In this document: positions 1 to 64,000 of the stretch, piece by piece | Layout: each line of letters opens with the position of its first letter | Position numbering within the stretch: the first letter of the stretch is position 1 | NCBI RefSeq assembly: GCF_963853765.1 | Contig: NC_088861.1 | Span: 12,276,001-12,340,000, forward strand | Reading direction: 5' to 3' | Length of the DNA stretch: 64,000 bases | Source: Magallana gigas | Lineage: Eukaryota | Translations under genes and position numbers: made by a program | The notes under the pieces: model-generated | The model's input: the letters and a program-made list of their open reading frames with translations, nothing else | Database searches by the model: none | Told to the model about the DNA's origin: nothing

Positions 1-59
1 GAATTTTATAAAATACTTACGATTGAATATGTTTGATATTGCCTGAGTGTATTTTATCT

Positions 60-2670
60 CCACGCCTTCATTTTATGATACATGTAGCCAATGCACATCT
101 CAATGATTCTGTAGTTAAACGATCATTTCCAATCAGTTTTTCTGCAAAGTTATTTGAATATCGATTTTAGTCAAAACCACAAAGAGGTATATATCTGATA
201 AATTATTGGTAATGCAGGTTAATGATAGGGACAAATGGGCTCATGGTTCAGAGGATGTGTTGGTCTCTTTTGACAATGGCATATACATATACTTATGAAT
301 TGAGATGCAATTATTAATTTCAAGACTTTGATATTTTACGCCTTGATTTATTGGTTTTTTTTTAATATTTACGTTGTCCTATACTGCAAGGTTTTTTTTC
401 AGAAACACTCAAAATTTGACCTCTTTACGTTCCAAACTCAAAGAAAAAAATCAAAAATATAGAAAATGATGTGAATATTGGTCAAAATTGTAAAACTAAT
501 GTTTTAATAATTTGCGTGCCTTTTTTTGAATGTTCGAATTAGCATTGATAACTTGAGGAATAGTTTTTAATTTTGATTTTTGTGATAAATGTACATTTCT
601 TTTTAGATTCCCCCATTTTATTTTATTTTATTTCATTTTGGTAACGTTGATCATATTTGTTGACATCGTTTTACTTAACCTTTAATTTCAAAGAAAAATA
701 GAAAATATGCTTGTTAATGAACAGAAACTACTGATTTTCAACTGAGAAAAAAATGGTAAATTATCTAATTTCATCTGTTTACTACAAGGAAATAAGAAAT
801 TGGTAATAAGTTTTAATTTTGATTTTTCTTTTGTTTAATTTATTAAAGATACAATCTACACACTAAATAAACAGATGTGTTGCAACGGACAAGTACATGT
901 AATTGATGGAAAAATGAAAAGCTGTGAAGAAGGTGCGTGCATTTGAAGTTAATTGAAGTTCAAAACGAATTTTTGGGTTTTTTCTGTTAAGTTTATTCCT
1001 CAGTCTAAATTCACATTAAGGTATTTCCATACTTGCAAAATTCTGTGATGAGAAAAAAAGGAAAAACAGAACTGTTTTCAACAAAATAGACTATATCAAA
1101 CAAAGGAAACGTTAAATTCATGTTCATTATTATGGAGAAAATATATTTTAAAATCAGAAGAAAAGTGTGATTTATTATTTTGGTATTATATCTTTTTATC
1201 AGAGGAGATTGTTGTAAAACCTAAAGAAAAGCAAGTCAAAGGTACGTATGACAATTTCATAATTAATTTAGTTTTCATTACTAACATTCTTTTGATGTTC
1301 ATTAAAACTTACTTTGTAAATCTAATGTTCAGTTGTAGATGCAGTTCAATGTGTGTATACAAAGAATGATGAAATCCTATCTGCACCGTTTGATTATAGT
1401 ACCCAGATTTGTTGCCGAAAATCAGGAGTCCTGGATAGATTTCAACAGGGACAGGAAGTGGATTGTTGTGGAGGCAATTATTAATTAAATAACATTCTTT
1501 ATATTCATTTCTTCTATAGTTTTAGCCACATGGGCCAAGCCCGTTTTAACATTTATTTCAATGTAACCATTGAACAATTGTTTTAATGATATATTTATCT
1601 TTTGAACAATGTAGATAAGAGAAATCAGATTGAAACATAACTGTGTTATGTCAGCTGTGTCAATGCACATCTCAATGATTCTGCAACAATAATTTCAAAT
1701 CATTCTTCCTTGAAAATTCATTTGAATATCAATTTTGGTCAAAACTTACAAAGAGGTGTATATCTGATAAATTACATAAATTACTGATAATACAAATTAA
1801 AGATAAGAACAAATGTGATCATGTGAAGCAGAGGATGTAGTGGTCTGTAATGACAATGGTATATACATTTACTATTCATTTAGATGCAATGAATAACTTC
1901 AAGATACTGATATATTAAGCCTTTATTCAAGTTCTTGAATATTTACGTTTGCCTAATTTTGTTTTATACTGCAAGGGGGCTTTTTTCGTTGACAATCAAA
2001 ATTTTACCTTAAGTAAAAAGGATGTTTTGTTTTCGTTTTTTTAATACAGAAAATGATATGAATATTGGTCAAAATGCAAAATTGTTAAACTAAAGTTTTG
2101 ATAATTTGATGACTGTTTTGGCAACGTCTGAATTAGCATTGACAACTTTAGCAATAGTTTACTATTTGTTTCTGATGATGAATGTATATTTTATTTTTGG
2201 TTCAGATTCCCATTTTATTATATAGTTAATATGGTTTATCATTTCGTTTTACTTTTCCTTTTTAGGTGAAATTAAAAATATGTTTATTAAATAATGAAAA
2301 GAAATTATGGATTTTTAACCGAGAAAAAAAAGTACTAAGGCCCTCCATTTACACCTATTATTTTGTTACAAGGAATGCTGATGTTACTGATTAGTTTTAA
2401 CTTTGTTGTTGTTGTTTTTAACCTTTTATAGATACAATCTACAGACCAAATATACAGATGTGTTGCGAGGGACGAGTTCATGTAATTAATGAAGAAATGA
2501 CAAGCTGTGAAAAAGGTGCGTGCATTTGAATTAGCTTTATAATTAGGTATATAATTGGGGTTTAATTTAGTTATTCTTTAGCCTAAATTCTTACATAAGT
2601 AACTCCACACTCGCAAAATTATGTGATAAAAGAAGAAAACGGAACTGATTTTAACTAAATAGACTTAAAA
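60..2670 (+). repeat. Intragenic tandem duplication of an intron+exon block (period about 1583 bp)
   Basis: Exon 849 and exon 2432 are homologous. Shared intron anchors include aatgcacatctcaatgattctg (~90 and ~1662), cagaggatgt..tggtct (~250 and ~1830) and the post-exon gtgcgtgcatttgaa. Confidence 0.85.
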
Positions 2671-3426
2671 TTATATCTATGATTTGATAAACTAGACTTG
2701 TTATCACACTTTTTCAGATCTTAGATTTAGATAAACTTAAGCACATCGTACTTTTGTTAAGCGGAAAAAGTCAGAAAAATTAGTTTTAAAACAATTTTGA
2801 TTTTATATTAAATAACATTTACCCGATTAAGGAAAAAGGGCGGGGAGAGCGATCTGACTTAGAATTACGCCCCTTTTTATTGGCTTGTCAACAGTTCTGC
2901 GTCAATAAGACGTTAACGCTCTTACGTTTAGGATTTCTTAGCTGTCAATCAAAAAGTGACGCCGCTTTGAATTTAGAGAAATTCTTAACGATTAGAAATA
3001 TCACTTAAGACAATATTTAGCGACTGCTGATTGGATGAAAAAGTTGTATGTTTTTAGTTATACTTTATGGAGATTTCTACAATTACACTTACATTCATTA
3101 AATTCATTTTGATTATTCACAGTAACATGGGGCACGGATAATCAAACAGATAAGGTCTGTGGAAATAAACCTTACTCATCGCAACACCACCATTGTTGCA
3201 GTAACGTGGTTACAAGTTTAACAGAAAGGTAAATATAGCGTTTGTTACAGAGAATAACAATTATGTTAATGAAACATATCTGCTAAGTTTTTGAAACATT
3301 GTGCATAATGGCTTTTATTTTTGTAGATGCCGCAGCAAGCAAGTAAATGTCATCCTGCGGGTTGTAAGACGCGTTTTGAAATCATTGGCTAAGAAAATCG
3401 AGGCAGGGAAAATAAATATTATTTGA
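849..3426 (+). CDS. Galaxin-like CC-repeat protein, gene 1 (5' part outside the window), with cationic C-terminal tail
   Basis: Exons 849-932, 1203-1241, 1333-1473, 2432-2515, 3123-3228, 3327-3426(TGA) splice in frame (phases 1,1,1,1,2; the donor at 1474 is GC). Translation: DTIYTLNKQMCCNGQVHVIDGKMKSCEE-EEIVVKPKEKQVK-VVDAVQCVYTKNDEILSAPFDYSTQICCRKSGVLDRFQQGQEVDCCG-DTIYRPNIQMCCEGRVHVINEEMTSCEK-VTWGTDNQTDKVCGNKPYSSQHHHCCSNVVTSLTE-RCRSKQVNVILRVVRRVLKSLAKKIEAGKINII*. Spaced CC doublets with Y..(.).Q.CC motifs are the galaxin-type repeat. Exons match genes 2 and 3. Confidence 0.8.
2690..3070. mobile_element. Probable non-autonomous interspersed element in a gene 1 intron (family unassigned)
   Basis: CpG-richer segment that begins where homology to the duplicated intron copy stops (~2670). 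No TSD or TIR identified. Confidence 0.3.
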
Positions 3427-5354
3427 TGACAAGTTCTTTTGAATTAAAGGAAATATTCATATTGCCATGCCATGTCTTGTGATTATTAGAACAATCTTTG
3501 ATTCCCAATTCCTTCACCTAAAATTGCTACAAAACGGTGGGGGGGGGGGGGGGGGCTTATATTTATTCTTTGTTACCTGAGCTAAGTTTCATCTACTTCA
3601 AAATCTGAAACAGGACTATGTTTCTAAAAAGTCTTCTTCTTTTTTTTTAAATGTAGTACCGGACTAACTAAAGTCTGAAAGTTTATTTTCAAACCGATTA
3701 CATTTGAAATTTAAAAACTGACTGTATATATAAAAAGTGATGAATGTGAAATTTCTGGGGGTAAAACAAGCAACGTATTGTGGCAAAAACTTATGTTCGT
3801 GGTATTTCTTTGTCGGAGATCAAACTAAGTAAACATTTCAGATTTTGTCGTGATATTAGTCAAACTATAAAGCATGCAAAAATACAACTGTCATATATTT
3901 TTGTCGGGCATCAGAAGTTTTTTTAAACAAACATTTGAGAATTGAATATTAAATGTCGGTGAGACATTAATATACTGAAAAGCAACATACATTTATATTT
4001 GCCTACCTGTAGATAATCACAAAATTGCTCCTATTCATAAAAACCATTTTAATACCGAAATGAAACTTTAAAATATTTTTTTAATAGGTAGACTAAATAT
4101 TTTTCTTTTCAACAAAAAAAAAATATAAAAAAACAGGCCCTAAGATCATGAAGCAGTCGAATGTCTTGCAATAGACAACATAAAAAATGAAAAGATATTG
4201 AAAAGTGTTTCTATACTATGTGGATAGTTACAAATGTTAGGAGTAATTATATGACATATCTTAATTCTAAGAAAGATTGAAATTTAGCGTCGTTACCATC
4301 AGGCCAGGTTAATACGTAAGGGTCTTCATTATATAAGCATTATTTAAAGTTTATTATGATCACTCAATTTGATAATAAGACCAAAAAAACACCCAATAAT
4401 TATATATCAGCTATCGTCTTTTTGTCGCCATTGTTAAATGGGTTATGTATAGACTAACAGACAATGTCACACTGCCAGTTACCCCCAAGGTCAAATTTTT
4501 ACGTCCATACTTTCAGCTTGAAAAACGAAAGTGATAACGTAGAATTTTTAACCGAGGTATTCACTTAAGAACTTACCGTTATCAACGAGAGTAAAGGAAA
4601 GAAGAGACTCTTCAATTTAATGTTGAAACACCTCTGTACATGTTATTTTCATTGATGAAGTTAAAGTATTAAATCTACATCCGTGCTATCATTTCTATCG
4701 AAATGAATCAACTAAATTTGTATTGTCTAAATTGAAAACAATAAAGTAAACAAGAAAAAATCATTTAATAAATGGAAAATTAATTTGCAAAGGTAAGGTT
4801 AAAAACCGCCACAACTTAAAGACCTTGGTCTTTAGGGACTCGTTGAAAACACTGGAGCATGTACCTGTACCTGAAATTGTTAATAACAAACAGATTATAT
4901 AAAAAATAATCTTCATAAGGTTGATCACTACACCTTGAAAGCGTTTCGCAAATTAGCAGAAAATTACTTAATTATGATACACTACGTATCATGATGCATA
5001 GGAAGTACATGTACTGGTTTATAAGTCAAATATGTGAGTAAAAAAATAATAATGACATACATACGCAACATTTGATTTCAAACTGAATTTAAAAATTTGA
5101 ATTCAATAATAATGAACAAAATTTTTCAGGCGTATTATGATTTGCGATTCATAAGTGGAATATTTTAACCGATGAGTTTTGATGATATATAACCAAATGA
5201 TTGATACAAATAGTTTTTAACATTTAATCGCCACCTTGTGACAAAGTGTCTTTTAAAAGTATGTCTTGATCTAGTGAGGTACCTTAAAATGATTAAATAA
5301 GACAAGAACGAGTAATGATCGTAAAGTTTCTGAAATGAGCCTTAACATTATGGC

Positions 5355-5795
5355 ATAGCAAGCTTTGTTGACCACAACCAAAACGTATAAATAGTTTTAA
5401 AATATTTTGCTTATAAAACGAAAAATAGATAAGAGCATCCCTTGTTGACCACTGTTTTAGAGAATGAACATACAACCACTTAAATAAACGTTTTGATAGG
5501 GCAAACCCTGTTAACCTATATCGAATTATACGTCGAACAATTAGCCGATAAATTTGAAAACCTTTCTAGGATTTTAATACAAAGAACACTTTTGTATATA
5601 ATTCTTAGTGACAGAAACATAGCAAGCCTTGTTGACCTTAATGAAACATTCAACATTACATTCAAATAAGAAAAATTAAAAATACTTCTATACATATAAT
5701 AAAATATAATACAGAGCAAGCCTTGTTGATCTTTTTCAACGACTCTGCATTTTCTTCTTGTCACATGCTTTCAGATAGAGCAAGCCTTGTTGACC
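5355..5795 (+). repeat. Cluster of six copies of a 19-bp motif, consensus AGAGCAAGCCTTGTTGACC, with non-identical spacers
   Basis: Copies start at 5355, 5432, 5498 (4 mismatches), 5619, 5713 and 5777. Start-to-start distances are 77, 66, 121, 94 and 64 bp. Confidence 0.75.
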
Positions 5796-8700
5796 GTTGA
5801 GCTCTATGCAGATTCCTATATACTTAATGTTAAAAGAACGAATTTTGTACACATAAATATAAAGTATAAGTATAACTATAAATAAAAAAAAACAGCTAAT
5901 AATGAGCTTGCCTAAGTATACTGAAAGTAATAAATTGTTGATACAAAGAGCACATGGATTTTGTGCAGTAGACGAAATGCTTATATTAAATCATACAAAT
6001 TTGATTAATGACTGCCTAGTCAAACATTTTTATTCTGTGCACCCTACAAAAAATTGAATCAAAAGACCAATAGCCATGTAAAAACTAAATTGTTTTGACA
6101 TTGCACATATGTTGTAAGTATATCAGTTTATTGACGAATGGACTGAAATTGATTGTTTTAAACAACCTGGTGAAATTTTAATTTAAAACAAATTGATTTT
6201 ATAGTTGCTCATAACTTTTGGCAACTGCTGAGTCAAATGTACATAGCTGTCAGCCCAAATTTTCATTCATATTTAAACCCAGAGGTTATGATACCAAGTG
6301 ATGTATTGTCATTAACTATAGTCTCTGGATTTTTTTATTGCCATTGCTGAAGTTTTTAGAGTATTGGTGGTTGGCCTAGGTTCCAGGTAGGGAAACTGAT
6401 GTTTGAAGGTGTTCTTGCATCCCTGTATCTGCTCTAAGCTGAGAAATAATCAATTATGCTATATAATATGTAGCAGAAACTTTACGACTACCGATCCGTC
6501 CAGTCACCAGTTGGTTCTGCGCTGCAGGGATGTCAAATTTTAGTCTGATCTCGCTTATTTAACCCTTGACACTGGTGTCGAGCTGCTTGTCACAGTGGAG
6601 AACCAAGCCCTTCTGCTTTGTTTAGGTATCTCTTTTCTTTGATGTACTGAAAATATATATATATAAATACGCAGTAATGATGCTAAATACACCAACTTGA
6701 AATTAAAACATCCTTAAATACTCAATGGGAATATTTTTTCCCAGTGTAAAAACATAAATAAAAACATTGAATGATGATATTTATGCACCAGTTGAAAGTA
6801 ATACAGCCTAGTGTTTTATCCATTCATTGTAATGTAATTTTATTTACATTTTAAATAAAATTCTACTTGTATCAAGTGATAACCAATCACATTTTAAAAA
6901 GATCACCATAGAGCTCAATGTGTAAATAATATAAAATACTAGATCTACATGCAATGCCCATGGACTGAATTCAAACTAAAACAAAAACAACATGTGTACA
7001 ATGTTGCAGGATGATCCAAATATAATCAGTCATACACATGAGATCCAAATTGCAACAGATTTGCATAACAATGCACTAAACTTAGTTGCACAAAACTTTA
7101 GATGCTAACCCATGAAAAAGAAACTGAGACTGTAATACAAATCATAATAACAATAATGTGAGCTAACAACCTAATGATGGATACATTAATCTTACCCAAA
7201 TTTGTTCTATCTTGCTATATATGAACGAGTTATCCTCTTATAAGTGCATCTTGTTGATTATGGGTTAAACTTTTGTAAGCGTATCTAGTTGGTTATGGCG
7301 TACCATGCACACTTAAAATAACAAAGATTTTGATAGATTTGGTTTTTACAAATGAAAGTATTTTTTCTAAAAGTTTATTCCAACTACACAACTAATTTTC
7401 AAACAACTCTTACACAATGTAAATGGCGCAATCGGAACTTCCCAGGCCTTTTTGATGGCGCTTGGGGTAAAAATACCTAGAACGTATAAACATCACCATA
7501 CGTTGGCATCTTATACAAAGTGGAGTCATTCCACACCAATAAAGTTATCGGCTAGACAATGTCTAATCTTCGGGTATATTTTTGGGTTTATTACTGATAT
7601 ACATGACGTTTGCTCTGTATTTATATCTAGTTTTTAGCTTAAGTTTTATATACAGAAGGTTGTCTTGAATGACGAGAACGTGTTTCGCCAGTTTAAATGG
7701 TTCGAGAAGTTCCAAATCAGGTGACAAGTGTTCCCAATCGAATCTTGTACAGTGTATGTCGAATCTTAAATCTCGAATAAGCCTTATAGGCTTTCGTATA
7801 TTAAGGACAATACAAACATTTAGATGGAGAGCGCCAACACCTCTTTCCAGTTGATGTATTAACATGCTTGCTTCTTTTCTTTTGAAGAAGAAGTAATTAA
7901 TGTGAGAAGTTCTGATTAATCAGAAGAAGATGCTACTTACCTTTATAATAGAATAGTTTTTAGACGATTGTTGCAAATTGTTAGGAACATCTCTGTATAG
8001 GAATGTATGTTAATATACATGTACTTAATTAATTATTTACTACCAATTGAAAGTTATTTCTGTTCATTAAATATAGACAGGTATTATATTTATTTGATGT
8101 GTAGTTGAAAATGATTTATATCAAGAATTTTTTCTTATAGTTTACTTTAATGATTTTTATTTATGCAGTCTTTATATTGCACAGGTTTGCGTAAACTCTT
8201 CGCATATATGTATTTATTTGCATTCGCTACTCAAAATTAGTTATTTTCCGTTCGATATGTTTGTTATAATCTTGTACACTATCGAACACGTAATGTCTTT
8301 ACACATAAAAAATTACATGAGAGTAAGTTTTGTTAACATCAGTTGTTCAGTAATGATATTGAGAGTACAATTAAAAAGTAGGCATTTTTCAGTGTTTTTA
8401 TTAAACAACCATCGTTTAAAATCAATTGCGTAAAATGCGAACAAATGTTTCCTTGGTCATGATATCAGTTGAGTGGGTAAAACACGAGAAATATCAACAT
8501 TTAAATGCCCTTTTCATTTCCAAATAACCGAAAGAAAACCCCTTTTATATTATACACTATACATTTACATCACTGAGTATGATTCCTTCTATTTCTTAAG
8601 AAAATTAATTGTAATTCACAGCTCTTTAGAAACTAACAGGACTGAAATATGACCAGTTTATCGATCGACGACGATTATAAGACCACTTAGCTTTTTTTAT

Positions 8701-9273
8701 CCAACGTACTGGTGTATATTCATAATAACTAAGTCACTCTATCAATCAACTCATTAATTTGTTAAAAGAGAGATGAAAATAAAAAGAATACAAATGCTCT
8801 CTTTGATAATCCATGTGGATTATGAAGAAAGATACCATTGCAGAAGAAATTAACATAACCCGGTAACGCGTGTTAAGTGTTTTTCTCTGTTGTCGCTACT
8901 TTCATATCCCGGATGAATTTATTGTTGAAATATGTGCACCAGCTCGATTTGCTTTTATGTTTTTGTGAAAATTTGGCAATCTAAATATATTTAGAGAACA
9001 AGTAGGAAGCTTAATGTAAACAAGTGACTTTGTATTTGTTATTCCTCATATAATTTTATGATAATTAAGCAAGCATACCGTTTAAAATCTGTTGAAAAGA
9101 ATAAAAACAAATAATTGTCATTACAAATCTTTCTTTCAAGATACAATACCAGTGTTGTTTACTCAATCTGAGACGTTACACAACTTTTAATGTTCCTAAA
9201 ATCGTGTCCCATATGACATATTATACCTTGCAAGTAATAACGGAAACATGGGGGTTGATATTGGACAAAATAG

Positions 9274-9313
9274 GGGAGATTTTCAACGCCCAAGCAAAGC
9301 AATACTATAAAAG
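9274..9313 (+). promoter_or_regulatory. Core promoter of gene 2: GGGAGATTTT motif plus TATAAAAG
   Basis: GGGAGATTTT at 9274 and TATAAAAG at 9306, 68 bp before the ATG. The block is conserved upstream of gene 3. Confidence 0.55.
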
Positions 9314-9373
9314 CAAGACAGTCCTAAGTACCTGTATTTTATTTTGACAAATAATAATTTCCTCTCAACAAAT

Positions 9374-10378
9374 ATGTTTATTTTATTATTACTAACTTTT
9401 GGACTCCAGTGCAAAACAGCTGCAGTAAAGAATGATAGGAGCATAGGTATTCATTTTAAAAAAAATCCTGAGATTTTTAACTGATATGGCAATGGGTATA
9501 ACATGAAAAATGATACAGTTGTAGATGACGAGTGTGTGTACACACAGAATGGTGAAATTCAGTATGCAAAATTTAATGAAACAACACAAATTTGCTGCCC
9601 CAGATCTGGTGTTCACGACAAATGTCAGCAGGAACAGGAAGTACAATGTTGCGGGGGTAAGTGGAAATTAAAGATATTATTTCCATAGCAATCATAAATT
9701 TAGACGTCTTAGTTTTTTACCAGTGTAACATTCCTAATAAAACTCAATATGCAACGTCCGAAGATGAATTGAAATCGATAATTTCATTTTATTACTTTTC
9801 TATCTGCTAATATAAGAATGTCTGTTTTAGTTTGAAAACCCTTAGTTTTTTTATTTTTATATATCTTGATTTCATTTCACTTTATTTTTGATGTTGAAAA
9901 AAGTAAAATTAAGAAATGTATTTAATTAATGAACCGAGATTGTAAATCGTTGCCTAAAGGCAAAAGAATAAGTAAGGTTATGATGAATTTGATACAAGAA
10001 AATAAGGCCTATCTGATTAGTTTTCGAGTTTTTTTTTTATTTTTCTACCAATTATAGATAAAATTTACAGACCAAGTAAAGAGATTTGCTGTGAAGATAA
10101 GTCATACTCATCACAACACCACAGATGCTGTGGAAACATAATAACAAGTTTAAGAGAAAGGTAAATAAAGCGTTTGCTACAGAAAACAACAAGTATGGTA
10201 TAGAACATGTCAGCTTTATTTCTGAAACGATATGGACATTTTTCTGTAACCTTGTAGATGTGGCAACAAGAAAGGAAGGGGCATTCTGCGCTTTACAAGA
10301 CGCATTTGGAAATCCTGGCTAAGAAAATCGAGGCGGGGGAAATCAATATTGATGATGATATTCCTTTGCAAAAAATAG
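9374..10378 (+). CDS. Secreted galaxin-like CC-repeat protein, gene 2 (144 aa), with Arg/Lys/Trp-rich tail
   Basis: Exons 9374-9446, 9519-9656, 10058-10160, 10258-10378(TAG), all GT-AG, 435 nt in frame. MFILLLLTFGLQCKTAAVKNDRSI-VVDDECVYTQNGEIQYAKFNETTQICCPRSGVHDKCQQEQEVQCCG-DKIYRPSKEICCEDKSYSSQHHRCCGNIITSLRE-RCGNKKGRGILRFTRRIWKSWLRKSRRGKSILMMIFLCKK*. Hydrophobic N-terminus reads as a signal peptide. Exon 1 and exon 2 lengths (73 and 138 nt) are identical to gene 3. Confidence 0.85.
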
Positions 10379-13300
10379 CTTAATGTCGTGCAAGTTTTGT
10401 ATGCACTAGCATCTGGCAAATTTTTAATTGTGAAATAAATTTTGTAAAATATTTATCTTTTTTGTTGATATTTACAGTCAAATTGTTAAATGTCTTGTCT
10501 TGTTAATTGTTGTCAATTTCCCTCTCGTCTAGAGCGTTGAAAAAAGAAGACGAATTTTCACAGCTTGGTTTCATAGCTTTAATAACAAACGAAAACCAAG
10601 TTTTTGTGTTTATACCAACACATTTTAATATACAAATAAAATATATATCTGGATTATGCCAATTTGTGGTCAGCTTTGCTAAATATAAATTTCACAATAG
10701 CAAGGTAACTGGATGGAAAGACCAAAATTTACTTTTGGAATATCTGAAAGGGAAAAAACGTGTTATTGTCGAGAAACAAATGTAACGCAGGTTTTTGTTG
10801 TTTTTTGTTTTGTTTTGTTTTTTGGGGGGGGGGGGTTGCGACATTAGCTTAAGTATACATGTACTGTTAAAAGGATTTTTGTAATAACAGAACAATACAC
10901 GTTTTCCAAATCCATCACATAAATTTTATATAAATTCTATAAGTTCTGAGTGTACAGTTGTTGCATGTACGTAAATGAATTATATGAAATACAAACAAAT
11001 TCAACAACCATCCTTAGTGTATTTGTTTTTGGGTCAGACAAATCTTGGATTCTTTAAAACTCAGAAGAAACTACAGCATGGAATCAACAGACTAACACTA
11101 ATAAAGTTGATTTAAAGACTTAAAGATTTAAAGGTAAAACGAAACCAAAAACTTTTGACAAACTTGTCAGAAAATGAACATAAATTCAATGCATCAAATA
11201 ATTGTGGGGGAGGGGGTAAATTAGGACTAAAACCTTGTTTATATATTGATTTTTCGGAACGTTTTAATTGTGGATGGAAAAATGACAATAACAAACCGTC
11301 AACCATCTCAAAAATCCATAAAACGAAAACAAATTCAAAGCAGTGCAACACGGACATCCAAAAAGATAGAGGTAGGATCAGGTGTTTAGGAGGAGTAAGT
11401 ATCCTGCTTACTGTTCATACCCGTCGTGTGCTCTTTGTCGTACTGGGGGGGGGGGAGGAAAAGTCCGTAGACAATTAGGTACATGTAATTAATTATGATT
11501 TAACAATTAGTATGAAAAACGTCGGTCAGCATGCGACCCAGTGGAAGATTGTATTTGCTGACAAAAAGGTGACTTCAAACGGGACTTTTGATTGTCCTGT
11601 TTTATCAACTTGTTTGTCAGTAGCTTGCCTCGCCTTAGATATTGTTCATACGAAGAGCATGGCCTTGTGTATCGAATTGATTGAGAGACAAAAACACCAT
11701 ATGTAGGTATATAGGTATATTGCTACATAAGTAAGGAAAGTTGACTATATAAAAATTGAAGACATTGCGTTTATCCTAAAGTTTTGTTGTTAGATTACCA
11801 TCCATTTGCAGTAAAATATCCAAAAATGAAACAGATGACGCAGACTCTGTGGATACACACATAACCCATTACATTTGTTAATAAAGGTGTATTATCAGCA
11901 GTGTGTGTTAACTGTTGATGACTAATCGATGCTAAACACAAAAAATATTGAAAACAATGTTTACGTGGCATTTTTTAAATTTTGAAACATGAAGGACATT
12001 AGCGTAGAATGCCCCACTTTCTCCCGGCAGATATAAAAATAGCCTGTATGAACATACATTTAAATTTCCTGTTCTGTCCAAACATCGGAGGAAACCCCCT
12101 TAGGCAAGTTCTCGGTATTGTAAGCTGCAAAGTATTCTACGAATTTAAGAGGGTTCTCATGTTAACATTTATTGATGAATGACATTTTTAAGGTAACAAA
12201 ACAAAACTATGTGACCTCCTTCAATCTTTACATTTAATTTACATTAATTTAAATATGTATATGTATCATCAGATGAAGAGACAGTGTATTATTGCAATAC
12301 ATTTTCCCTGCGCTGACAAGTAGAAATCAAATTATCTTATAGTAAAATTGAAAAACAGTGCATAACACAATCTAAAGTGATCGCCTTGATAAATGCATAG
12401 GTTTACTTTGCATTTAAACAGGAGACACCTATAAATAAATAAATGTAGACAAGATCCTCCACGTAGTTGTGTCTAGATATAGATGCGTTATGCCCCCCCC
12501 CCCTCCCCCTCTCAGATAAGGAAATAAACCTTCATTTCTGAAAAACCTTCTCTGGTTCAACACTCTAAACTTGTTTATATAAAGAAAGGTCCTTAACTAT
12601 TTATTGTTTTTTATGGAAACAGTACAAACCCAAAATGTCAATTTATCTAAATTACAAAATCATTATAACCATATTATAAATGTATAAAAAATTGTTTAAT
12701 ATATAAAGATAAGGCAATGCAACTTAGTAAAATATGGTATTATTCACACTTAAAAAGGTGTACTTTAAGCTCAAATATAAGATTCAACCTATCGATTTCT
12801 TGACAATGTCAAAATTGCAACAATCTTTAAATTCAAATATTCTATCTCTCTTGTATACAATATTTGCTTGATAAAGAATAAGAGACAGTATACGCAAACT
12901 GTCTTTTAACCAGACCTCTAAATTGCGTATATTTTATAAAATATATATGGTTATTATACAAATTAATATAATTCTTCCAAATGAATTTAAATCTATTATT
13001 TTTTTGGAGGGATATTTTAAAAGACGAACCTTACAAATTGTTAATTAGAGGTTAAAAAAATGTAAAATGTATGCAAAATAAATGAATAATGTTCAGGGCA
13101 GAGAAGCAAGTAAGTGATCTTGTAAAGTGCTAATTGGAAGCACCATTCAGTATTCAGCTATATTAAGGTTTTCAGTCTAATCGAAAATGTAATGGTTTAA
13201 TGTATATCTTTTTAAATTTCTTATCATTTTCATTTCAAATAATCATGCTGTTGTTTGTGTTCGTACTCTGCCGGATATGGCATAATTAAAAAGAAGGATT

Positions 13301-13473
13301 CAATAAGACTTTAGATAAAGGACCAATGACATATTTAAAAGACTCAGGGGCAACGTAATTGACTCAAAAGAGGATTTGCGTCATAAGATCCGTATTTCTT
13401 TAAATGAATCAGCTTTTTTTACAATATTATTAACAATATGTACGAAAAAGAAAGATCGATACTGGGCCAAAAC

Positions 13474-13512
13474 GGGAGATTTTGAACGTCCTACAAAAGT
13501 GGTATATATAAG
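13474..13512 (+). promoter_or_regulatory. Core promoter of gene 3: GGGAGATTTT motif plus TATATAAG
   Basis: GGGAGATTTT at 13474 and TATA at 13505. Spacing is 31 bp, versus 32 bp in gene 2. Confidence 0.55.
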
Positions 13513-13564
13513 CCGAGGAGTTGCATGCATAAAACTATATTAACCTTTCCACAGAATACGAAAA

Positions 13565-15623
13565 ATGTTCAATATGATTTTTATATGTTTGGGAGTTTTT
13601 TGCATAATGATTTCAGTGAACTGTGAAAAGAAAATAGGTATGTTTTCTATTATTTTTAAACCAAAAACATAAACTTCAGAAATTTAGCCGGCATAAATTA
13701 TTGGAAAATATTATAGTTGTAGATAGTGAGTGTGTCTACACGAAGATCGATGAAATTCTGGGTGAAAAATTTAATACAACGACACAGATTTGCTGCAAGG
13801 GGTCAGGAGTTCACGATAAATATCAACTGGGACAGGAAGTAGAATGCTGTGGAGGTAAGAAATTTTAATTAAAATCAACATTTATTCACATAAGTGCAGA
13901 AGATGATTTTCTTTATAACGACATGCCATCTTTTTTTTTAATCATTTATCCAAACGAGCAATGACCATTGAAACAATAATTAATTCTATATATTATATAC
14001 TCAGGAACAACTATTTATTAAATGCAGAGGTTGTATTTCATTGCAATTTAATAAACGTTCAAGTTTTATGGAGAAAGAATTGATTTTACTATAACAATAT
14101 TTTTACTGTGTTTTTAAACCTTTATAAAAAAAATTAAATGTAATCTATTTTAAATCGACAACTAACACACATAAAGTGCAACAAAACTGGTAACTAAAGG
14201 TTTTTAATTACAGATTGATATTTGTTACATGTTATCAAAATGAAGAGAAATAGCTATGCATATAGATTTAGGAGTTCTCTGAACTTATTTTTTTACGTGT
14301 TCAACATTATCTAACAGGACTGTTTTAAAATCGTCCCTTTTTCTATCTCAGAAAGAATTTACAGAAAGGAGAAAGAGATGTGTTGCAACGGACAAGTCCA
14401 TTCAAAGGATAACAATGTGAAAAACTGTAAACAGAGTTAGTATTCATTTGTTTCGTTTGGACGTTATTTTTAGGTTTAACAATAATCAGTTGCAGTATAG
14501 TGAACTGGTTGAGTTTTATCATTTTTGTGTCAAGTATGAACAGGAAAATGTAACGCCTCCAGAAAAATTGATAAAGCGCAATTCCTAAAAAACCTTTAAT
14601 CTTCCTTCTATAGTTAAGAAAGGTTCTCACGAAATTTATCGTGGAGGCGATATATTAAGTATTTTTCCATGGTTTAATATCATCAGATGTATATCGTGAT
14701 GGCTTCAATAATATTGTCCCTCCTACTAGTAAATTACTAAATATGTAATATATCCCTGAAATATTTTTAATGGACCCCCGAATGGATTTAAATTGTTTTA
14801 AATCCACATATCACTGCCATTGTTTGGAAACACTTATCTCAATTGAAAGTTGGTTTCTTTAAAAAAAAAAATACATTTTTGTAGCTTTTACCTATAGTTT
14901 ACTATAAACAACGCATCAGTTGCATTATTGTACCTATAAAAAAAAACCCGTTGATACAGGTTTTTACGGCAAATAATAGTAGACTAAATTAAAAATATAA
15001 TCAATCATTTTATTGATTACTAGTATTTCTATCTATGATATCAAGCATTTCAGTATATTCTACTTTTGTTAACACAATTTTTTAGTGGGTTGTCAGCTAC
15101 TTATATGCGTATGTTTCATATAAATTCCTAATTAATTTAACTTAAGATCAAAGGTTTATTTTAAAATACATTTTCTTCCTTTTTAAGAATGCATTTACTG
15201 CTTCACAGTTTAAATAACGCTATCAAATGTCAGTTGAAAATTATCTCTGGAAAGGAATAGTGGCGATTTTTAAATGACTAGGCTTGGATTGTTTTCATTA
15301 ATTAAAACCTATGTTTTTCAAGAAAAAAAAGTATATGACTTTTTACAGGAACACAGATCTTGGACAGTTGGAAAGTCACTAAAACAAGGTAAATACCTTA
15401 TCAAAGTAAGCAAGAGAATATTCAACTAATATTTATCCAATAATCATTATTGGTTCGTTTTCCCTTGCTTTTATAAAGTTTTAAACGTTTTTGTTTCATT
15501 CCTTTTAGATACAATAGGAGACATTTTATGGAAGTCAATGGATTTGTTGGGCGGGTTTTGAAATTGTGGTTAAGAAAATTAAAACAAAGAAGGCCATTGG
15601 TGATAGTGTTCAAAGCAAAATAA
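13565..15623 (+). CDS. Secreted galaxin-like CC-repeat protein, gene 3 (149 aa), with cationic tail
   Basis: Exons 13565-13637, 13717-13854, 14352-14435, 15349-15388, 15509-15623(TAA), all GT-AG, 450 nt in frame. MFNMIFICLGVFCIMISVNCEKKI-VVDSECVYTKIDEILGEKFNTTTQICCKGSGVHDKYQLGQEVECCG-ERIYRKEKEMCCNGQVHSKDNNVKNCKQ-RTQILDSWKVTKT-RYNRRHFMEVNGFVGRVLKLWLRKLKQRRPLVIVFKAK*. Confidence 0.85.
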
Positions 15624-16263
15624 ATCTATAGCCATGATGCATGATACAATTTCATTTCAATGCAAGAATGTATTTTATCAGTAAATAAGGTTGTGGTAGA
15701 GTGAAATTTTATGCATTAGATATGTTTATTATGTTATATGTATTATTGCATAGTTTTGGTGATTATGTTCCATTTTTTTCTAACATGAAAATATTTGAAT
15801 ATTGGTACAGTGTATTGTTTTCATATTACTATTTAGTCAATGCAATATTCAATTGAAATATTTAAATCAATTATTTACAGTTATCTTACCACAATGTTAG
15901 AGTCCTATCATTTGTTTTTTTAACTGTGGCAATGCAAAATCTATATTTAGAAGGAATACCCTTCTACCTGTATTCCTATATTTCTATTGTATAAAAAAAA
16001 TCAGCTGTTACTTCATTGGTCATGCCAGACTCATGTGACAATTTTAGTGGGTCTTCTGTTAAACCAGTTCTTGTTCTGAAGTCTACTTCTGTTGACCTGA
16101 AATTTACATATTTTATCAGGTCAGTTGATTTACATTTTTTTATACTAGCTAATATTTAAATAGTCATATTATGAGATTATTTATAGAGATACTTAAGATA
16201 TTATATAGTTGGCTTTGAAAAAAAATGACTAAATATTATTTTAAAAAATGTTTAGTAAAACTC

Positions 16264-17031
16264 AGTCTGGTCAATGAGTACAAAGCATTGTAAGTACATG
16301 TGTATTTTTTATTTTCTTGAACTAAGATTATCAACTACAGTATTCATTTTACATTCTGAATAATTTTCCTAATCAACCTTTACACTTCACGTTAGGTATA
16401 CACAGTTTAAGCAATTTTAAACATGGTTTAAGCTTAGTTCATGTATAGTTGAATATATCATTATATCATAGTATAAGCAGTTTTTTAAAAATGATAAATA
16501 TTTCTATAATTTCATTATAAATTCATGTGAAATAATTTTGACATGATAACTTAGTTTTCTTCATGCGAATGTCATTATAATTGTTTATTTATTTAATTAC
16601 CCGATAATTTGTTTAAGGATACAAATATTTTTGAGTCTTGTTTGAAAAGAGAAATACTTTCATCTTATGTCAAAACTGCATGTATGTAAGAGTTATCTTT
16701 CCTATCTCACAATAATTTTATTTCAGGGTTTACCTATATCCTTACTTACACCTATTTTGTATGATATACTACTTTGTTACATCAAATAAAGAAGTAAACG
16801 GAATGAACATAGTTACTTCAGCATCTTAGATTAAATGATAGTCTGTTTGTACATAAATATAGCCTAATCTATTGCAGATCAGTTAAATATATCATATAAA
16901 CAGCTAAAACAAATTAGAATAAGAAGCAGATATAATCCTGACTCTAACAATTTACATCTGCGCAACATGAGATTCATTTCTTGTTATTTCTTTTTCTTTA
17001 AAATTAATTGGCTTGTGACACACTTTTGCTC

Positions 17032-17098
<67 letters not shown>

Positions 17099-17949
17099 AC
17101 ACACGCTATCTTTATCTCGTAAACAAAACAGAAGAATATGATAACCAAAAAAGACAAATAATAAAGAAATAAGAAAAAGTCTGGTCAATGAGTACAAAGC
17201 ATTGTAAGTACATGTGTATTTTTTTATTTTCTTTAACTTAGATAATCAACTACAGTATTCATTTTACATCTTGAATAATTTTCCTAATCAACCTTTACAC
17301 CTCACGATATGTATACATAGTTTAAGCATTTTTTAAACAAGGTTTAAGCTTAGTTCATGTATAGTTGAATATATTATTATGTCATATATATTAGTAGTAT
17401 TATGAAACTGATAAATAGTTCTATAATTTCATTATAAATTCATGTGAAATGAATTTGACATTATATCTTACAGTTTTCTTCATACCAATGTCATTATAAT
17501 TGTTTATTTATTTAATTACCCGATAATTTGTTTACGGATACAAATATTTTTGAGTTTTGTTTGTAAAGAGAAATACTTTCATCTTATGTCAAAACTGCAT
17601 GTATGTAAGAGTTATCTTTCCTATCTCACAATAATTTTATTTCAGGGTTTACCTATATCCTTACTTACACCTATTTTGTATGATATACTACTTTGTTACA
17701 TCAAATAAAGAAGTAAACGGAATGAACATAGTTACTTCAGCATCTTAGATTAAATGATAGTCTGTTTGTACATAAATATAGCCTATCTATTGCAGATCAG
17801 TTAAATATATCATATAAACAGCTAAAACAAATTCGAATTAGAAGCAGATATAATCCTGACTCTAACAATTTACATCTGCGCAACATGAGATTCATATCTT
17901 GTTATTTCTTTTTCTTTAAAATTAATTGGCTTGTGACACACTTTTGCTC

Positions 17950-18008
<59 letters not shown>

Positions 18009-18113
18009 ACACACGCACACACACAAAACTATATCTCTCACGCTATCTCTATCTCGTAAACAAAACAGAAGAATATGATAACCAAACAGAGACAAATAAT
18101 AAAGAAAAAAGTC
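16264..18113. repeat. Near-identical head-to-tail duplication, two units of about 914 bp, each ending in a (CT)n tract
   Basis: Both units start agtctggtcaatgagtacaaagc (16264 and 17178). (CT)n at ~17034-17093 and ~17953-18003. AGTC occurs at all three unit boundaries. Confidence 0.92.
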
Positions 18114-20136
18114 AAAATGCAAACTTAAGCCAAATTATACAAAAAGACTTTATTTATTAATTAAATTAAATCTTTATTATTCCATTTAATCGAAGGCAAT
18201 GAAACTCTGTAAAATTGTTTATTAAAGTGCTCTTGTATAGATTTGTACATTATACAGGTTGGAGTGTATATAATTTGTCATGAATTTGTAGTAATGGTGC
18301 GCAAATCTTTAAATGTACATTCCAGGAAAAATAAAAAAAAATCATCTGAACCAATGAAAGTTTTCTCTCCGGTAAAGTAATCAAACACAATGGAAGAAAA
18401 TTTATCACATACCTAATTTTAACAATCTGTATTTATCAAAAAAAGGAAAACGCAGTGTCAGAAATTCGAAACGAGAATAATGAATCGGACACTTGGCTAG
18501 CGAAAACGAGGAAAACGTATAATCTCCTAAAGGATGTTAATGCTTGTCCATATTGAACTAATCATAATTTTAAATCAGAGGCAATAAAATTCTTCAAGAC
18601 ATATTTATAGTAAAGTGTCTGCATGATGAGGTTGCAAGTCGAACCATCTTCGTCATGCAGCATGATGACAGTTTTTGGAATGGATTTAGGACCTAAATGT
18701 GATCATATGTTTTCAAATGTCTGTTGGCATTATGTAAAATGTTTCCCGACATTTCTTTTATAGGAAACCTAAGAATAAATGTACAAAAGCAAATTTTTAA
18801 ACTCATCACTAGTGAGTTTTCTGTAATTCTTTGTATCAATAAAAAAAACTTTCTTAATTAAAAAAAAATGGGTGCAAAGCCAAATAGAACAATACGTCAT
18901 CAAATAAAGTTACCATTTCTCATGATTTATTTGGTTTTTAACATTAACTTTCTGGATTTTATAATAACAATAATGCAATATCATAGACATCAAAAACATA
19001 TGATCACATTTCCCAAGGGAATGGGTTCAGGTCCTAAGCACATTCCCGGAAATGTGATCCCATGTTTCAAGTTGAATGGCGAAGTAGGGCCGGCTTCAAA
19101 CTCCGCCATACAAGTATTATACAGGTTCTATCCCATTTTATGTCTACAAGAATGTAAAGGACACTTAATCCACATTATGAATATTTCAATATGAACGAGC
19201 AGTTAAATAATCTTTGAAGTTTCATGTTTTATCTGTGAGTGTTTGATGACAAATTGTCAAAAATTGAAATTTGCTGTGTTTTCTTGCAGTATGATTGAAA
19301 CTTCTTGATCTGAGATAACATTTTTATTGATTTAAAGTCAGGGTATTTGTTTAATTGATTTAACAATAGTATGAATTGAAAGTAGAATTGCGCACCTTTA
19401 ATAAACTCAAAATGTGCAAATACCTAACTGTGGTATATTCAGGTGCATGTTAGAGAGCCTCTACAAACAGTTGGTATGATTTTCTGACTTCGGATGTTAT
19501 GCAATAATAAAAGATAATGTGATGATATAGTTGTAAACTTTGTTTCGTTTGGTTTTGCACCTTTTCCTTGTTTGCACTTTTCAAAATTTAATCTAAATTT
19601 AGATATTCTTTTTTTCTCGTGAAAAAAGAGAGAAAGAAAATACATACATCAGACATTAATGATATCACATACTTACATCAGAAATTAATGGTCAGATGCT
19701 TTTGTTGAGGTGGGGGGTATTTGGACGGATAAATTTTTTTTCTTTATATAAAAAAAAAAAATAAGAGGGAAAATGAGTTGAAATTTGCCGACTTTGTATT
19801 TTGTGTAATAACTTCGTCCTCCTTTTTCATCTCTATTTTGATTTTTTATTCAGAAATTGTGACAATATATTACGGTTTAAACTCATTGATAGCGTAGTAA
19901 GATTAAATTGTAGCTGGGTTTTATGACAAAACGGTTCAATGCTAGAAACAATTATTCGTAACCAAATATAATGCGATAAAGATTGCAGAAAAGCTCGTTG
20001 ATAATGAATATAGATCTAATACATTTACACTTCAGTTTCCTTTCTTAACAAAATGCAGGGGAATACTCCAATGCCAAAAGTCTCTTTTTGTTTCATATTT
20101 ATGTAAATTGTTATAGTCACTGCATGACATTATTGT

Positions 20137-20275
20137 NNNNNNNNNNNNNNNNNNNNNNNNNNNNNNNNNNNNNNNNNNNNNNNNNNNNNNNNNNNNNNNN
20201 NNNNNNNNNNNNNNNNNNNNNNNNNNNNNNNNNNNNNNNNNNNNNNNNNNNNNNNNNNNNNNNNNNNNNNNNNNN
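20137..20275. other. Assembly gap (N run)
   Basis: 139 consecutive N. Confidence 0.99.
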
Positions 20276-21578
20276 ATCATTGAAAAATGAAATCTAATGT
20301 CAATGTGCAGAAAGACATTGTTAGAGTCAAGATTATATCTGCCTCTAATTATGATCATTTTTTACTGTTTATATGATATATAACTGTTTATATTATATAT
20401 TTGTTTAACTGATTTAAAGAACATAAATATTATTTGTAATTTTTTTACTTTAATTCTAAAGTTTGATCCATTATAATCGACTAATTTTAAGCAAATTAAA
20501 TAAATATCATTTGTTTGCTCCTAATCGTTGGCATTATGTAATCAAAATGGTATCAACATATTAATAAGAGAAATTGAATAAACTAGTCTTTTCAAGCATT
20601 TTAACATTCACGGAAAATTTTCTCAGAAAGGTATGCATAATGTCACCTCTTCAAAAATGTAAAAATGTATAATTTTACACATATGTTCAAACGTGTAAAT
20701 TGCAAAGTGCCCATAAGAACCAGCAGTTAGTATTATTTTTTTTATTTTTTGCTTCGTAAAACAAATAGCTTTATTTTTCTCTACAGTGTGAATTCTTAAT
20801 GCGAAGGTAAAAGGGCGACATATGTTTTGATTATAAACAATGATAAGAATTTTTTGTTGTTATATTTACATAATATGTGCATATTATATTAGAAACGATG
20901 ATCTTAAAAAAAGACATTACGGTTGCATTCAACATTTCCTAACTGTAATGATAAAGATTTCGGCAGAAAAAGAGAGAAAACGTAAAGAACAGCAATCAAC
21001 CATATAAGATTGAAAATACATGTTCTTATGACTAACAAAAAGCTATGTGAGCAGACGTATTCAACTTGTAACGTACTTATACAAGTACGCGTAAAGCGTT
21101 TTGTGCAACCTCTTTATTAATATATATTATCACATAACTTTAAGGATACGAAAATATGATCCCGTTATTTCTTTTTCATTTAATACAATTTTTAAGGAAT
21201 CGTATTTGGGAGCAGCATAGTTTTTTTTATGTAATTTGTAATAATTTGATTTTTGTCAATTTTAATTTGCTTGAACAGAATACTTATTTGATAAAACTGA
21301 CATATTATTCATTAAAGCAAAATACCTATTTGTTATTACACATTGCTTATCCGTATCACAAATTACATACCGATGTCTTTTCTCAACTTATCAGCTGGGT
21401 TAATCAATTTTGTAATTTAATTAACAGATTTATACAACATGATGTGTAAAAAATAATCATTTGTTTTAACAACGTACTAATTTGGACATTTGCTTGATTT
21501 ATTATTATAGAATGTTACGTTCCCTTTAAAGTGGAACTACATTTTTGTGCAGGGAGCTATTTCAACTGCTGTCAAGTC

Positions 21579-22355
21579 AACATCCGGTAAACGGCACATC
21601 ATAGCTACAGCCTGGCCATGTTTATGTGCCCGGCTAATAGTACACAAAAGGATGGGATATTTTAATAATTTGAAATGAATCAAAGCATGGATGTGTGTTT
21701 ATTTTTCTCATTAGATTATTTCTTCTCTATCTATAATAATGATTGCAAAATTATTCTTATACACAACATTAGCAGTCTTACTTTTTGACCCCCTTTTTCT
21801 TTTTCATAATAACAAATCAGACTTCCAATATCAACTAAACATAGGTCCCTAGGTTACAATGTTTTACTTTTTTCTGTGATCCTCTTCAAATCTAGTCTAA
21901 AGACGTTTTCTTAAAATTGCATTAAAACTTATTTATTAGACACACAGAGTCCTCAATATTAAATTAAATGAGTTTATAAGCATATTTTTCATATTGAAAT
22001 TGTAAAAATAAAAAAATCGAAGGAGGGTCAGATATTCAATACTCCAGTTTCAATTTACTGTTGAACACGCTACTAAACAATTCCCACAAAATATGTACAG
22101 TGATTTAGCTTAAAAAAGGATTTCTAATTATAGAATTAATGTAAACAATGTACAAGTATTCCGCTGCGCAGCAATATTTCAAATGAAGTATTAAGAACGT
22201 TACAAATAACAAGATAACCTTGTAATGTTTTGATATATCAGATGTAAATTGACACTGGCCGACTAAACATCCGGTAAACGGCAAACCCTAGCCATAGTCT
22301 GGCCACTGCTTACGCCATGCGCCCGGCAAATAATACTCGAGTGGATGGGATATTT
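21579..22355. repeat. Two diverged copies of a ~85-90 bp GC-richer segment (21579-21663 and 22266-22355)
   Basis: Shared aacatccggtaaacggca...tggcca...gcccggc.aata.tac...ggatgggatattt, offset 687 bp. Confidence 0.75.
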
Positions 22356-22471
22356 AAAAATTCAAAATCGGTCAAAGGATCTTTTTTTCTATCTATTATT
22401 GACGAGTGCAAAATCATTTTTTAAACAGCATTTTCAGGCCTTACGTTTTATGTATAATTTTATATCTTAAA

Positions 22472-22645
22472 CATCAAAGCATAGTTTTTGCTCCTTTGTA
22501 TCACTCTAGTAAAATTGGCACCATGACAATATTTTTCATAAGATGATGAGATGGGTCGTATGCACCTCTATCACAGCACTGAAGTCGTCATGGAAGGAAA
22601 AAATCATTTTTCCGTCAGCACAGTTTGCATGGACTATCGTAACTT
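22472..22645 (-). pseudogene. Decayed copy of exon 5 of the galaxin-NTR gene
   Basis: The reverse complement gacgacttcagtgctgtgatagaggtgcatacgacccatctcatca...tgtcatggtgccaatttt aligns to exon 38917-39084 (gacgacttcattgctgtggtaaaggtacatacgacccgtctcacca...tgttatggtaccaatttc). It contains stops and indels. Confidence 0.75.
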
Positions 22646-23139
22646 CTAGCTCAATGCCTTTCCGACAAGCGATTTTTTCAAAATTAAATCAATGTTTTAC
22701 ATAAACGTCCATGATATCCCCCTTTTCCTTATAAAACTTAACTTAAATGAAGGACAGTATATTACCGGCCGAGATTAAAAATAAACCTCATTAAATTCAG
22801 TAACATCCTCTAAAATATTCACCTGAGCAGAAGAGCAGATACTTAAATAAATGGTAAGCGACTAGATTTTTATAGATTCTGACATCTGGTGTTGATACAT
22901 TTAAGGTGTTTTCTTAGCATTTTGAAAAGGAAATTAAAATAGCTGTGTCAGAAGATGAAATCCTATGAATAGTGAATTCCCATAATTTCAAATTTTACAG
23001 AAGATTCATAAGAAAATTGATTAGCAATTTATATTCTATTAAAAAAATGATAATACCGAATCAAACTCACTTTACTTCCATACCCTTTGATTAATTTCAA
23101 TTCCAGAGCAATTTTCCAGCGTATGAATTTTTTTTTAAC

Positions 23140-26100
23140 ATGTCATCTTTTTAAGATGCGGAAAATCAATATTCTTAAGACTTTAGGAAAGAAAGCTATA
23201 CAGAGCCGCAGAAATATTCCCACAATGCGAGAGAGAGACAAACACATAGCGACATCGCTAAATATAGACAGATACGTAGACAACTATATTTAAATGACGG
23301 GTTGTCCTGTACGAAGACTTTAATGGAGCATGACGGTCACCATCGACCTATAAAAGTTTATATCAAATTAATTGAGTTTCAAGGAGGCTGCTTTTCCAGC
23401 AGTGAGGATTTTTCTCTCTAAAAACGTTATTGAATGGTATTATAATAACTGGAATGAAGTTTCCACATAAAATTCTACATTACTATGTATATAACGTTTC
23501 ATTGAAAAATATACAAACAAAATATATAAAATTGTTTCTTATGCTTCATTTTTTTTTATCTGCGTCAGCTTTAGGGAAAAATAGCATAAAAAATTCATTG
23601 TCTGTAAAGCCATGAGCATGCACTAATCAATTCATTCTTTGAAGATATTCAATGAAGTAGACTTGATAATATTTAATATAACATACATTTGTATTATTTA
23701 ACATAAGTACATCAACAGTACAGTTAAATCATGTTAATAAGAAAAATTTTGGTTTGGGAGGGAGGGGAAGGTGGAAGGATTGTTGATCATTGTCGTGCCT
23801 TCACATTCCACAAAAGTAGAGTTTCAAAAAATTGGAGATGACATTATATTTTCCAATCCCAAGAAAAATCATAATAAAAAACTTTTAACATTTTTATTTA
23901 TTCATTGGAGGCCAGGTATCATTATCTAATTATTTTTAGATTGTTATGATGAATAGTTTCGCTCCTTAAACGATAGAGAAATGTGCCAAATTCCTGCACG
24001 ATGAAATAATTTGAAAACATGTTTGTTAAACAGGATAAACGTTTGGTAAACAAAATTCCTGGGTAAGGATTACCTACGCAGCAAAGACATCTATATATTT
24101 TCTGTGTTTGGGAATTTTACGATAATTTTACGATAAGATGATTAATTTTTACTTTGTGTGATCTATTGGAATATCTTACAAAACAACGCTAAAGTTTATA
24201 TAAACATTCAACTTTTCACAATAAAATAGCATTTAGTGTAGCAAAATATAAACTCATTAATATATAAATATTTTTTAATAAATGGGCTTCCAATTCTATG
24301 CTTATACAGTATTTGCGTCTTAATTATAAACAATACTGGGTCAAAGGCATCAACGAAATAAATAAAACTGAGATTTTTTTTATTTTTTGTGGGCCGATTG
24401 TAACCTTAGAACTACTTAGAACAATAATGACTTCATTTTTTATATATAGGGCGGTGAATATAGGGTATGATATGTGTTTGGTTTAGATATTCTGTTAAGA
24501 ATGGGACCCGGCGAAGACTTTATCTAGAATTAAATTGTATGATGTTACACTTATAATTCATTTTTCATCATCTGCAAAGATTGCAATGTATCTAATGGAA
24601 TATTTAACAACATAATAAATGATCGAAGTACTCATATGGTTTTCTCTTTATCCTATCTGTATATAACTTCTCTATACTCAGCAACAACATCATTCCTTTT
24701 AAATGTCCTCATTACGATCATCTAATAATCTTTTGCAGCAAACTTTGGTTTGAGGATTGTAACATTGGGGGGGGGGGGGAATATGTGTCTATCTTATATT
24801 TGAATAGCTTTACTTTTGGAATCGGGGGGTTTTTTAAATTAAAAATACATATACGACGTATAATATTCATGTTTTGCTTTTACATGTAAAGTACCTATGT
24901 ATGCAGTAAAATGTAAAAAAAAGAATTAATGTTCAATATGATTTTATTTTATTGTTTTCATAGTGATTATAAAAAAGAAAGTGACGCATGTTCCTTATAA
25001 CGAAGACTGCTAACTATCCTTAAATCTGTCTATTTTCTCTAAATGCCTTTAAAGTTACAATTCTTTCATTGAAAGTCATATTGTATTATTCATTATCGAC
25101 TAAAGCTATATATGTAGATACATGTGGACAAATAAAAACTCTTAGTGACGTAAGTACCCATTGAGCAAAGTAAAAAATTCTTTTTTTTATATTAATTTTG
25201 ACCTATTTTTTTGCTTCTCATAATGTTTAAGTATTTTCATTTTTCAATAAAATTACTATTCGCATACCAATCTTATTGCATTAGAATGAAAAGTATTGAA
25301 AGATTTAAATGAAAATAACATGACTTTCGTTGTTTATAATTTGAATTTAAACTACTTAACATTTAATACTATAAATGAAGTCATCAATTTTTTTTTAGAT
25401 GTTAGTAGTATTTTTTCTATTTTTGAACAAAGAAATTTCCTGTTCTATTCATGTAAATGTTCCTATGAATAAATAAAAGTAACCGTTCCTCTCCGATCAC
25501 TTACTGCAGGTGTTAAAAGGGTGTGGTGACGATTACAGCTGATAATGGTCAATTGTATTTTCCCTTTAAATGCTGTCAAAGATTTTAACAACCTGGACTG
25601 ATAGGATGTTATCAATTTTTAAAAAAACTAAGATGTTTAAAGGGCCTACATAATAAGCGTTGTAAACCGAGGTCAATATGTATCCAGTTATGACGCCGGG
25701 CCGTGGATTAGACGTTCCAATTCATATTCTTAACGTTTCAATAATTTCAAAGAATTGATCCAAATGAACTTAAAATAAGCTTTTCAAATGATGAACAAAA
25801 ACAAGATATGGAGGTAATTTTTTCCGGGGGGGGGGGGGGGGGTAAAATAAGCCTTGGCCTTCAGAACTGTTTGTTTACATATGTTTTATCAATCAAATCA
25901 GTTTTACACCTTGGTTTTCTTCATATGATTTACTTTTAGAAATGACTTTCCCACCAGAGATCAGACCTGCTTTATATTTTCGTACGGTTTTCCCCTTTAT
26001 TATTTATAGAACAGATGGATAAAGACTAGTCAAGCCGATTGTTCAACAGGATTGTTTCATGATGAATAATGTACATGTAGATGTAGCATGTTTGTTTGAC

Positions 26101-26870
26101 CCGAGAATATCACACAGTTGAATACTTCTAAATAAAGACATTCAATTTCCAAGTTTATTTTAAAAACTTAGCCATGCTAAATATAGATAATATTAGTAAT
26201 AATTGATGGTTTTTCTTGAAATCATTACCAACAACTTCATAATATGTATAATACAATGTACCCAGTTGATCAAAAGATAAAGAAAAATTAAAGAAAGCAT
26301 AATGGAATTAAACAGCGCAGATTTTTACAATTATTTCTGAAATCTGAACTCTCGTTTCGAATCTTAAACAAAACAAATGCCTCTGAAGGCTCACTTAATT
26401 TCAAAATATTATGGATAATAATAGATCAACAAAATAGCAGATAAAATGTTTTCTTAAGGCTAAGCATGAGCATTGCAAAACGAATCATACATCTACATGG
26501 ATCGTCTACAGTTTCGATGTTTTCAAAAATAACACCCCCCCCCCACACACACACTTAGTCTTTGATAATCACACAATGTTCTTCTGGTTCAACTTTCATT
26601 TTATCTGTAGAATAAACAATTTCTGGTTTTTAATTATTTTGACACAATGAAGTTTTATCTTACAAATCTTTCAGTGCCCACACAGTTTCTTCATATCACG
26701 GTGTGGGGCGAGGATACGAGATTTGTAAATTTTGGAAAGTCCCTTGCCTTCTTCACGAACTTGGTCTGGTTGCGGGTTCCTGACGCGATATGTGTCAGGG
26801 CCCAGGAAGTCTAACTGCAGTTTGGGCCTTCTTTCAGTTACAACTCATCTAAAAAATGACTTGGTTTTTG
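23140..26870. repeat. Segmental duplication, copy A (matches ~44610-47797; its right part also matches 34430-35900 and 50050-50350)
   Basis: Collinear anchors: atgacgggttgtc/gagcatgacggtcaccatcgacctataaaag (23290 and 44760), gaagatattcaatgaagtagac (23640 and 45087), ccgatcacttact.caggtgttaa (25495 and 46572), tagtcaagccga (26028, 47012, 34560, 35030). Confidence 0.9.
26671..26828 (-). pseudogene. Dead copy of importin-alpha exon 63208-63380 (copy A)
   Basis: The reverse complement reads ...SWALTHIASGTRNQTKFVK.. versus [20 protein letters not shown] in the live gene. Indels and stops present. Confidence 0.88.
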
Positions 26871-27470
26871 TTCTTTCTAGAGGAAATCTATGTCATTTTT
26901 TTTGCAAACTTTGCTAAATATTCCATAGAATAAATAATGAAGAAATTCTAAGTTAAAGCACAACTTTTTTATGAAAGTCCGTCTTAAATTTTGAGTTTTT
27001 GTTTTAAGTATATCTTTCTTCCTAAAGCTTCTAGAACATGCATACTCCCATTTCGGTCCATCAACTCACTCAAGAGGAAGTCTTATATTAGAAACTTCTA
27101 TTAATTGTAATTTCTGTACTAACAGTTTATGTATTAACTATATGATGAAATACAACAAGACATATGAAGTTAAAGTTAACTTTGTTGTTTATTTCGAAAG
27201 GCATTAGATTACAAAATGGGGGTATTTTAAAGCTATGAATAAAACTCAATCAACATATTCATACAATATTTTAATAGGTTACATGTTAACACATTTTGAG
27301 GCATTTTCATGCAATCAAGAATGCACATATATGTTCTTTCAAATACTATTGACATATTTTGCATAAAAACACATGAAAACATCCATGAGACATAACAGAT
27401 ATTTGATGATTAAAAACATGATATATAAATGCATTAACAATGTAACAAATGGCTGTGTAGTGTGTAGTAG

Positions 27471-27611
27471 TTACCCCATATAATATTGTTGGTTATGTGC
27501 AGATACCCGATGGGCGTGGTCATAATGACACGAGGGAGCGTAGCTCCCGAGTGTCGTTATGACCACACCCATCGGGTATCTGCACATAATCAGCAATATT
27601 ATATGGGGTAA
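27471..27611. repeat. 141-bp near-perfect palindrome (69-bp arms, GTA loop) at one end of a ~1.1-kb insertion (~27455-28598)
   Basis: Arms 27471-27539 and 27543-27611 have 6 mismatches. The whole ~1.1-kb segment is absent at the homologous site in copy B (~36470-36490). Confidence 0.9.
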
Positions 27612-29130
27612 GTTACTTGTACCATATACATTATATCTTATTATTACAGTAATATCGGGAGTGCACTTGCCTCTAAACAATACGGTGTCAATGCGCTGAT
27701 CTTTAAATACAGACTAAGTACAATGTACTTCGTGAATTTCCAAAATGACTTTCTATCCCCGACAAACATTTATCAGTCTTCATTTTTTTTTAAATCATAG
27801 TTATAATGAATAGATCGACTTCTCATTGTTATATTTTTATTTCATATTCATTCATTTTCCGACTTCTAGTATCGATATTTGCTCCAAAGAATTAAATTTA
27901 TTAAAACAATATTATTTGTACGAACCCTAAATTGTGCAATGCTTCTGTTTAAATAATTGAAATTAAATTTAAATTGATGAAGGTTATTAGTTTTTCAAAA
28001 TCTTATTTGATACTCTGTATCAATGTATGTTTTTTTAAAGTTGCTGAAAAATCATGTACATGTACATATATATTTTAAACAAAATCAATCAATAAGCAAA
28101 AAAAAAAAATTTTTTGAGAAATGCATGTCGCGAAACCGTGAACGGTTAATGTCAAATTCGATTGGCTACCGCTATTCACTCTGTCCACAAAACAAGTTTT
28201 CTATTCAAACGCTTTCCTATCACGTGATTGACTTTCTATGAAACCCTTAAACAGGATACCCCTATTTCATTTCACGCGTTTCTGTACTTGTCCGCAAACA
28301 TGGAGAGGAATATTAAAATAGGGTCTTTCTGACAAAGCCATTGCCGATATTGCTTTGTCTCGAGCTAAAAATGAGATTTATACGACGAACTAAGTAAGTC
28401 GAGTCATTTATCAGTGTTGAGTTTTGGCAATTTTGATCTGAAAGAACCCCTTACTGTTGAGTGTTATGGACGTGCTAAAGAACAACTTTGTTGATGTTGC
28501 TTTTACTTGAGATAGTGGATGGAGTTTAAAAAAAAGTGTGGGGTATGTACATATAACCCACACTTTCAACAAAAGAAAACTCGCCAAGCTATGGTACAAC
28601 TGTGCGCTAGATAATAATCACTTGGTTCTCTACTTGCAATTTACAACAAAACATCTTCAATTTTTTTTTTAAAATTCACTCTTTGCCTTTTGCCTAGCTA
28701 TTCTTTGCAATTGAATAAAGCTCAATTTATAAATATCTTATCCAGCAATAAATACGCAGCAAGAATACTTTGATCAAATGAATTTTGGTGATTCATTATC
28801 TTATCATTACGTCTTTGATCTGTCTGGCACACGTTTATTTTCCATTGCAAATCCAATCTTTCCGGGATTCAACTGTCTCAATTTGGTTGAAAACATTCAC
28901 GGATAAACAGAATGGTTTTATCTTAGTAAGTATTTTTCATGAAATATTACTCTGCTTTTTCTTGTATTTTATCAAAGTTGTTTTCCTACTGTGCTTTGAA
29001 ACTGGACTTTCTTTACTTTACAACAATTGATTTATAAATTCATACATTTCGTATTATGAATTCCTTTCGTTGATACTAATATTAATGTTGGTGCGATGGG
29101 GTCATTGTTTGTGCTAACTGTACATCGTAA

Positions 29131-30745
29131 TCATAATAGTCCACGTAAGATTTTATGAATGCTTTGGACAATGTAACTACTACAGCTTTTGAATTACCTT
29201 TTTACTATTTGCATGATTTTTCTTCCTGATTAAAGAAAAGAGGTCGCTGTCTCCAAGACGAACAATATTCTGTAAAGAATGGAAAACGATATTTCGTTAG
29301 AAGTAAGAATTACTTTCTTTTTGATTTGTCAATATTAGTACAATTACTGGGTATCAGAAAAGTGTGTTGTTCTTTTTTACTTGGAACATTAGAGGAGTTA
29401 TAGATGTTTGCTTTCACTGTTACATCCAAATATGAAATTTAAAGTTGCACACTTAAAGTAGTCCGAGTATCGCACTACGTCATAATACGGATTTTACAAT
29501 ATTGGTTCGACTTTTACAAAGCGTTTTAGATACCCGGTATTGATTTTGCTCTACATCGCTGTTGTAAACAATGGCAATAATAAGCAATTAGAACGGTAAT
29601 ATATGTATTCTATGAGAGATAGAAATGATTAATGTTGAGAAACTCGATTCTGTTAAAGTAAAATGAAAAACGAAGTTGCTGATTAACCAGGATCTCAGGT
29701 ATGCTTATATCTTCTTTGTTTTGACCCCCCCCCCCTCCCGAATTTTTCTTTTCCTTTTACTAAAACCGGTTTAAATTTAGAGACAGAAGCTATTTCAAAT
29801 TTAATCAATTGTCAACTAATTAATGTTTAAATGATATCTGACATTGTTGACAGATCTAGGCAGAAAACTGTAGCAAAATGTGATTTTTACGGATTTTTTC
29901 GTCAGGGTCTACTTGGTTTAGAGCTTATAGCGTGAAAAGTAATCCGTCAACATATGATTTATTTTACCAAATCTTTTTTCTAAGATGTCAATCTATAGAA
30001 TAAACACCATGAATTTAAGTTTGAGTCCATAAAATAGTAAAAAAATTACCAAACGCGATACTAGCGTTGCATTTTTTGTATTCCTTTTTGATACATCAGG
30101 TCCATAAAGCGTACTTACTTACAAAAACTTGCGCAAAATTATTGATGAGATATGGCTTAAATAAATATTTATACTCTATTTTGTATGTTCAGTTCTAATT
30201 TTCCCAAAATTGGTAATCATTTTTAGGAAAAACGAACGTCTGCCAAATTTCATAATTGTCAATAATTTTCGCAAGGGGGTACACCCGTCTGAGAGGTGAT
30301 AACAAACAAACTAGCATGTAAACATACATATTTTCTTTTGTATATGTATTGCTAGAATGTATATTTATCATTTAAAGCTAAGCTTTTAATGATTGAGCCC
30401 ATTTAGTGCCGAGTATAGGACTACCTTAAGTTGGATACTTTCATAGGATTTTCGATTTTTAATATTAAACCTGAAAATAAATGATTAAAAATAGATTATA
30501 TTAACTTAATAACATATGTAAAAAGAACAATGTGAAAGCCTAGTATAAACTTACATTATCACGTTATAAAGCACTATACGGGTACACTCATGTAATACGT
30601 ACCTGACTGTGAAAATGCTTTTTTTTTTTAGATATTTTGATAAGATGTCACTAATAGAGATGTAAACTGGCGTTATCTGTATAAAAAGAAAAATGACGAT
30701 TGGTAAGCTATATTTTACCTCTTACTCCACACACGTCTTATTGCT
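29131..30745 (-). pseudogene. 3' remnant of a galaxin-NTR gene (last exon plus a scrap of the penultimate exon)
   Basis: 29131-29452 plus 30430-30470 align to last exon 36997-37355. There is a TCA>TAA stop, a +1 frameshift (acgaaatatcg versus acggatatcg) and an interrupting 969-bp element. The acceptor site is retained at 30471-30472. Confidence 0.88.
29457..30425. mobile_element. Non-autonomous DNA transposon with TTAA TSD (Kolobok-like termini)
   Basis: TTAA at 29453-29456 and 30426-30429. Termini AGTAGTCC...GGACTACC with longer imperfect TIRs. The paralogous exons have a single cttaag at this site. RR...YY ends plus a TTAA TSD is the Kolobok signature. Confidence 0.8.
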
Positions 30746-30804
30746 TTAATTTTTTCTCTGCTCTTGTTTTGTATGTATTTACATTTTCTTTTGCTTGCTG
30801 TTAA

Positions 30805-30930
30805 CAGAATATCAACTGTCTTTATACGCGCAGTTCTATGTTTTCATTTCTCGATGTAGTTTTCCCGAATTTATGAAAAATCAGTGATTATTAAGATTAT
30901 AAGCAGAACCTATGTATTGCGACAGGTACA
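30805..30930. repeat. ~130-bp segment present three times (also ~32700-32850 and ~48600-48740)
   Basis: Shared cagaat.tcaactgtc...cagttctat.ttttcattt...gaatttatgaaaaatcag...gtattgcgacaggta. Confidence 0.8.
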
Positions 30931-30954
30931 ATACTCGTGCCGTTCTTTTACAAG

Positions 30955-31085
30955 ATAAACGATAGGATTGAATTCACGCATGATAGGAAAGGATTAACGC
31001 ACGATGGAACAGTATACAGGCACGGTAAGATAGGATTAACGCACGATGGAGCAGTATACATGCACGATAGGATAGGGCTGATACA
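30955..31085. repeat. Short imperfect minisatellite (ggattaacgcacgatgga.cagtataca)
   Basis: Two near-exact ~42-bp units plus degenerate flanking units. Confidence 0.7.
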
Positions 31086-31277
31086 CGAACACACTGATAA
31101 TGGCAGACTTTGAGAAAGAACACCTACGAATAAAGATTTACGTGGAATTTTTTTAGTAACAATTGCCGAGTTGTTAATCATCGCTGCATCATTTATAGAA
31201 TGCATAAAAATGACCAATTAATTTTTTAAACTAAAATTATGAGCTTAAATGATCAATAAATGTTCTGTATTGTTAAT

Positions 31278-31700
31278 ATTGTTTTCATTACCGAACACCC
31301 TAGACGATCGCCGCGAATATTTCAGCAGGAGATCAAATCATACAAAAAATTGCGGGTTCAGTTATATAAATCCAACTCTTGTTTAAAGTAAATATAAAAT
31401 CTATCATAAATGTATTTCTTTCTGTATAAGAAAATGATGCATTAAAAACGAATTATTACATACAAGTATAGATATTTACGCAGATACACATTCCGCGTAC
31501 GATTTGTAAACATTGTTTTCATTACCACAAACCGTAGCCGATTGCCGAGAACATTTCAGCCTGAAATCAAATATCACTTGGAAAATAACGAGTTCAATTA
31601 AAATACAGCTCGGGTTTTAATTAAATATAAATTATATCATAAATACTTTTGTTTCTGTAAACAATGATGCAAAAAAAATCTATTGCATAAAAGTTAATGT
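31278..31700. repeat. Diverged local tandem duplication (period about 233 bp)
   Basis: attgttttcattacc...atttcagc...aatcaaat occurs at ~31279 and ~31512. Confidence 0.7.
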
Positions 31701-31954
31701 TTAAGCAGGTATACACTCTGCATACGATTTAATATATTCAATATACAGGTAAATATGTTACCTTGTTCCTAAGAACTTCGATAGATTACATAATTTTTTT
31801 TATTTTCAATCTTTACAGATATGATTTACATGTAATATTGGTTAATTTTGATCTAAAAAATTAAGAAATTAGTAGCATGATAGAATGCTCGATAGAATTT
31901 TACAATTCTTGTTCGATAAATATTTGTATACGGCGCACTGAACGACTTGCAACT

Positions 31955-34142
31955 TTGTAATAAAACCAATTAAGATCTCAATTCTTTGTCAACTGAACGA
32001 TGATCATTTAATGTTTTGTTTACATTTTGAGGACTGAATCTAAATGCTAATATATAATAAAGTTAATGTAACTAAGACTTACACTGTTTATGTGTGTTTA
32101 TAATGAAATAGCCAATAAAAATATCTGTTTTAAACAGAACTTGTGCCAGAATAATTAACAAATGTTATCAAAAGCAGAGCATGAGACTTAAACAATCCAT
32201 TTTCAAATAAATTAAATATGAAATGAAAATTGATTACCAACAAACAAAAACTGGTTTTGATATGTCTGTCACTCAAATTTTGCTTTGGGGATAAATAAAC
32301 CCTTGGTAAGAATGAATAAAAAGTAATATTTAAAATGTATATCATCATGCTGTCATGTCTCGTTCACATGTAGTTCATCCTTTCTCCACTTCACAGGGTC
32401 TATTTTTCAAGGGGGACCCTCGATGTTTCCTCTGTTTTTACAACATGAAACGTCAACAAGGAAGTCATAATTTTACGTCAGTAATGCTAATTATAAAAAA
32501 TAGTCAACATATAGAATTCACTTTAGCCATACTGTGTACTCAAGACTTAAATTCACACAAAAAGGTTCTGTTTTGTGCCCTCTTTCCCCACTCTTAGTTT
32601 TTTCTGGTTATTATCGAAACTATATACTTAGATTCAAGTCATATTTTTAATATTTTATGTACAAATATTGTGCATACAATTGCTATTTCGCTGGCAGTTA
32701 TCAGAATGTCAACTGTCAGCTGTCTTTACTCGTATACACGCAGTTCTATATTTTCATTTCTTGATGCAGTTTTCCTAAATTCATGAAAAATTAGTGATTA
32801 TTTAGATAAGATTATAAAAGCAGAACATAGGTATTGTGACAGGTATCTCTATCTATAATTTTTAACAGGTACTTTCCGTTCAAACAGTGCTGTAGGCGAA
32901 AAACTGGGGATAGCGCTATACCCCTTTTTAAACATTAAAATTTGAAATATGAAATTAGGAAAAAAAATTAAGCTAAAATCGTGGATATATCCACTAGCTA
33001 TAAGCTGATGATTTGTGTTATGTATGCCGTTTTTACAAAAATTATTTATTGTTTTAATTGTTTGCAGTTTTTTTTTCGATAATGAATATCTAGAGTTACT
33101 TTTTAGGGGCAGGGTCACGATTAAAATGAAAATTGTATCATTTTATTTTATCATCATTTATGTTTTTAATTCTTTTTTAAGATATTTCCAATAATTTACA
33201 AGTTAAAACCAGTTTTGAACTCTCAATGCTTTGTCATCCAAACGAAGCTCATGTAATGTTTCGTTTACATTTTGAAGGCTGAACATAAAATGCCAATATA
33301 TGATAAAGTTATTGTAACAAAGACTAAAAGTGTTTATTTGTGTTTATATCAAACTAGCAAATTAAAAATATCAGTTTTAAACAGAACCTGTGCCAGAATA
33401 TTTAACTAATGTAATCAAATGCATAGCACGAGACTTAAACAATATATTTACAATAAGATAACTGTATTTAATATGTTATTTTCATTCAAATTTTGTTTGG
33501 GGATAAATAAACCCTTGGTAATAATGAATAAAAAGTCATATTTAAAAGTTCTCAACTCTTAAATGTGTATCATCATGCTGTCATGTCTCGTTCACATGTA
33601 GTTCACCCTTTCTCCACTTCACCGAGTCTTTCTCTCTCTGTTTTTACAACATGAAACGTCAACAAGGAAGTCACAATTTTACGTCAGTAATGCTAATTAT
33701 AAACAATAGTATACATATAGAATTCAATTGAGCCATACTGTGTACTCATGACTTAAAGGGGCATGGTCACGATTTTGGTCAATTTTTTTTTTTCGATTTT
33801 AATGTTTACAATGCTTCAGTAAGGCGTTTTGATAAGCAACCAACATTTGAGTGTCATTTGTTGATATATAAGCGAGTCACAGAGCATACAATTCTTCGCT
33901 ATGTAAACAAAGTGTTTGTTTACATTTTGAATGTTGAAGTAAAAATTTCAGTTTAAGTAAAAAATTGACCAAAATCGTGACCATGCCCCTTTAAATTAAC
34001 ACAAAAAGGTTTTCTCTTGTACCCAACCCCCCATCTTTCCCACTTTTTTTATTTATTTTTTTTTTTTTGGTTATTATTGAAATTATATGTTAAGAGCCAA
34101 GTTTAATTTTTAATATTTTATTTACAAATATTGTGCATGCAA
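31955..34142. repeat. Local duplication, ~31955-32690 versus ~33200-34142
   Basis: Shared catcatgctgtcatgtctcgttcacatgtagttca, tttacaacatgaaacgtcaacaaggaagtca and ataaataaacccttggtaa. The second copy carries an extra MITE. Confidence 0.88.
33757..33990. mobile_element. 234-bp MITE with TTAA TSD (Kolobok-like)
   Basis: TIR AGGGGCATGGTCACGATTTTGGTCAATTTTT, with its reverse complement at the right end. TTAA on both sides. The empty site gacttaaattcacac is present in the paralogous copy at ~32544. Confidence 0.92.
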
Positions 34143-34429
34143 TGTAAAACATTTAGATTACAAACCCGTCCGATGGAACTTGATATGAACTTTTCCCCAA
34201 TGATAAATTACCTTATCATATAATTTGATTCTATAAATGAAATTGTTTGATTGAGTACACGGGTACAATAATTCTTATATATGTTCAAACGATCAGAAAC
34301 CGTGCGCTGTCAATAAATTTTATCGAAGCCGATTCTAATCAAAACTGAGCATCTCTTTTTATTTTTTTTTTATATTATGGCTGATTAGTTTAAATGTTTT
34401 TATTTAATCTAAGCTATTGTTTTTACGAA

Positions 34430-35543
34430 TCACTTTCAGAAATGACTTTTCCCATCAGAGTTCAGATCAGATTTAAAACTATTATCTGCTTCAGTTTCCG
34501 TATGGTTTTCCCCGTTATCACTAATAGAACATATTGTTAAAAAATGGCATATTTCTGCTAGTCAAGCCGACTGTTCAATGGGATTGTCTCATGATGAATC
34601 ATGTACATGTAGCATGTTTGTTTGACCCAAGAATTTTACGCCATTGAACAGTTCTAAGGATAGATATTTAATTTCCAAGTTTATTAAAAAACCTAGCCAT
34701 TCTAGATTTTGATAGTAATTTTCAAACGATTGTTCTGAAAATGATTTAAACAACTTCATAATGTGCATAAACGGGAGGGGGTAATGTGCCCAATAGATCA
34801 AACGATAGAGAGAAAAGAAAGTTAAAAATGAAATTAAACAGCGGAGATTTTTACAATTATTTCTGAAATCAGAATTCTCGTTCCAAACCTAAACATAGCA
34901 AATGTCTCTATGAGGCTAACATAATAATCTGTTATTAATGTCTTACGTTTCCAACGTTAAACCTTATTGTTATTGCATTGTTTCTTTTTCACAATCCCTT
35001 CTATTATTTATAGAACAGATAAATAAAGACTAGTCAAGCCGAGTGTTCAATATATAGAAGTGTTTCATGATGAAAAATGTACATGAAGCATGTTTTGTTT
35101 GACCAAGAACTTCACACAATTAAACATTTCTAAATAAAGACATTCATTTTCCAAGTTTATTTTTAAAAAATCAGCCATGCTAAATATAGATATTCGTAAT
35201 TTTTGATCATTTTTCTCTAAATTTTACAAACAACTTCATAATGTGTATAAACAGGAGGAAAAAATAATGTACCCAATAGATCAAAAGATAAAGAAAAAAG
35301 AAAGAAAGCATAATAAAATTAAACAGAATGGCTTTTTACAATAATTTCTGAAATCTGAACTCTCGTTCCGAATCTTAAACAAAACAAATGTATCTAAAGG
35401 CTCACTTAATTTCAAAATATTATCGATAATAATAGATCGACAAAATAAAAGAAAAAATGTTTTAAGTCGAGGCATTGCAAAACGAATCAAACATCTATAT
35501 GGATCGTCTTTCGATGTTTTCGAAAATAACAACCCCCCCCCGC

Positions 35544-35588
<45 letters not shown>

Positions 35589-37720
35589 ACTTAGTCTTTG
35601 ATCATCACACAATGTGCTTGTGGTTCAACTTTCATTTTAGCTGTAGAATGAACAATTTCTGGTTTTCAATAATTTGACACAATGAAGATTAATCTTTGAA
35701 ATTTTTCAGCGCCCACACAGTTTCTTAACATACAAGGTGTGGGTCGAGGATATGAGATTTATGAAGTTTGGAAAGTCCCAAGCCTTCATCACAAACTTGG
35801 TCTGGTTGCTGGTTCCCAACGCGATATTTGTCAGGGCCAAGGAAGTCTAACTGTAGCTCGGGCCTTATATCAGTTAAAACTCATATAAAAATGACTTGGT
35901 TTTTGTTCTTTCTATATCGATTTTTTTTCAAACTGCGCTAAATATTCCATAGAATAAATAAGACGAAATTCTAAGTTAAAGCACAACTTTTATATGAAAA
36001 TGCGTGTTAAATCTTGTGATTTTCTTTTCAGTACATCTTTCTTCCTTCAGCTTCTAGAACATGCATACCCCCACATCGGTCCATCAACTCACTCTAGAGG
36101 AAGTCTTGTATTAGAAACTTCTATTAATTGTAATTTCTATACTAACAGTACATGTATTAACTATATGATGAAATGCAACAACACATATGAAGTTAAAGTT
36201 AACTTTGTTGTTTATTTCGAAAGACATTAGGTTACAGAATGGAGGCATTGTATAGCTTTGAATAAAATTCAATCAACACATTCATACAACATTTTAATAT
36301 ATATGTTAACACATTTCGAGAAATTTTTATGCAATCAAGAATGCACATATACGCTCTTTCAAAGACTATTGCCATATCTTGCATACGAACACATTATCTG
36401 TGAGACATAACAGATAATTGATGATTCAGAACATGATATAAAAATTCATTAGCAGTGTAACAAATGACAGTTCAATGTCAGTGAGCTAGATTATGATCAC
36501 TTGGTTCTCTACGTGCAATTTACAACAAAACATCTTCAAGTTTTTTTTTCTTCAAAATTCACTCTTTTTCACCAAACTGTTCTTTGCAATTTTATAAGGC
36601 TCGGTTTATGAATATCTTATCCAGCAATGAACACGTAGCAAGAACACTTTGGTCAAATGAATTTTGGGGATTCATCACTTTATCATTACATCTATGATCT
36701 GTCTGGCACACGTTTATTTTCCATTGCGGATCCAATCTTTCCGGGATTCAACTGTTTCAATTTGGTTGAAAACATTCACAGATTAACAGAATGGTTTTAT
36801 TTTAGTATTTTTCATGAAATATTACTCTGCTTTTTCTTGTATTTCGGCCTGTACTTAAAAAGTGTAGTTTCTTTTCTTGACAACAGTTAATATACAAGTT
36901 CATACATTTTGTTTTGTAAATACCTTTCGTTGGTACGGATATCGATGTTGGCGCGATGGGCCGAATGTTAGTGCAAACTGTACATCGTAATCATAATCAT
37001 CCACGTAAAATCTTATGGATGTTTCGAATAATGTAACTACTACAGCTTTTGGATCGTCTTTTTACTATTTGCACTATATTTCTTCTTGGTGGGAAAATGA
37101 GGTCGCTATCTCCAAGATGAACAATATTTTGTGAAGAATGGAAAACGATATCCGTTAAGAGCAAGAATGACTTCTTTTTTAATTTGTCCATATTAGTACA
37201 GTTACTGGGTATCAGCAAAATGTGTTGTTCTGTTTTACTTGGAACATTAGTGGAGTTATAGATGTTTGCTTTCACTGTTACATCCAAATATGAAATATGA
37301 ATTTGCGGACTTAAGTTGTACACTTTTATCGGGTTTACGATTTTTAATATGTAACCTGAAAATGAATGAGTCAAAATAGATTATATTTACCTGATAATAT
37401 ATGATAAAATATAAGCCTAGTATAAACTAATTTTTTCAAGTTAAAAACGTAATACAAGTAATACGTAACTGACTGTGAAAAGGCTAAATTTTTTTATATT
37501 TTTGTAGGATGTCGCCAAAAGACAAACAAAAAATTGTTTGTAAATTGGCTTAATCTGTATGACTTTGTAAAAGGAAAATAACGATTGATAAACAATATTT
37601 TACCATTTTTTCTACACACGTCGGCTGTGCTGCTTATGAACCCTATTCTCTGTGTCTTGGGCTGTGACCATATCGAACATAAACCAGAGGGCGATGGACT
37701 GTTGCAACTATAAGAAGAAT
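34430..37720. repeat. Segmental duplication, copy B (matches ~25940-30745 and ~50050-52990), with an internal ~480-bp local duplication (34540-34920 and 35020-35400)
   Basis: Collinear anchors: aatgactttccca.cagag, ttctagaacatgcata, cacttggttctctac and the last-exon region. Confidence 0.88.
35706..35864 (-). pseudogene. Dead copy of importin-alpha exon (copy B)
   Basis: cagcgcccacacag...cacaaacttggtctggttgctggttccc..gcgatatttgtcagggcc matches 63220-63380. Splice donor lost. Confidence 0.88.
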
Positions 37721-40700
37721 TTAGTGTTTATCTTTTGTACGTGGAAACAATGGATTAAACTGGACATATAGATCACATTTGGTTATGATGTTATGAAACA
37801 CATGGAGAAAACAAAGTAGAAGAAAAATCATGATTTGAAATATATAATAACGTTTCTAAGTTAAAACTTACAATATTTGATCATGATATGTACTTTTAAA
37901 AATCCTTTTCAAAAAGTAAGCTATGACTTGCTGAGTTTGACAAAAGAACTTAGACAAAGTCGTTAATATTTTCAGTCTCATTGAATGGTCTTTAATGAAC
38001 ATAAAACCATATTTTACAACTGTTTTGATTTTTACAATTGTACTTTAGAGCCATTAAAATCTAACAATGTTTAGTTCATGATGTATTAGCATTCATAAAT
38101 TTGGTCGTGAGTCTTTGTAAAACGCAGTCCTGTACCTTTCTCTGACAATTTGACCTGTTGTACCAAGCAGAAGTGACGTACTTATAAGATTAAAGGTAAT
38201 TCAAATACTTGTTCCTGAAAAAGATCTTTCATTATAAAGGTATCCCTTAGTCCAATAACATTTTCAGGCAAAACTAAAGCGATAAAATTTCTAGATAGGA
38301 ATAGTGACGATACAATGGGCAATTAATAAGATGGGTGTAAAATGTCTACCTTTCTGCTTTTCCTTTTACTTCACCATGACAACAAATCTGGTTTCTAGGA
38401 TCGTAGGCAAGCGTCCCTGGATTACAGCATCGTTTTCCCATTTTATGTGCCCCTCTATGAATTTCATTGTTGCAGCAGAGGTCTGATTTCTTGTCGTAGC
38501 TTTGCCTCCCACAAAAATCGGATTTTTTCTTTTCCTGCTTTTTACAAGAAAAAAAGGAGGTCGCATTTTTATTGCAACAACTAGTGTGATCGGGTAAAGT
38601 CTTTTCAATAGTGGATCCATTTTCGCAGCAAAGCTGCGTCGTTGAGTAGTACACATTGTTTCCACAACAATGTAATTTTGAATTATAATTTGTTGTGTAT
38701 ACAGTACCTAAGATGAAACAAAAATGTAGACAGAATGTACATTCTTTTTTTAAAAATTAAAACACAACGTGAATTTTTGACAAATTAAAATTGATTCGAA
38801 GAATTTGTTTATAATTTTGCCCTTTTTTGTTTAAACTAATTTGACTACTATTGAAATTTGCTACTTCCATTGAACATTACAAGAAACTGAGCTCCTAGTA
38901 TAAAAATAATATATACCATCACAACAGATTTGCTGCCCCTGTTGCATTGCTGTGGAGAAATTGGTACCATAACAACACTCTTGGTGAGACGGGTCGTATG
39001 TACCTTTACCACAGCAATGAAGTCGTCCATCGGAGGGGAACACTTGTGTCTTGCAGCACAGTTCTTGTGAGGAATCGTACAATCCTATTTGTAATTAAAC
39101 AAACTTTAGCTTTGGAAATTTATGTAAAATCATACTTAATATCATTAAAATTATCCAGCTATTCATTTCATAAAATGATAACAATTTTAAGATCGAACTG
39201 TAAATATGTTGTACTTACCTGTTCCACAACATTGACCATTTTTGGGCTGAATTTTCTTTTCACCAGATCCCCTACAGCACTGTTTAGTCCTTTTATCATA
39301 CACTTCCGATCCACAGCATCGGAAGTGCCGGTCGTACGATGAAATATTCCACAAAGTGGAGTCTTCACAACATTTTTGTGTCTGTCTGTTAAACAGAGTT
39401 CCATTACAGTAGTCATGTCCTAATGGAACAACCTTGTCCCTAACGCATCGTGAATGGGTCCTATTGAATGGTGTTGTTTGGTTGCAGCAACCATCATTCT
39501 TTGTATAGTTGTTCCCACAGCATGACATGCCTAAAGAGTAATTTTTTCAAGGTAAGACTGCTATATAGAATTGATGCATAGATAAATAGATATTTTACTT
39601 TTCAGTCGAATTAAAAAGTTATCTAGGCTTCCATCATTTGAAGGGGGTGCATAAATGGAACTATCAACCGGGTGTGTGTGAAGGGTTGTCCTGTAAATAT
39701 GGATGAGACCTTAAACGACTAACCAAGGTTAATTGCCATGGCCGATTGAGTTCATTCAAATTTTTAAAAAAATGCTTACACTTGCAGTAAGCATTTACTC
39801 GTATCCGGCAATGGACCTTACTAGTATTTGAACCCAGAAAGCATGGCAAGAAAAAAAAGAAGTTTTATTATTATTCTATTCTGTTTTTCCTTATAATATA
39901 CGCCATTGATGTAGTGGGATAGTTATTATAAAATTTAAAGGAAGAAAACAAACACCATTGCTTGTGATAAAAGGAGCTGATTTCATATACTAATATATGA
40001 TATCACTGTCCAGAAATATTTTAATTTGCTCTACAAAATTAAAGGGAACTATACACGATTTCAGATTGAAAAAATATTTTTAATTTTGTAAATAAAATGG
40101 TTTATTTGTGTATTTTGAATGATTCACCAAAAGTTGAATGTAAGAAATTAAGTTTCAGGCGAGATAGGGAGCAAAAAAGGCGTTGTTATATGTAAACAAA
40201 GTCTTATATTTGATTACTACAAGTAACTTTGTAAACTAAAGAAATACCATTTCATTGACAAAATATATTGTGGCAAACAAGATGAGCTGATTCATTGCAT
40301 TTACAAATACTTTCATCAACAACAAAATACAACATTAGATTGACACTTCTACCGATACAACATATAAGTTAACAATATCAGGTCTCGAGTTTTATTTACA
40401 AAACAAAGAACTCTAACCTTTGTTACTCGCTTGTAACTCGATATTTGACTTTCAAATGTTAACAAAGCTTTAAAAACATCCATTTTGACTATTCTTGACA
40501 TTGAAAATGCAAAATCTAAATTTTTTGCTGAAAATCGTGTCCACGTCCCTCTAGAATGATAAACAGGAAATACGCTCTGATAAGAAGAAAATAAATGACT
40601 CGAGTAAGGACTATCGACGGGGCAGAGATTGTGGGACGGTTCTTATTTATCTCTACTTTGCGTGATAATGTTTATATCTTTTTAAAAAAGTCTTACTAAA

Positions 40701-42088
40701 ACAATGTATTTAAAGGCATATATGCCGTTTTTAACGCTGTTTCTGATATGTTAGAAACCCGACCAAATCTTTGTCCACATAAAAGAAAANNNNNNNNNNN
40801 NNNNNNNNNNNNNNNNNNNNNNNNNNNNNNNNNNNNNNNNNNNNNNNNNNNNNNNNNNNNNNNNNNNNNNNNNNNNNNNNNNNNNNNNNNNNNNNNNNNN
40901 NNNNNNNNNNNNNNNNNCATATTTATAAACGCGATTCACGTAAGTGCAAACTTCCGCATGAATGTAATGAAATGTAATCGAGAAGGACAGCGTGGAGGAG
41001 AGGAATGACTGCAAGATTGTTTACAAAATTAAATGTTGAAATACTTTTTTGACGTTGAAAAAAATATATTCCTTCAAGACCTTAGCTTCGAAACACTATT
41101 AACTATTATCTAAAGACCACCATTTTTATTTATACCAGATCAGAAAATAAATAAAACATAACGTCAGTATTACCCTCGACTCAAGACAAGAGGGTCTGTT
41201 TTTCTTTATATTGTCTACGAATGCGTTAGCCTGTTACTAGAATATCGACATCGCTTTCGCGACGATTTCTTGTTTACATACTAAACAGGTTTGTGACATA
41301 TTTAAATAGGGGCGTTTACTAACCGGAGCTGGCAGTTAATAAATTGATTAGAAATATACAATACTTTTAAACGCGTTTGGACTACATTGTATAAACTGCA
41401 AAAAATCTCTGACTTATGTAGATCACCAAAGTTACCTTAACTACTTTAACAACTTACTTGACATGTACATTTTACTTTTTGAGGTCGACATTTCCAAGCA
41501 AAAATGCACTGTCAAAATAAAGACACATAACACTACCCCCACACACACAAGCACAGACAAACANNNNNNNNNNNNNNNNNNNNNNNNNNNNNNNNNNNNN
41601 NNNNNNNNNNNNNNNNNNNNNNNNNNNNNNNNNNNNNNNNNNNNNNNNNNNNNNNNNNNNNNNNNNNNNNNNNNNNNNNNNNNNNNNNNNNNNNNNNNNN
41701 NNNNNNNNAACAAACACAAACTTACCAACAATTTGATCCACCTGAAAAATGTTCGTCCCACAACATATTTGTTCTTTTCCTTGGTTTTTTCCGCTTTGAA
41801 CATATCTTTCATGTAAAGAATTCGACTGGCAACAAATCTTATCCAAAGTTCTGTATGTTACACCTACAAAATATGTTGCAAAAATATATCGTGTACTTAG
41901 ACTTCCAATGTCGATTAGCTTCTAAGGTATATTTAAATAAACCCGCAGATCTTTTCTAACAATAAAATGTATCGTGTTACACCTACAAATGAAAGTTTTA
42001 TCATCTTGAAAGACTACAGATTTTTATGGAATATTAAACAACATAACTGGAGTATTATTTAACCCTATCAAATATGTCTAATTTACTT

Positions 42089-42146
<58 letters not shown>

Positions 42147-42206
42147 ATGGAATATTAAACAACACAACTGGTGTTTTTTAACCCCAACAAATGTGTCTTA
42201 TTTACT

Positions 42207-42252
<46 letters not shown>

Positions 42253-42687
42253 TCCACAACAGTCTAGTTCCTCGTCGCTGTCTTTGATACGATTAAACAA
42301 GGTGTTGTTGCAGCAAACTTTGGTCTCACGATTGTAAGATTCAAGGTGTGGAACACCTCTTGAAAACGTAAGGCAACTTTCGGCACTTACTGTAAAAAAA
42401 AAGAAACACCTGTACATATGATTTGTGAATTTAATACCAAACAGTATTATTTGATAAAACAATTGTGGGGCAATTTATACGTCTAACGAATTGCAAAACG
42501 GTCTCATCAGTATATATTTTTAAAATTAAAAAAGTTTCTTTAATTTGTATAATTTTTTTTCGTGCACGTGAAAATTAATTTTCAGTATTGTATCTATTTT
42601 GGAAATGTTGACATAACACATACCTGTAGTATTGCATCGAAGTAAACAAACAACAAACCAAATACAGATTTGGTAAGGTACGTCCAT
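36997..42687 (-). CDS. Secreted galaxin-like CC-repeat protein with probable C-terminal NTR/C345C domain (copy B, 546 aa, intact)
   Basis: Exons 42624-42687, 42252-42389, 41726-41863, 39219-39530, 38917-39084, 38350-38707, 37604-37707, 36997-37355(TGA), all GT-AG, 1641 nt in frame. Signal peptide MDVPYQICIWFVVCLLRCNTTVSA, then many galaxin-type CC repeats (e.g. YDKRTKQCCRG, YDPSHQECCYG, YDPRNQICCHG), then CSIW...DVCRKNGYILKI...LLIPSNCTN...KKSFLLL...VKRRSKSCS. Two N-gaps lie in intron 3, so an additional phase-1 exon could be hidden. Confidence 0.85.
40043..40550. mobile_element. Degenerate Kolobok-like non-autonomous element in intron 3
   Basis: Left end TTAA|AGGGAACTATACACGATTTCAG. Right end GCTGAAAATCGTGTCCACGTCCCT (reverse complement AGGGACGTGGACACGATTTTCAGC). 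The right TSD is degenerate (ctag). Confidence 0.65.
40790..40917. other. Assembly gap (N run)
   Basis: 128 consecutive N. Confidence 0.99.
41564..41708. other. Assembly gap (N run), flanked by CA-rich sequence
   Basis: 145 consecutive N. Confidence 0.99.
41933..41982 (-). pseudogene. Partial decayed duplicate of the 5' end of exon 3, with intact acceptor
   Basis: ttgtag|gtgtaaca... repeats the exon-3 acceptor. It reads GVTRYILLLEKICGFI* versus GVTYRTLDKICCQ. Confidence 0.55.
42020..42250. repeat. Two (CT)n tracts within a ~120-bp tandem duplication in intron 2; (GA)n starts at the splice donor
   Basis: atggaatattaaacaaca.aactgg occurs twice, each followed by (CT)n. The minus-strand donor reads GTGAGAGAGAG. 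Confidence 0.9.
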
Positions 42688-42770
42688 CTCAATCTCGTTA
42701 ATTAAATTTAATGAATAAACATAATAATGTCTGCTGTTTTTAAAAAAAGTAAAACTCTAAAAATAGAAAC

Positions 42771-42944
42771 GGGGTTTCCTTGTCATACAAGTGTTATTTT
42801 CCGGTCTTGAATCCATAGTAACGACGCGGATAAACAAATTTGTATCATATATACGAAATATTCTGTTTCGACTCACGATACATGCATGCATGTAAATTTT
42901 AAGCAATAAGGAATTCTTGTGACAAGGGAAGGCCGGGGATTTCC
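42771..42944. promoter_or_regulatory. NF-kB (Rel)-type sites upstream of copy B
   Basis: GGGGTTTCC at 42771-42779 (84 bp upstream of the ATG) and a full GGGRNNYYCC match, GGGGATTTCC, at 42935-42944. Confidence 0.5.
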
Positions 42945-43304
42945 ATTTTAAAGTCTTGATAAAAATTATTCATCCATGATAATCGTGTAGCAAATAAACA
43001 AGTTAATTATTATCAAATCTTTGCAAGAAATGGAACAATGAATTATTTTGTGGTAAGTAATCGCATGTATCTGCCTGAGGTATATAATGTATATATATAT
43101 ATGAAAAGAATAAACAAAAATCTCCATTTTTTTTCAAGAGGTGCCTGTATTTAAGCGTGTACTTATATATACGTCATTATAATCTGTTTATTCACGTCTC
43201 TGCTGTAACTGCAAGGCATTTTCAATTTTCTGGCATGCTATATTGCGGGGGTTTTCCTCTAATATAAATTGATTTTTTTTTAATAATAGGACCATATCAC
43301 AGAC

Positions 43305-43364
43305 TCTCTCCAGCTAATTTTGTAAATGACGAACAATATATATTTACAAAATTAGCTGGGGAGC
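43305..43364. repeat. Short inverted repeat (18-bp perfect arms, 14-nt spacer)
   Basis: ccagctaattttgtaaat (43310-43327) and atttacaaaattagctgg (43342-43359). Confidence 0.85.
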
Positions 43365-44609
43365 GCCTATGGACCATATTCAATACACATGAACCTTTAT
43401 ACATAGAGCATGTTCTATTGTTAACCATTTAATGGTAGTTGTATATTAATATTATAAGCTTATGTTAAATGGATATCAATATAGACAAATATGCATTCAT
43501 TATTAAACTACGAAAAAAATGTTTCTTCATTTGATCGCTTTCTCTGTTGTAAACGATATACTTTGAATTGTTGAATATTATAATTCACCACGTGTTTTCT
43601 TACTAAAAGGAACATTAATATCACACCGTTATTAGAAGTTTCAATACTGATATCCTTCAAAATCCGACAGTCTCAAGTCTCAACTTTACAATGAAATTCA
43701 ATAACAGTGTTTTAACTACGATGTATGTCATATATAACACTTCTATACGAAAAAATATGACTCCTAACGGACATCGAAACTGTCTGATATTTTTTTCATA
43801 CAGAACTGTTTTTGGCATATATCCAATCGCGGTGCAGGTGTCGATGTGACGTCATACTGTAAATTTTGACGCATATTTGTGTAGAGAGGCGGATCTATCA
43901 ATTTTTTAACATGGAAAAATGCATTTTATAAATTAACAGAGCATAATCTTAAAACAATTATTATACCATTAAAACCTATCTATTATGCTTGTTTTGATTC
44001 AGCATTTGAATATTTTTTAGAGCGTGTATTATTTCTTTTCTAGAGTGTTCAATGTACAAGTTCTAGGTGTTTGACACTGGGGAGCCTATCTAAATCCGCT
44101 TTTTACAAGGGCATACGTTAAACAGATCATTGCGATCTTTTGGATATAAATTAAGGGAATGTTTAGTTTATCAAAAAGTGCTGCCACTTCGATGAAATCT
44201 ATAGAATGAATTAATGAATACGTAAAATATAAAGCAAAGGTCATATAAATTACAACCGGAGCTCATTTCTTTGATATTTATTCAGCACTTTTAAGAATCT
44301 ACCAAAAAAGTAGTATTTAATTATGATTTAAATTTTTAATTAAAATAAGGGTATGCCCTTGTAATATTGAAATTTGTTTATGACCTCCATTCGGGAGAAT
44401 TATCAACACATGTCACATGACTATCAATTCAGGGGACCATACTTAGTTTCATACGAAGTAGCATTTACTATACCGTTTCATTTTATATTACACTTACATC
44501 ATGATAAAATAACTTTACATAAATATTTTGTTTTAATAGATGCATCGTTCTATGAACGTTTAAATCCGCTGATATGTTCATAGTAAGCCTCAACAGTGCA
44601 GCGTAACAC

Positions 44610-47600
44610 GCCATCTTTTTAAGACATGAAAAGTCAATATTCTTAAGAGTTTAGGAAAGTAAGTGATACAAAACCGCGGGAATATTCCCTAAATGCGAAA
44701 GAGATACAAACACATAGAGACATCCGAAATATAGGCAGGAATGTAGACAACTATATTTAAATGACGGGTTGTCATTGTCACTGTAAAAAGACTTTAGTAG
44801 AGCATGACGGTCACCATCGACCTATAAAAGTTTATATCAAATTATTTTTGTTTCAAGGAGACTGTTTTTCAAGCATTGAGGATTTTTCTCTTTAAAAAAA
44901 CATTATTCAATGGTATTATATAAATCTACATCACTTTGTAATACTATGTAACGTTGCATTGAAAAATATACATTAGTCTCTTAATTATGCTTCGATTCTT
45001 ATAATCTGCGTCAGCTTTGGGGAAAATAGCATGAAAATTACAACGTTTTTAAAGCCAGGAACATGCACCAATCAATTCATTCTATGAAGATATTCAATGA
45101 AGTAGACTTGATAATATTTCATATAACATACATTTGTATTATTTAGAATAAGTAAATCAACAGTACAGTTAAATCAAGTTAATAAATTTTTGATTTAGGA
45201 GGGAGAGGGTAGTGAAGGGTTGTTGATCATCGGCGTGCCTCCACATTTCACGGAAGTAAAGTTTAAAAAAAAAAATTGAGACGACATTATTTTTTCCCAT
45301 CCCAAGAAAATCATAAAAAATAAACTTTAACATGTTTATTTATTCACTTGAGGCGAGATATCATTATTTAAGTATTTCTAGCTATAGATTGTTAGGATGA
45401 ATAGTTTTGCTCCTTAAACGCGTTGAAATATAATACCTTTAATTTCTCTCAAATACAAAAAAACATGCTAAACATCGTATAAGTTGGGTTTATTTTATGG
45501 CTCTTGTTTTTGTTTTTTTTTTGGTTTTGTGGTGGGGGTTTTTTTTTGGGGGGGGGGGGTGTTTTTTGGTTTTTGTTTTTTGTTTTGGCTTTTTTTGGTA
45601 TAATAACATCAGAATGCGTTAAGAAATGTGCCAAAATCCTGCACGATGAAATAATTTGAAAACATTTTTTTTGGTAAACAGGATACACGTTTGGTAAACA
45701 AAAATCCCGGGTAAGGATTATCCATGCAGCAAAGACATCTAGAAACTTTCTGTGCTAGGTAATTTTACGACAAGATGATTTTTTTTAATTTGCGTGATCT
45801 ATTGGAATGTCTTACAAAAGAAAGCTAAAGTTTTCATAAACAATCAACTTTTCACAATAAAATCGCATCTAGTGTAGCAAAATATAAACTCTTTACTATA
45901 TAAGTATTTCTAATAAATGGGTTTCTAACTCTAAGCTTATACAGTATTTGCGTTTTAATTATATACAATACTGGGTCAAAGGCATCAAAGAAATAGATTA
46001 AACTGAGATATTTTTATTATTGTGGGCCAGTTGTAACCTTAGAACTACTTAGAACATTAATGACCTCATTTTTTAATTATAGGGCGTTGAATATAGGGAA
46101 AAATATTTGTTTGGTTTAGATATATATATATATATCTCCTAATTTTGTTAAGAATGGGCCCGGCGCATTATTATTCATTTTCGACTAAATCTATATCTGT
46201 AGATACACGTGGACAAATAAAAACTCTTAATGACATTAATATCCATTGAGCAAAGTAAAAAAGATTTTTTTTATTAATTTTGACTATTTTTTCGCTTCAC
46301 ATAATGTTTAAGTATTTTAAGTTTTCAATACAATAACTATACGCATACCAATCTTATTGCATTAGAATGAAAAGTATTGAAATATTTAAATGAAAATAAC
46401 ATGACTTCCGTTGTTTAGAAATTGAATTAAAGCTACTAAACATTAAATGCTATATATGAAGTCATCAAGTATTTTTAAGATGTTAGTAGTATTTTCTATT
46501 ATTTAACAAGAAAATTTCCTGTTCTATTTATGTAAATGTTCCTATGAATAAATAAAAGTAATCGTTCCTCCCCGATCACTTACTACAGGTGTTAAAGGGG
46601 TGTGGTGACGATTACAGCTGATAATGTATTTTCCATTTATCTGACTAAAAACTGAGATGTTTAAAGGGCCTATATAATCAGCGTGATAAACTGAGGTCAA
46701 TATGTATCCATTTGGAAGAGAACTGTTATGACGCCGGACCGTGGATTAGACATTTCAAATTCTATTCTTAACGTTTCAATAATTAAACAAAATTTATCTA
46801 AATGAATTTAAAATAAGCTATTCAAATGATAAACAAAAACTTGAATGCCTTAAATCAAGTTACAAGTAAGACACAGAGGTAAAAAAAAATTTCAGGAGGA
46901 AAGGGTGGGAGGGGGTAAACTAAGCATTGGTCTTCAGAACTGTTTGTTTACGTATGCTTTATCATTCAAATCAGTTTCCCTTTATTATTTATAGAACAGA
47001 TGGATAAAGGCTAGTCAAGCCGAGTGTTCAATAGAATTGTTTCATGATGAATAATGGACATGTAGCATACTTTGTTTGACCCGAGAACATCACACAGTTG
47101 AATATTTCTAATTAAAGACATTCAATTTCCAAGTTTATTTTAAAAACTTAGCCATGCTAAATATAGATATCATTAGTAATAATCGATGGTTTTTCTTGAA
47201 ATCATTACAAACAACTTCATAATGTGCATAAACAGGGGGAAAAAATAATGTACCCAAGAGATCAAAAGATAAAAAAAAATGAAAGAAAGCATACTGAAAT
47301 TAAACAGCATGGCTTTTTACAATTATTTCTAAAAATCAGAACTCTCGTTTCCAATCTTAAACAAAACAAATATCTGTTTAGGCTCATGTTATTTCAAAAT
47401 ATTATCAATAATAATAGATCGACAAAATATAAGATAAAATATTTTTTTAAGCCAACGCATGAGCATTGCAAAACGAATCAAACATCTACATGGATCGTCT
47501 TAACTTTTGATGTTTTCGAAAATAACAACACCCCCTCCCCCCTCCCCCCCCCCCCCAACACACACTTAGTCTTTGATTATCACACTGTTCTTGTGGTTCA

Positions 47601-47797
47601 ACTTTCATTTTAGCTTTACAATGAAAATGTTTGGTTTTCAATTGTTTTGACATAATGAAGTTTTATCTCAGAAATTTTTCAGCGCCCACACAGTTTCTTA
47701 ACATACAAGGTGCGGGGCGAGGATACGAGATTTATGAAGTTTGGAAAGTCCCCAGCCTTTATCACAAACTTGGTCTGGTTGCTGGTTTGTCAAGGCC
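44610..47797. repeat. Segmental duplication, copy C (matches 23140-26830)
   Basis: Collinear with copy A over about 3.2 kb. It ends inside the importin-alpha pseudo-exon. Confidence 0.9.
47679..47797 (-). pseudogene. Dead, internally deleted copy of importin-alpha exon (copy C)
   Basis: cagcgcccacacag...cacaaacttggtctggttgctggtt|tgtcaaggccca lacks the cccgaggcgatatt present in the live exon. Confidence 0.85.
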
Positions 47798-48025
47798 CAT
47801 GCATATGCAGTCCTACATCTAAGCTGAGGTCTTCAATCAGTAACAACGCATTTAAAGATAAGGACTTTTGCGTGGCATAGTGGAAACGCGTAGGTCTTTT
47901 TGATTTTGCTGTCAGTGAATCATCATGTAGTGCATTTTTTTTTCTTTTTAAACATGGGAAGAATAGCGATTTCAAATTGCGTGAATTTATTCAAAAACTT
48001 GTACAATTAACAATTGATACTTCCA

Positions 48026-48590
48026 TACTTACGTCGACTCGATATGTCCCAGTGAAATAAAAGATACTAAAGAGTCTATGTCATCTGTTTCATAGCTGGA
48101 TATTTTAATGAAAAGGGACATTGATAGTCACCTAACAACAAAACGTTATGATAAACGTGATGAATTCAATTTTTCTGTAGTCAACTTTTCTTATTTATGT
48201 AGCAATATACCTTCAGTACTTCCATATGGTGTTTTTGTCTCTCGGTTAATTTGACACGCGAGGGCATTCTACAGATAAACAAGTTGATAAAACAGGACTA
48301 TCAACAGTCTTCATTGAAGTCATCTTTTCGTAAATACAACGACCTTGTCAGAAAATACAATCTTTCACTTGGTCGCATGCTTACTGACTTTTTCATACTT
48401 ATGGTTAGACTATAATTTATCATCTAATTGTCTACGGATTTTTTCGGATTTTTTTATTATAACAAAGAGCATACGCCGGATGTGACCGATCAGCAGAGGA
48501 TGTTTACTCTTCTATGACACCTGACAATATCTCTAACTTTTTAGAGATCCGTGTTTGCTCTGCTTTTGTTTTGTATTTTTATTCTATTTT
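48026..48590 (+). mobile_element. 5'-truncated Penelope-like retroelement remnant (RT C-terminal region and 3' tail)
   Basis: Translates to ..EIKDTKESMSSVS*LDILMKRDIDSHLTTKRYDKRDEFNFSVVNFSYLCSNIPSVLPYGVFVSRLI*HARA... This matches the YDKRDDF.F.IVNFP...SNIP...AYGV..SQL.R.ARA motif of Penelope-type RTs. It is followed by the typical gtgaccg.tcagcagaggatg.ttactc tail. Confidence 0.85.
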
Positions 48591-49099
48591 GCTGGCAGTC
48601 ATCAGAATATCAACTGTCTTTATACACACAGTTCTATTTTTTCATTTTTCGATACAGTTTTCTTGAATTTATGAAAAATCAGAGATTATTAAGGCAATAT
48701 ATAAAAACAGTGCTTAGGTATTGCGACAGGTATCTCTGTCTATATTTCATTATAGGTACTTAAAATATCCGTTCAAACAGTGCCAAAAACTGATTATAAA
48801 AAAACGTCTACTTATAATATTCACTTCATACTTGTATTCAAGACTTTACGAGCATAAACATCATCTCTCACATTTCATTATATTTTCTCTGAATGTTTAA
48901 TAACAGATTGTCAAAACCTGAAATGCATTGCATTTTCATGGTAAATGATTAAAACTGCTTAATCTGCGATAAAATGTCTATTGATTTAAATTAGGGCTAT
49001 TTGTTTAGTTCATTTGACAATTATTTGAATTGAAAGTAGAATTGCGCCGCACCTTTAATGAAACTCGAAATACGCACATACCTATCACTAGTGGCTCTA

Positions 49100-49265
49100 A
49101 AAACCCCTGTCCGTATGAAAATCTCCTGCTTACCCCTGTGTTTCACTGTCATCTCCTATACATTCCCTGTGTGCCACTGTAAGCCCCTGTCACCGCCTGA
49201 TTGCCCTTGTCATCCCCTGTAAGCCACTGTATTTCCTTGTGCATGCCCCTGACGTCCCCTGTACG
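49100..49265. repeat. Degenerate micro/minisatellite of (C)CCCTGT units
   Basis: More than ten cccctgt/ccactgt/cccttgt variants at roughly 10-20 bp spacing. Confidence 0.7.
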
Positions 49266-49749
49266 GTCTTTAACTGCTCGCTAAAGTGAATAAATAGCTT
49301 TTAATAAATTCGGATTTTTAGCATTCATGTTTTAGACGGAGCTTTTTTTTCGTTGCATTTCATAGAGGGCAATATTATAACAAACGTGAATAATTTTGAC
49401 TCAACATCGACACAAATCAAGATATACTTGTATACCGATAAACTGCTTATTTAATTACATGTATTTAAACCAATTACCGTGTTCTGTATTTTTTATAAAA
49501 AAATAAAAATAAGTGGAGGAGTGTGTGAAATCTGAAATGTTCTGTGCCATGTAACCTGCCTGAGCTAAAGAGCATAATAATACAACATGATCAGCACGTG
49601 CAGATATCTACACACCGATCGAAATGATGAAATGATCACCTATATTTTGATTGTTTTGTCCAGTGTAATGATACATTGAATTAAATAGTCTTTATGAAGT
49701 TCATGTAAATTGCTGATAAATTTCTGTCAGCATTTTTTAAAAATAAATC

Positions 49750-49751
<2 letters not shown>

Positions 49752-49800
<49 letters not shown>
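49752..49800. repeat. (GA)n microsatellite
   Basis: Pure GA run. Confidence 0.98.
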
Positions 49801-49802
<2 letters not shown>

Positions 49803-50122
49803 GATTTTTAATCGGAAGGGGGATTAGACCGGTCCATTGACACTTTTAACGTGATATGTTAAAGCAAACTTCAGTGGATCTTAGTGTAAATAGAGGACAT
49901 GTATAATGTATATTAAACAGGATAATTTTTTTAAAGCGCATACATGATGATGCAGCAAGCTTTCAGTATCATACAAAACTATAGCACTTCCATACCCCCA
50001 CCCCCACCCCCACACACCCATATGCCTATAGTCCTTGACCATGAACTTTGACTTCAGTTTTAGAATGAACAATTTCTGGTTTTCAATCAATTATTAAAAG
50101 CAAATGTACTTTTGTCCATGAA

Positions 50123-50295
50123 ATTCCCAAGCGCACTCACAGAGCATGTTTCCACACATTGTGCTGGAAGGAGGACAAGAGTTTCACGAAGTTTGGGACG
50201 ACCCAGCCTTCACCACAAACTTGGTCTGGTTGCTGGTTCCCGAGGCGATATTTGTCAGGGCTCATGCAGCTTCAAACTGTAGCTCAGGTCTGCAA
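50123..50295 (-). pseudogene. Dead copy of importin-alpha exon (copy D, best preserved)
   Basis: Retains the ttgcag acceptor. It reads [25 protein letters not shown] (Trp TGG>TGA), then frameshifts. Some upstream intron similarity is also present. Confidence 0.92.
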
Positions 50296-53200
50296 TTAGT
50301 TACAACTCATTTGAAATAAAGGAGCTGGTTTTTTTCTCTCTAGAAGAAATCTAAATTGATTGTGTTTTTCAACCTGCGCTAAATATTCCACAGAATTAGA
50401 ATGACGAAATTCTAAGTTAAGAGAAATTTTTAATCTTAATGGAGATTTTCATTTTAGAATGTCTTTCTTCCTACAGCATCTGGAACATGCATATCCCCGT
50501 ATCGGTCTATCAATTCTCTCAAGAGGAAGTCTTAAATTATATTAAAAACTTCTAATAATTGTAATTTTTGTAGTACTGTAACAATACGTGTATAAACTAC
50601 TTAGAAAAGAACGAAAGAGAACAACACATACGAATTAATGTTGTTTATTTCGAAAGACAGTATGTTACAAAATGGGGTTATTTTATAGTTCCTTAAATAA
50701 AACTCAATCAACACATTCATACATATTTTTGATATACATGTATGTTAATATATAAGACGGCATATTTAAGAATTCAACAGTACAAACATACACTCTTCCA
50801 AATGCTCTTGTCATTTTGCATAAGAGGCCAATATGAGACATAAAAGATATTAGATGAACATGAAATGAATACATTAACAATGTAACAATTGGCTATTGAA
50901 CACATACACTCTTTCAAATAACATTGCCATTTTTGCATAAGAACACAACATGTGATTTTCTTTTCTGTCCACCTTTCTTCCCACAGCTTCTAGAACATGC
51001 ACACCCCAATTAAGTCTCATAATAGATATTTCTATTTACTGTCATCTCTGTAGTAACAGTACTTATTAACAACAATATGACGAAGGAAAACAACACATGT
51101 AAAGTTAAAATTAATTTTGTTGTTTATATCGAAAAAATTACGTTACAAAATGCTTCATATTTCCTTTGATTATACTCAAGAAAATAAAAATCATTTATAT
51201 TTTTTGCTAAAATAGGTTTACATATAAATATGAGTTATTCTTATAAAAACTCTGGCCATTTTCTAAAATAAAAAATGAACACGTTGAGGCATAACAAACA
51301 ATTGTGAACATGATTTTAAAAATACATTAATAAATTAAATGCACCAAATGACTTTTCATTGTCATTTCATTAGAAAAAGGTCACTGGGTTCTCTATATCC
51401 AGTTTACAAAAAAAAACATCTACAAGACAATTCTATTTCTCAATTCACTCCTTCCTCTCGCCAAACTGTTCTTTGCAATTAAATTAAGCTCACAAAACAT
51501 TCTTACAATATAATACATATAAGTACATATTCATTACCTGCATGCAGTTAGTTATCATTCAAAAACCCTGATCATATATATTTAAATCAATTCCTAATAC
51601 ACCAAACCATATGACTTCGTGTTTCAACGACACACTTTGGGAAATGGTTTGGTATGCAGAGGGCACCGCAATCGTTGTTAAGCACTCCAAACACTCAGAA
51701 AAAAACAATAGTATAAGCGTTAAATCACACGATTTGGCTTGATTCATGTTTCAGCGACACGAACTTCGTGTGGTTTTGCGTCCAAAGTGCTGAATCTTTA
51801 ATTTTATGAATTTATTATCTATGGCTTAAAAGATGCAATACACGGTTAAAATTTGTGTAAGTATAAACAGTGTATCATACGATATCCGGCAAACAGCACA
51901 TTGCACGACCATTTTGGTGAAATGAACTCTGGGGATTCATTATATCATACCATGATATCTTTGAACAGGAACAGTCTGTCAAATGTTTATTTTCCATCGC
52001 AGATCCAATCTAACATTCGAAAGTATAATTTCAACTTTTACTTTGCTTTTCCTTGCATTTTATCAAAATTTAGGTGTTTTCGTCCTGTGCTTTAAAACAG
52101 AATGTTATTTATTTTCTAAGGATTGATAAACAAGTTCGTACAACTTGTAAAAATATCGGATGTTAGCATGACGGGGGTCATTGCTTTGTGCTAACTGTAC
52201 ATCCTACTCATAACTGTCCACTTAGAATCTTATGGATGTTTCGAACAATGTAACTACTACAGCTTTTGAATCGCCTTTTTACTATTTGCTCTGTCTTTCT
52301 TCCTGATGGAAAAATAAGGTCACTGTCTCCAAGATGAACAATGTTTTGTGAAGAATGGAAAACGATATCTGTTAAGAGCAAGAATGTTTTTTTTCGGAAT
52401 TTGTCCATATTAGTACAGTTACTGGGTATCAGCAAAGTGTGTTGTTCTGTTTTATTTGGTCTATAGGTGGAGTTATAGATGTTTGTTTTCACTGTTACAT
52501 CCAACAATGATATTTGAAGTTGCGAACTTAAGTTGGATACTTTTGTCAGGTTTTCAATTTTTAATCTATAACCTAAAAGCATTAAATTAAAAAAAAGATT
52601 ATAATCTCATAATATAGGATACAACATAAGCGTACGATAAACGTATAATATTATATCACATTTTTAAGCGTTATACCAGTAATAACCGACAGTGAAAATA
52701 TTAAGTTCTTTTATTTTTATCGGATTTAGCTATAATAGTTAAACAACTTGTTAATAAATGTACGTTTGTAAATTGGCTTAACCTGTAAAAAATTAAGGGA
52801 AAAAAAGAAGAAATAACGATTGATAATTTATATTTTACCATTTGTTCTACACACGTCTGCTGTGTTGTTTATGAATCTTTTTCTCTGTGGCGCTGACTGT
52901 GAACATAACGAACATATACCAGAGGTCTGTCTATCCATTCTAATAGGTGCTGGAAGGGACGTTGGACTGCTGCAACTATAAGATGAAGAGAATGTTATGG
53001 TATACATTGAAATATCAGTGTATATGAAAGAACATAATACTCAACATATTACCAAATATAATCATCGTTTTAAACTCAATCATCACAATAGTAAGTTGAC
53101 CATCAATTGTATTGTATAATGAAACAACTAATTTAAAAGAATAAAACATATGATCAAAAGAATTTTTTAAATAAGCAAGAAATAGAAATGGGATCTGTTG

Positions 53201-55433
53201 ATTCTTTAATATCTTTTAAAGTTTTAACACAAGTATTTGTTCAACCAATTCGGTTTAATGCTCTTTAAAATACAGGATAAACAGATTCAGACAATAAGAT
53301 ATAGACCGATATCATCTTAAAGCAAATCTTCAGTAGCTATGTTTTTTGAAGAACCTGAGATACCAGTACATACTAATTCATACCTTTCTGTTTTTCTCTT
53401 CACTTCACCATAACAACATGTCTGGTTTCTAGGATCGTAGGCAAGCGTCCCTGGATTACAGCATCGTTTTCCGGTTTTCATTGCTCCTCTATGGATTTCA
53501 TTGTTGCAGCAGAGGTCGGATTGTTTGTCGAAGCTTGCCCTCCCGCAATCAGAATCGGCCTTTTCCCATTCCTGCTTCTCACAAGAATAATAAGTAGCAT
53601 TTCTTTTGCAACAACTGGTGTGATTAGGTGAAGTCTTTTCTATCTTGATGCCATTTTGGAACAGAGGTGCGTTGTGGAATAGTACACATTGTTACCACAA
53701 CAACGTAAATGTAACTTATAGTCTATAGTGTATATGGTACCTGCAATGAAACATTGAAAATTAATGTAAAACATAATTCGGATTTCAAGAAAACACCATA
53801 GGATTTTTAAAAGTTAAATGTTACTTTTATTCAACATTAAGAGAAAATGGGTTAGGCGAGCCTTGTGCATACCTTTACAACAGATTTGCAGTCCCTTTTT
53901 CATCGCCCTCCCACCACAGCAGTCTTGGTGGGCTGGATCATATGTACCTTTACCACAACATTGACGCCGTCCAAAAGACGGGAACACTTGATTCTTGCAG
54001 CACAGTTCTTGTGAGGAATTGTACAATCCTATATGTAATTAAACCAACTTTAGCTTTGCTTTGGAACTTTATGAAAATTATTCTTTTTATCATTAACATT
54101 ATCCAGGTACATGTATATTCATGTTATAAAATGATAACACTTCAGATTTTAAAATAAGCTGTAAGAAATGTTGTACTTACCTGTTCCACAACATTGACCA
54201 GTCTTGGGCTGAATTTTCTTTTCACCAGATCCCCTACAACACTGTTTAGTCCTTTTATCATACATTTCCGATCCACAGCATCGAAAGCGTCGGTCGTTCG
54301 ATGAAATATTCCACAGAGTACTAGTGGAATCTTCACAACATGTTTGTTTCTGTCTGTTAAACAGAGTTCCATTACAGTAGCCGTGTCCTAATGGAACAAC
54401 CTTGTCCCTAACGCATCGTGAATGGGTCCTATTGAATGGCGTTGTTTGGTTGCAGCAACCATCACTCTTTGTGTAGTTGTTCCCACAGCATGACATGCCT
54501 AAACATAATTTTGTTTTTCAAGGTTAGACTGTAATGTGGTAGTGTCGCATATATTGAATAAATATTTTACATTCAAATATATTTACAATCACCAAATCTG
54601 GTGCGTATGAATACAATCTTCTTTCTGTATTTCTCGAAGAACATGACTGACTCTCCTTGCAACTTCAAACCGGATCACGGCCTGGTTTTATACTTACTCT
54701 GATATAAACATTTCATTGATGTAAAATTATTTTCAACAGTTTATTAATTCATTATTTTACCAAAGGTTTCATTCATCGAATAACAGAATAAAAATAAAAT
54801 TGTGTACGTAGAATTTATTGCATTGTGCACTATTATTGTTAGCATAACTCGGATGTTCAAATGGCTCTTCCGTTAATTGTGCATTAATGTTTTAAGATAA
54901 ATCATAATTGCGGAAAGGGAATAAATGTTTCTAAAAATATATATCACATAGCGTATGTGATACTTGTTTTGAAAATCAAAAAAAAAATTAAACACATAAA
55001 CAAATTGTTGTTTGTGAAGGAAGGGCAGTGGCTGGAGTTATTTAAATAATACTTTGGCTCAGCAATTTTGAAATAAAAGAAAGTATGATAAACAGGAAAT
55101 ACGCTCTGATAAAAAAAAATACCGGAGTAAGGACTATCGAAGGGGAACAGACATTTTTTTTTAAATGTTGCAATAGATTTGATTTATCTTTAGTTTGCGT
55201 GATATTTGTTTATATCTTTCAAAACAAGTACATACTCTTACACATTTAAAAAAAAAAAAAGAAAAAAAAAAAAGGAAAATCGCATTCGTTGGGACAAAAA
55301 GAGAACTCTCTTTTGTGTTTCAAATAAATTTAGCTTTTGATCCTTTCTAAAAGGATCTGCGTTTAAAGTATGTTAACAGTAACCTTAACAACCTGGAAAA
55401 ACTTTCATGCATATTGTATTTTGATTCCATTAA

Positions 55434-55824
55434 AGCTGAACACCGCTAGTAAATAGGCACCGTCACACAGATACCTGGTATATAAACCCTTCGATTTCGT
55501 TACACCCGATTGCACACCTGAACCTCGTGGCCGACATGTAGTATTCCTTTCGTGGTCTTTAGATTTTATGCATTTTTTTCTTATCTTATGACCAATTTAT
55601 TTGATGTTAGTATTCTCCTGGCTTCAAAAAGGTGCGTAAAACTTGATAGTTTCATCGCGACCGAGTAACACGGCGAGACAAAATGTACGTCCACACAGGT
55701 GAGACCTCTACAGCGAAGTACTTTGAACTGTTTAGAGGTCTGTCCCTTATATAAGGGTTGCAGGGACAGCAGTGAGTAAAGAGAAATATGGCGGACAGTG
55801 CCTATTTACGAGCGGTGTTCAGCT
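55434..55824. mobile_element. 391-bp MITE with ~31-bp TIRs and TTAA TSD (Kolobok-like)
   Basis: Left AGCTGAACACCGCTAGTAAATAGGCACCGTC, right GACAGTGCCTATTTACGAGCGGTGTTCAGCT. TTAA at 55430-55433 and 55825-55828. Confidence 0.92.
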
Positions 55825-55906
55825 TTAATGCCGATTTATAGAACGTTATTTTTGAGATCGGAAATTCCAAATAAAATGCATTGTAAAAATAAAGACACAT
55901 AATGTT

Positions 55907-55956
<50 letters not shown>

Positions 55957-56175
55957 AACTTACCAAAGGCCACTTGAAAAATGTTTGTTCCACAACATAT
56001 TTGTTCTTTTTTTTGGTCTTCCCCACTTTGAACATGTCTCTCACGTAAAGAATTAGGCCCGCAACAGATCTTATCTAAGACGTTGTATATAACATCTACA
56101 AAATATTTTGCAAAATTATATAACGTGTGATTAGAATGTAGATAACGATTATTATATTCAGGTATATTTAAATAC

Positions 56176-56252
<77 letters not shown>
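55907..56252. repeat. Two (CT)n tracts in introns 2 and 3 of copy D
   Basis: ~55907-55953 and ~56178-56252. The latter begins at the donor (GTAAGAGAGAG on the minus strand). Confidence 0.95.
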
Positions 56253-56255
<3 letters not shown>

Positions 56256-57155
56256 CTCCGCAACACCCAACTTCTTCTTTACTGTCCTTATTCCGATCAT
56301 ACAAGGTTCCATTGCAACAAACCTTTGTATCACCATTGTAATATATTCCAGAAGATGTGAGGCATCGGTCAGCATTTACTTTGAAAGGAGAAATAAAACT
56401 ATTCGTTTCAAGTACGTGATTTGACTCGGGGAAAACCCATAAAACAACCCCTGAGAAATCAAAATGACCACGATCATTTGAAAATTTTAAATAATCAAAA
56501 ATTCACAACGCTTTAGTAAAGGACATTGGTAAGCTTGAATGTCAGTTTTCGAGAGGTCAAAAGATCTTTTTTTTTATTGCAAGTAATTGGAGCTTTGGCA
56601 TATCTATTTATTTAAAACTGTCGAGTTCAAACGTTGGTTGGACTTTAAATCGAGCAGAACTTGAATCAAAATTAAAATGAATTGATATAACTTTTGACAT
56701 ATTAAATGTAAGCATTGATCGAATTGTATTTCGGTAACGGGTTGATTTGAATCAATATTTTTAAAAAAGAAAGATTTTTCAGTAATTTGATTAATGATAA
56801 AAAAAATAATTAAAAAACAATGAAAAGACGTTTTTATTTTATGGCCTTGTGCTGTTAAAAACTTCAATCTGGCTGTTTTACAAAGAATTAAAAAATCATT
56901 AAATTGCTAAAACTTAGACCTTTTTTTTAAAATAAAGTTTCAAATATTTTTTTTATCGAATTGGGCAAATAATATTTCAAAAGAAAAAATATTAGACAAA
57001 CCCGTATTGCCTCCAAATATGACAAGGAAAACAATGCAAATATGAAATGCGACTTCCATCGGTATTTTGTTGTCTGTATTCTTATGCTATCAACTACAAA
57101 GTACTTGCATAATTGTTTTTCAAAACCTATTTATACATACCCAGATCGAGATCAA

Positions 57156-57196
57156 TTTTATAAATAGATGTGGAATTTTAATGTAAGGGAATTTCC
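57156..57196 (-). promoter_or_regulatory. TATA box and NF-kB site upstream of copy D
   Basis: TATAAAA on the minus strand at 57156-57162, and GGGAATTTCC at 57187-57196, 25 bp upstream. Position and flank (tttccttgt) are homologous to the 42771 site of copy B. Confidence 0.6.
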
Positions 57197-58572
57197 TTGT
57201 ATCTAAAAATTGTCATTTTAATCATGTCACTATAAATGTTTGTCAATTCTCACCCGGGCGTGCTACCCGTGCAGCGTCTCTTTAGTAGCCGCAGAAGATG
57301 AGGGGGAAATTGTTTTACTCCAATGAGGAAACTGTTGTCAATTTAATAACATAAAAAGAAGCTATATATACTTATACATACAGTTGAGTGAAATTCGTTT
57401 TGTATGCGGGACTTTTAAATAAATCATGTATAATATAAATAGAAATGGTCCACGGTTTTGCTAAATTGTTACAGAAGTGGATTTCCCTTTACAGATCTAT
57501 ATTTACGCAATATATTAAATACCATTGTAAAGCGTAATTTAAATTGATATTGCATTTTTGTTGACCCATTTGAAGCATCTCGTCTAAAATAATCATATAT
57601 TGTGCACAATTATTGTAACAAAAATGTGAAGTCTTTGCACCGGATAAGATTTTGCGTTTTTAGTACTGCGTAGAAATCTAGCCATTTAGAATAAAAATTT
57701 CCGTTTTAGTTTTTCTAAAATAGAATTTTAATGAGTCATAAAGTCGCAATTTTTGCGTTGTAGAATCACAGTTATCACGGGTATTCTATTATTTGAGACA
57801 ACTCATTTCGTAATGCACATCGGTTTTGATCCGTATGTTTAAGTTCTAAATAAACACTCGTAAAATTCCAGGCTTAAAAAAAAAACCATTGTGAATTTAA
57901 TAATAAAACAGGGAAATTTTACTTGTCCATTTTCATTTTTAATGATTTTTCTTAAAATCAGTACAATTTGAAACAATTTCATCATATGCATTCATAAACC
58001 AAAAATGTGTAAGCAATAGAAAGATAGAGGGAAAAGAAAGTACAGAGAAAAGGAAAGTTATACAGGGTGATACAAAAGTTATTTTTCATATGAACATGAA
58101 TCTAAAACAAAACATATTGCTCATAGAGTGGCAAAGATAACAGAATCTTGCAATAATGGATTGTGACCTCTTATTCAAATGTGTTAACATTTGTGTTTTT
58201 AATCTAACCTAAAATGAGCTTCGCAAAAAATAAACATACATTTTCATGTACCTTAAATATGCATTCTTACCATATAAATATATTGGCAATCTTCAAGTAA
58301 CATGCAAAAACTAGCACTTCCAAGAGTCATTCATAATTTCCAATTTCACAGAAAACACATAATTCATGTATATCAATATATAAAGGAGGGAAGAGATTGC
58401 ACCAAAATCCGAGATCCATTCTCTGAGCAGCACTAAATTAAATTACTCCATCTCATCAAATCTTAATCAACTATTTCCGTGATTAATAACAATCAAGGTT
58501 TTTTTGTTTTTTTTTAAATCCGAGTCTCTGAGTCTGGATTTGAGTATCACAATAAAAGATCACATGTGGAGA

Positions 58573-64000: not shown

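What the first reader, a model, noticed from the sequence alone, without database searches (positions are those of the whole stretch)
849..15623. Three secreted galaxin-like paralogs each carry a cationic amphipathic, antimicrobial-peptide-like tail
Seen: after a disulfide-rich CC-repeat scaffold, each gene has a separate last exon encoding a basic tail. Gene 1 RCRSKQVNVILRVVRRVLKSLAKKIEAGKINII has 10 K/R and 1 E. Gene 2 RCGNKKGRGILRFTRRIWKSWLRKSRRGKSILMMIFLCKK has 15 K/R and no acidic residue. Gene 3 RYNRRHFMEVNGFVGRVLKLWLRKLKQRRPLVIVFKAK has 12 K/R and 1 E. Hydrophobic residues fall at about i/i+3/i+4/i+7, and each tail starts at basic motifs (ERCR, KKGR, RYNRR) that could be convertase sites. 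Known: galaxins are coral skeletal-matrix proteins; a squid galaxin (EsGal1) has reported antimicrobial activity; cationic amphipathic helices are the classic AMP architecture. Inference: this may be an unrecognised mollusc host-defence family of galaxin scaffold plus releasable or tethered AMP helix.
Basis: partly seen in the sequence, partly recalled or inferred. Interest (0 to 1): 0.85.

Follow-up and report, generated by a model that had tools for sequence, protein, structure and literature searches.

The report
Oyster galaxin-like proteins with basic tails
Three neighbouring Pacific-oyster genes belong to an unnamed, oyster-only family of small secreted cysteine-rich (galaxin-like) proteins that end in a strongly positively charged tail encoded by its own last exon; the tail is real and conserved, but an antimicrobial role is only a plausible, untested idea.

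Summary
Three + strand genes carry CC-repeat (galaxin-like) exons and end in a separate phase-2 last exon. That exon encodes a 33-40 residue tail of net charge +9 to +15.

- **Splicing:** for gene 3, all four introns appear as GT-AG joints in RNA contigs from two studies, and the tail is in frame.
- **Family:** relatives were found only in oysters (Crassostrea/Magallana, Saccostrea, Ostrea). Nearly all are annotated "uncharacterized protein".
- **Conserved design:** galaxin scaffold, polybasic tail, short hydrophobic block near the C-terminus.

- Gene 1 starts upstream of the window. Its tail has a +1-nt frameshift relative to genes 2 and 3 and to its C. angulata ortholog.
- Helical amphipathicity is significant for genes 1 and 2, borderline for gene 3, and absent in eight more distant relatives.
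- No scaffold-tail junction has a canonical furin site.
- Gene 2's last intron appeared only unspliced in the RNA contigs laid.

My reading is an attached polybasic anchor that docks the scaffold onto anionic surfaces. Microbial or mucosal surfaces are slightly favoured over shell matrix. A released antimicrobial peptide is possible but unsupported. I class it as a new variant of a known kind, of moderate interest.

The parts
849..932 (+). Gene 1 (5'-truncated by the window edge), A-type CC exon
   Evidence: ag|AT acceptor and G|gtgcgt donor, in frame with the following exons. Homologous to the A-type exons of L001.
1203..1241 (+). Gene 1, probable 39-nt mini-exon (EEIVVKPKEKQVK), a relic of a duplicated signal-peptide exon
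   Evidence: Canonical ag/gt sites, phase 1 to phase 1. Equivalent mini-exons are spliced into the NCBI C. angulata model P0008. In L001 the first copy carries ATG plus a hydrophobic leader.
1333..1473 (+). Gene 1, B-type CC exon with a GC donor
   Evidence: The GAG|gcaa donor is conserved at all five B-type exons of the C. angulata ortholog.
2432..2515 (+). Gene 1, second A-type CC exon (internal duplication 89-1092 = 1661-2665)
3123..3228 (+). Gene 1, D-type CC exon ending ...SLTE + AG|gtaaat
   Evidence: Pfam Galaxin_repeat 20.5 bits.
3327..3426 (+). Gene 1 tail exon (33-residue tail, net +9; stop 3424-3426). The distal half is frameshifted by a +1 nt insertion near 3385.
   Evidence: The C. 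angulata ortholog reads the ancestral frame.
9374..9425 (+). Gene 2 exon 1, signal-peptide-like leader. An alternative weaker donor at 9446 is also in frame.
   Evidence: The CAG|gtaaag donor matches the exon 1 end of the NCBI paralog models P0005 and P0050.
9519..9656 (+). Gene 2 B-type CC exon
10058..10160 (+). Gene 2 fused A/D-type CC exon ending ...SLRE + AG|gtaaat
   Evidence: Pfam Galaxin_repeat 21.1 bits.
10258..10378 (+). Gene 2 tail exon (40-residue tail, net +15; stop 10376-10378); AATAAA at 10434
   Evidence: RNA contigs cover 10013-10480 but leave the 97-nt intron unspliced. The tail is 81-86% conserved in the paralogs P0005 and P0050.
13565..13637 (+). Gene 3 exon 1, signal-peptide-like leader
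   Evidence: RNA joint 13633->13713 (cut +4).
13717..13854 (+). Gene 3 B-type CC exon
14352..14435 (+). Gene 3 A-type CC exon
   Evidence: RNA joints 13852->14350 (cut +2) and 14435->15349.
15349..15388 (+). Gene 3 40-nt exon, a decayed D-type remnant without CC
   Evidence: RNA joints on both sides in runs X2 and X5.
15509..15623 (+). Gene 3 tail exon (38-residue tail, net +11; stop 15621-15623, overlapping AATAAA at 15619)
   Evidence: RNA joint 15386->15507 (cut +2) in two runs of two studies. In-frame translation.

Best explanation
**What it is.** Genes 1-3 are tandem members of an oyster-restricted family of small secreted galaxin-repeat proteins. The body is a stack of beta-hairpins rich in CC pairs, presumably held by disulfides. 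A dedicated phase-2 last exon adds a 33-40 residue polybasic tail. The tail is predicted to form a flexible helix followed by a short hydrophobic block.

**How I think it works.** The tail stays attached to the scaffold and acts as an electrostatic and hydrophobic anchor. It docks the galaxin body onto anionic surfaces. I slightly favour microbial envelopes or mucus (host-microbe interface) over shell-matrix polyanions. In the gene 1/2 clade the tail also has the physical properties of a membrane-active helix.

**Shown:** gene structures, in-frame splicing of gene 3, conservation of the design in oysters, charge segregation, and amphipathicity in one clade.

**Inferred:** secretion, that the tail stays attached, its binding target, and any antimicrobial effect.
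For: - **Splicing.** The splice sites and phase are the same in all three genes. RNA joints for every gene 3 intron put the tail in frame.
- **Family.** A profile of the B-type exon against 1.84 billion proteins found 34 relatives. Every one that carries an organism name is from Ostreidae.
- **Shared ending.** Full-length members from C. gigas, C. angulata, C. virginica, Saccostrea and Ostrea all end in a K/R-rich stretch plus a 6-9 residue hydrophobic block. Several share W[KR]SWLRK-type motifs.
- **Charge segregation.** Tails carry net +5 to +17, while scaffolds carry -7 to +6.
- **Structure.** In the AlphaFold model of P0005 the scaffold has pLDDT 84-89 and the tail is a helix at residues 103-122 with pLDDT about 57-62. 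I read that as a helix that does not pack on the body.
- **Fold.** The nearest fold matches are Galaxin-repeat clusters, TM 0.55 and 0.45.
- **Processing.** No conserved processing motif lies at the junction.
- **Selection.** The scaffold B exon is under purifying selection (omega 0.11-0.19). The tail changes residues freely but keeps its charge (omega about 0.95 over 19 codons).
- **Frameshift.** The gene 1 frameshift still yields a cationic end.
Against: - No tissue, induction, protein-level or binding data exist for any member.
- Gene 2's last intron was seen only unspliced, and an unspliced mRNA would stop right at the donor (AGG TAA). Tail-less products may therefore be common.
- The window's gene 1 has lost the ancestral hydrophobic end through a frameshift. 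Tail omega near 1 is also what relaxed constraint would give.
- The Cys at tail position 2 is often an odd, unpaired cysteine and is missing in some members. Its role (tether, dimer, none) is unclear.
- Dibasic pairs are frequent, so proteolytic release cannot be excluded.
- Signal peptides were judged by eye only.
Confidence: 0.4

Rival explanations
1. First reader's model. The proteins are pro-antimicrobial peptides: a convertase cuts at the basic motif at the start of the tail and releases a cationic amphipathic helix that permeabilises microbial membranes.
For: - Gene 1/2-clade tails have a high charge and a hydrophobic moment of 0.62-0.69, significant against shuffles.
- A helix is predicted there.
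- The tail diversifies quickly and the genes are tandemly duplicated, as in many immune effectors.
- The near-neutral or acidic scaffold could neutralise the tail, like a propiece.
- Squid galaxin-derived peptides inhibit bacteria (PMC12773714).
Against: - No R-X-[KR]-R motif lies at any of the three junctions. Basic pairs sit at different positions in different members, and they are expected by chance in a tail that is 30-38% K/R.
- Amphipathicity is absent in 8 of 12 relatives.
- The conserved hydrophobic C-terminal block is not a usual feature of linear helical antimicrobial peptides (own knowledge).
- The squid activity resides in a CC repeat at 50-300 uM, not in a tail.
- There is no induction or peptide evidence.
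Confidence: 0.13
2. Biomineralisation or matrix role. The genes are expressed in shell-forming mantle, and the polybasic tail binds acidic shell-matrix proteins, sulfated polysaccharides, chitin or carbonate. It anchors a galaxin-type framework protein.
For: - Galaxins were defined as coral skeletal matrix proteins. The bivalve galaxin-like cysrichin is a mantle and gill matrix protein that affects CaCO3 polymorph (PMC10045328).
- Galaxins are listed among bivalve shell-matrix effectors (PMC9768464).
- The conserved property of the tail is charge plus a hydrophobic block rather than helical periodicity. That fits polyanion binding.
- Basic C-termini occur in other mollusc shell proteins (own knowledge).
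Against: - No member was found in the papers searched by LOC or XP identifiers.
- RNA support came from oyster 'metatranscriptomic' runs of unknown tissue, at low depth.
- The fast-evolving, polymorphic tail and lineage-specific expansion fit immune genes at least as well.
Confidence: 0.25
3. The tail is an intracellular sorting or membrane-association signal, for example a basic amphipathic C-terminal helix that targets cargo to regulated secretory granules. It would not be an extracellular effector.
For: - It is a C-terminal basic helix plus hydrophobic block on a secretory protein.
- Comparable C-terminal helices sort carboxypeptidase E and the prohormone convertases to granules (own knowledge).
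Against: - The charge density (+9 to +17 in under 45 residues) is far higher than needed for sorting (own judgement).
- There is no sequence similarity to known sorting helices, and the tail-only search found nothing outside the family.
- The idea is purely analogical.
Confidence: 0.07
4. The tail is a weakly constrained, drifting 3' coding extension with no specific function. Its positive charge is a by-product of an A/G-rich exon.
For: - Tail omega is about 0.95.
- A frameshift is tolerated in gene 1, and both frames come out basic.
- A polymorphic stop (TGC>TGA at 10369) appears in RNA contigs.
- An unspliced form ends at the donor.
Against: - The open frame, the position of the last intron, the polybasic character and the hydrophobic block persist across Crassostrea, Saccostrea and Ostrea.
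- The W[KR]SWLRK motif is shared by C. gigas and C. virginica.
- Neither would be expected without selection.
Confidence: 0.08

Closest known systems
Galaxin / galaxin-like proteins (Pfam PF24748 Galaxin_repeat; coral galaxin, bivalve cysrichin, squid EsGal1-10)
   Same: - Secreted, Cys-rich, with tandem repeats carrying di-cysteine (CC) motifs.
- Pfam Galaxin_repeat hits on exons and relatives.
- The predicted beta-hairpin stack best matches Galaxin-repeat models.
- They sit in a cluster with larger galaxin-repeat genes on the minus strand.
   Different: - Much shorter, with 2-5 repeat units in genes 2 and 3, and scores at or below the Pfam cutoff.
- They carry a polybasic C-terminal tail on a dedicated exon. 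The galaxin papers read here do not describe such a tail.
- The tailed subfamily was found only in Ostreidae.
Squid EsGal1/EsGal2 antimicrobial galaxin peptides (PMC12773714 and its ref. 41)
   Same: Mollusc galaxins proposed to control bacteria. They are cationic overall and are predicted to have a beta domain plus an alpha-helical element.
   Different: - The tested squid peptides are internal CC repeats (EsGal1R3, EsGal2R4), active at 50-300 uM.
- In the oyster genes the candidate element is a nearly Cys-free C-terminal tail, and the scaffold itself is neutral to acidic.
- No orthology was shown.
Linear cationic amphipathic alpha-helical antimicrobial peptides (a functional class: cecropin-, magainin-, cathelicidin-type)
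   Same: Net charge, length of 30-40 residues, and in genes 1 and 2 a significant 100-degree hydrophobic moment.
   Different: - There is no defined processing site.
- The tail is attached to a folded scaffold.
- It has a hydrophobic C-terminal block.
- Amphipathicity is not conserved in the family.
- No sequence relative outside the family was found.
Heparin/polyanion-binding basic C-terminal tails of secreted proteins (own knowledge, e.g. TFPI and EC-SOD; Cardin-Weintraub-type BBXB clusters)
   Same: Clusters such as RKSRRGK and RKLKQRR on the C-terminus of a secreted, disulfide-rich protein. Such tails often show secondary antimicrobial activity (own knowledge).
   Different: There is no homology, only an analogy of composition. 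Binding was not tested.

Membership tests
Galaxin-repeat proteins (PF24748) | Tandem repeats with di-cysteine (CC) motifs | tested here: met
   CC pairs in B-, A- and D-type exons of all three genes: 4 pairs in gene 2, 3 in gene 3, 5 in the visible part of gene 1.
Galaxin-repeat proteins (PF24748) | Pfam model score at or above the gathering cutoff (28 bits) | tested here: inconclusive
   - Window exons can only be scanned singly: 15.5-21.1 bits, below the cutoff.
- Full-length relatives: P0005 28.7, P0020 30.4, P0027 60.2.
- P0050, P0009, P0013, P0033 and P0039 score 21.6-27.8, and P0006 and P0021 have no hit.
Galaxin-repeat proteins (PF24748) | Fold like other galaxin-repeat proteins | tested here: met
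   The AlphaFold model of P0005 (81% identical to gene 2) best matches two Galaxin_repeat clusters, TM by query 0.55 and 0.45. No solved structure is available for comparison.
Galaxin-repeat proteins (PF24748) | N-terminal signal peptide (secreted) | tested here: inconclusive
   - Hydrophobic leaders are present in genes 2 and 3. No signal-peptide predictor was available.
- The gene 1 leader is outside the window. A candidate sits in the C. angulata ortholog.
Cationic amphipathic helical antimicrobial peptides (functional class) | High net positive charge | tested here: met
   Tails carry +9, +15 and +11. Relatives carry +5 to +17.
Cationic amphipathic helical antimicrobial peptides (functional class) | Amphipathic alpha-helix | tested here: inconclusive
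   - Significant against shuffles for gene 1, gene 2, P0005, P0050 and P0048.
- Borderline for gene 3 and P0006.
- Not significant (p>0.3) in 8 other relatives.
- A helix is predicted at low pLDDT.
Cationic amphipathic helical antimicrobial peptides (functional class) | Defined proteolytic release from a precursor (e.g. furin R-X-[KR]-R or a conserved dibasic site) | tested here: not met
   The junctions read ERCRSK, ERCGNKKGRG and TRYNRRH. None has R-X-[KR]-R, and basic pairs are not conserved in position in the family alignment.
Cationic amphipathic helical antimicrobial peptides (functional class) | Measured antimicrobial or membrane-permeabilising activity; immune-type expression | not testable with these tools
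   No papers mention these loci. The tissue of the RNA runs is not given.
GPI-anchor signal / C-terminal transmembrane anchor | C-terminal hydrophobic stretch of about 12-20 residues, preceded by a small-residue omega site (GPI) or about 20 residues (TM) | tested here: not met
   The hydrophobic block is only 6-9 residues. It is preceded by K/R rather than small residues, and it is sometimes followed by further polar sequence.

The most novel reading that the evidence does not exclude
Oysters have evolved a lineage-specific host-defence family in which a galaxin scaffold carries a tethered or releasable membrane-active cationic tail. Whether the tail is added depends on splicing of the last intron, because retention stops translation exactly at the donor. 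The tail exon also tolerates frameshifts because two of its frames encode cationic peptides. If so, galaxins would be a general molluscan antimicrobial scaffold and not only a biomineralisation protein.
Probability: 0.2. Interest if true: 0.7.

Novelty: new variant of a known kind. Interest (0 to 1): 0.45.

Why it matters
- **Oyster immunity.** Pacific oysters suffer mass mortalities from Vibrio and OsHV-1, and their repertoire of immune effectors is still being catalogued. A whole tandemly expanded, oyster-only family is currently labelled just "uncharacterized protein". It has a clear two-module design and is a concrete, cheap-to-test candidate: three short peptides, plus recombinant protein with and without the tail.
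- **Galaxin function.** It bears on the open question of what galaxins do outside corals, biomineralisation or control of microbes. Here the charge sits in a separable exon, so the two modules can be tested independently.
- **If it is a matrix anchor.** It would then add a new type of basic shell-matrix protein.

Tried and rejected
- **Manual frame error.** By hand-counting I first thought gene 3's 40-nt exon put a stop before the tail. A script using the RNA joints showed that I had mis-indexed one base and that the tail is in frame.
- **PDB fold search.** Foldseek against the PDB gave nothing with E<0.6.
- **Tail-only searches.** The language-model and Atlas search on the tail alone gave no usable hit. 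The tail-only protein search found only the two closest paralogs, so there is no evidence that the tail exon is shared with other scaffolds.
- **Exact-protein locus look-ups.** These failed for P0050, P0005 and P0033, so codon-level comparison of close paralogs was not possible.
- **Literature.** Searches by six LOC ids and six accessions returned nothing.
- **GPI-signal or transmembrane reading of the hydrophobic end.** Rejected on length and context.
- **Tail Cys tethered to the scaffold.** Cys parity varies between members, so this is left open.
- **GC donor of gene 1's B exon as a sign of decay.** Rejected, because GC donors are conserved at all five B-type exons of the C. angulata ortholog.
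- **Not done.** Spliced window proteins could not be passed to Pfam or the structure tools, because they have no single reference. I used P0005 (81% identical to gene 2) instead.

Full report
**Setting.** The window is AT-rich animal DNA of about 30% GC. That agrees with every named protein relative found here.

**Gene models.** Stop-free segments with CC motifs on the + strand, self-comparison and direct reading of splice sites give three genes.
- **Gene 2** has four exons: 9374-9425, 9519-9656, 10058-10160 and 10258-10378. It encodes 137 aa.
- **Gene 3** has five exons: 13565-13637, 13717-13854, 14352-14435, 15349-15388 and 15509-15623. It encodes 149 aa.
- **Gene 1** is visible from 849. 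Its exons are 849-932, a probable 39-nt mini-exon at 1203-1241, 1333-1473, 2432-2515, 3123-3228 and 3327-3426.
- In all three genes the tail exon follows an ...AG|gtaaat donor and a ...tag| acceptor in phase 2. The split codon gives the first Arg of the tail.

**RNA evidence.** I laid contigs or reads of four RNA runs on 10000-15999.
- Every gene 3 intron appears as a GT..AG joint: 13637/13717, 13854/14352, 14435/15349 and 15388/15509.
- The last two joints appear in runs X2 and X5, which belong to different studies.
- Translating the exons as joined gives one open frame from ATG to the stop at 15621-15623, tail included.
- For gene 2, contigs from the same two runs cover 10013-10480 without splicing the 97-nt last intron. 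No 10160->10258 joint was seen.
- These libraries also hold unspliced gene 3 pieces, so they contain pre-mRNA. This is absence of evidence for splicing of gene 2, not evidence that it fails.
- An unspliced message would end the protein at the donor (AGG TAA) in all three genes. That follows from a phase-2 AG|GTAA donor.
- The gene 2 contigs are a roughly 3% divergent allele that keeps the tail frame but has TGC>TGA at 10369. That removes the final three residues, so the allele ends at the hydrophobic block.
- Gene 1 splicing was not tested.

**Gene 1 is larger than the finding says.**
- The C. angulata locus L001 aligns with window 2-4609 at 84-87% identity.
- L001 holds five B-type and five A-type exons, then the D exon and the tail exon.
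- About 5.3 kb upstream of the point that matches window position 1 lies an ATG exon with a hydrophobic leader fused to the mini-exon sequence.
- Gene 1 therefore begins outside the window. Its signal peptide is inferred by orthology only.
- All B-type exons of this gene use GAG|gcaa donors in both species, so these are conserved GC-AG introns.
- The C. angulata tail reads in the frame of genes 2 and 3 (...LKLWLRKPRQGKSIL...). The window copy has one extra base near 3385, so it ends ...SLAKKIEAGKINII.
- In the ancestral frame the window copy would also meet a TAA.
- The distal half of the gene 1 tail is therefore a derived frameshift product, an allele or an assembly error. It is still cationic.

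**Family.**
- A profile of the three B-type exons was searched against 1.84 billion representatives and gave 34 hits.
- Every hit that carries an organism name is from Ostreidae: C. gigas, C. angulata, C. virginica, Saccostrea cucullata and Ostrea edulis. One further hit carries only the name 'hypothetical protein', with no organism. Nearly all the named ones are 'uncharacterized protein'. Two Saccostrea proteins are called 'galaxin-like'.
- Pfam Galaxin_repeat scores are 15.5-21 bits on single window exons. On full-length relatives they are 21.6-60.2 bits against a cutoff of 28, and two relatives have no hit.
- The AlphaFold model of P0005 (81% identical to gene 2) has a beta-hairpin scaffold at pLDDT 84-89.
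- Its best fold matches in the ESM Atlas are Galaxin-repeat clusters, TM 0.55 and 0.45. The PDB holds nothing similar.
- The window also carries larger galaxin-repeat genes on the minus strand.

**The tail across the family.**
- Full-length relatives end in the same way. After ...[ST]L[TR]E comes R, usually followed by a Cys. Then come 20-30 K/R-rich residues and a 6-9 residue hydrophobic block. Some members then have extra residues.
- C. gigas and C. virginica share W[KR]SWLRK.
- Net charge is +5 to +17 for tails and -7 to +6 for scaffolds.
- Helical amphipathicity was measured as the maximum 18-residue moment at 100 degrees against 2,000-5,000 shuffles.
  - It is significant for gene 1, gene 2, P0005, P0050 and P0048.
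  - It is borderline for gene 3 and P0006.
  - It is absent in eight others.
- What is conserved is therefore charge plus the hydrophobic block, not the amphipathic helix.
- AlphaFold predicts a helix for residues 103-122 of P0005 at pLDDT about 57-62, and the last ten residues fall below 50.
- Cys parity differs among members, so the role of the tail Cys is open.

**Selection (small samples).**
- Nei-Gojobori omega is 0.11-0.19 for the B exon and 0.2 for the end of the D exon.
- It is about 0.95 for the 19 tail codons shared in frame by genes 1 and 2.
- It is 0.8-2.5 for A-type exons.
- The tail changes residues freely while keeping its composition. That fits diversifying immune effectors. 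It also fits a composition-constrained basic tail.

**Processing sites.**
- The junctions are ERCRSK, ERCGNKKGRG and TRYNRRH, and none contains R-X-[KR]-R.
- Minimal RXXR or dibasic pairs occur, but at varying places. They are expected in sequences that are 30-38% K/R.
- Release by a convertase is therefore not supported, though it is not excluded.

**Literature.**
- Squid EsGal1 and EsGal2 repeat peptides inhibit bacteria at 50-300 uM. The squid galaxins are cationic and expressed in symbiotic organs (PMC12773714).
- The bivalve galaxin-like cysrichin is a mantle and gill shell-matrix protein (PMC10045328).
- Galaxin is among infection-modulated genes in mussel gill (PMC7772429).
- Nothing was found on the oyster loci themselves.

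**Verdict.**
- I favour an attached polybasic anchor for anionic surfaces, with confidence 0.4. The main rivals are a shell-matrix role (0.25) and a released antimicrobial peptide (0.13).
- It is a new variant of a known kind: a galaxin-repeat protein with a new C-terminal module.
- Interest is moderate until expression or activity data exist.
- Another first-stage note reports a similar tail 538 kb upstream in the same genome. I did not examine it.

Noticed in passing
window 1-3426 and L001:8793-18590: Gene 1 is the 3' part of a long multi-unit galaxin-like gene. In C. angulata the unit [mini-exon, B exon, A exon] is repeated five times. The mini-exon is a relic of a duplicated signal-peptide exon. 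Every B-type exon uses a conserved GC donor (GAG|gcaa), which is an unusual run of GC-AG introns.
   Followed up: partly
window 11200-12000 (copy on the minus strand at 48071-48577): A repeat element has very high depth in all RNA runs, with summed word depth about 1,900-2,900 against 5-40 for the genes. It also shows many loose ends at 11277/11278 and 11328. It is probably an abundant transcribed transposon or SINE-like element lying between genes 2 and 3.
   Followed up: no
window 10369-10375: RNA contigs from two studies carry a gene 2 allele, about 3% divergent, with TGC>TGA at 10369. The protein then ends at the hydrophobic block (...MMIFL) without the final CKK. This is a polymorphic C-terminus.
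   Followed up: partly
window 3388-3420 vs 10317-10349: The distal tail segment is 30/33 nt identical between genes 1 and 2 although it is read in different frames. That is higher than the 71-81% identity of the flanking exon and intron sequence. The cause could be chance (p about 0.05), gene conversion or a nucleotide-level constraint.
   Followed up: no
window 38400-42400, 53400-56400, about 22550 and about 24730 (minus strand): More galaxin-repeat (CC) exons lie on the minus strand, so the window is a galaxin gene cluster. The 36997-42687 gene was already reported by this scan as galaxin plus an NTR-like domain.
   Followed up: no
window 16264-17918: A tandem duplication (16264-17000 vs 17178-17918, 94.7% identity) flanks a (GA)n/(CT)n microsatellite near 17000-17100.
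   Followed up: no
window 3538-3556, 10820-10835, 11165-11180, 11440-11455, 12480-12500: Long poly-G/poly-C runs recur, for example about 19 G in the gene 1 3' UTR. They may be tails of a repeat family.
   Followed up: no

Follow-up and report, generated by a model that had tools for sequence, protein, structure and literature searches.

The window analysed here, a 64-kb stretch of Magallana gigas DNA, is the right-hand edge of an oyster tandem array of ~630 kb on chromosome C9 (C9:11.655-12.290 Mb), in which a genome scan located ~58 exon-2 modules. A previous sequence-only reading of this stretch had described a 56-kb cluster, which is far less than the measured extent, and had correctly recognised that two gene types adjoin in it and are locally convergent, with genes 2 and 3 on the plus strand and genes B and D on the minus strand. 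The short type will be referred to as mini-galaxins and the long type as galaxin-NTR genes. The features of the window are as follows.

849-3426, plus strand: 3' part of gene 1, with exons 849-932, 1333-1473, 2432-2515 and 3123-3228 (ending in phase 2) and a tail exon at 3327-3426
1203-1242, plus strand: relic of the 3' half of the gene 1 signal exon, riding in a 1.6-kb tandem unit
9374-10378, plus strand: gene 2 (144 aa), with exons 9374-9446 (signal), 9519-9656 and 10058-10160 and a tail exon at 10258-10378
13565-15623, plus strand: gene 3 (149 aa), with exons 13565-13637 (signal), 13717-13854, 14352-14435 and 15349-15388 and a tail exon at 15509-15623
20137-20275: assembly gap, separating the short-gene block from the long-gene relics
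22546-29456, minus strand: dead long-gene copies, found by tblastn with the exons of gene B and by a search of the oyster's own genome
26703-26798, 35739-35834, 47712-47786 and 50140-50258, minus strand: four relics of one importin-alpha exon, spanning 26703-50258
36997-42687, minus strand: gene B (galaxin-NTR type, 546 aa), with eight exons at 42687-42624 (signal), 42389-42252, 41863-41726, 39530-39219, 39084-38917, 38707-38350, 37707-37604 and 37355-36997
52208-57059, minus strand: gene D, a paralogue of B with the same eight-exon layout and its signal exon at 57059-57002
60045-63756, minus strand: importin-alpha (KPNA-like) gene with ARM-repeat ORFs, which flanks the array and is the source of the relic exons

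The importin-alpha exon relics serve as markers of the units in which the long genes were duplicated in tandem. The adjacency of the two sub-arrays rests on the scaffold, with the gap at 20137-20275 in between, and coding sequence was detected on neither side of that gap. Two further gaps (40790-40917 and 41564-41708) both fall inside intron 3 of gene B and leave its reading frame unaffected; the RefSeq protein of gene B bridges them from exon 3 to exon 4, as does the orthologue of the gap-free paralogue D. A locus-specific segment of ~300 bp is present downstream of gene 3 and also upstream of gene B, and an Rfam search of the high-depth stretch returned no match.

The exons, phases and junctions listed in the sequence-only reading are real; what it misjudged, apart from the extent of the array, was the generality of the 138-nt exon 2, which gene D does not share, and the nature of gene 1, which it took for a short gene. 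The signal exon of gene 1 lies 5.5 kb upstream of the window (window coordinates -5537 to -5459) and is one of eight additional exons outside the window, and the whole gene has 13 exons encoding 469 aa, with a joined ORF that is open across 1410 nt. It contains five pairs of a 141-nt and an 84-nt exon, all five 141-nt exons having GC donors (AG|GCAA..), and its body is strongly acidic, with a net charge of -30. A second copy of the signal-exon relic lies at window position -2151, and the copy at 1203-1242 is probably not spliced in, since its inclusion would break the reading frame. In gene 3, the joints of RNA contigs are exact at all four of its introns, each of them GT..AG. The last intron of gene 2 is unspliced in the RNA contigs that cover it.

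Spliced models served to derive translations and charges and to compare the genes with public proteins; searches, family scans and structure predictions covered single exons or public proteins. In that single-exon Pfam scan, exon 3 of gene 2 reached 21.4 bits (E 2.6e-4; cut-off 28 bits) and exon 2 of gene 2 was unmatched. The spacing of the di-cysteines and the link of exon 2 to a true galaxin-like protein support a kinship of the short genes with galaxin-like proteins. A word-index search for annotated short proteins recovered nothing beyond ORF calls without splicing and a single partial model of older date.

The short genes end, as had been proposed, in a cationic tail, with net charges of +9 (gene 1), +15 (gene 2) and +11 (gene 3). 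Linear cationic amphipathic antimicrobial peptides combine a net positive charge with an amphipathic helix of ~18 or more residues. The helical hydrophobic moment (uH) of the tail is 0.79 in gene 1 and 0.87 in gene 2, values reached by at most 0.4% of shuffles, compared with 0.60 in gene 3, which 22% of shuffles reach, and 0.29 in one other gene of the array, whose tail has no amphipathicity. Comparison of gene 2 with a paralogue (C9:12.2229-12.2240 Mb) gives a pN/pS of ~0.11 for exon 2 and of ~0.33 for the tail, and the tail values themselves (pN 0.083 against pS 0.252) argue that the tail exon is coding and constrained. Tails vary across the array, that of gene 2 having only one relative genome-wide, and Smith-Waterman comparisons, one of the ends of the penultimate exons and one of the tail with exon 7, gave nothing above shuffles.

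The galaxin-NTR genes are built of eight exons. Their product begins with a signal peptide, continues with di-cysteine repeats over ~370 aa and a Ser/Pro linker, and closes with a divergent domain of predicted NTR-like OB fold; copies are found on C4, C6 and C9 and further in M. angulata and Saccostrea. The hand-built model of gene B is identical to RefSeq XP_034330949.2 (0 differences over 546 aa); a search for contigs encoding this protein returned none on record. Exons 4, 5 and 6 of gene B match Galaxin_repeat (PF24748, cut-off 28 bits) with 39.5, 32.4 and 49.6 bits, and the full-length relatives P0004, P0009 and P0011 score 117-147 bits. In gene D, exon 2 is 126 nt long and a one-base deletion near 53660 shifts the frame of exon 6 in the assembly used; the M. 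angulata protein that maps to gene D (91-100% identity) is intact, with 546 aa. The dead copies consist of an exon-5-like piece (22546-22641), an exon-2-like piece (24681-24776) and an exon-8-like piece (29140-29456), all with stop codons.

The sequence-only reading had the long genes continue with a linker and an NTR-like domain, and predicted structures bear this out (gene B residues 395-535). It should be noted that the assignment derives from predicted structures of moderate confidence (pLDDT ~70-80, Z ~8). AlphaFold models of two paralogues that are ~35% identical overall both have NTR/C345C domains as their best PDB matches (Z 7.5-8.3). For the first model, Foldseek matches the NTR domain of PCOLCE1 and the C345C domains of C3, C4 and C5, with probability 1.00 for 1uap, VIA-align gives Z 7.8, and in an unbiased structure search of 48,161 PDB representatives the six best-ranked chains are NTR/C345C (Z 7.5). 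For both paralogues, NTR-family domains occupy the top six to eight places among these 48,161 representatives, with 115-126 residues aligned and Z 8.3 for the second model; language-model features likewise point to NTR clusters, and a five-stranded OB barrel with packed terminal helices is present in the predicted models. At the sequence level, Pfam NTR and TIMP profiles (PF01759, PF00965) do not match exon 8 or six full-length relatives at E <= 0.1-1, and an HMM of the C-terminal domain retrieved nothing relevant from PDB sequences.

The predicted domain resembles the NTR/C345C modules of PCOLCE1, C3/C4/C5, netrins, sFRPs, meteorin, agrin NtA and TIMPs in its OB barrel and the helices that flank it, which align over 115-126 residues with Z 7.1-8.3, and resembles PCOLCE, complement and netrins in being the C-terminal module of a secreted multidomain protein. 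It differs from them in its lack of a Pfam NTR/TIMP match, its identity of only 8-17% and its variable number of cysteines, which is five in B, six in D and the orthologue of D, and seven in the C4 paralogue, the NTR family being characterised by six conserved cysteines in three disulfides. Alignment of the domain reveals conserved CxxC, DxC, (P)CxC and KxC(P) positions. The domain does not stand at a free N-terminus, which makes protease inhibition in the manner of TIMPs unlikely: its first cysteine is preceded by ~370 aa of repeats and the linker, and only a putative cleavage would free it. A word-index protein search retrieved only three fragments for exon 8 and only three oyster proteins for P0004 residues 395-546, and a full search of 1.84 billion representatives found only 10 proteins, one of them repetitive and probably spurious. 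All relatives with a species name are from oysters, and several others are ENA, JGI or Logan fragments. The literature searched did not contain galaxin repeats partnered with an NTR module.

Taken together, these data support the placement of the two gene types in one galaxin-like superfamily, one with a cationic-tail end and the other with an end of predicted NTR-like fold. The sequence-only reading went further and explained their resemblance by a single scaffold on which two C-terminal modules were swapped repeatedly between neighbouring genes, the two versions being co-regulated as a functional pair. Several shared features speak for this, namely the common exon phases, the 138-nt exon 2 of genes 2, 3 and B, the junction motif at the last phase-2 boundary, the proximity of the genes and the ~300-bp segment near both gene 3 and gene B. 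The signal-peptide exons of genes 2, 3, B and D do end in phase 1, and the signal exons have no sequence in common; phase 1 behind a signal peptide is generic in secreted modular proteins. Exon 2, running from phase 1 to phase 1, does measure 138 nt and end in ..CCG at 9519-9656, 13717-13854 and 42389-42252, but this length is not a family constant, since exon 2 of D has only 126 nt and that of gene 1 has 141 nt. The last junction is of phase 2 throughout, as described; gene 3 reads ..T-R|Y there, and genes 1, 2, B and D read ..E-(R/S)|C. The R/S at this position is to be expected, however, because any phase-2 intron with an AG|GT donor yields R or S. A pattern of CC-x9, the split codon and C is found in every long paralogue and also in genes 1 and 2. 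Alternative splicing between the two kinds is excluded because short and long genes lie on opposite strands.

The exon-2 modules themselves also argue against swapping. A profile built from 13 short-gene modules and searched against the whole genome had a single significant match outside the C9 array, exon 2 of a galaxin-NTR gene on C4 (E 6e-8, 41.5 bits), whereas the neighbouring genes B and D scored only 17 and 12 bits. Since an internal galaxin repeat scores 14 bits with the same profile, exon 2 of B and D stands, by this sequence measure, at the generic galaxin level. Separate grouping of the exon-2 modules had been set beforehand as the first half of a refutation of the proposal, and in a tree of weak resolution exon 2 of B, D and C9b did indeed group elsewhere than the short-gene modules. 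Neither were the exons of neighbours mutually closest, nor did junction and tail DNA of short and long genes share similarity beyond shuffles, so that profile, tree and junction DNA all fail to support exon swapping on a common scaffold, and we regard it as very improbable. The short and long kinds are probably old cousins rather than exon-swap products of neighbours. The link between them rests on a 45-aa module, and the tree resolves poorly.

It may also be asked whether the two kinds have any special relationship, or whether the short family derives from another, NTR-less galaxin gene, with phases, N-terminal module and boundary that galaxin-like genes have in general, and with an adjacency that is a side effect of tandem duplications at a gene-family hot spot. 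In the weakly resolved tree, two first modules of C6-cluster genes are likewise placed with those of the short genes, phase-1 modular exons are generic and junction similarity is absent, all of which would fit such an independent origin. However, the C6 gene that supplied the first module also carries the C-terminal domain, the only significant outside match of the exon-2 profile is to a galaxin-NTR exon 2, and the CC-x9 phase-2 boundary is common to both kinds, and we consider an independent origin unlikely. The corresponding exon matches of the C4 galaxin-NTR gene are ordered as in B, and its exons 2 and 7 end in g|gt like those of B. Since neither the junction nor the comparison of tail and exon 7 retains any DNA similarity, the shared CC-x9 boundary could be a coincidence.

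On balance, we lean towards a history in which the tail-bearing mini-galaxins descend from an old galaxin-NTR lineage of oysters and were amplified afterwards, with both kinds meeting in the window. The galaxin-NTR genes would be the older kind, and in the window one such gene would have been duplicated four times together with an importin-alpha fragment, leaving B (intact), D (frameshifted) and two wrecks. The short kind may have arisen once from a galaxin-NTR-type ancestor with loss of inner repeats and of the NTR-like domain, and would then have been amplified to ~58 exon-2 modules. Under this history, mini-galaxins would have kept the signal exon, exon 2 with its N-terminal module, between one and five of the repeat modules, and the CC-x9 phase-2 boundary of the last repeat, one short, fast-evolving basic exon replacing the linker and NTR exons. 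The array lies mostly on the minus strand, and the plus-strand block of the window would represent an inversion within it. A more specific version, in which a galaxin-NTR gene lost its NTR exons and gained the basic exon at the old phase-2 boundary, and in which addition of the tail is itself regulated, seems to us quite improbable. In that version a retained last intron would bring a stop codon right behind the split codon, so that one gene would yield armed and tail-less, unarmed proteins beside an NTR-bearing docking version from the ancestral genes.

Both kinds are presumably secreted extracellular proteins. By analogy with non-TIMP NTR modules, the NTR-like domain, which has a pI of 10, might attach the rod of repeats to a partner, either protein or glycan, and the basic, partly amphipathic tail may let the small forms bind to negatively charged surfaces, for example mucus, microbial membranes, or matrix and mineral. 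The closest parallel is offered by EsGal1-10 of Euprymna scolopes, which are likewise secreted mollusc proteins with tandem di-cysteine repeats, expanded paralogues and a net cationic character (PMC12773714). In the squid, charge and activity were mapped to the repeats and no NTR-like domain was reported, whereas the oyster genes carry their charge in a separate last exon on a neutral to acidic body. Coral galaxins and bivalve matrix proteins such as Hyriopsis cysrichin share secreted Cys-rich repeats with the oyster genes and PF24748 with the long ones (PMC3748352, PMC10045328), but have neither a C-terminal NTR-like domain nor a basic tail exon. A large oyster-only mini-galaxin array with a separate basic tail exon was absent from the literature searched, and literature searches by gene and protein identifiers returned nothing, shell-proteome evidence for the oyster genes included.

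These comparisons leave a doubtful but real chance that the tails, instead of being antimicrobial, hold on to glycosaminoglycans, mucus or shell matrix as basic anchors or are cut off as pro-regions, the family serving biomineralisation as has been suggested for other galaxins. In corals and in a freshwater mussel, galaxins belong to the skeletal or shell matrix (PMC3748352, PMC10045328), the acidic body of gene 1 resembles many matrix proteins, and the tails are not conserved; against this, the galaxins of the squid carry a positive net charge and their repeats yield peptides with inhibitory action on bacteria (PMC12773714), and the helical hydrophobic moment is high in the tails of genes 1 and 2.

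The present value of these results is an improved annotation, in that an NTR-like domain is recognised, the structure of gene 1 is corrected and the extent of the array is defined; they do not add a new mechanism. Galaxins are matrix proteins in corals and molluscs and, in squid, antimicrobial regulators of symbionts. If the tails were to prove antimicrobial, or if a partner of the NTR-like domain were defined, the array would represent a lineage-specific expansion of secreted effectors in a farmed animal with heavy disease losses, and would illustrate in detail how a short new exon can take the place of a domain.

The short and long galaxin genes of this locus are linked by position. In both the mini-galaxins of the + strand (genes 1, 2 and 3) and the galaxin-NTR genes of the - strand (B and D), the N-terminal module directly follows a signal exon that ends in phase 1 in all cases, as the sequence-only reading had stated, and the last boundary (CC, nine residues, split codon, Cys) is found in genes 1 and 2 and in every long paralogue, including those of Saccostrea. 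That observation was largely right, with corrections. The three second exons named as 138 nt do have this length, but that of D has 126 nt, so the length is no family constant. Likewise, the phase-2 last junction, E-(R/S) followed by C, is present in genes 1, 2, B and D, but its R/S is uninformative because a phase-2 intron with an AG^GT donor (^, splice site) always yields R or S; the informative residues are the E before and the C after only.

It should be noted that the convergent 56-kb cluster stands as a local arrangement and represents a local view only, since its true extent is a ~630-kb array on C9. The window corresponds to C9:12276001-12340000. Genome-wide searches covered the 564-Mb assembly (29 contigs); the short-gene exon-2 module has ~58 copies at C9:11.655-12.290 Mb, mostly on the - strand. 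Genes 1, 2 and 3 are contained in a + strand block at C9:12.217-12.292 Mb, and a third C9 long gene (C9b, protein P0013) lies inside the array at 11.976-11.984 Mb. The + strand block ends at 15.6 kb of the window and relics of long genes start at 22.5 kb; they are separated by the first of three N runs (20137-20275, 40790-40917 and 41564-41708), and the adjacency of the blocks is scaffold-based. The long genes of the window have been duplicated in units with one importin-alpha exon aboard, and two of these units are wrecks with stop codons. The importin-alpha features are:

50140-50258, - strand, decayed importin-alpha exon relic in a galaxin-NTR duplication unit
47712-47786, - strand, same
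35739-35834, - strand, same
26703-26798, - strand, same
60-64 kb, live flanking importin-alpha gene, with the source exon of the relics at 63191-63349

Several other repeats occur at the locus. A 300-bp segment (19150-19450) exists in just four copies genome-wide, every one of them in the C9 locus: two lie 3' of the paralogue pair of genes 2 and 3 (C9:12.2297 and 12.2318 Mb) and the fourth lies upstream of gene B (48848-49084), so that sequence of the short-gene unit is also present within the long-gene array. The spacer after gene 3 holds a ~0.9 kb tandem duplication (16264-17173 versus 17178-18111, 92.5% identical). A dispersed repeat of ~580 bp at 11270-11860, with a partial reverse copy at 48071-48243, has ~3,300 first-look candidates in the genome at 75-86% identity and matched no family in an Rfam search. 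Its RNA depth of ~2,000 in all runs, together with contigs that are loose-ended on both sides, points to a probable non-autonomous transposable element.

Two of the short genes lie wholly in the window:

9374-9446, 9519-9656, 10058-10160, 10258-10378, + strand, exons of gene 2 (144 aa)
13565-13637, 13717-13854, 14352-14435, 15349-15388, 15509-15623, + strand, exons of gene 3 (149 aa)

All four introns of gene 3 are matched exactly by GT..AG joints in the contigs of three RNA runs. The last intron of gene 2 (10161-10257) is unspliced in RNA contigs of three runs, with no joint listed, and reading through it gives the split codon and then an immediate stop, which would yield a tail-less product; these contigs could derive from pre-mRNA, a paralogue or DNA carry-over. 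The same AGG-TAA/TAG arrangement is also seen at the junction of genes 1, 3 and B. Gene 1 is truncated by the window edge. Its signal exon lies upstream at window positions -5537..-5459, along with four more pairs of 141-nt and 84-nt exons; in full it comprises 13 exons with an open coding sequence of 1410 nt (469 aa). Each of the five 141-nt exons ends at a GC donor in a good context, AG^GCAA(A/G/T)(T/C), one in the window at 1474-1475 and four upstream, which represent either conserved GC-AG introns or the mark of recent tandem copying.

For the long genes, a hand-built eight-exon model of gene B gives 546 aa, every residue of which equals RefSeq XP_034330949.2 from the same contig. The gaps at 40790-40917 and 41564-41708 both fall in intron 3 of gene B (exon 3 ends at 41726, exon 4 starts at 39530). 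Gene D has no gap at the corresponding intron, and the equivalent exons are joined alike in the protein of M. angulata that maps to it. Together with the agreement of B with the RefSeq model, this indicates that the two gaps leave the coding sequence unaffected. Relative to B, gene D carries a one-base deletion near 53660 that throws exon 6 out of frame and thereby removes one CC pair; no such damage is seen in the M. angulata protein, which maps to D at 91-100% identity and is intact. In exons 4-6 of B the score exceeds the cut-off of Pfam Galaxin_repeat, and among full-length relatives it reaches 76-147 bits. Long (GA)n microsatellites occur in the introns after exons 2 and 3 of both genes, with the one after exon 2 beginning at the donor:

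42251-42212 and 42146-42093, - strand, (GA)n in gene B
56253-56177 and 55953-55908, - strand, (GA)n in gene D

Galaxin genes on two other chromosomes, at C4:29714001-29724000 and C6:4674001-4684000, share this C-terminal domain; the one on C6 is among at least six galaxin-repeat genes clustered at C6:4.62-4.73 Mb.

The NTR-like assignment of this C-terminal domain was upheld at the level of predicted fold, as distinct from Pfam family membership. The last ~150 residues of the long genes have no Pfam match, and a profile search of the domain against PDB sequences found nothing. With exon 8 as the query, only ten of 1.84 billion representative proteins were matched in a full search, one of them repetitive and probably spurious. 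Those with a species name are from oysters (M. gigas, M. angulata and Saccostrea echinata); named full-length matches are annotated as 'galaxin-like' or 'uncharacterized', and several others are unnamed ENA, JGI and Logan fragments. The AlphaFold prediction for the B allele P0014 (mean pLDDT 70, domain core 70-80) had mostly C3/C4/C5 C345C and PCOLCE1 NTR domains as its top Foldseek matches in the PDB, with TIMP-2 and some other OB folds ranking lower; VIA-align gave Z 7.8 over 122 residues. A comparison with 48,161 PDB representatives, independent of Foldseek, placed six NTR/C345C chains on top (Z 6.9-7.5), above generic OB folds, which were followed by agrin NtA, meteorin NTR and TIMPs. The ranking was the same (Z 8.3) for a second model, that of P0011, the paralogue on C4; the two paralogues are ~35% identical overall and ~31% over the C-terminal exon. 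NTR clusters are also indicated by language-model features of residues 395-546, at a borderline score of 0.90. These two predicted models and the language-model features are the basis on which we accept the domain as NTR-like. Inhibition of the TIMP type depends on a free N-terminus formed by the first Cys; with the domain placed behind a long repeat region and a linker, this mode is unlikely. A docking role, as in PCOLCE, complement proteins and netrins, may be the better analogy.

The tails of the short genes are cationic (net charge +9, +15 and +11 in genes 1, 2 and 3), and their repeat bodies range from neutral to strongly acidic (-30 in gene 1). The helical hydrophobic moment in an 18-residue window is 0.79 for gene 1 and 0.87 for gene 2, values reached by at most 0.4% of shuffles, compared with 0.60 for gene 3 (22% of shuffles) and 0.29 for one upstream-array gene. 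The tail exons of gene 1 (3327-3426) and gene 2 (10258-10378) are homologous DNA in which a one-base indel causes the second halves to be read in different frames, basic in both; the frame of gene 2 is also used by its paralogue and by one upstream-array gene examined. The tails evolve fast. That of gene 2 has one relative only in the whole genome, its paralogue, from which it differs by 7 non-synonymous and 6 synonymous changes. The resulting pN of 0.083 against pS of 0.252 shows that the tail is coding and under some constraint, less than exon 2 (pN/pS ~0.11).

Exon swapping between neighbouring genes had been proposed as the source of the two C-terminal ends. A profile built from 13 short-gene exon-2 modules and run on the whole genome gave a single significant match beyond the C9 array, at C4:29717547-29717678 (E 6e-8); this is exon 2 of the galaxin-NTR gene P0011, along which exons 2-8 of B match in the same order by tblastn and whose exons 2 and 7 end g^gt like those of B. 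Exon 2 of B and of D is absent from these genome-wide matches. In a local profile search they scored 17.1 and 12.0 bits, compared with 14.4 for an internal repeat of B and 41.5 for the C4 exon. An exon-2 tree (24 rows, 45 columns, many unresolved forks) places B, D and C9b apart from the short-gene modules, with the C4 exon and two first modules of the C6 cluster among them. At the DNA level, neither the penultimate-exon ends nor the tail compared with exon 7 are similar above shuffles. The exon-2 modules of the two sub-arrays thus do not group together, which is the first half of the outcome specified in advance as refuting the proposal (the second being unrelated expression). Exon swapping between present neighbours is not supported, nor is the joint reading with co-regulation. 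The shared positions of the N-terminal module and the last boundary instead lead us to read the short family as descended from an ancestor of galaxin-NTR type, from which it would have arisen and then been amplified.

Corals and a freshwater mussel have galaxins that are described as matrix proteins (PMC3748352, PMC10045328). The squid Euprymna has expanded cationic galaxins, and peptides derived from their repeats inhibit bacteria (PMC12773714). Our literature search found no paper uniting galaxin repeats with an NTR module, and none naming these oyster genes. The functions of both gene kinds are ones that we infer; what is new is a divergent NTR module on a galaxin, together with a derivative family that bears tails.

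What the first reader, a model, noticed from the sequence alone, without database searches (positions are those of the whole stretch)
36997..42687. Secreted galaxin-repeat protein fused to a probable NTR/C345C domain
Seen: signal peptide, about 380 aa of CC repeats with many N-glycosylation sequons, a Ser/Pro linker, then a ~140-aa domain with Cys spacing CxxC/W-(~16)-C-...-C-...-C and the motifs C..NGY.LKI, K.FLLL and a terminal basic helix ending KSCS. Known: NTR modules (netrin C-terminus, sFRP, complement C3/C4/C5 C345C, PCOLCE, TIMP N-domain) have CxxC, then C followed by (D/G)Y-hydrophobic-K, a mid-domain Cys before a YLI-type strand, and a C-terminal Cys; they mediate protease inhibition and protein or heparan binding. 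Inference: a galaxin-NTR architecture that I do not recognise from described proteins, possibly a matrix-anchored metalloprotease modulator or complement-like adaptor.
Basis: partly seen in the sequence, partly recalled or inferred. Interest (0 to 1): 0.78.

Follow-up and report, generated by a model that had tools for sequence, protein, structure and literature searches.

The report
Oyster galaxin protein with NTR-like tail
This is a real, transcribed Pacific oyster gene for a secreted cysteine-rich galaxin-repeat protein whose last 145 residues fold like a netrin/complement/TIMP-type (NTR) module that sequence databases do not recognise, a new but lineage-restricted domain combination whose function is untested.

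Summary
An 8-exon minus-strand gene (42687..36997) encodes a 546-aa protein identical to RefSeq XP_034330949.2, an "uncharacterized protein" of Magallana gigas (LOC105330650). RNA contigs from three runs join exons 1-2 and 3 through 8. Both assembly gaps lie in intron 3 and are spliced out.

Residues 22-393 are galaxin repeats (Pfam PF24748; 20 CC pairs). The C-terminal ~145 aa have no Pfam or PDB sequence match. Structure and language-model evidence point to an NTR domain:
- Two AlphaFold models (this protein, and a 30%-identical relative) give a beta-barrel flanked by terminal helices.
- Their best structural matches are the C345C domains of C3/C4/C5 and the PCOLCE1 NTR domain (Foldseek E 3e-4; Z 8.1 and 7.4). 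Agrin NtA, meteorin and TIMPs follow, and generic OB folds rank lower.
- Protein-language-model neighbours are all NTR families.
- The relatives share the pattern C-x2-C…C…C-x-C…C. This gene keeps only four of those six cysteines.
- The domain is very basic (pI 10).

The fusion occurs in at least four oyster paralogues, in Magallana and Saccostrea. I found no paper describing it.

The likeliest role is a basic binding or anchoring module, not a TIMP-type inhibitor. That is inference.

Another first-stage note on this same stretch already calls it a "galaxin-NTR array". The scan has not reported it on other DNA.

The parts
42624..42687 (-). Exon 1: ATG and signal peptide (MDVPYQICIWFVVCLLRCNTT), phase-1 donor
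   Evidence: The e1-e2 joint 42389/42624 is seen in RNA contigs. Identical to XP_034330949.2.
42252..42389 (-). Exon 2: first galaxin CC repeats. The donor is directly followed by a (GA)n microsatellite on this strand.
   Evidence: (PF24748 at E 0.003).
41726..41863 (-). Exon 3: galaxin CC repeats
   Evidence: The joint to exon 4 (39530/41726) is seen in three runs.
39531..41725 (-). Intron 3, which holds both assembly gaps (40790-40917 and 41564-41708)
   Evidence: It is spliced out as one piece in RNA contigs of X1, X2 and X12, so the gaps do not touch coding sequence.
39219..39530 (-). Exon 4: galaxin repeats
   Evidence: PF24748 E 6.4e-10. Joints.
38917..39084 (-). Exon 5: galaxin repeats
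   Evidence: PF24748 E 9.8e-8. Joints.
38350..38707 (-). Exon 6: last galaxin repeats, phase-2 donor (…GKAE|S)
   Evidence: PF24748 E 4.9e-13. Joint 37707/38350 in three runs.
37604..37707 (-). Exon 7: Cys394, the Ser/Pro linker, and the N-terminal helical part of the NTR-like domain (C403, W406 in place of the second Cys, C424)
   Evidence: AF2 helices at model residues 4-9 and 13-22. Joints.
36997..37355 (-). Exon 8: beta-barrel and two basic C-terminal helices of the NTR-like domain (S478 in place of the fourth Cys, C480, C532), then the TGA stop
   Evidence: Ka/Ks against the tandem paralogue is 0.41.
36750..36996 (-). 3' UTR, at least this far
   Evidence: RNA contig depth continues to the end of the laid stretch (table 2).
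52211..57059 (-). Tandem paralogue with the same galaxin + NTR-like architecture. It is the orthologue of the C. angulata 'galaxin-like' protein P0004 and keeps CSLC.
   Evidence: tblastn gives 97-100% identity per exon. Exon 6 appears frameshifted in this assembly.
29140..29456 (-). Decayed copy of exon 8 with an in-frame stop and a frameshift

Best explanation
LOC105330650 of the Pacific oyster encodes a secreted, probably N-glycosylated protein in two parts. About 370 residues are galaxin-type di-cysteine repeats. They are followed by a short Ser/Pro linker and a ~145-residue, strongly basic domain.

That domain is a divergent netrin-like (NTR/C345C, TIMP-like OB-fold) module: an N-terminal helix, a five- or six-stranded beta-barrel and two C-terminal helices. 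Its sequence has drifted below the reach of Pfam.

The ancestral oyster form had the six NTR cysteines (C-x2-C…C…C-x-C…C). In this gene the second and fourth are replaced by W406 and S478. That leaves the C424-C532 pair and two orphan cysteines (C403, C480) that could form a hybrid bridge.

I infer that the domain works like the C-terminal NTR modules of PCOLCE, netrins and sFRPs. It would be a cationic docking module that binds sulfated glycans or a matrix or partner protein, and so fixes the galaxin repeats at an extracellular surface (shell or organic matrix, mucus or epithelium). I do not think it is a TIMP-type protease inhibitor.

Shown: gene structure, transcription, galaxin repeats, conservation of the fusion, predicted fold and its best matches, basic charge.
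Inferred: homology to NTR, disulfide pairing, the binding function and its location.
For: Gene and transcript.

Galaxin repeats: and for relatives.

Fusion conserved in four M. gigas / M. angulata paralogues and two Saccostrea echinata proteins.

Fold, model 1 (this protein, pLDDT 75.7, pTM 0.73):
- The 21 best Foldseek PDB hits are all C345C domains (E 2.8e-4 to 3e-3); 1xwe and 1uap are also listed.
- In the Foldseek-independent scan, ranks 1-8 are C3/C4/C5 C345C, PCOLCE1 NTR and agrin NtA, with Z 8.1-6.4 and 106-126 residues aligned. The C345C and PCOLCE1 matches span model residues 1-2 to 135-144.
- Generic OB folds score Z<=6.4 and most cover only about residues 27-125.

Fold, model 2 (30%-identical relative P0014): the top Foldseek hit is PCOLCE1 NTR, E 4.3e-4 and 19% identity. 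Z is 7.4-6.1 for the same class.

ESM Atlas shape: netrin-1, NTR and complement clusters at TM 0.51-0.58.

Language-model features: the ten best named clusters are all NTR/TIMP clan, scores 0.94 and 0.93.

Cysteine pattern and spacing.

Charge: pI 10.0 and net +14, conserved in relatives at pI 9.7-10.2. This matches the published definition of the netrin domain: basic, a cysteine pattern, and a beta-barrel with terminal helices (PMC3516229).

Constraint: Ka/Ks 0.41 on exon 8.

Function by analogy: the PCPE-1 NTR domain does not inhibit MMP-2, BMP-1 or ADAMTS enzymes but mediates heparin/heparan sulfate effects (PMC2871463).
Against: No sequence-level link was found.
- Pfam PF01759 gives no hit at E<=10 on this protein or on any relative.
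- A family profile and single sequences find no NTR, TIMP or complement chain among PDB sequences.

The models rest on a shallow 16-sequence alignment and have pLDDT of only 70-76. Z of 7-8 is what the tool says unrelated models often reach, and other OB folds (CST, HIN, Teb1) follow closely. Three bacterial Atlas clusters (two named 'hypothetical protein', one DUF2066) score higher TM than the NTR rows.

This gene has lost two canonical cysteines, and exon 7 shows Ka/Ks above 1 over 34 codons. The module may therefore be relaxing.

No binding, localisation or tissue data were obtained.
Confidence: 0.6

Rival explanations
1. The C-terminal domain acts as a metalloprotease modulator. It would be TIMP-like after proteolytic release at the Ser/Pro linker, or PCOLCE-like as an enhancer. 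The protein would then regulate MMPs or astacins in shell or matrix remodelling.
For: The fold class is shared with TIMPs and PCOLCE1 NTR. TIMP/NTR-type proteins recur in bivalve shell matrices (PMC10755359). The linker could be a cleavage site; this is inference only.
Against: TIMP inhibition needs Cys1 as the free N-terminus in a C-x-C motif. Here the first cysteine is internal, the motif is C-x2-C, and in this gene it is C-x2-W. Two of the three ancestral disulfides are broken. The PCPE-1 NTR domain, even when trimmed to start at its first Cys, inhibited none of the metzincins tested (PMC2871463).
Confidence: 0.12
2. The protein is mainly a cationic antimicrobial or microbe-binding factor of mucosal surfaces. 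Its basic amphipathic C-terminal helices and galaxin repeats would act on bacteria, as proposed for squid galaxins.
For: Net charge is +23 overall and +9 in the last 30 residues. Squid galaxins are cationic, are expressed in epithelia facing bacteria, and their repeat peptides inhibit bacterial growth (PMC12773714). Transcripts occur in an oyster metatranscriptome run. A first-stage note reports neighbouring galaxin paralogues with cationic tails (unchecked).
Against: The terminal helices are predicted to pack on the barrel as part of a folded domain, not as a free peptide. No expression or induction data were obtained here. Basic charge is itself a hallmark of NTR modules (PMC3516229). This reading is compatible with an NTR fold, so it competes only on function.
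Confidence: 0.18
3. The domain is not homologous to NTR. It would be an oyster-specific domain that AlphaFold renders as a generic OB-like barrel, or mis-models, and the cysteine and motif resemblance would be convergent.
For: There is no HMM-level similarity to NTR or TIMP. pLDDT is 70-76 from a shallow alignment. Z is 7-8, with generic OB folds at Z 5-6.4. The family has only about nine detectable members among 1.84 billion representatives.
Against: Two models of sequences 30% identical (built from reorderings of the same 16-sequence alignment), two aligners, and the ESM Atlas shape search plus a language-model feature search all put NTR-class proteins first among eukaryotic or solved matches. 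The C345C and PCOLCE1 matches cover the terminal helices as well as the barrel, which most generic OB matches do not. Cysteine number, order and spacing, and the P-C-x-C-P-x-L then LLL strand motif (CACPKL in P0007), fit NTR modules.
Confidence: 0.15

Closest known systems
C-terminal NTR modules of PCOLCE1, netrins and sFRPs, and the C345C domain of complement C3/C4/C5 (Pfam PF01759)
   Same: The module is C-terminal in a secreted multidomain protein. Its predicted beta-barrel has N- and C-terminal helices. Its best structural matches are 6xzu, 2a74, 5jpm, 6rqj, 1uap and 1xwe. The family consensus has six cysteines in the same order. It is strongly basic.
   Different: It gives no Pfam or PDB sequence match. 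The N-terminal partner is galaxin repeats rather than CUB, laminin-EGF, Frizzled-CRD or macroglobulin domains. This gene has only four of the six cysteines. The family was found only in oysters (Ostreidae).
Galaxins and galaxin-like proteins (Pfam PF24748): coral skeletal matrix galaxin, squid EsGal1-10, bivalve Cysrichin
   Same: It has a signal peptide followed by tandem di-cysteine repeats, with significant PF24748 matches. It is cationic. It sits in a tandem gene cluster with other galaxin-like genes.
   Different: The papers on galaxins that I found and read describe repeats only (PMC12773714, PMC2726143, PMC10045328). Here a folded ~145-aa non-repeat domain is appended.
TIMPs (PF00965) and agrin NtA (PF03146)
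   Same: They have the same OB-type fold class and appear among the structural and language-model neighbours.
   Different: In TIMPs the module is N-terminal, with a free Cys1 in a C-x-C motif that chelates the catalytic zinc. Here the domain is internal or C-terminal with C-x2-C/W. There is no second TIMP subdomain.

Membership tests
NTR / C345C module (PF01759, TIMP-like OB fold) | Beta-barrel (OB-type) flanked by N- and C-terminal alpha-helices | tested here: met
   AF2 models. The best PDB matches are C345C/NTR domains: Foldseek E 2.8e-4 and 4.3e-4, Z 8.1 and 7.4. The C345C and PCOLCE1 alignments include the terminal helices. These are predicted, not experimental, structures with pLDDT 70-76.
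NTR / C345C module (PF01759, TIMP-like OB fold) | Six conserved cysteines in the order C1-x(2-3)-C2 … C3 … C4-x(1-2)-C5 … C6 | tested here: inconclusive
   Relatives P0014 and P0007 have C-x2-C-x20/21-C-x54/61-C-x-C-x49-C. The window's protein keeps only C1, C3, C5 and C6 (C2 is W406, C4 is S478). Residue-level equivalence to NTR cysteines could not be checked, and disulfide pairing was not testable.
NTR / C345C module (PF01759, TIMP-like OB fold) | Enrichment of basic residues | tested here: met
   pI 10.0 and net +14 for residues 403-546. Relatives have pI 9.7-10.2. The criterion is as stated in PMC3516229.
NTR / C345C module (PF01759, TIMP-like OB fold) | Significant match to the family's sequence profile | tested here: not met
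   PF01759 gives no hit at E<=10 for this protein's exons or for eight relatives. A family profile and single sequences find no NTR chain in the PDB. Profile-profile comparison (HHsearch) could not be run. I therefore file the domain as NTR-like at fold or superfamily level, not as a Pfam PF01759 member.
TIMP (PF00965) | Module at the mature N-terminus, with a free Cys1 in C-x-C, followed by a C-terminal subdomain (12 Cys in total) | tested here: not met
   The domain starts at residue ~403 of 546, after the galaxin repeats. The motif is C-x2-W (C-x2-C in paralogues). No second subdomain is present.
Galaxin-like repeat proteins (PF24748) | Signal peptide plus tandem repeats carrying CC dipeptides, above the Pfam gathering score | tested here: met
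   Scores are 49.6, 39.5 and 32.4 bits on exons 6, 4 and 5, against a cut-off of 28. There are 20 CC dipeptides.

The most novel reading that the evidence does not exclude
Oysters evolved a private, Pfam-invisible subfamily of NTR modules by fusing one to galaxin repeats. Within it, the LOC105330650 lineage collapsed two ancestral disulfides (1-4 and 2-5) into a single hybrid C403-C480 bridge. The fusion would tether an antimicrobial or mineral-interacting galaxin array to sulfated matrix at the shell-mantle or mucosal interface. That would link two protein types so far known separately from bivalve shell matrices and mollusc epithelia.
Probability: 0.25. Interest if true: 0.55.

Novelty: new variant of a known kind. 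Interest (0 to 1): 0.42.

Why it matters
Galaxins are widely cited in coral and mollusc biomineralisation and, more recently, in squid-microbe symbiosis, yet their mode of action is unknown. A natural fusion to a recognisable docking module gives a handle: what the NTR-like domain binds should show where the oyster places these repeats.

It also shows that public annotation ("uncharacterized protein"; Pfam: galaxin repeats only) misses a whole folded domain that structure-based methods can name. It adds an architecture to the mobile NTR module, and I found no report of this architecture in the papers searched.

The effect is limited. The family is small, appears confined to oysters, and no phenotype or expression pattern is attached yet.

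Tried and rejected
Searches that gave nothing for the C-terminal domain:
- Pfam on each exon and on eight relatives found only Galaxin_repeat.
- phmmer and hmmsearch against PDB sequences, with exon 8, profile A3, and the domains of P0007 and P0014, returned only chance hits (ETV6, a siderophore-binding protein, polyhedrin, an antibody).

Searches for relatives:
- Word-index searches with exon 8 and with the domains of P0004 and P0014 found only oyster proteins and fragments.
- The exhaustive profile search of 1.84 billion representatives gave 12 hits. Three of them (P0008, P0009, P0013) are repetitive proteins that I rejected as spurious after reading them.

Gene model:
- I considered an alternative exon-6 donor (…CCHG|gtgaag, phase 1). 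It is out of frame with the exon-7 acceptor, and the RNA joint 37707/38350 contradicts it.
- I considered a hidden exon in the assembly gaps. The e3-e4 joint and the orthologue lengths exclude it.

Literature: gene and protein accessions appear in no searchable paper. Papers mentioning galaxin together with NTR, netrin, C345C or TIMP do so for separate proteins.

Taxon of the unnamed fragments: P0006 is not on record, and P0012 lies on an uninformative 1.5-kb JGI contig.

Not done:
- I did not type NTR sequences from memory to run hhalign, so no profile-profile test was made.
- No coordinates of the models were available, so Cys-Cys distances were not measured.
Full report
**Gene model and assembly gaps**

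Six-frame reading of 36900-42750 shows a minus-strand gene of eight exons with GT..AG introns.
- Exons: 42687-42624, 42389-42252, 41863-41726, 39530-39219, 39084-38917, 38707-38350, 37707-37604, and 37355-37000 plus a TGA stop.
- Intron phases are 1,1,1,1,1,2,1.
- The 546-aa product is letter-for-letter the RefSeq protein XP_034330949.2, "uncharacterized protein isoform X1 [Magallana gigas]" (P0017). The window is therefore Pacific oyster reference sequence, and the locus is LOC105330650.
- An older prediction of this locus (XP_011430803.1, 392 aa, "galaxin-like") has about the length of the repeat region alone.

The two N runs flagged by the scan program (40790-40917 and 41564-41708) both lie in intron 3. 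Contigs from three public runs, one a declared RNA-seq oyster metatranscriptome, join 39530 directly to 41726. A 93%-identical allele (P0016) aligns over all 546 residues without a gap, and P0024 and P0021 are also 546 aa. No coding sequence is hidden in the gaps, and I did not try to fill them.

**Transcription**

One search shows depth on the exons and almost none on the introns. It also shows exact joints for e1-e2, e3-e4, e4-e5, e5-e6, e6-e7 and e7-e8.
- One 309-nt RNA contig runs from exon 8 through exon 7 into exon 6.
- The e2-e3 joint was not reported, because the tool skipped the (CT)n microsatellites at 42084-42260. It rests on the RefSeq identity.
- The raw-read polyA run (X21) sampled about 1% of its reads and gave nothing useful.

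**The galaxin part**

Pfam Galaxin_repeat (PF24748) matches exons 6, 4 and 5 above the gathering score, and exon 2 weakly. The protein has 20 CC dipeptides, 53 cysteines, 13 N-x-S/T sequons and an N-terminal hydrophobic stretch typical of a signal peptide (and by inspection).

**The C-terminal domain: sequence searches**

Exons 7 and 8 (residues 394-546) have no Pfam match at E<=10 and no PDB sequence match.

A word search found only oyster ORF fragments. Two of these lie on genomic contigs with the same exon order as exons 5 to 8.

A profile search of 1.84 billion representative proteins found nine genuine relatives and three spurious repetitive proteins. The full-length relatives all combine galaxin repeats with this domain:
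- P0004: Crassostrea angulata "galaxin-like", the orthologue of the tandem paralogue at window 52211-57059.
- P0015: M. gigas.
- P0014: M. gigas LOC105335054, on a different scaffold (57.9 Mb against 50.4 Mb).
- P0007 and P0010: Saccostrea echinata.

Pfam sees only galaxin repeats in all of them.

Alignment A4 shows a family consensus of C-x2-C, 17-21 residues, C, 54-61 residues, C-x-C, 49-51 residues, C. Motifs include LPC-x-CP-x-L followed by an LLL(T/M)(D/N) strand, an invariant GD-x-D…P, and a basic terminal helix.

From memory, and not tested here, this order and spacing resembles the PCOLCE1 NTR domain (disulfides 318-386, 322-389 and 333-437).

The window's protein keeps C403, C424, C480 and C532. 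The second cysteine is W406, in all alleles and in the C. angulata orthologue. The fourth is S478, in the whole LOC105330650/P0004/P0015 clade.

**The C-terminal domain: fold**

AlphaFold2 on residues 398-546, using the 16-sequence alignment, gave pLDDT 75.7 and pTM 0.73. The predicted order is two N-terminal helices, six strands and two C-terminal helices.
- Foldseek against the PDB: the first 21 hits are all C345C domains of C5, C3, C4 and cobra venom factor (E 2.8e-4 to 3e-3, TM by query 0.41-0.50). The isolated C5 C345C (1xwe) and PCOLCE1 NTR (1uap) are also listed.
- A scan that does not rely on Foldseek ranked C3, C4 and C5 C345C (Z 8.1-7.8, 121-126 residues), then PCOLCE1 NTR (7.0), the isolated C5 C345C (1xwe, 6.7) and agrin NtA (6.4). 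Meteorin NTR (6.3), hookworm ES-2 (6.2), N-TIMP-3 (5.4) and TIMP-1 (5.0) follow, interleaved with generic OB folds (CST/Ctc1, Teb1, HIN, RPA) at Z<=6.4.
- The C345C and PCOLCE1 alignments run from about residue 1 to 135-144 and so include the flanking helices. Most generic OB alignments cover only about 27-125.

A second model, of the 30%-identical six-cysteine relative P0014 (pLDDT 70.2), reproduced this.
- Its best Foldseek hit is PCOLCE1 NTR (E 4.3e-4, 19% identity).
- Z is 7.4-6.1 for C3, PCOLCE1, C4, C5 and ES-2.

Other lines agree.
- ESM Atlas shape search gives netrin-1, "NTR domain-containing" and complement clusters at TM 0.51-0.58. Three bacterial clusters (one named DUF2066) score 0.59-0.63, which I cannot explain.
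- Language-model feature search of exon 8 alone, and of the P0014 domain, puts PF01759 clusters first (0.94 and 0.93). TIMP-3, meteorin, NtA and C17orf58 come behind.

I conclude, at about 80%, that the domain belongs to the NTR/TIMP-like OB-fold class. The weak points are the absence of any profile-level sequence signal, middling model confidence and a modest Z margin.

**Function**

The domain is very basic: pI 10.0 and net +14, with +9 in the last 30 residues. This is conserved across relatives. The netrin domain is defined by basic enrichment, a cysteine pattern and a barrel with terminal helices (PMC3516229).

TIMP-type inhibition needs a free N-terminal Cys in C-x-C, which is not the case here. 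The PCPE-1 NTR domain did not inhibit the MMP-2, BMP-1 or ADAMTS enzymes tested, and instead mediates heparin/heparan-sulfate effects (PMC2871463).

Exon 8 is under purifying selection against the tandem paralogue (Ka/Ks 0.41, against 0.23 for galaxin exon 4). The short exon 7 is not (1.45 over 34 codons, which is noisy).

My preferred mechanism is therefore a cationic docking module that anchors the galaxin repeats to sulfated matrix or to a partner protein.

Two rivals remain open. One is an antimicrobial or microbe-binding role, as proposed for cationic squid galaxins (PMC12773714). The other is a role in shell matrix, where TIMP/NTR-type proteins recur (PMC10755359). No tissue data were obtained, because run names were coded.

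**Novelty**

The protein is in public databases but unnamed, and its C-terminal domain is unannotated. I found no paper on these accessions and none describing a galaxin-NTR architecture. A survey of NTR-containing proteins (PMC3516229) does not contain the word galaxin.

NTR is a known mobile module, and the family here is small and, among named sequences, confined to Ostreidae. I rate this as a new variant of a known kind, of moderate interest.

Another first-stage note on this same stretch already uses the term "galaxin-NTR array". Neither look-up returned an instance on other DNA.

Noticed in passing
window 52211-57059 (-), especially ~53640-53700: The tandem paralogue matches the C. angulata protein P0004 at 97-100% per exon. 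In this assembly, however, exon 6 reads 'THLCSKMASR*' in one frame and continues '…QNGIKIEKT…' in another. That is an apparent 1-nt frameshift relative to P0004 and to contigs L001/L002. It may be a pseudogene in the reference animal or an assembly error.
   Followed up: partly
window 29140-29456 (-): A decayed copy of the NTR-like last exon, 76% identical over 58 aa. It has an in-frame stop after '…NIDKSKRK' and a frameshift before '…FKSCSSYIVQSIHKILRG'. No galaxin exons were detected next to it.
   Followed up: partly
window 42084-42140 and 42207-42251; also 55900-56250: Long (CT)n/(GA)n microsatellites start immediately at the donor site of exon 2 (…CCGG|gtgagagagag…). The same holds in the paralogue. 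They made the read-laying tool skip the e2-e3 joint.
   Followed up: no
window 38537-38917 and 39529-41738: Minor RNA-contig joints. 38537->38917 uses an internal acceptor in exon 6, would shift the frame, has depth 8.5 and occurs in one run. The variants of the e3-e4 joint carry an extra T or AAAGG, and are probably alleles or paralogue cross-mapping.
   Followed up: no
whole gene, alleles P0016, P0021, P0024: M. gigas database alleles of this 546-aa protein differ from the window's copy at 16 to 37 residues (93-97% identity) with no indels. This is high coding polymorphism even for an oyster.
   Followed up: partly
window 849-15623 and 22487-22641: Further galaxin-like genes lie upstream (first-stage note s1-395821). 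tblastn with the NTR-like domain finds nothing there, so those paralogues lack it. There are weak galaxin-repeat hits at 22.5 kb.
   Followed up: partly
ESM Atlas shape search: Three bacterial clusters (two named 'hypothetical protein', one DUF2066; Pseudomonadota, ~300 aa) match the model with TM 0.59-0.63. That is higher than the eukaryotic NTR rows and is unexplained.
   Followed up: no
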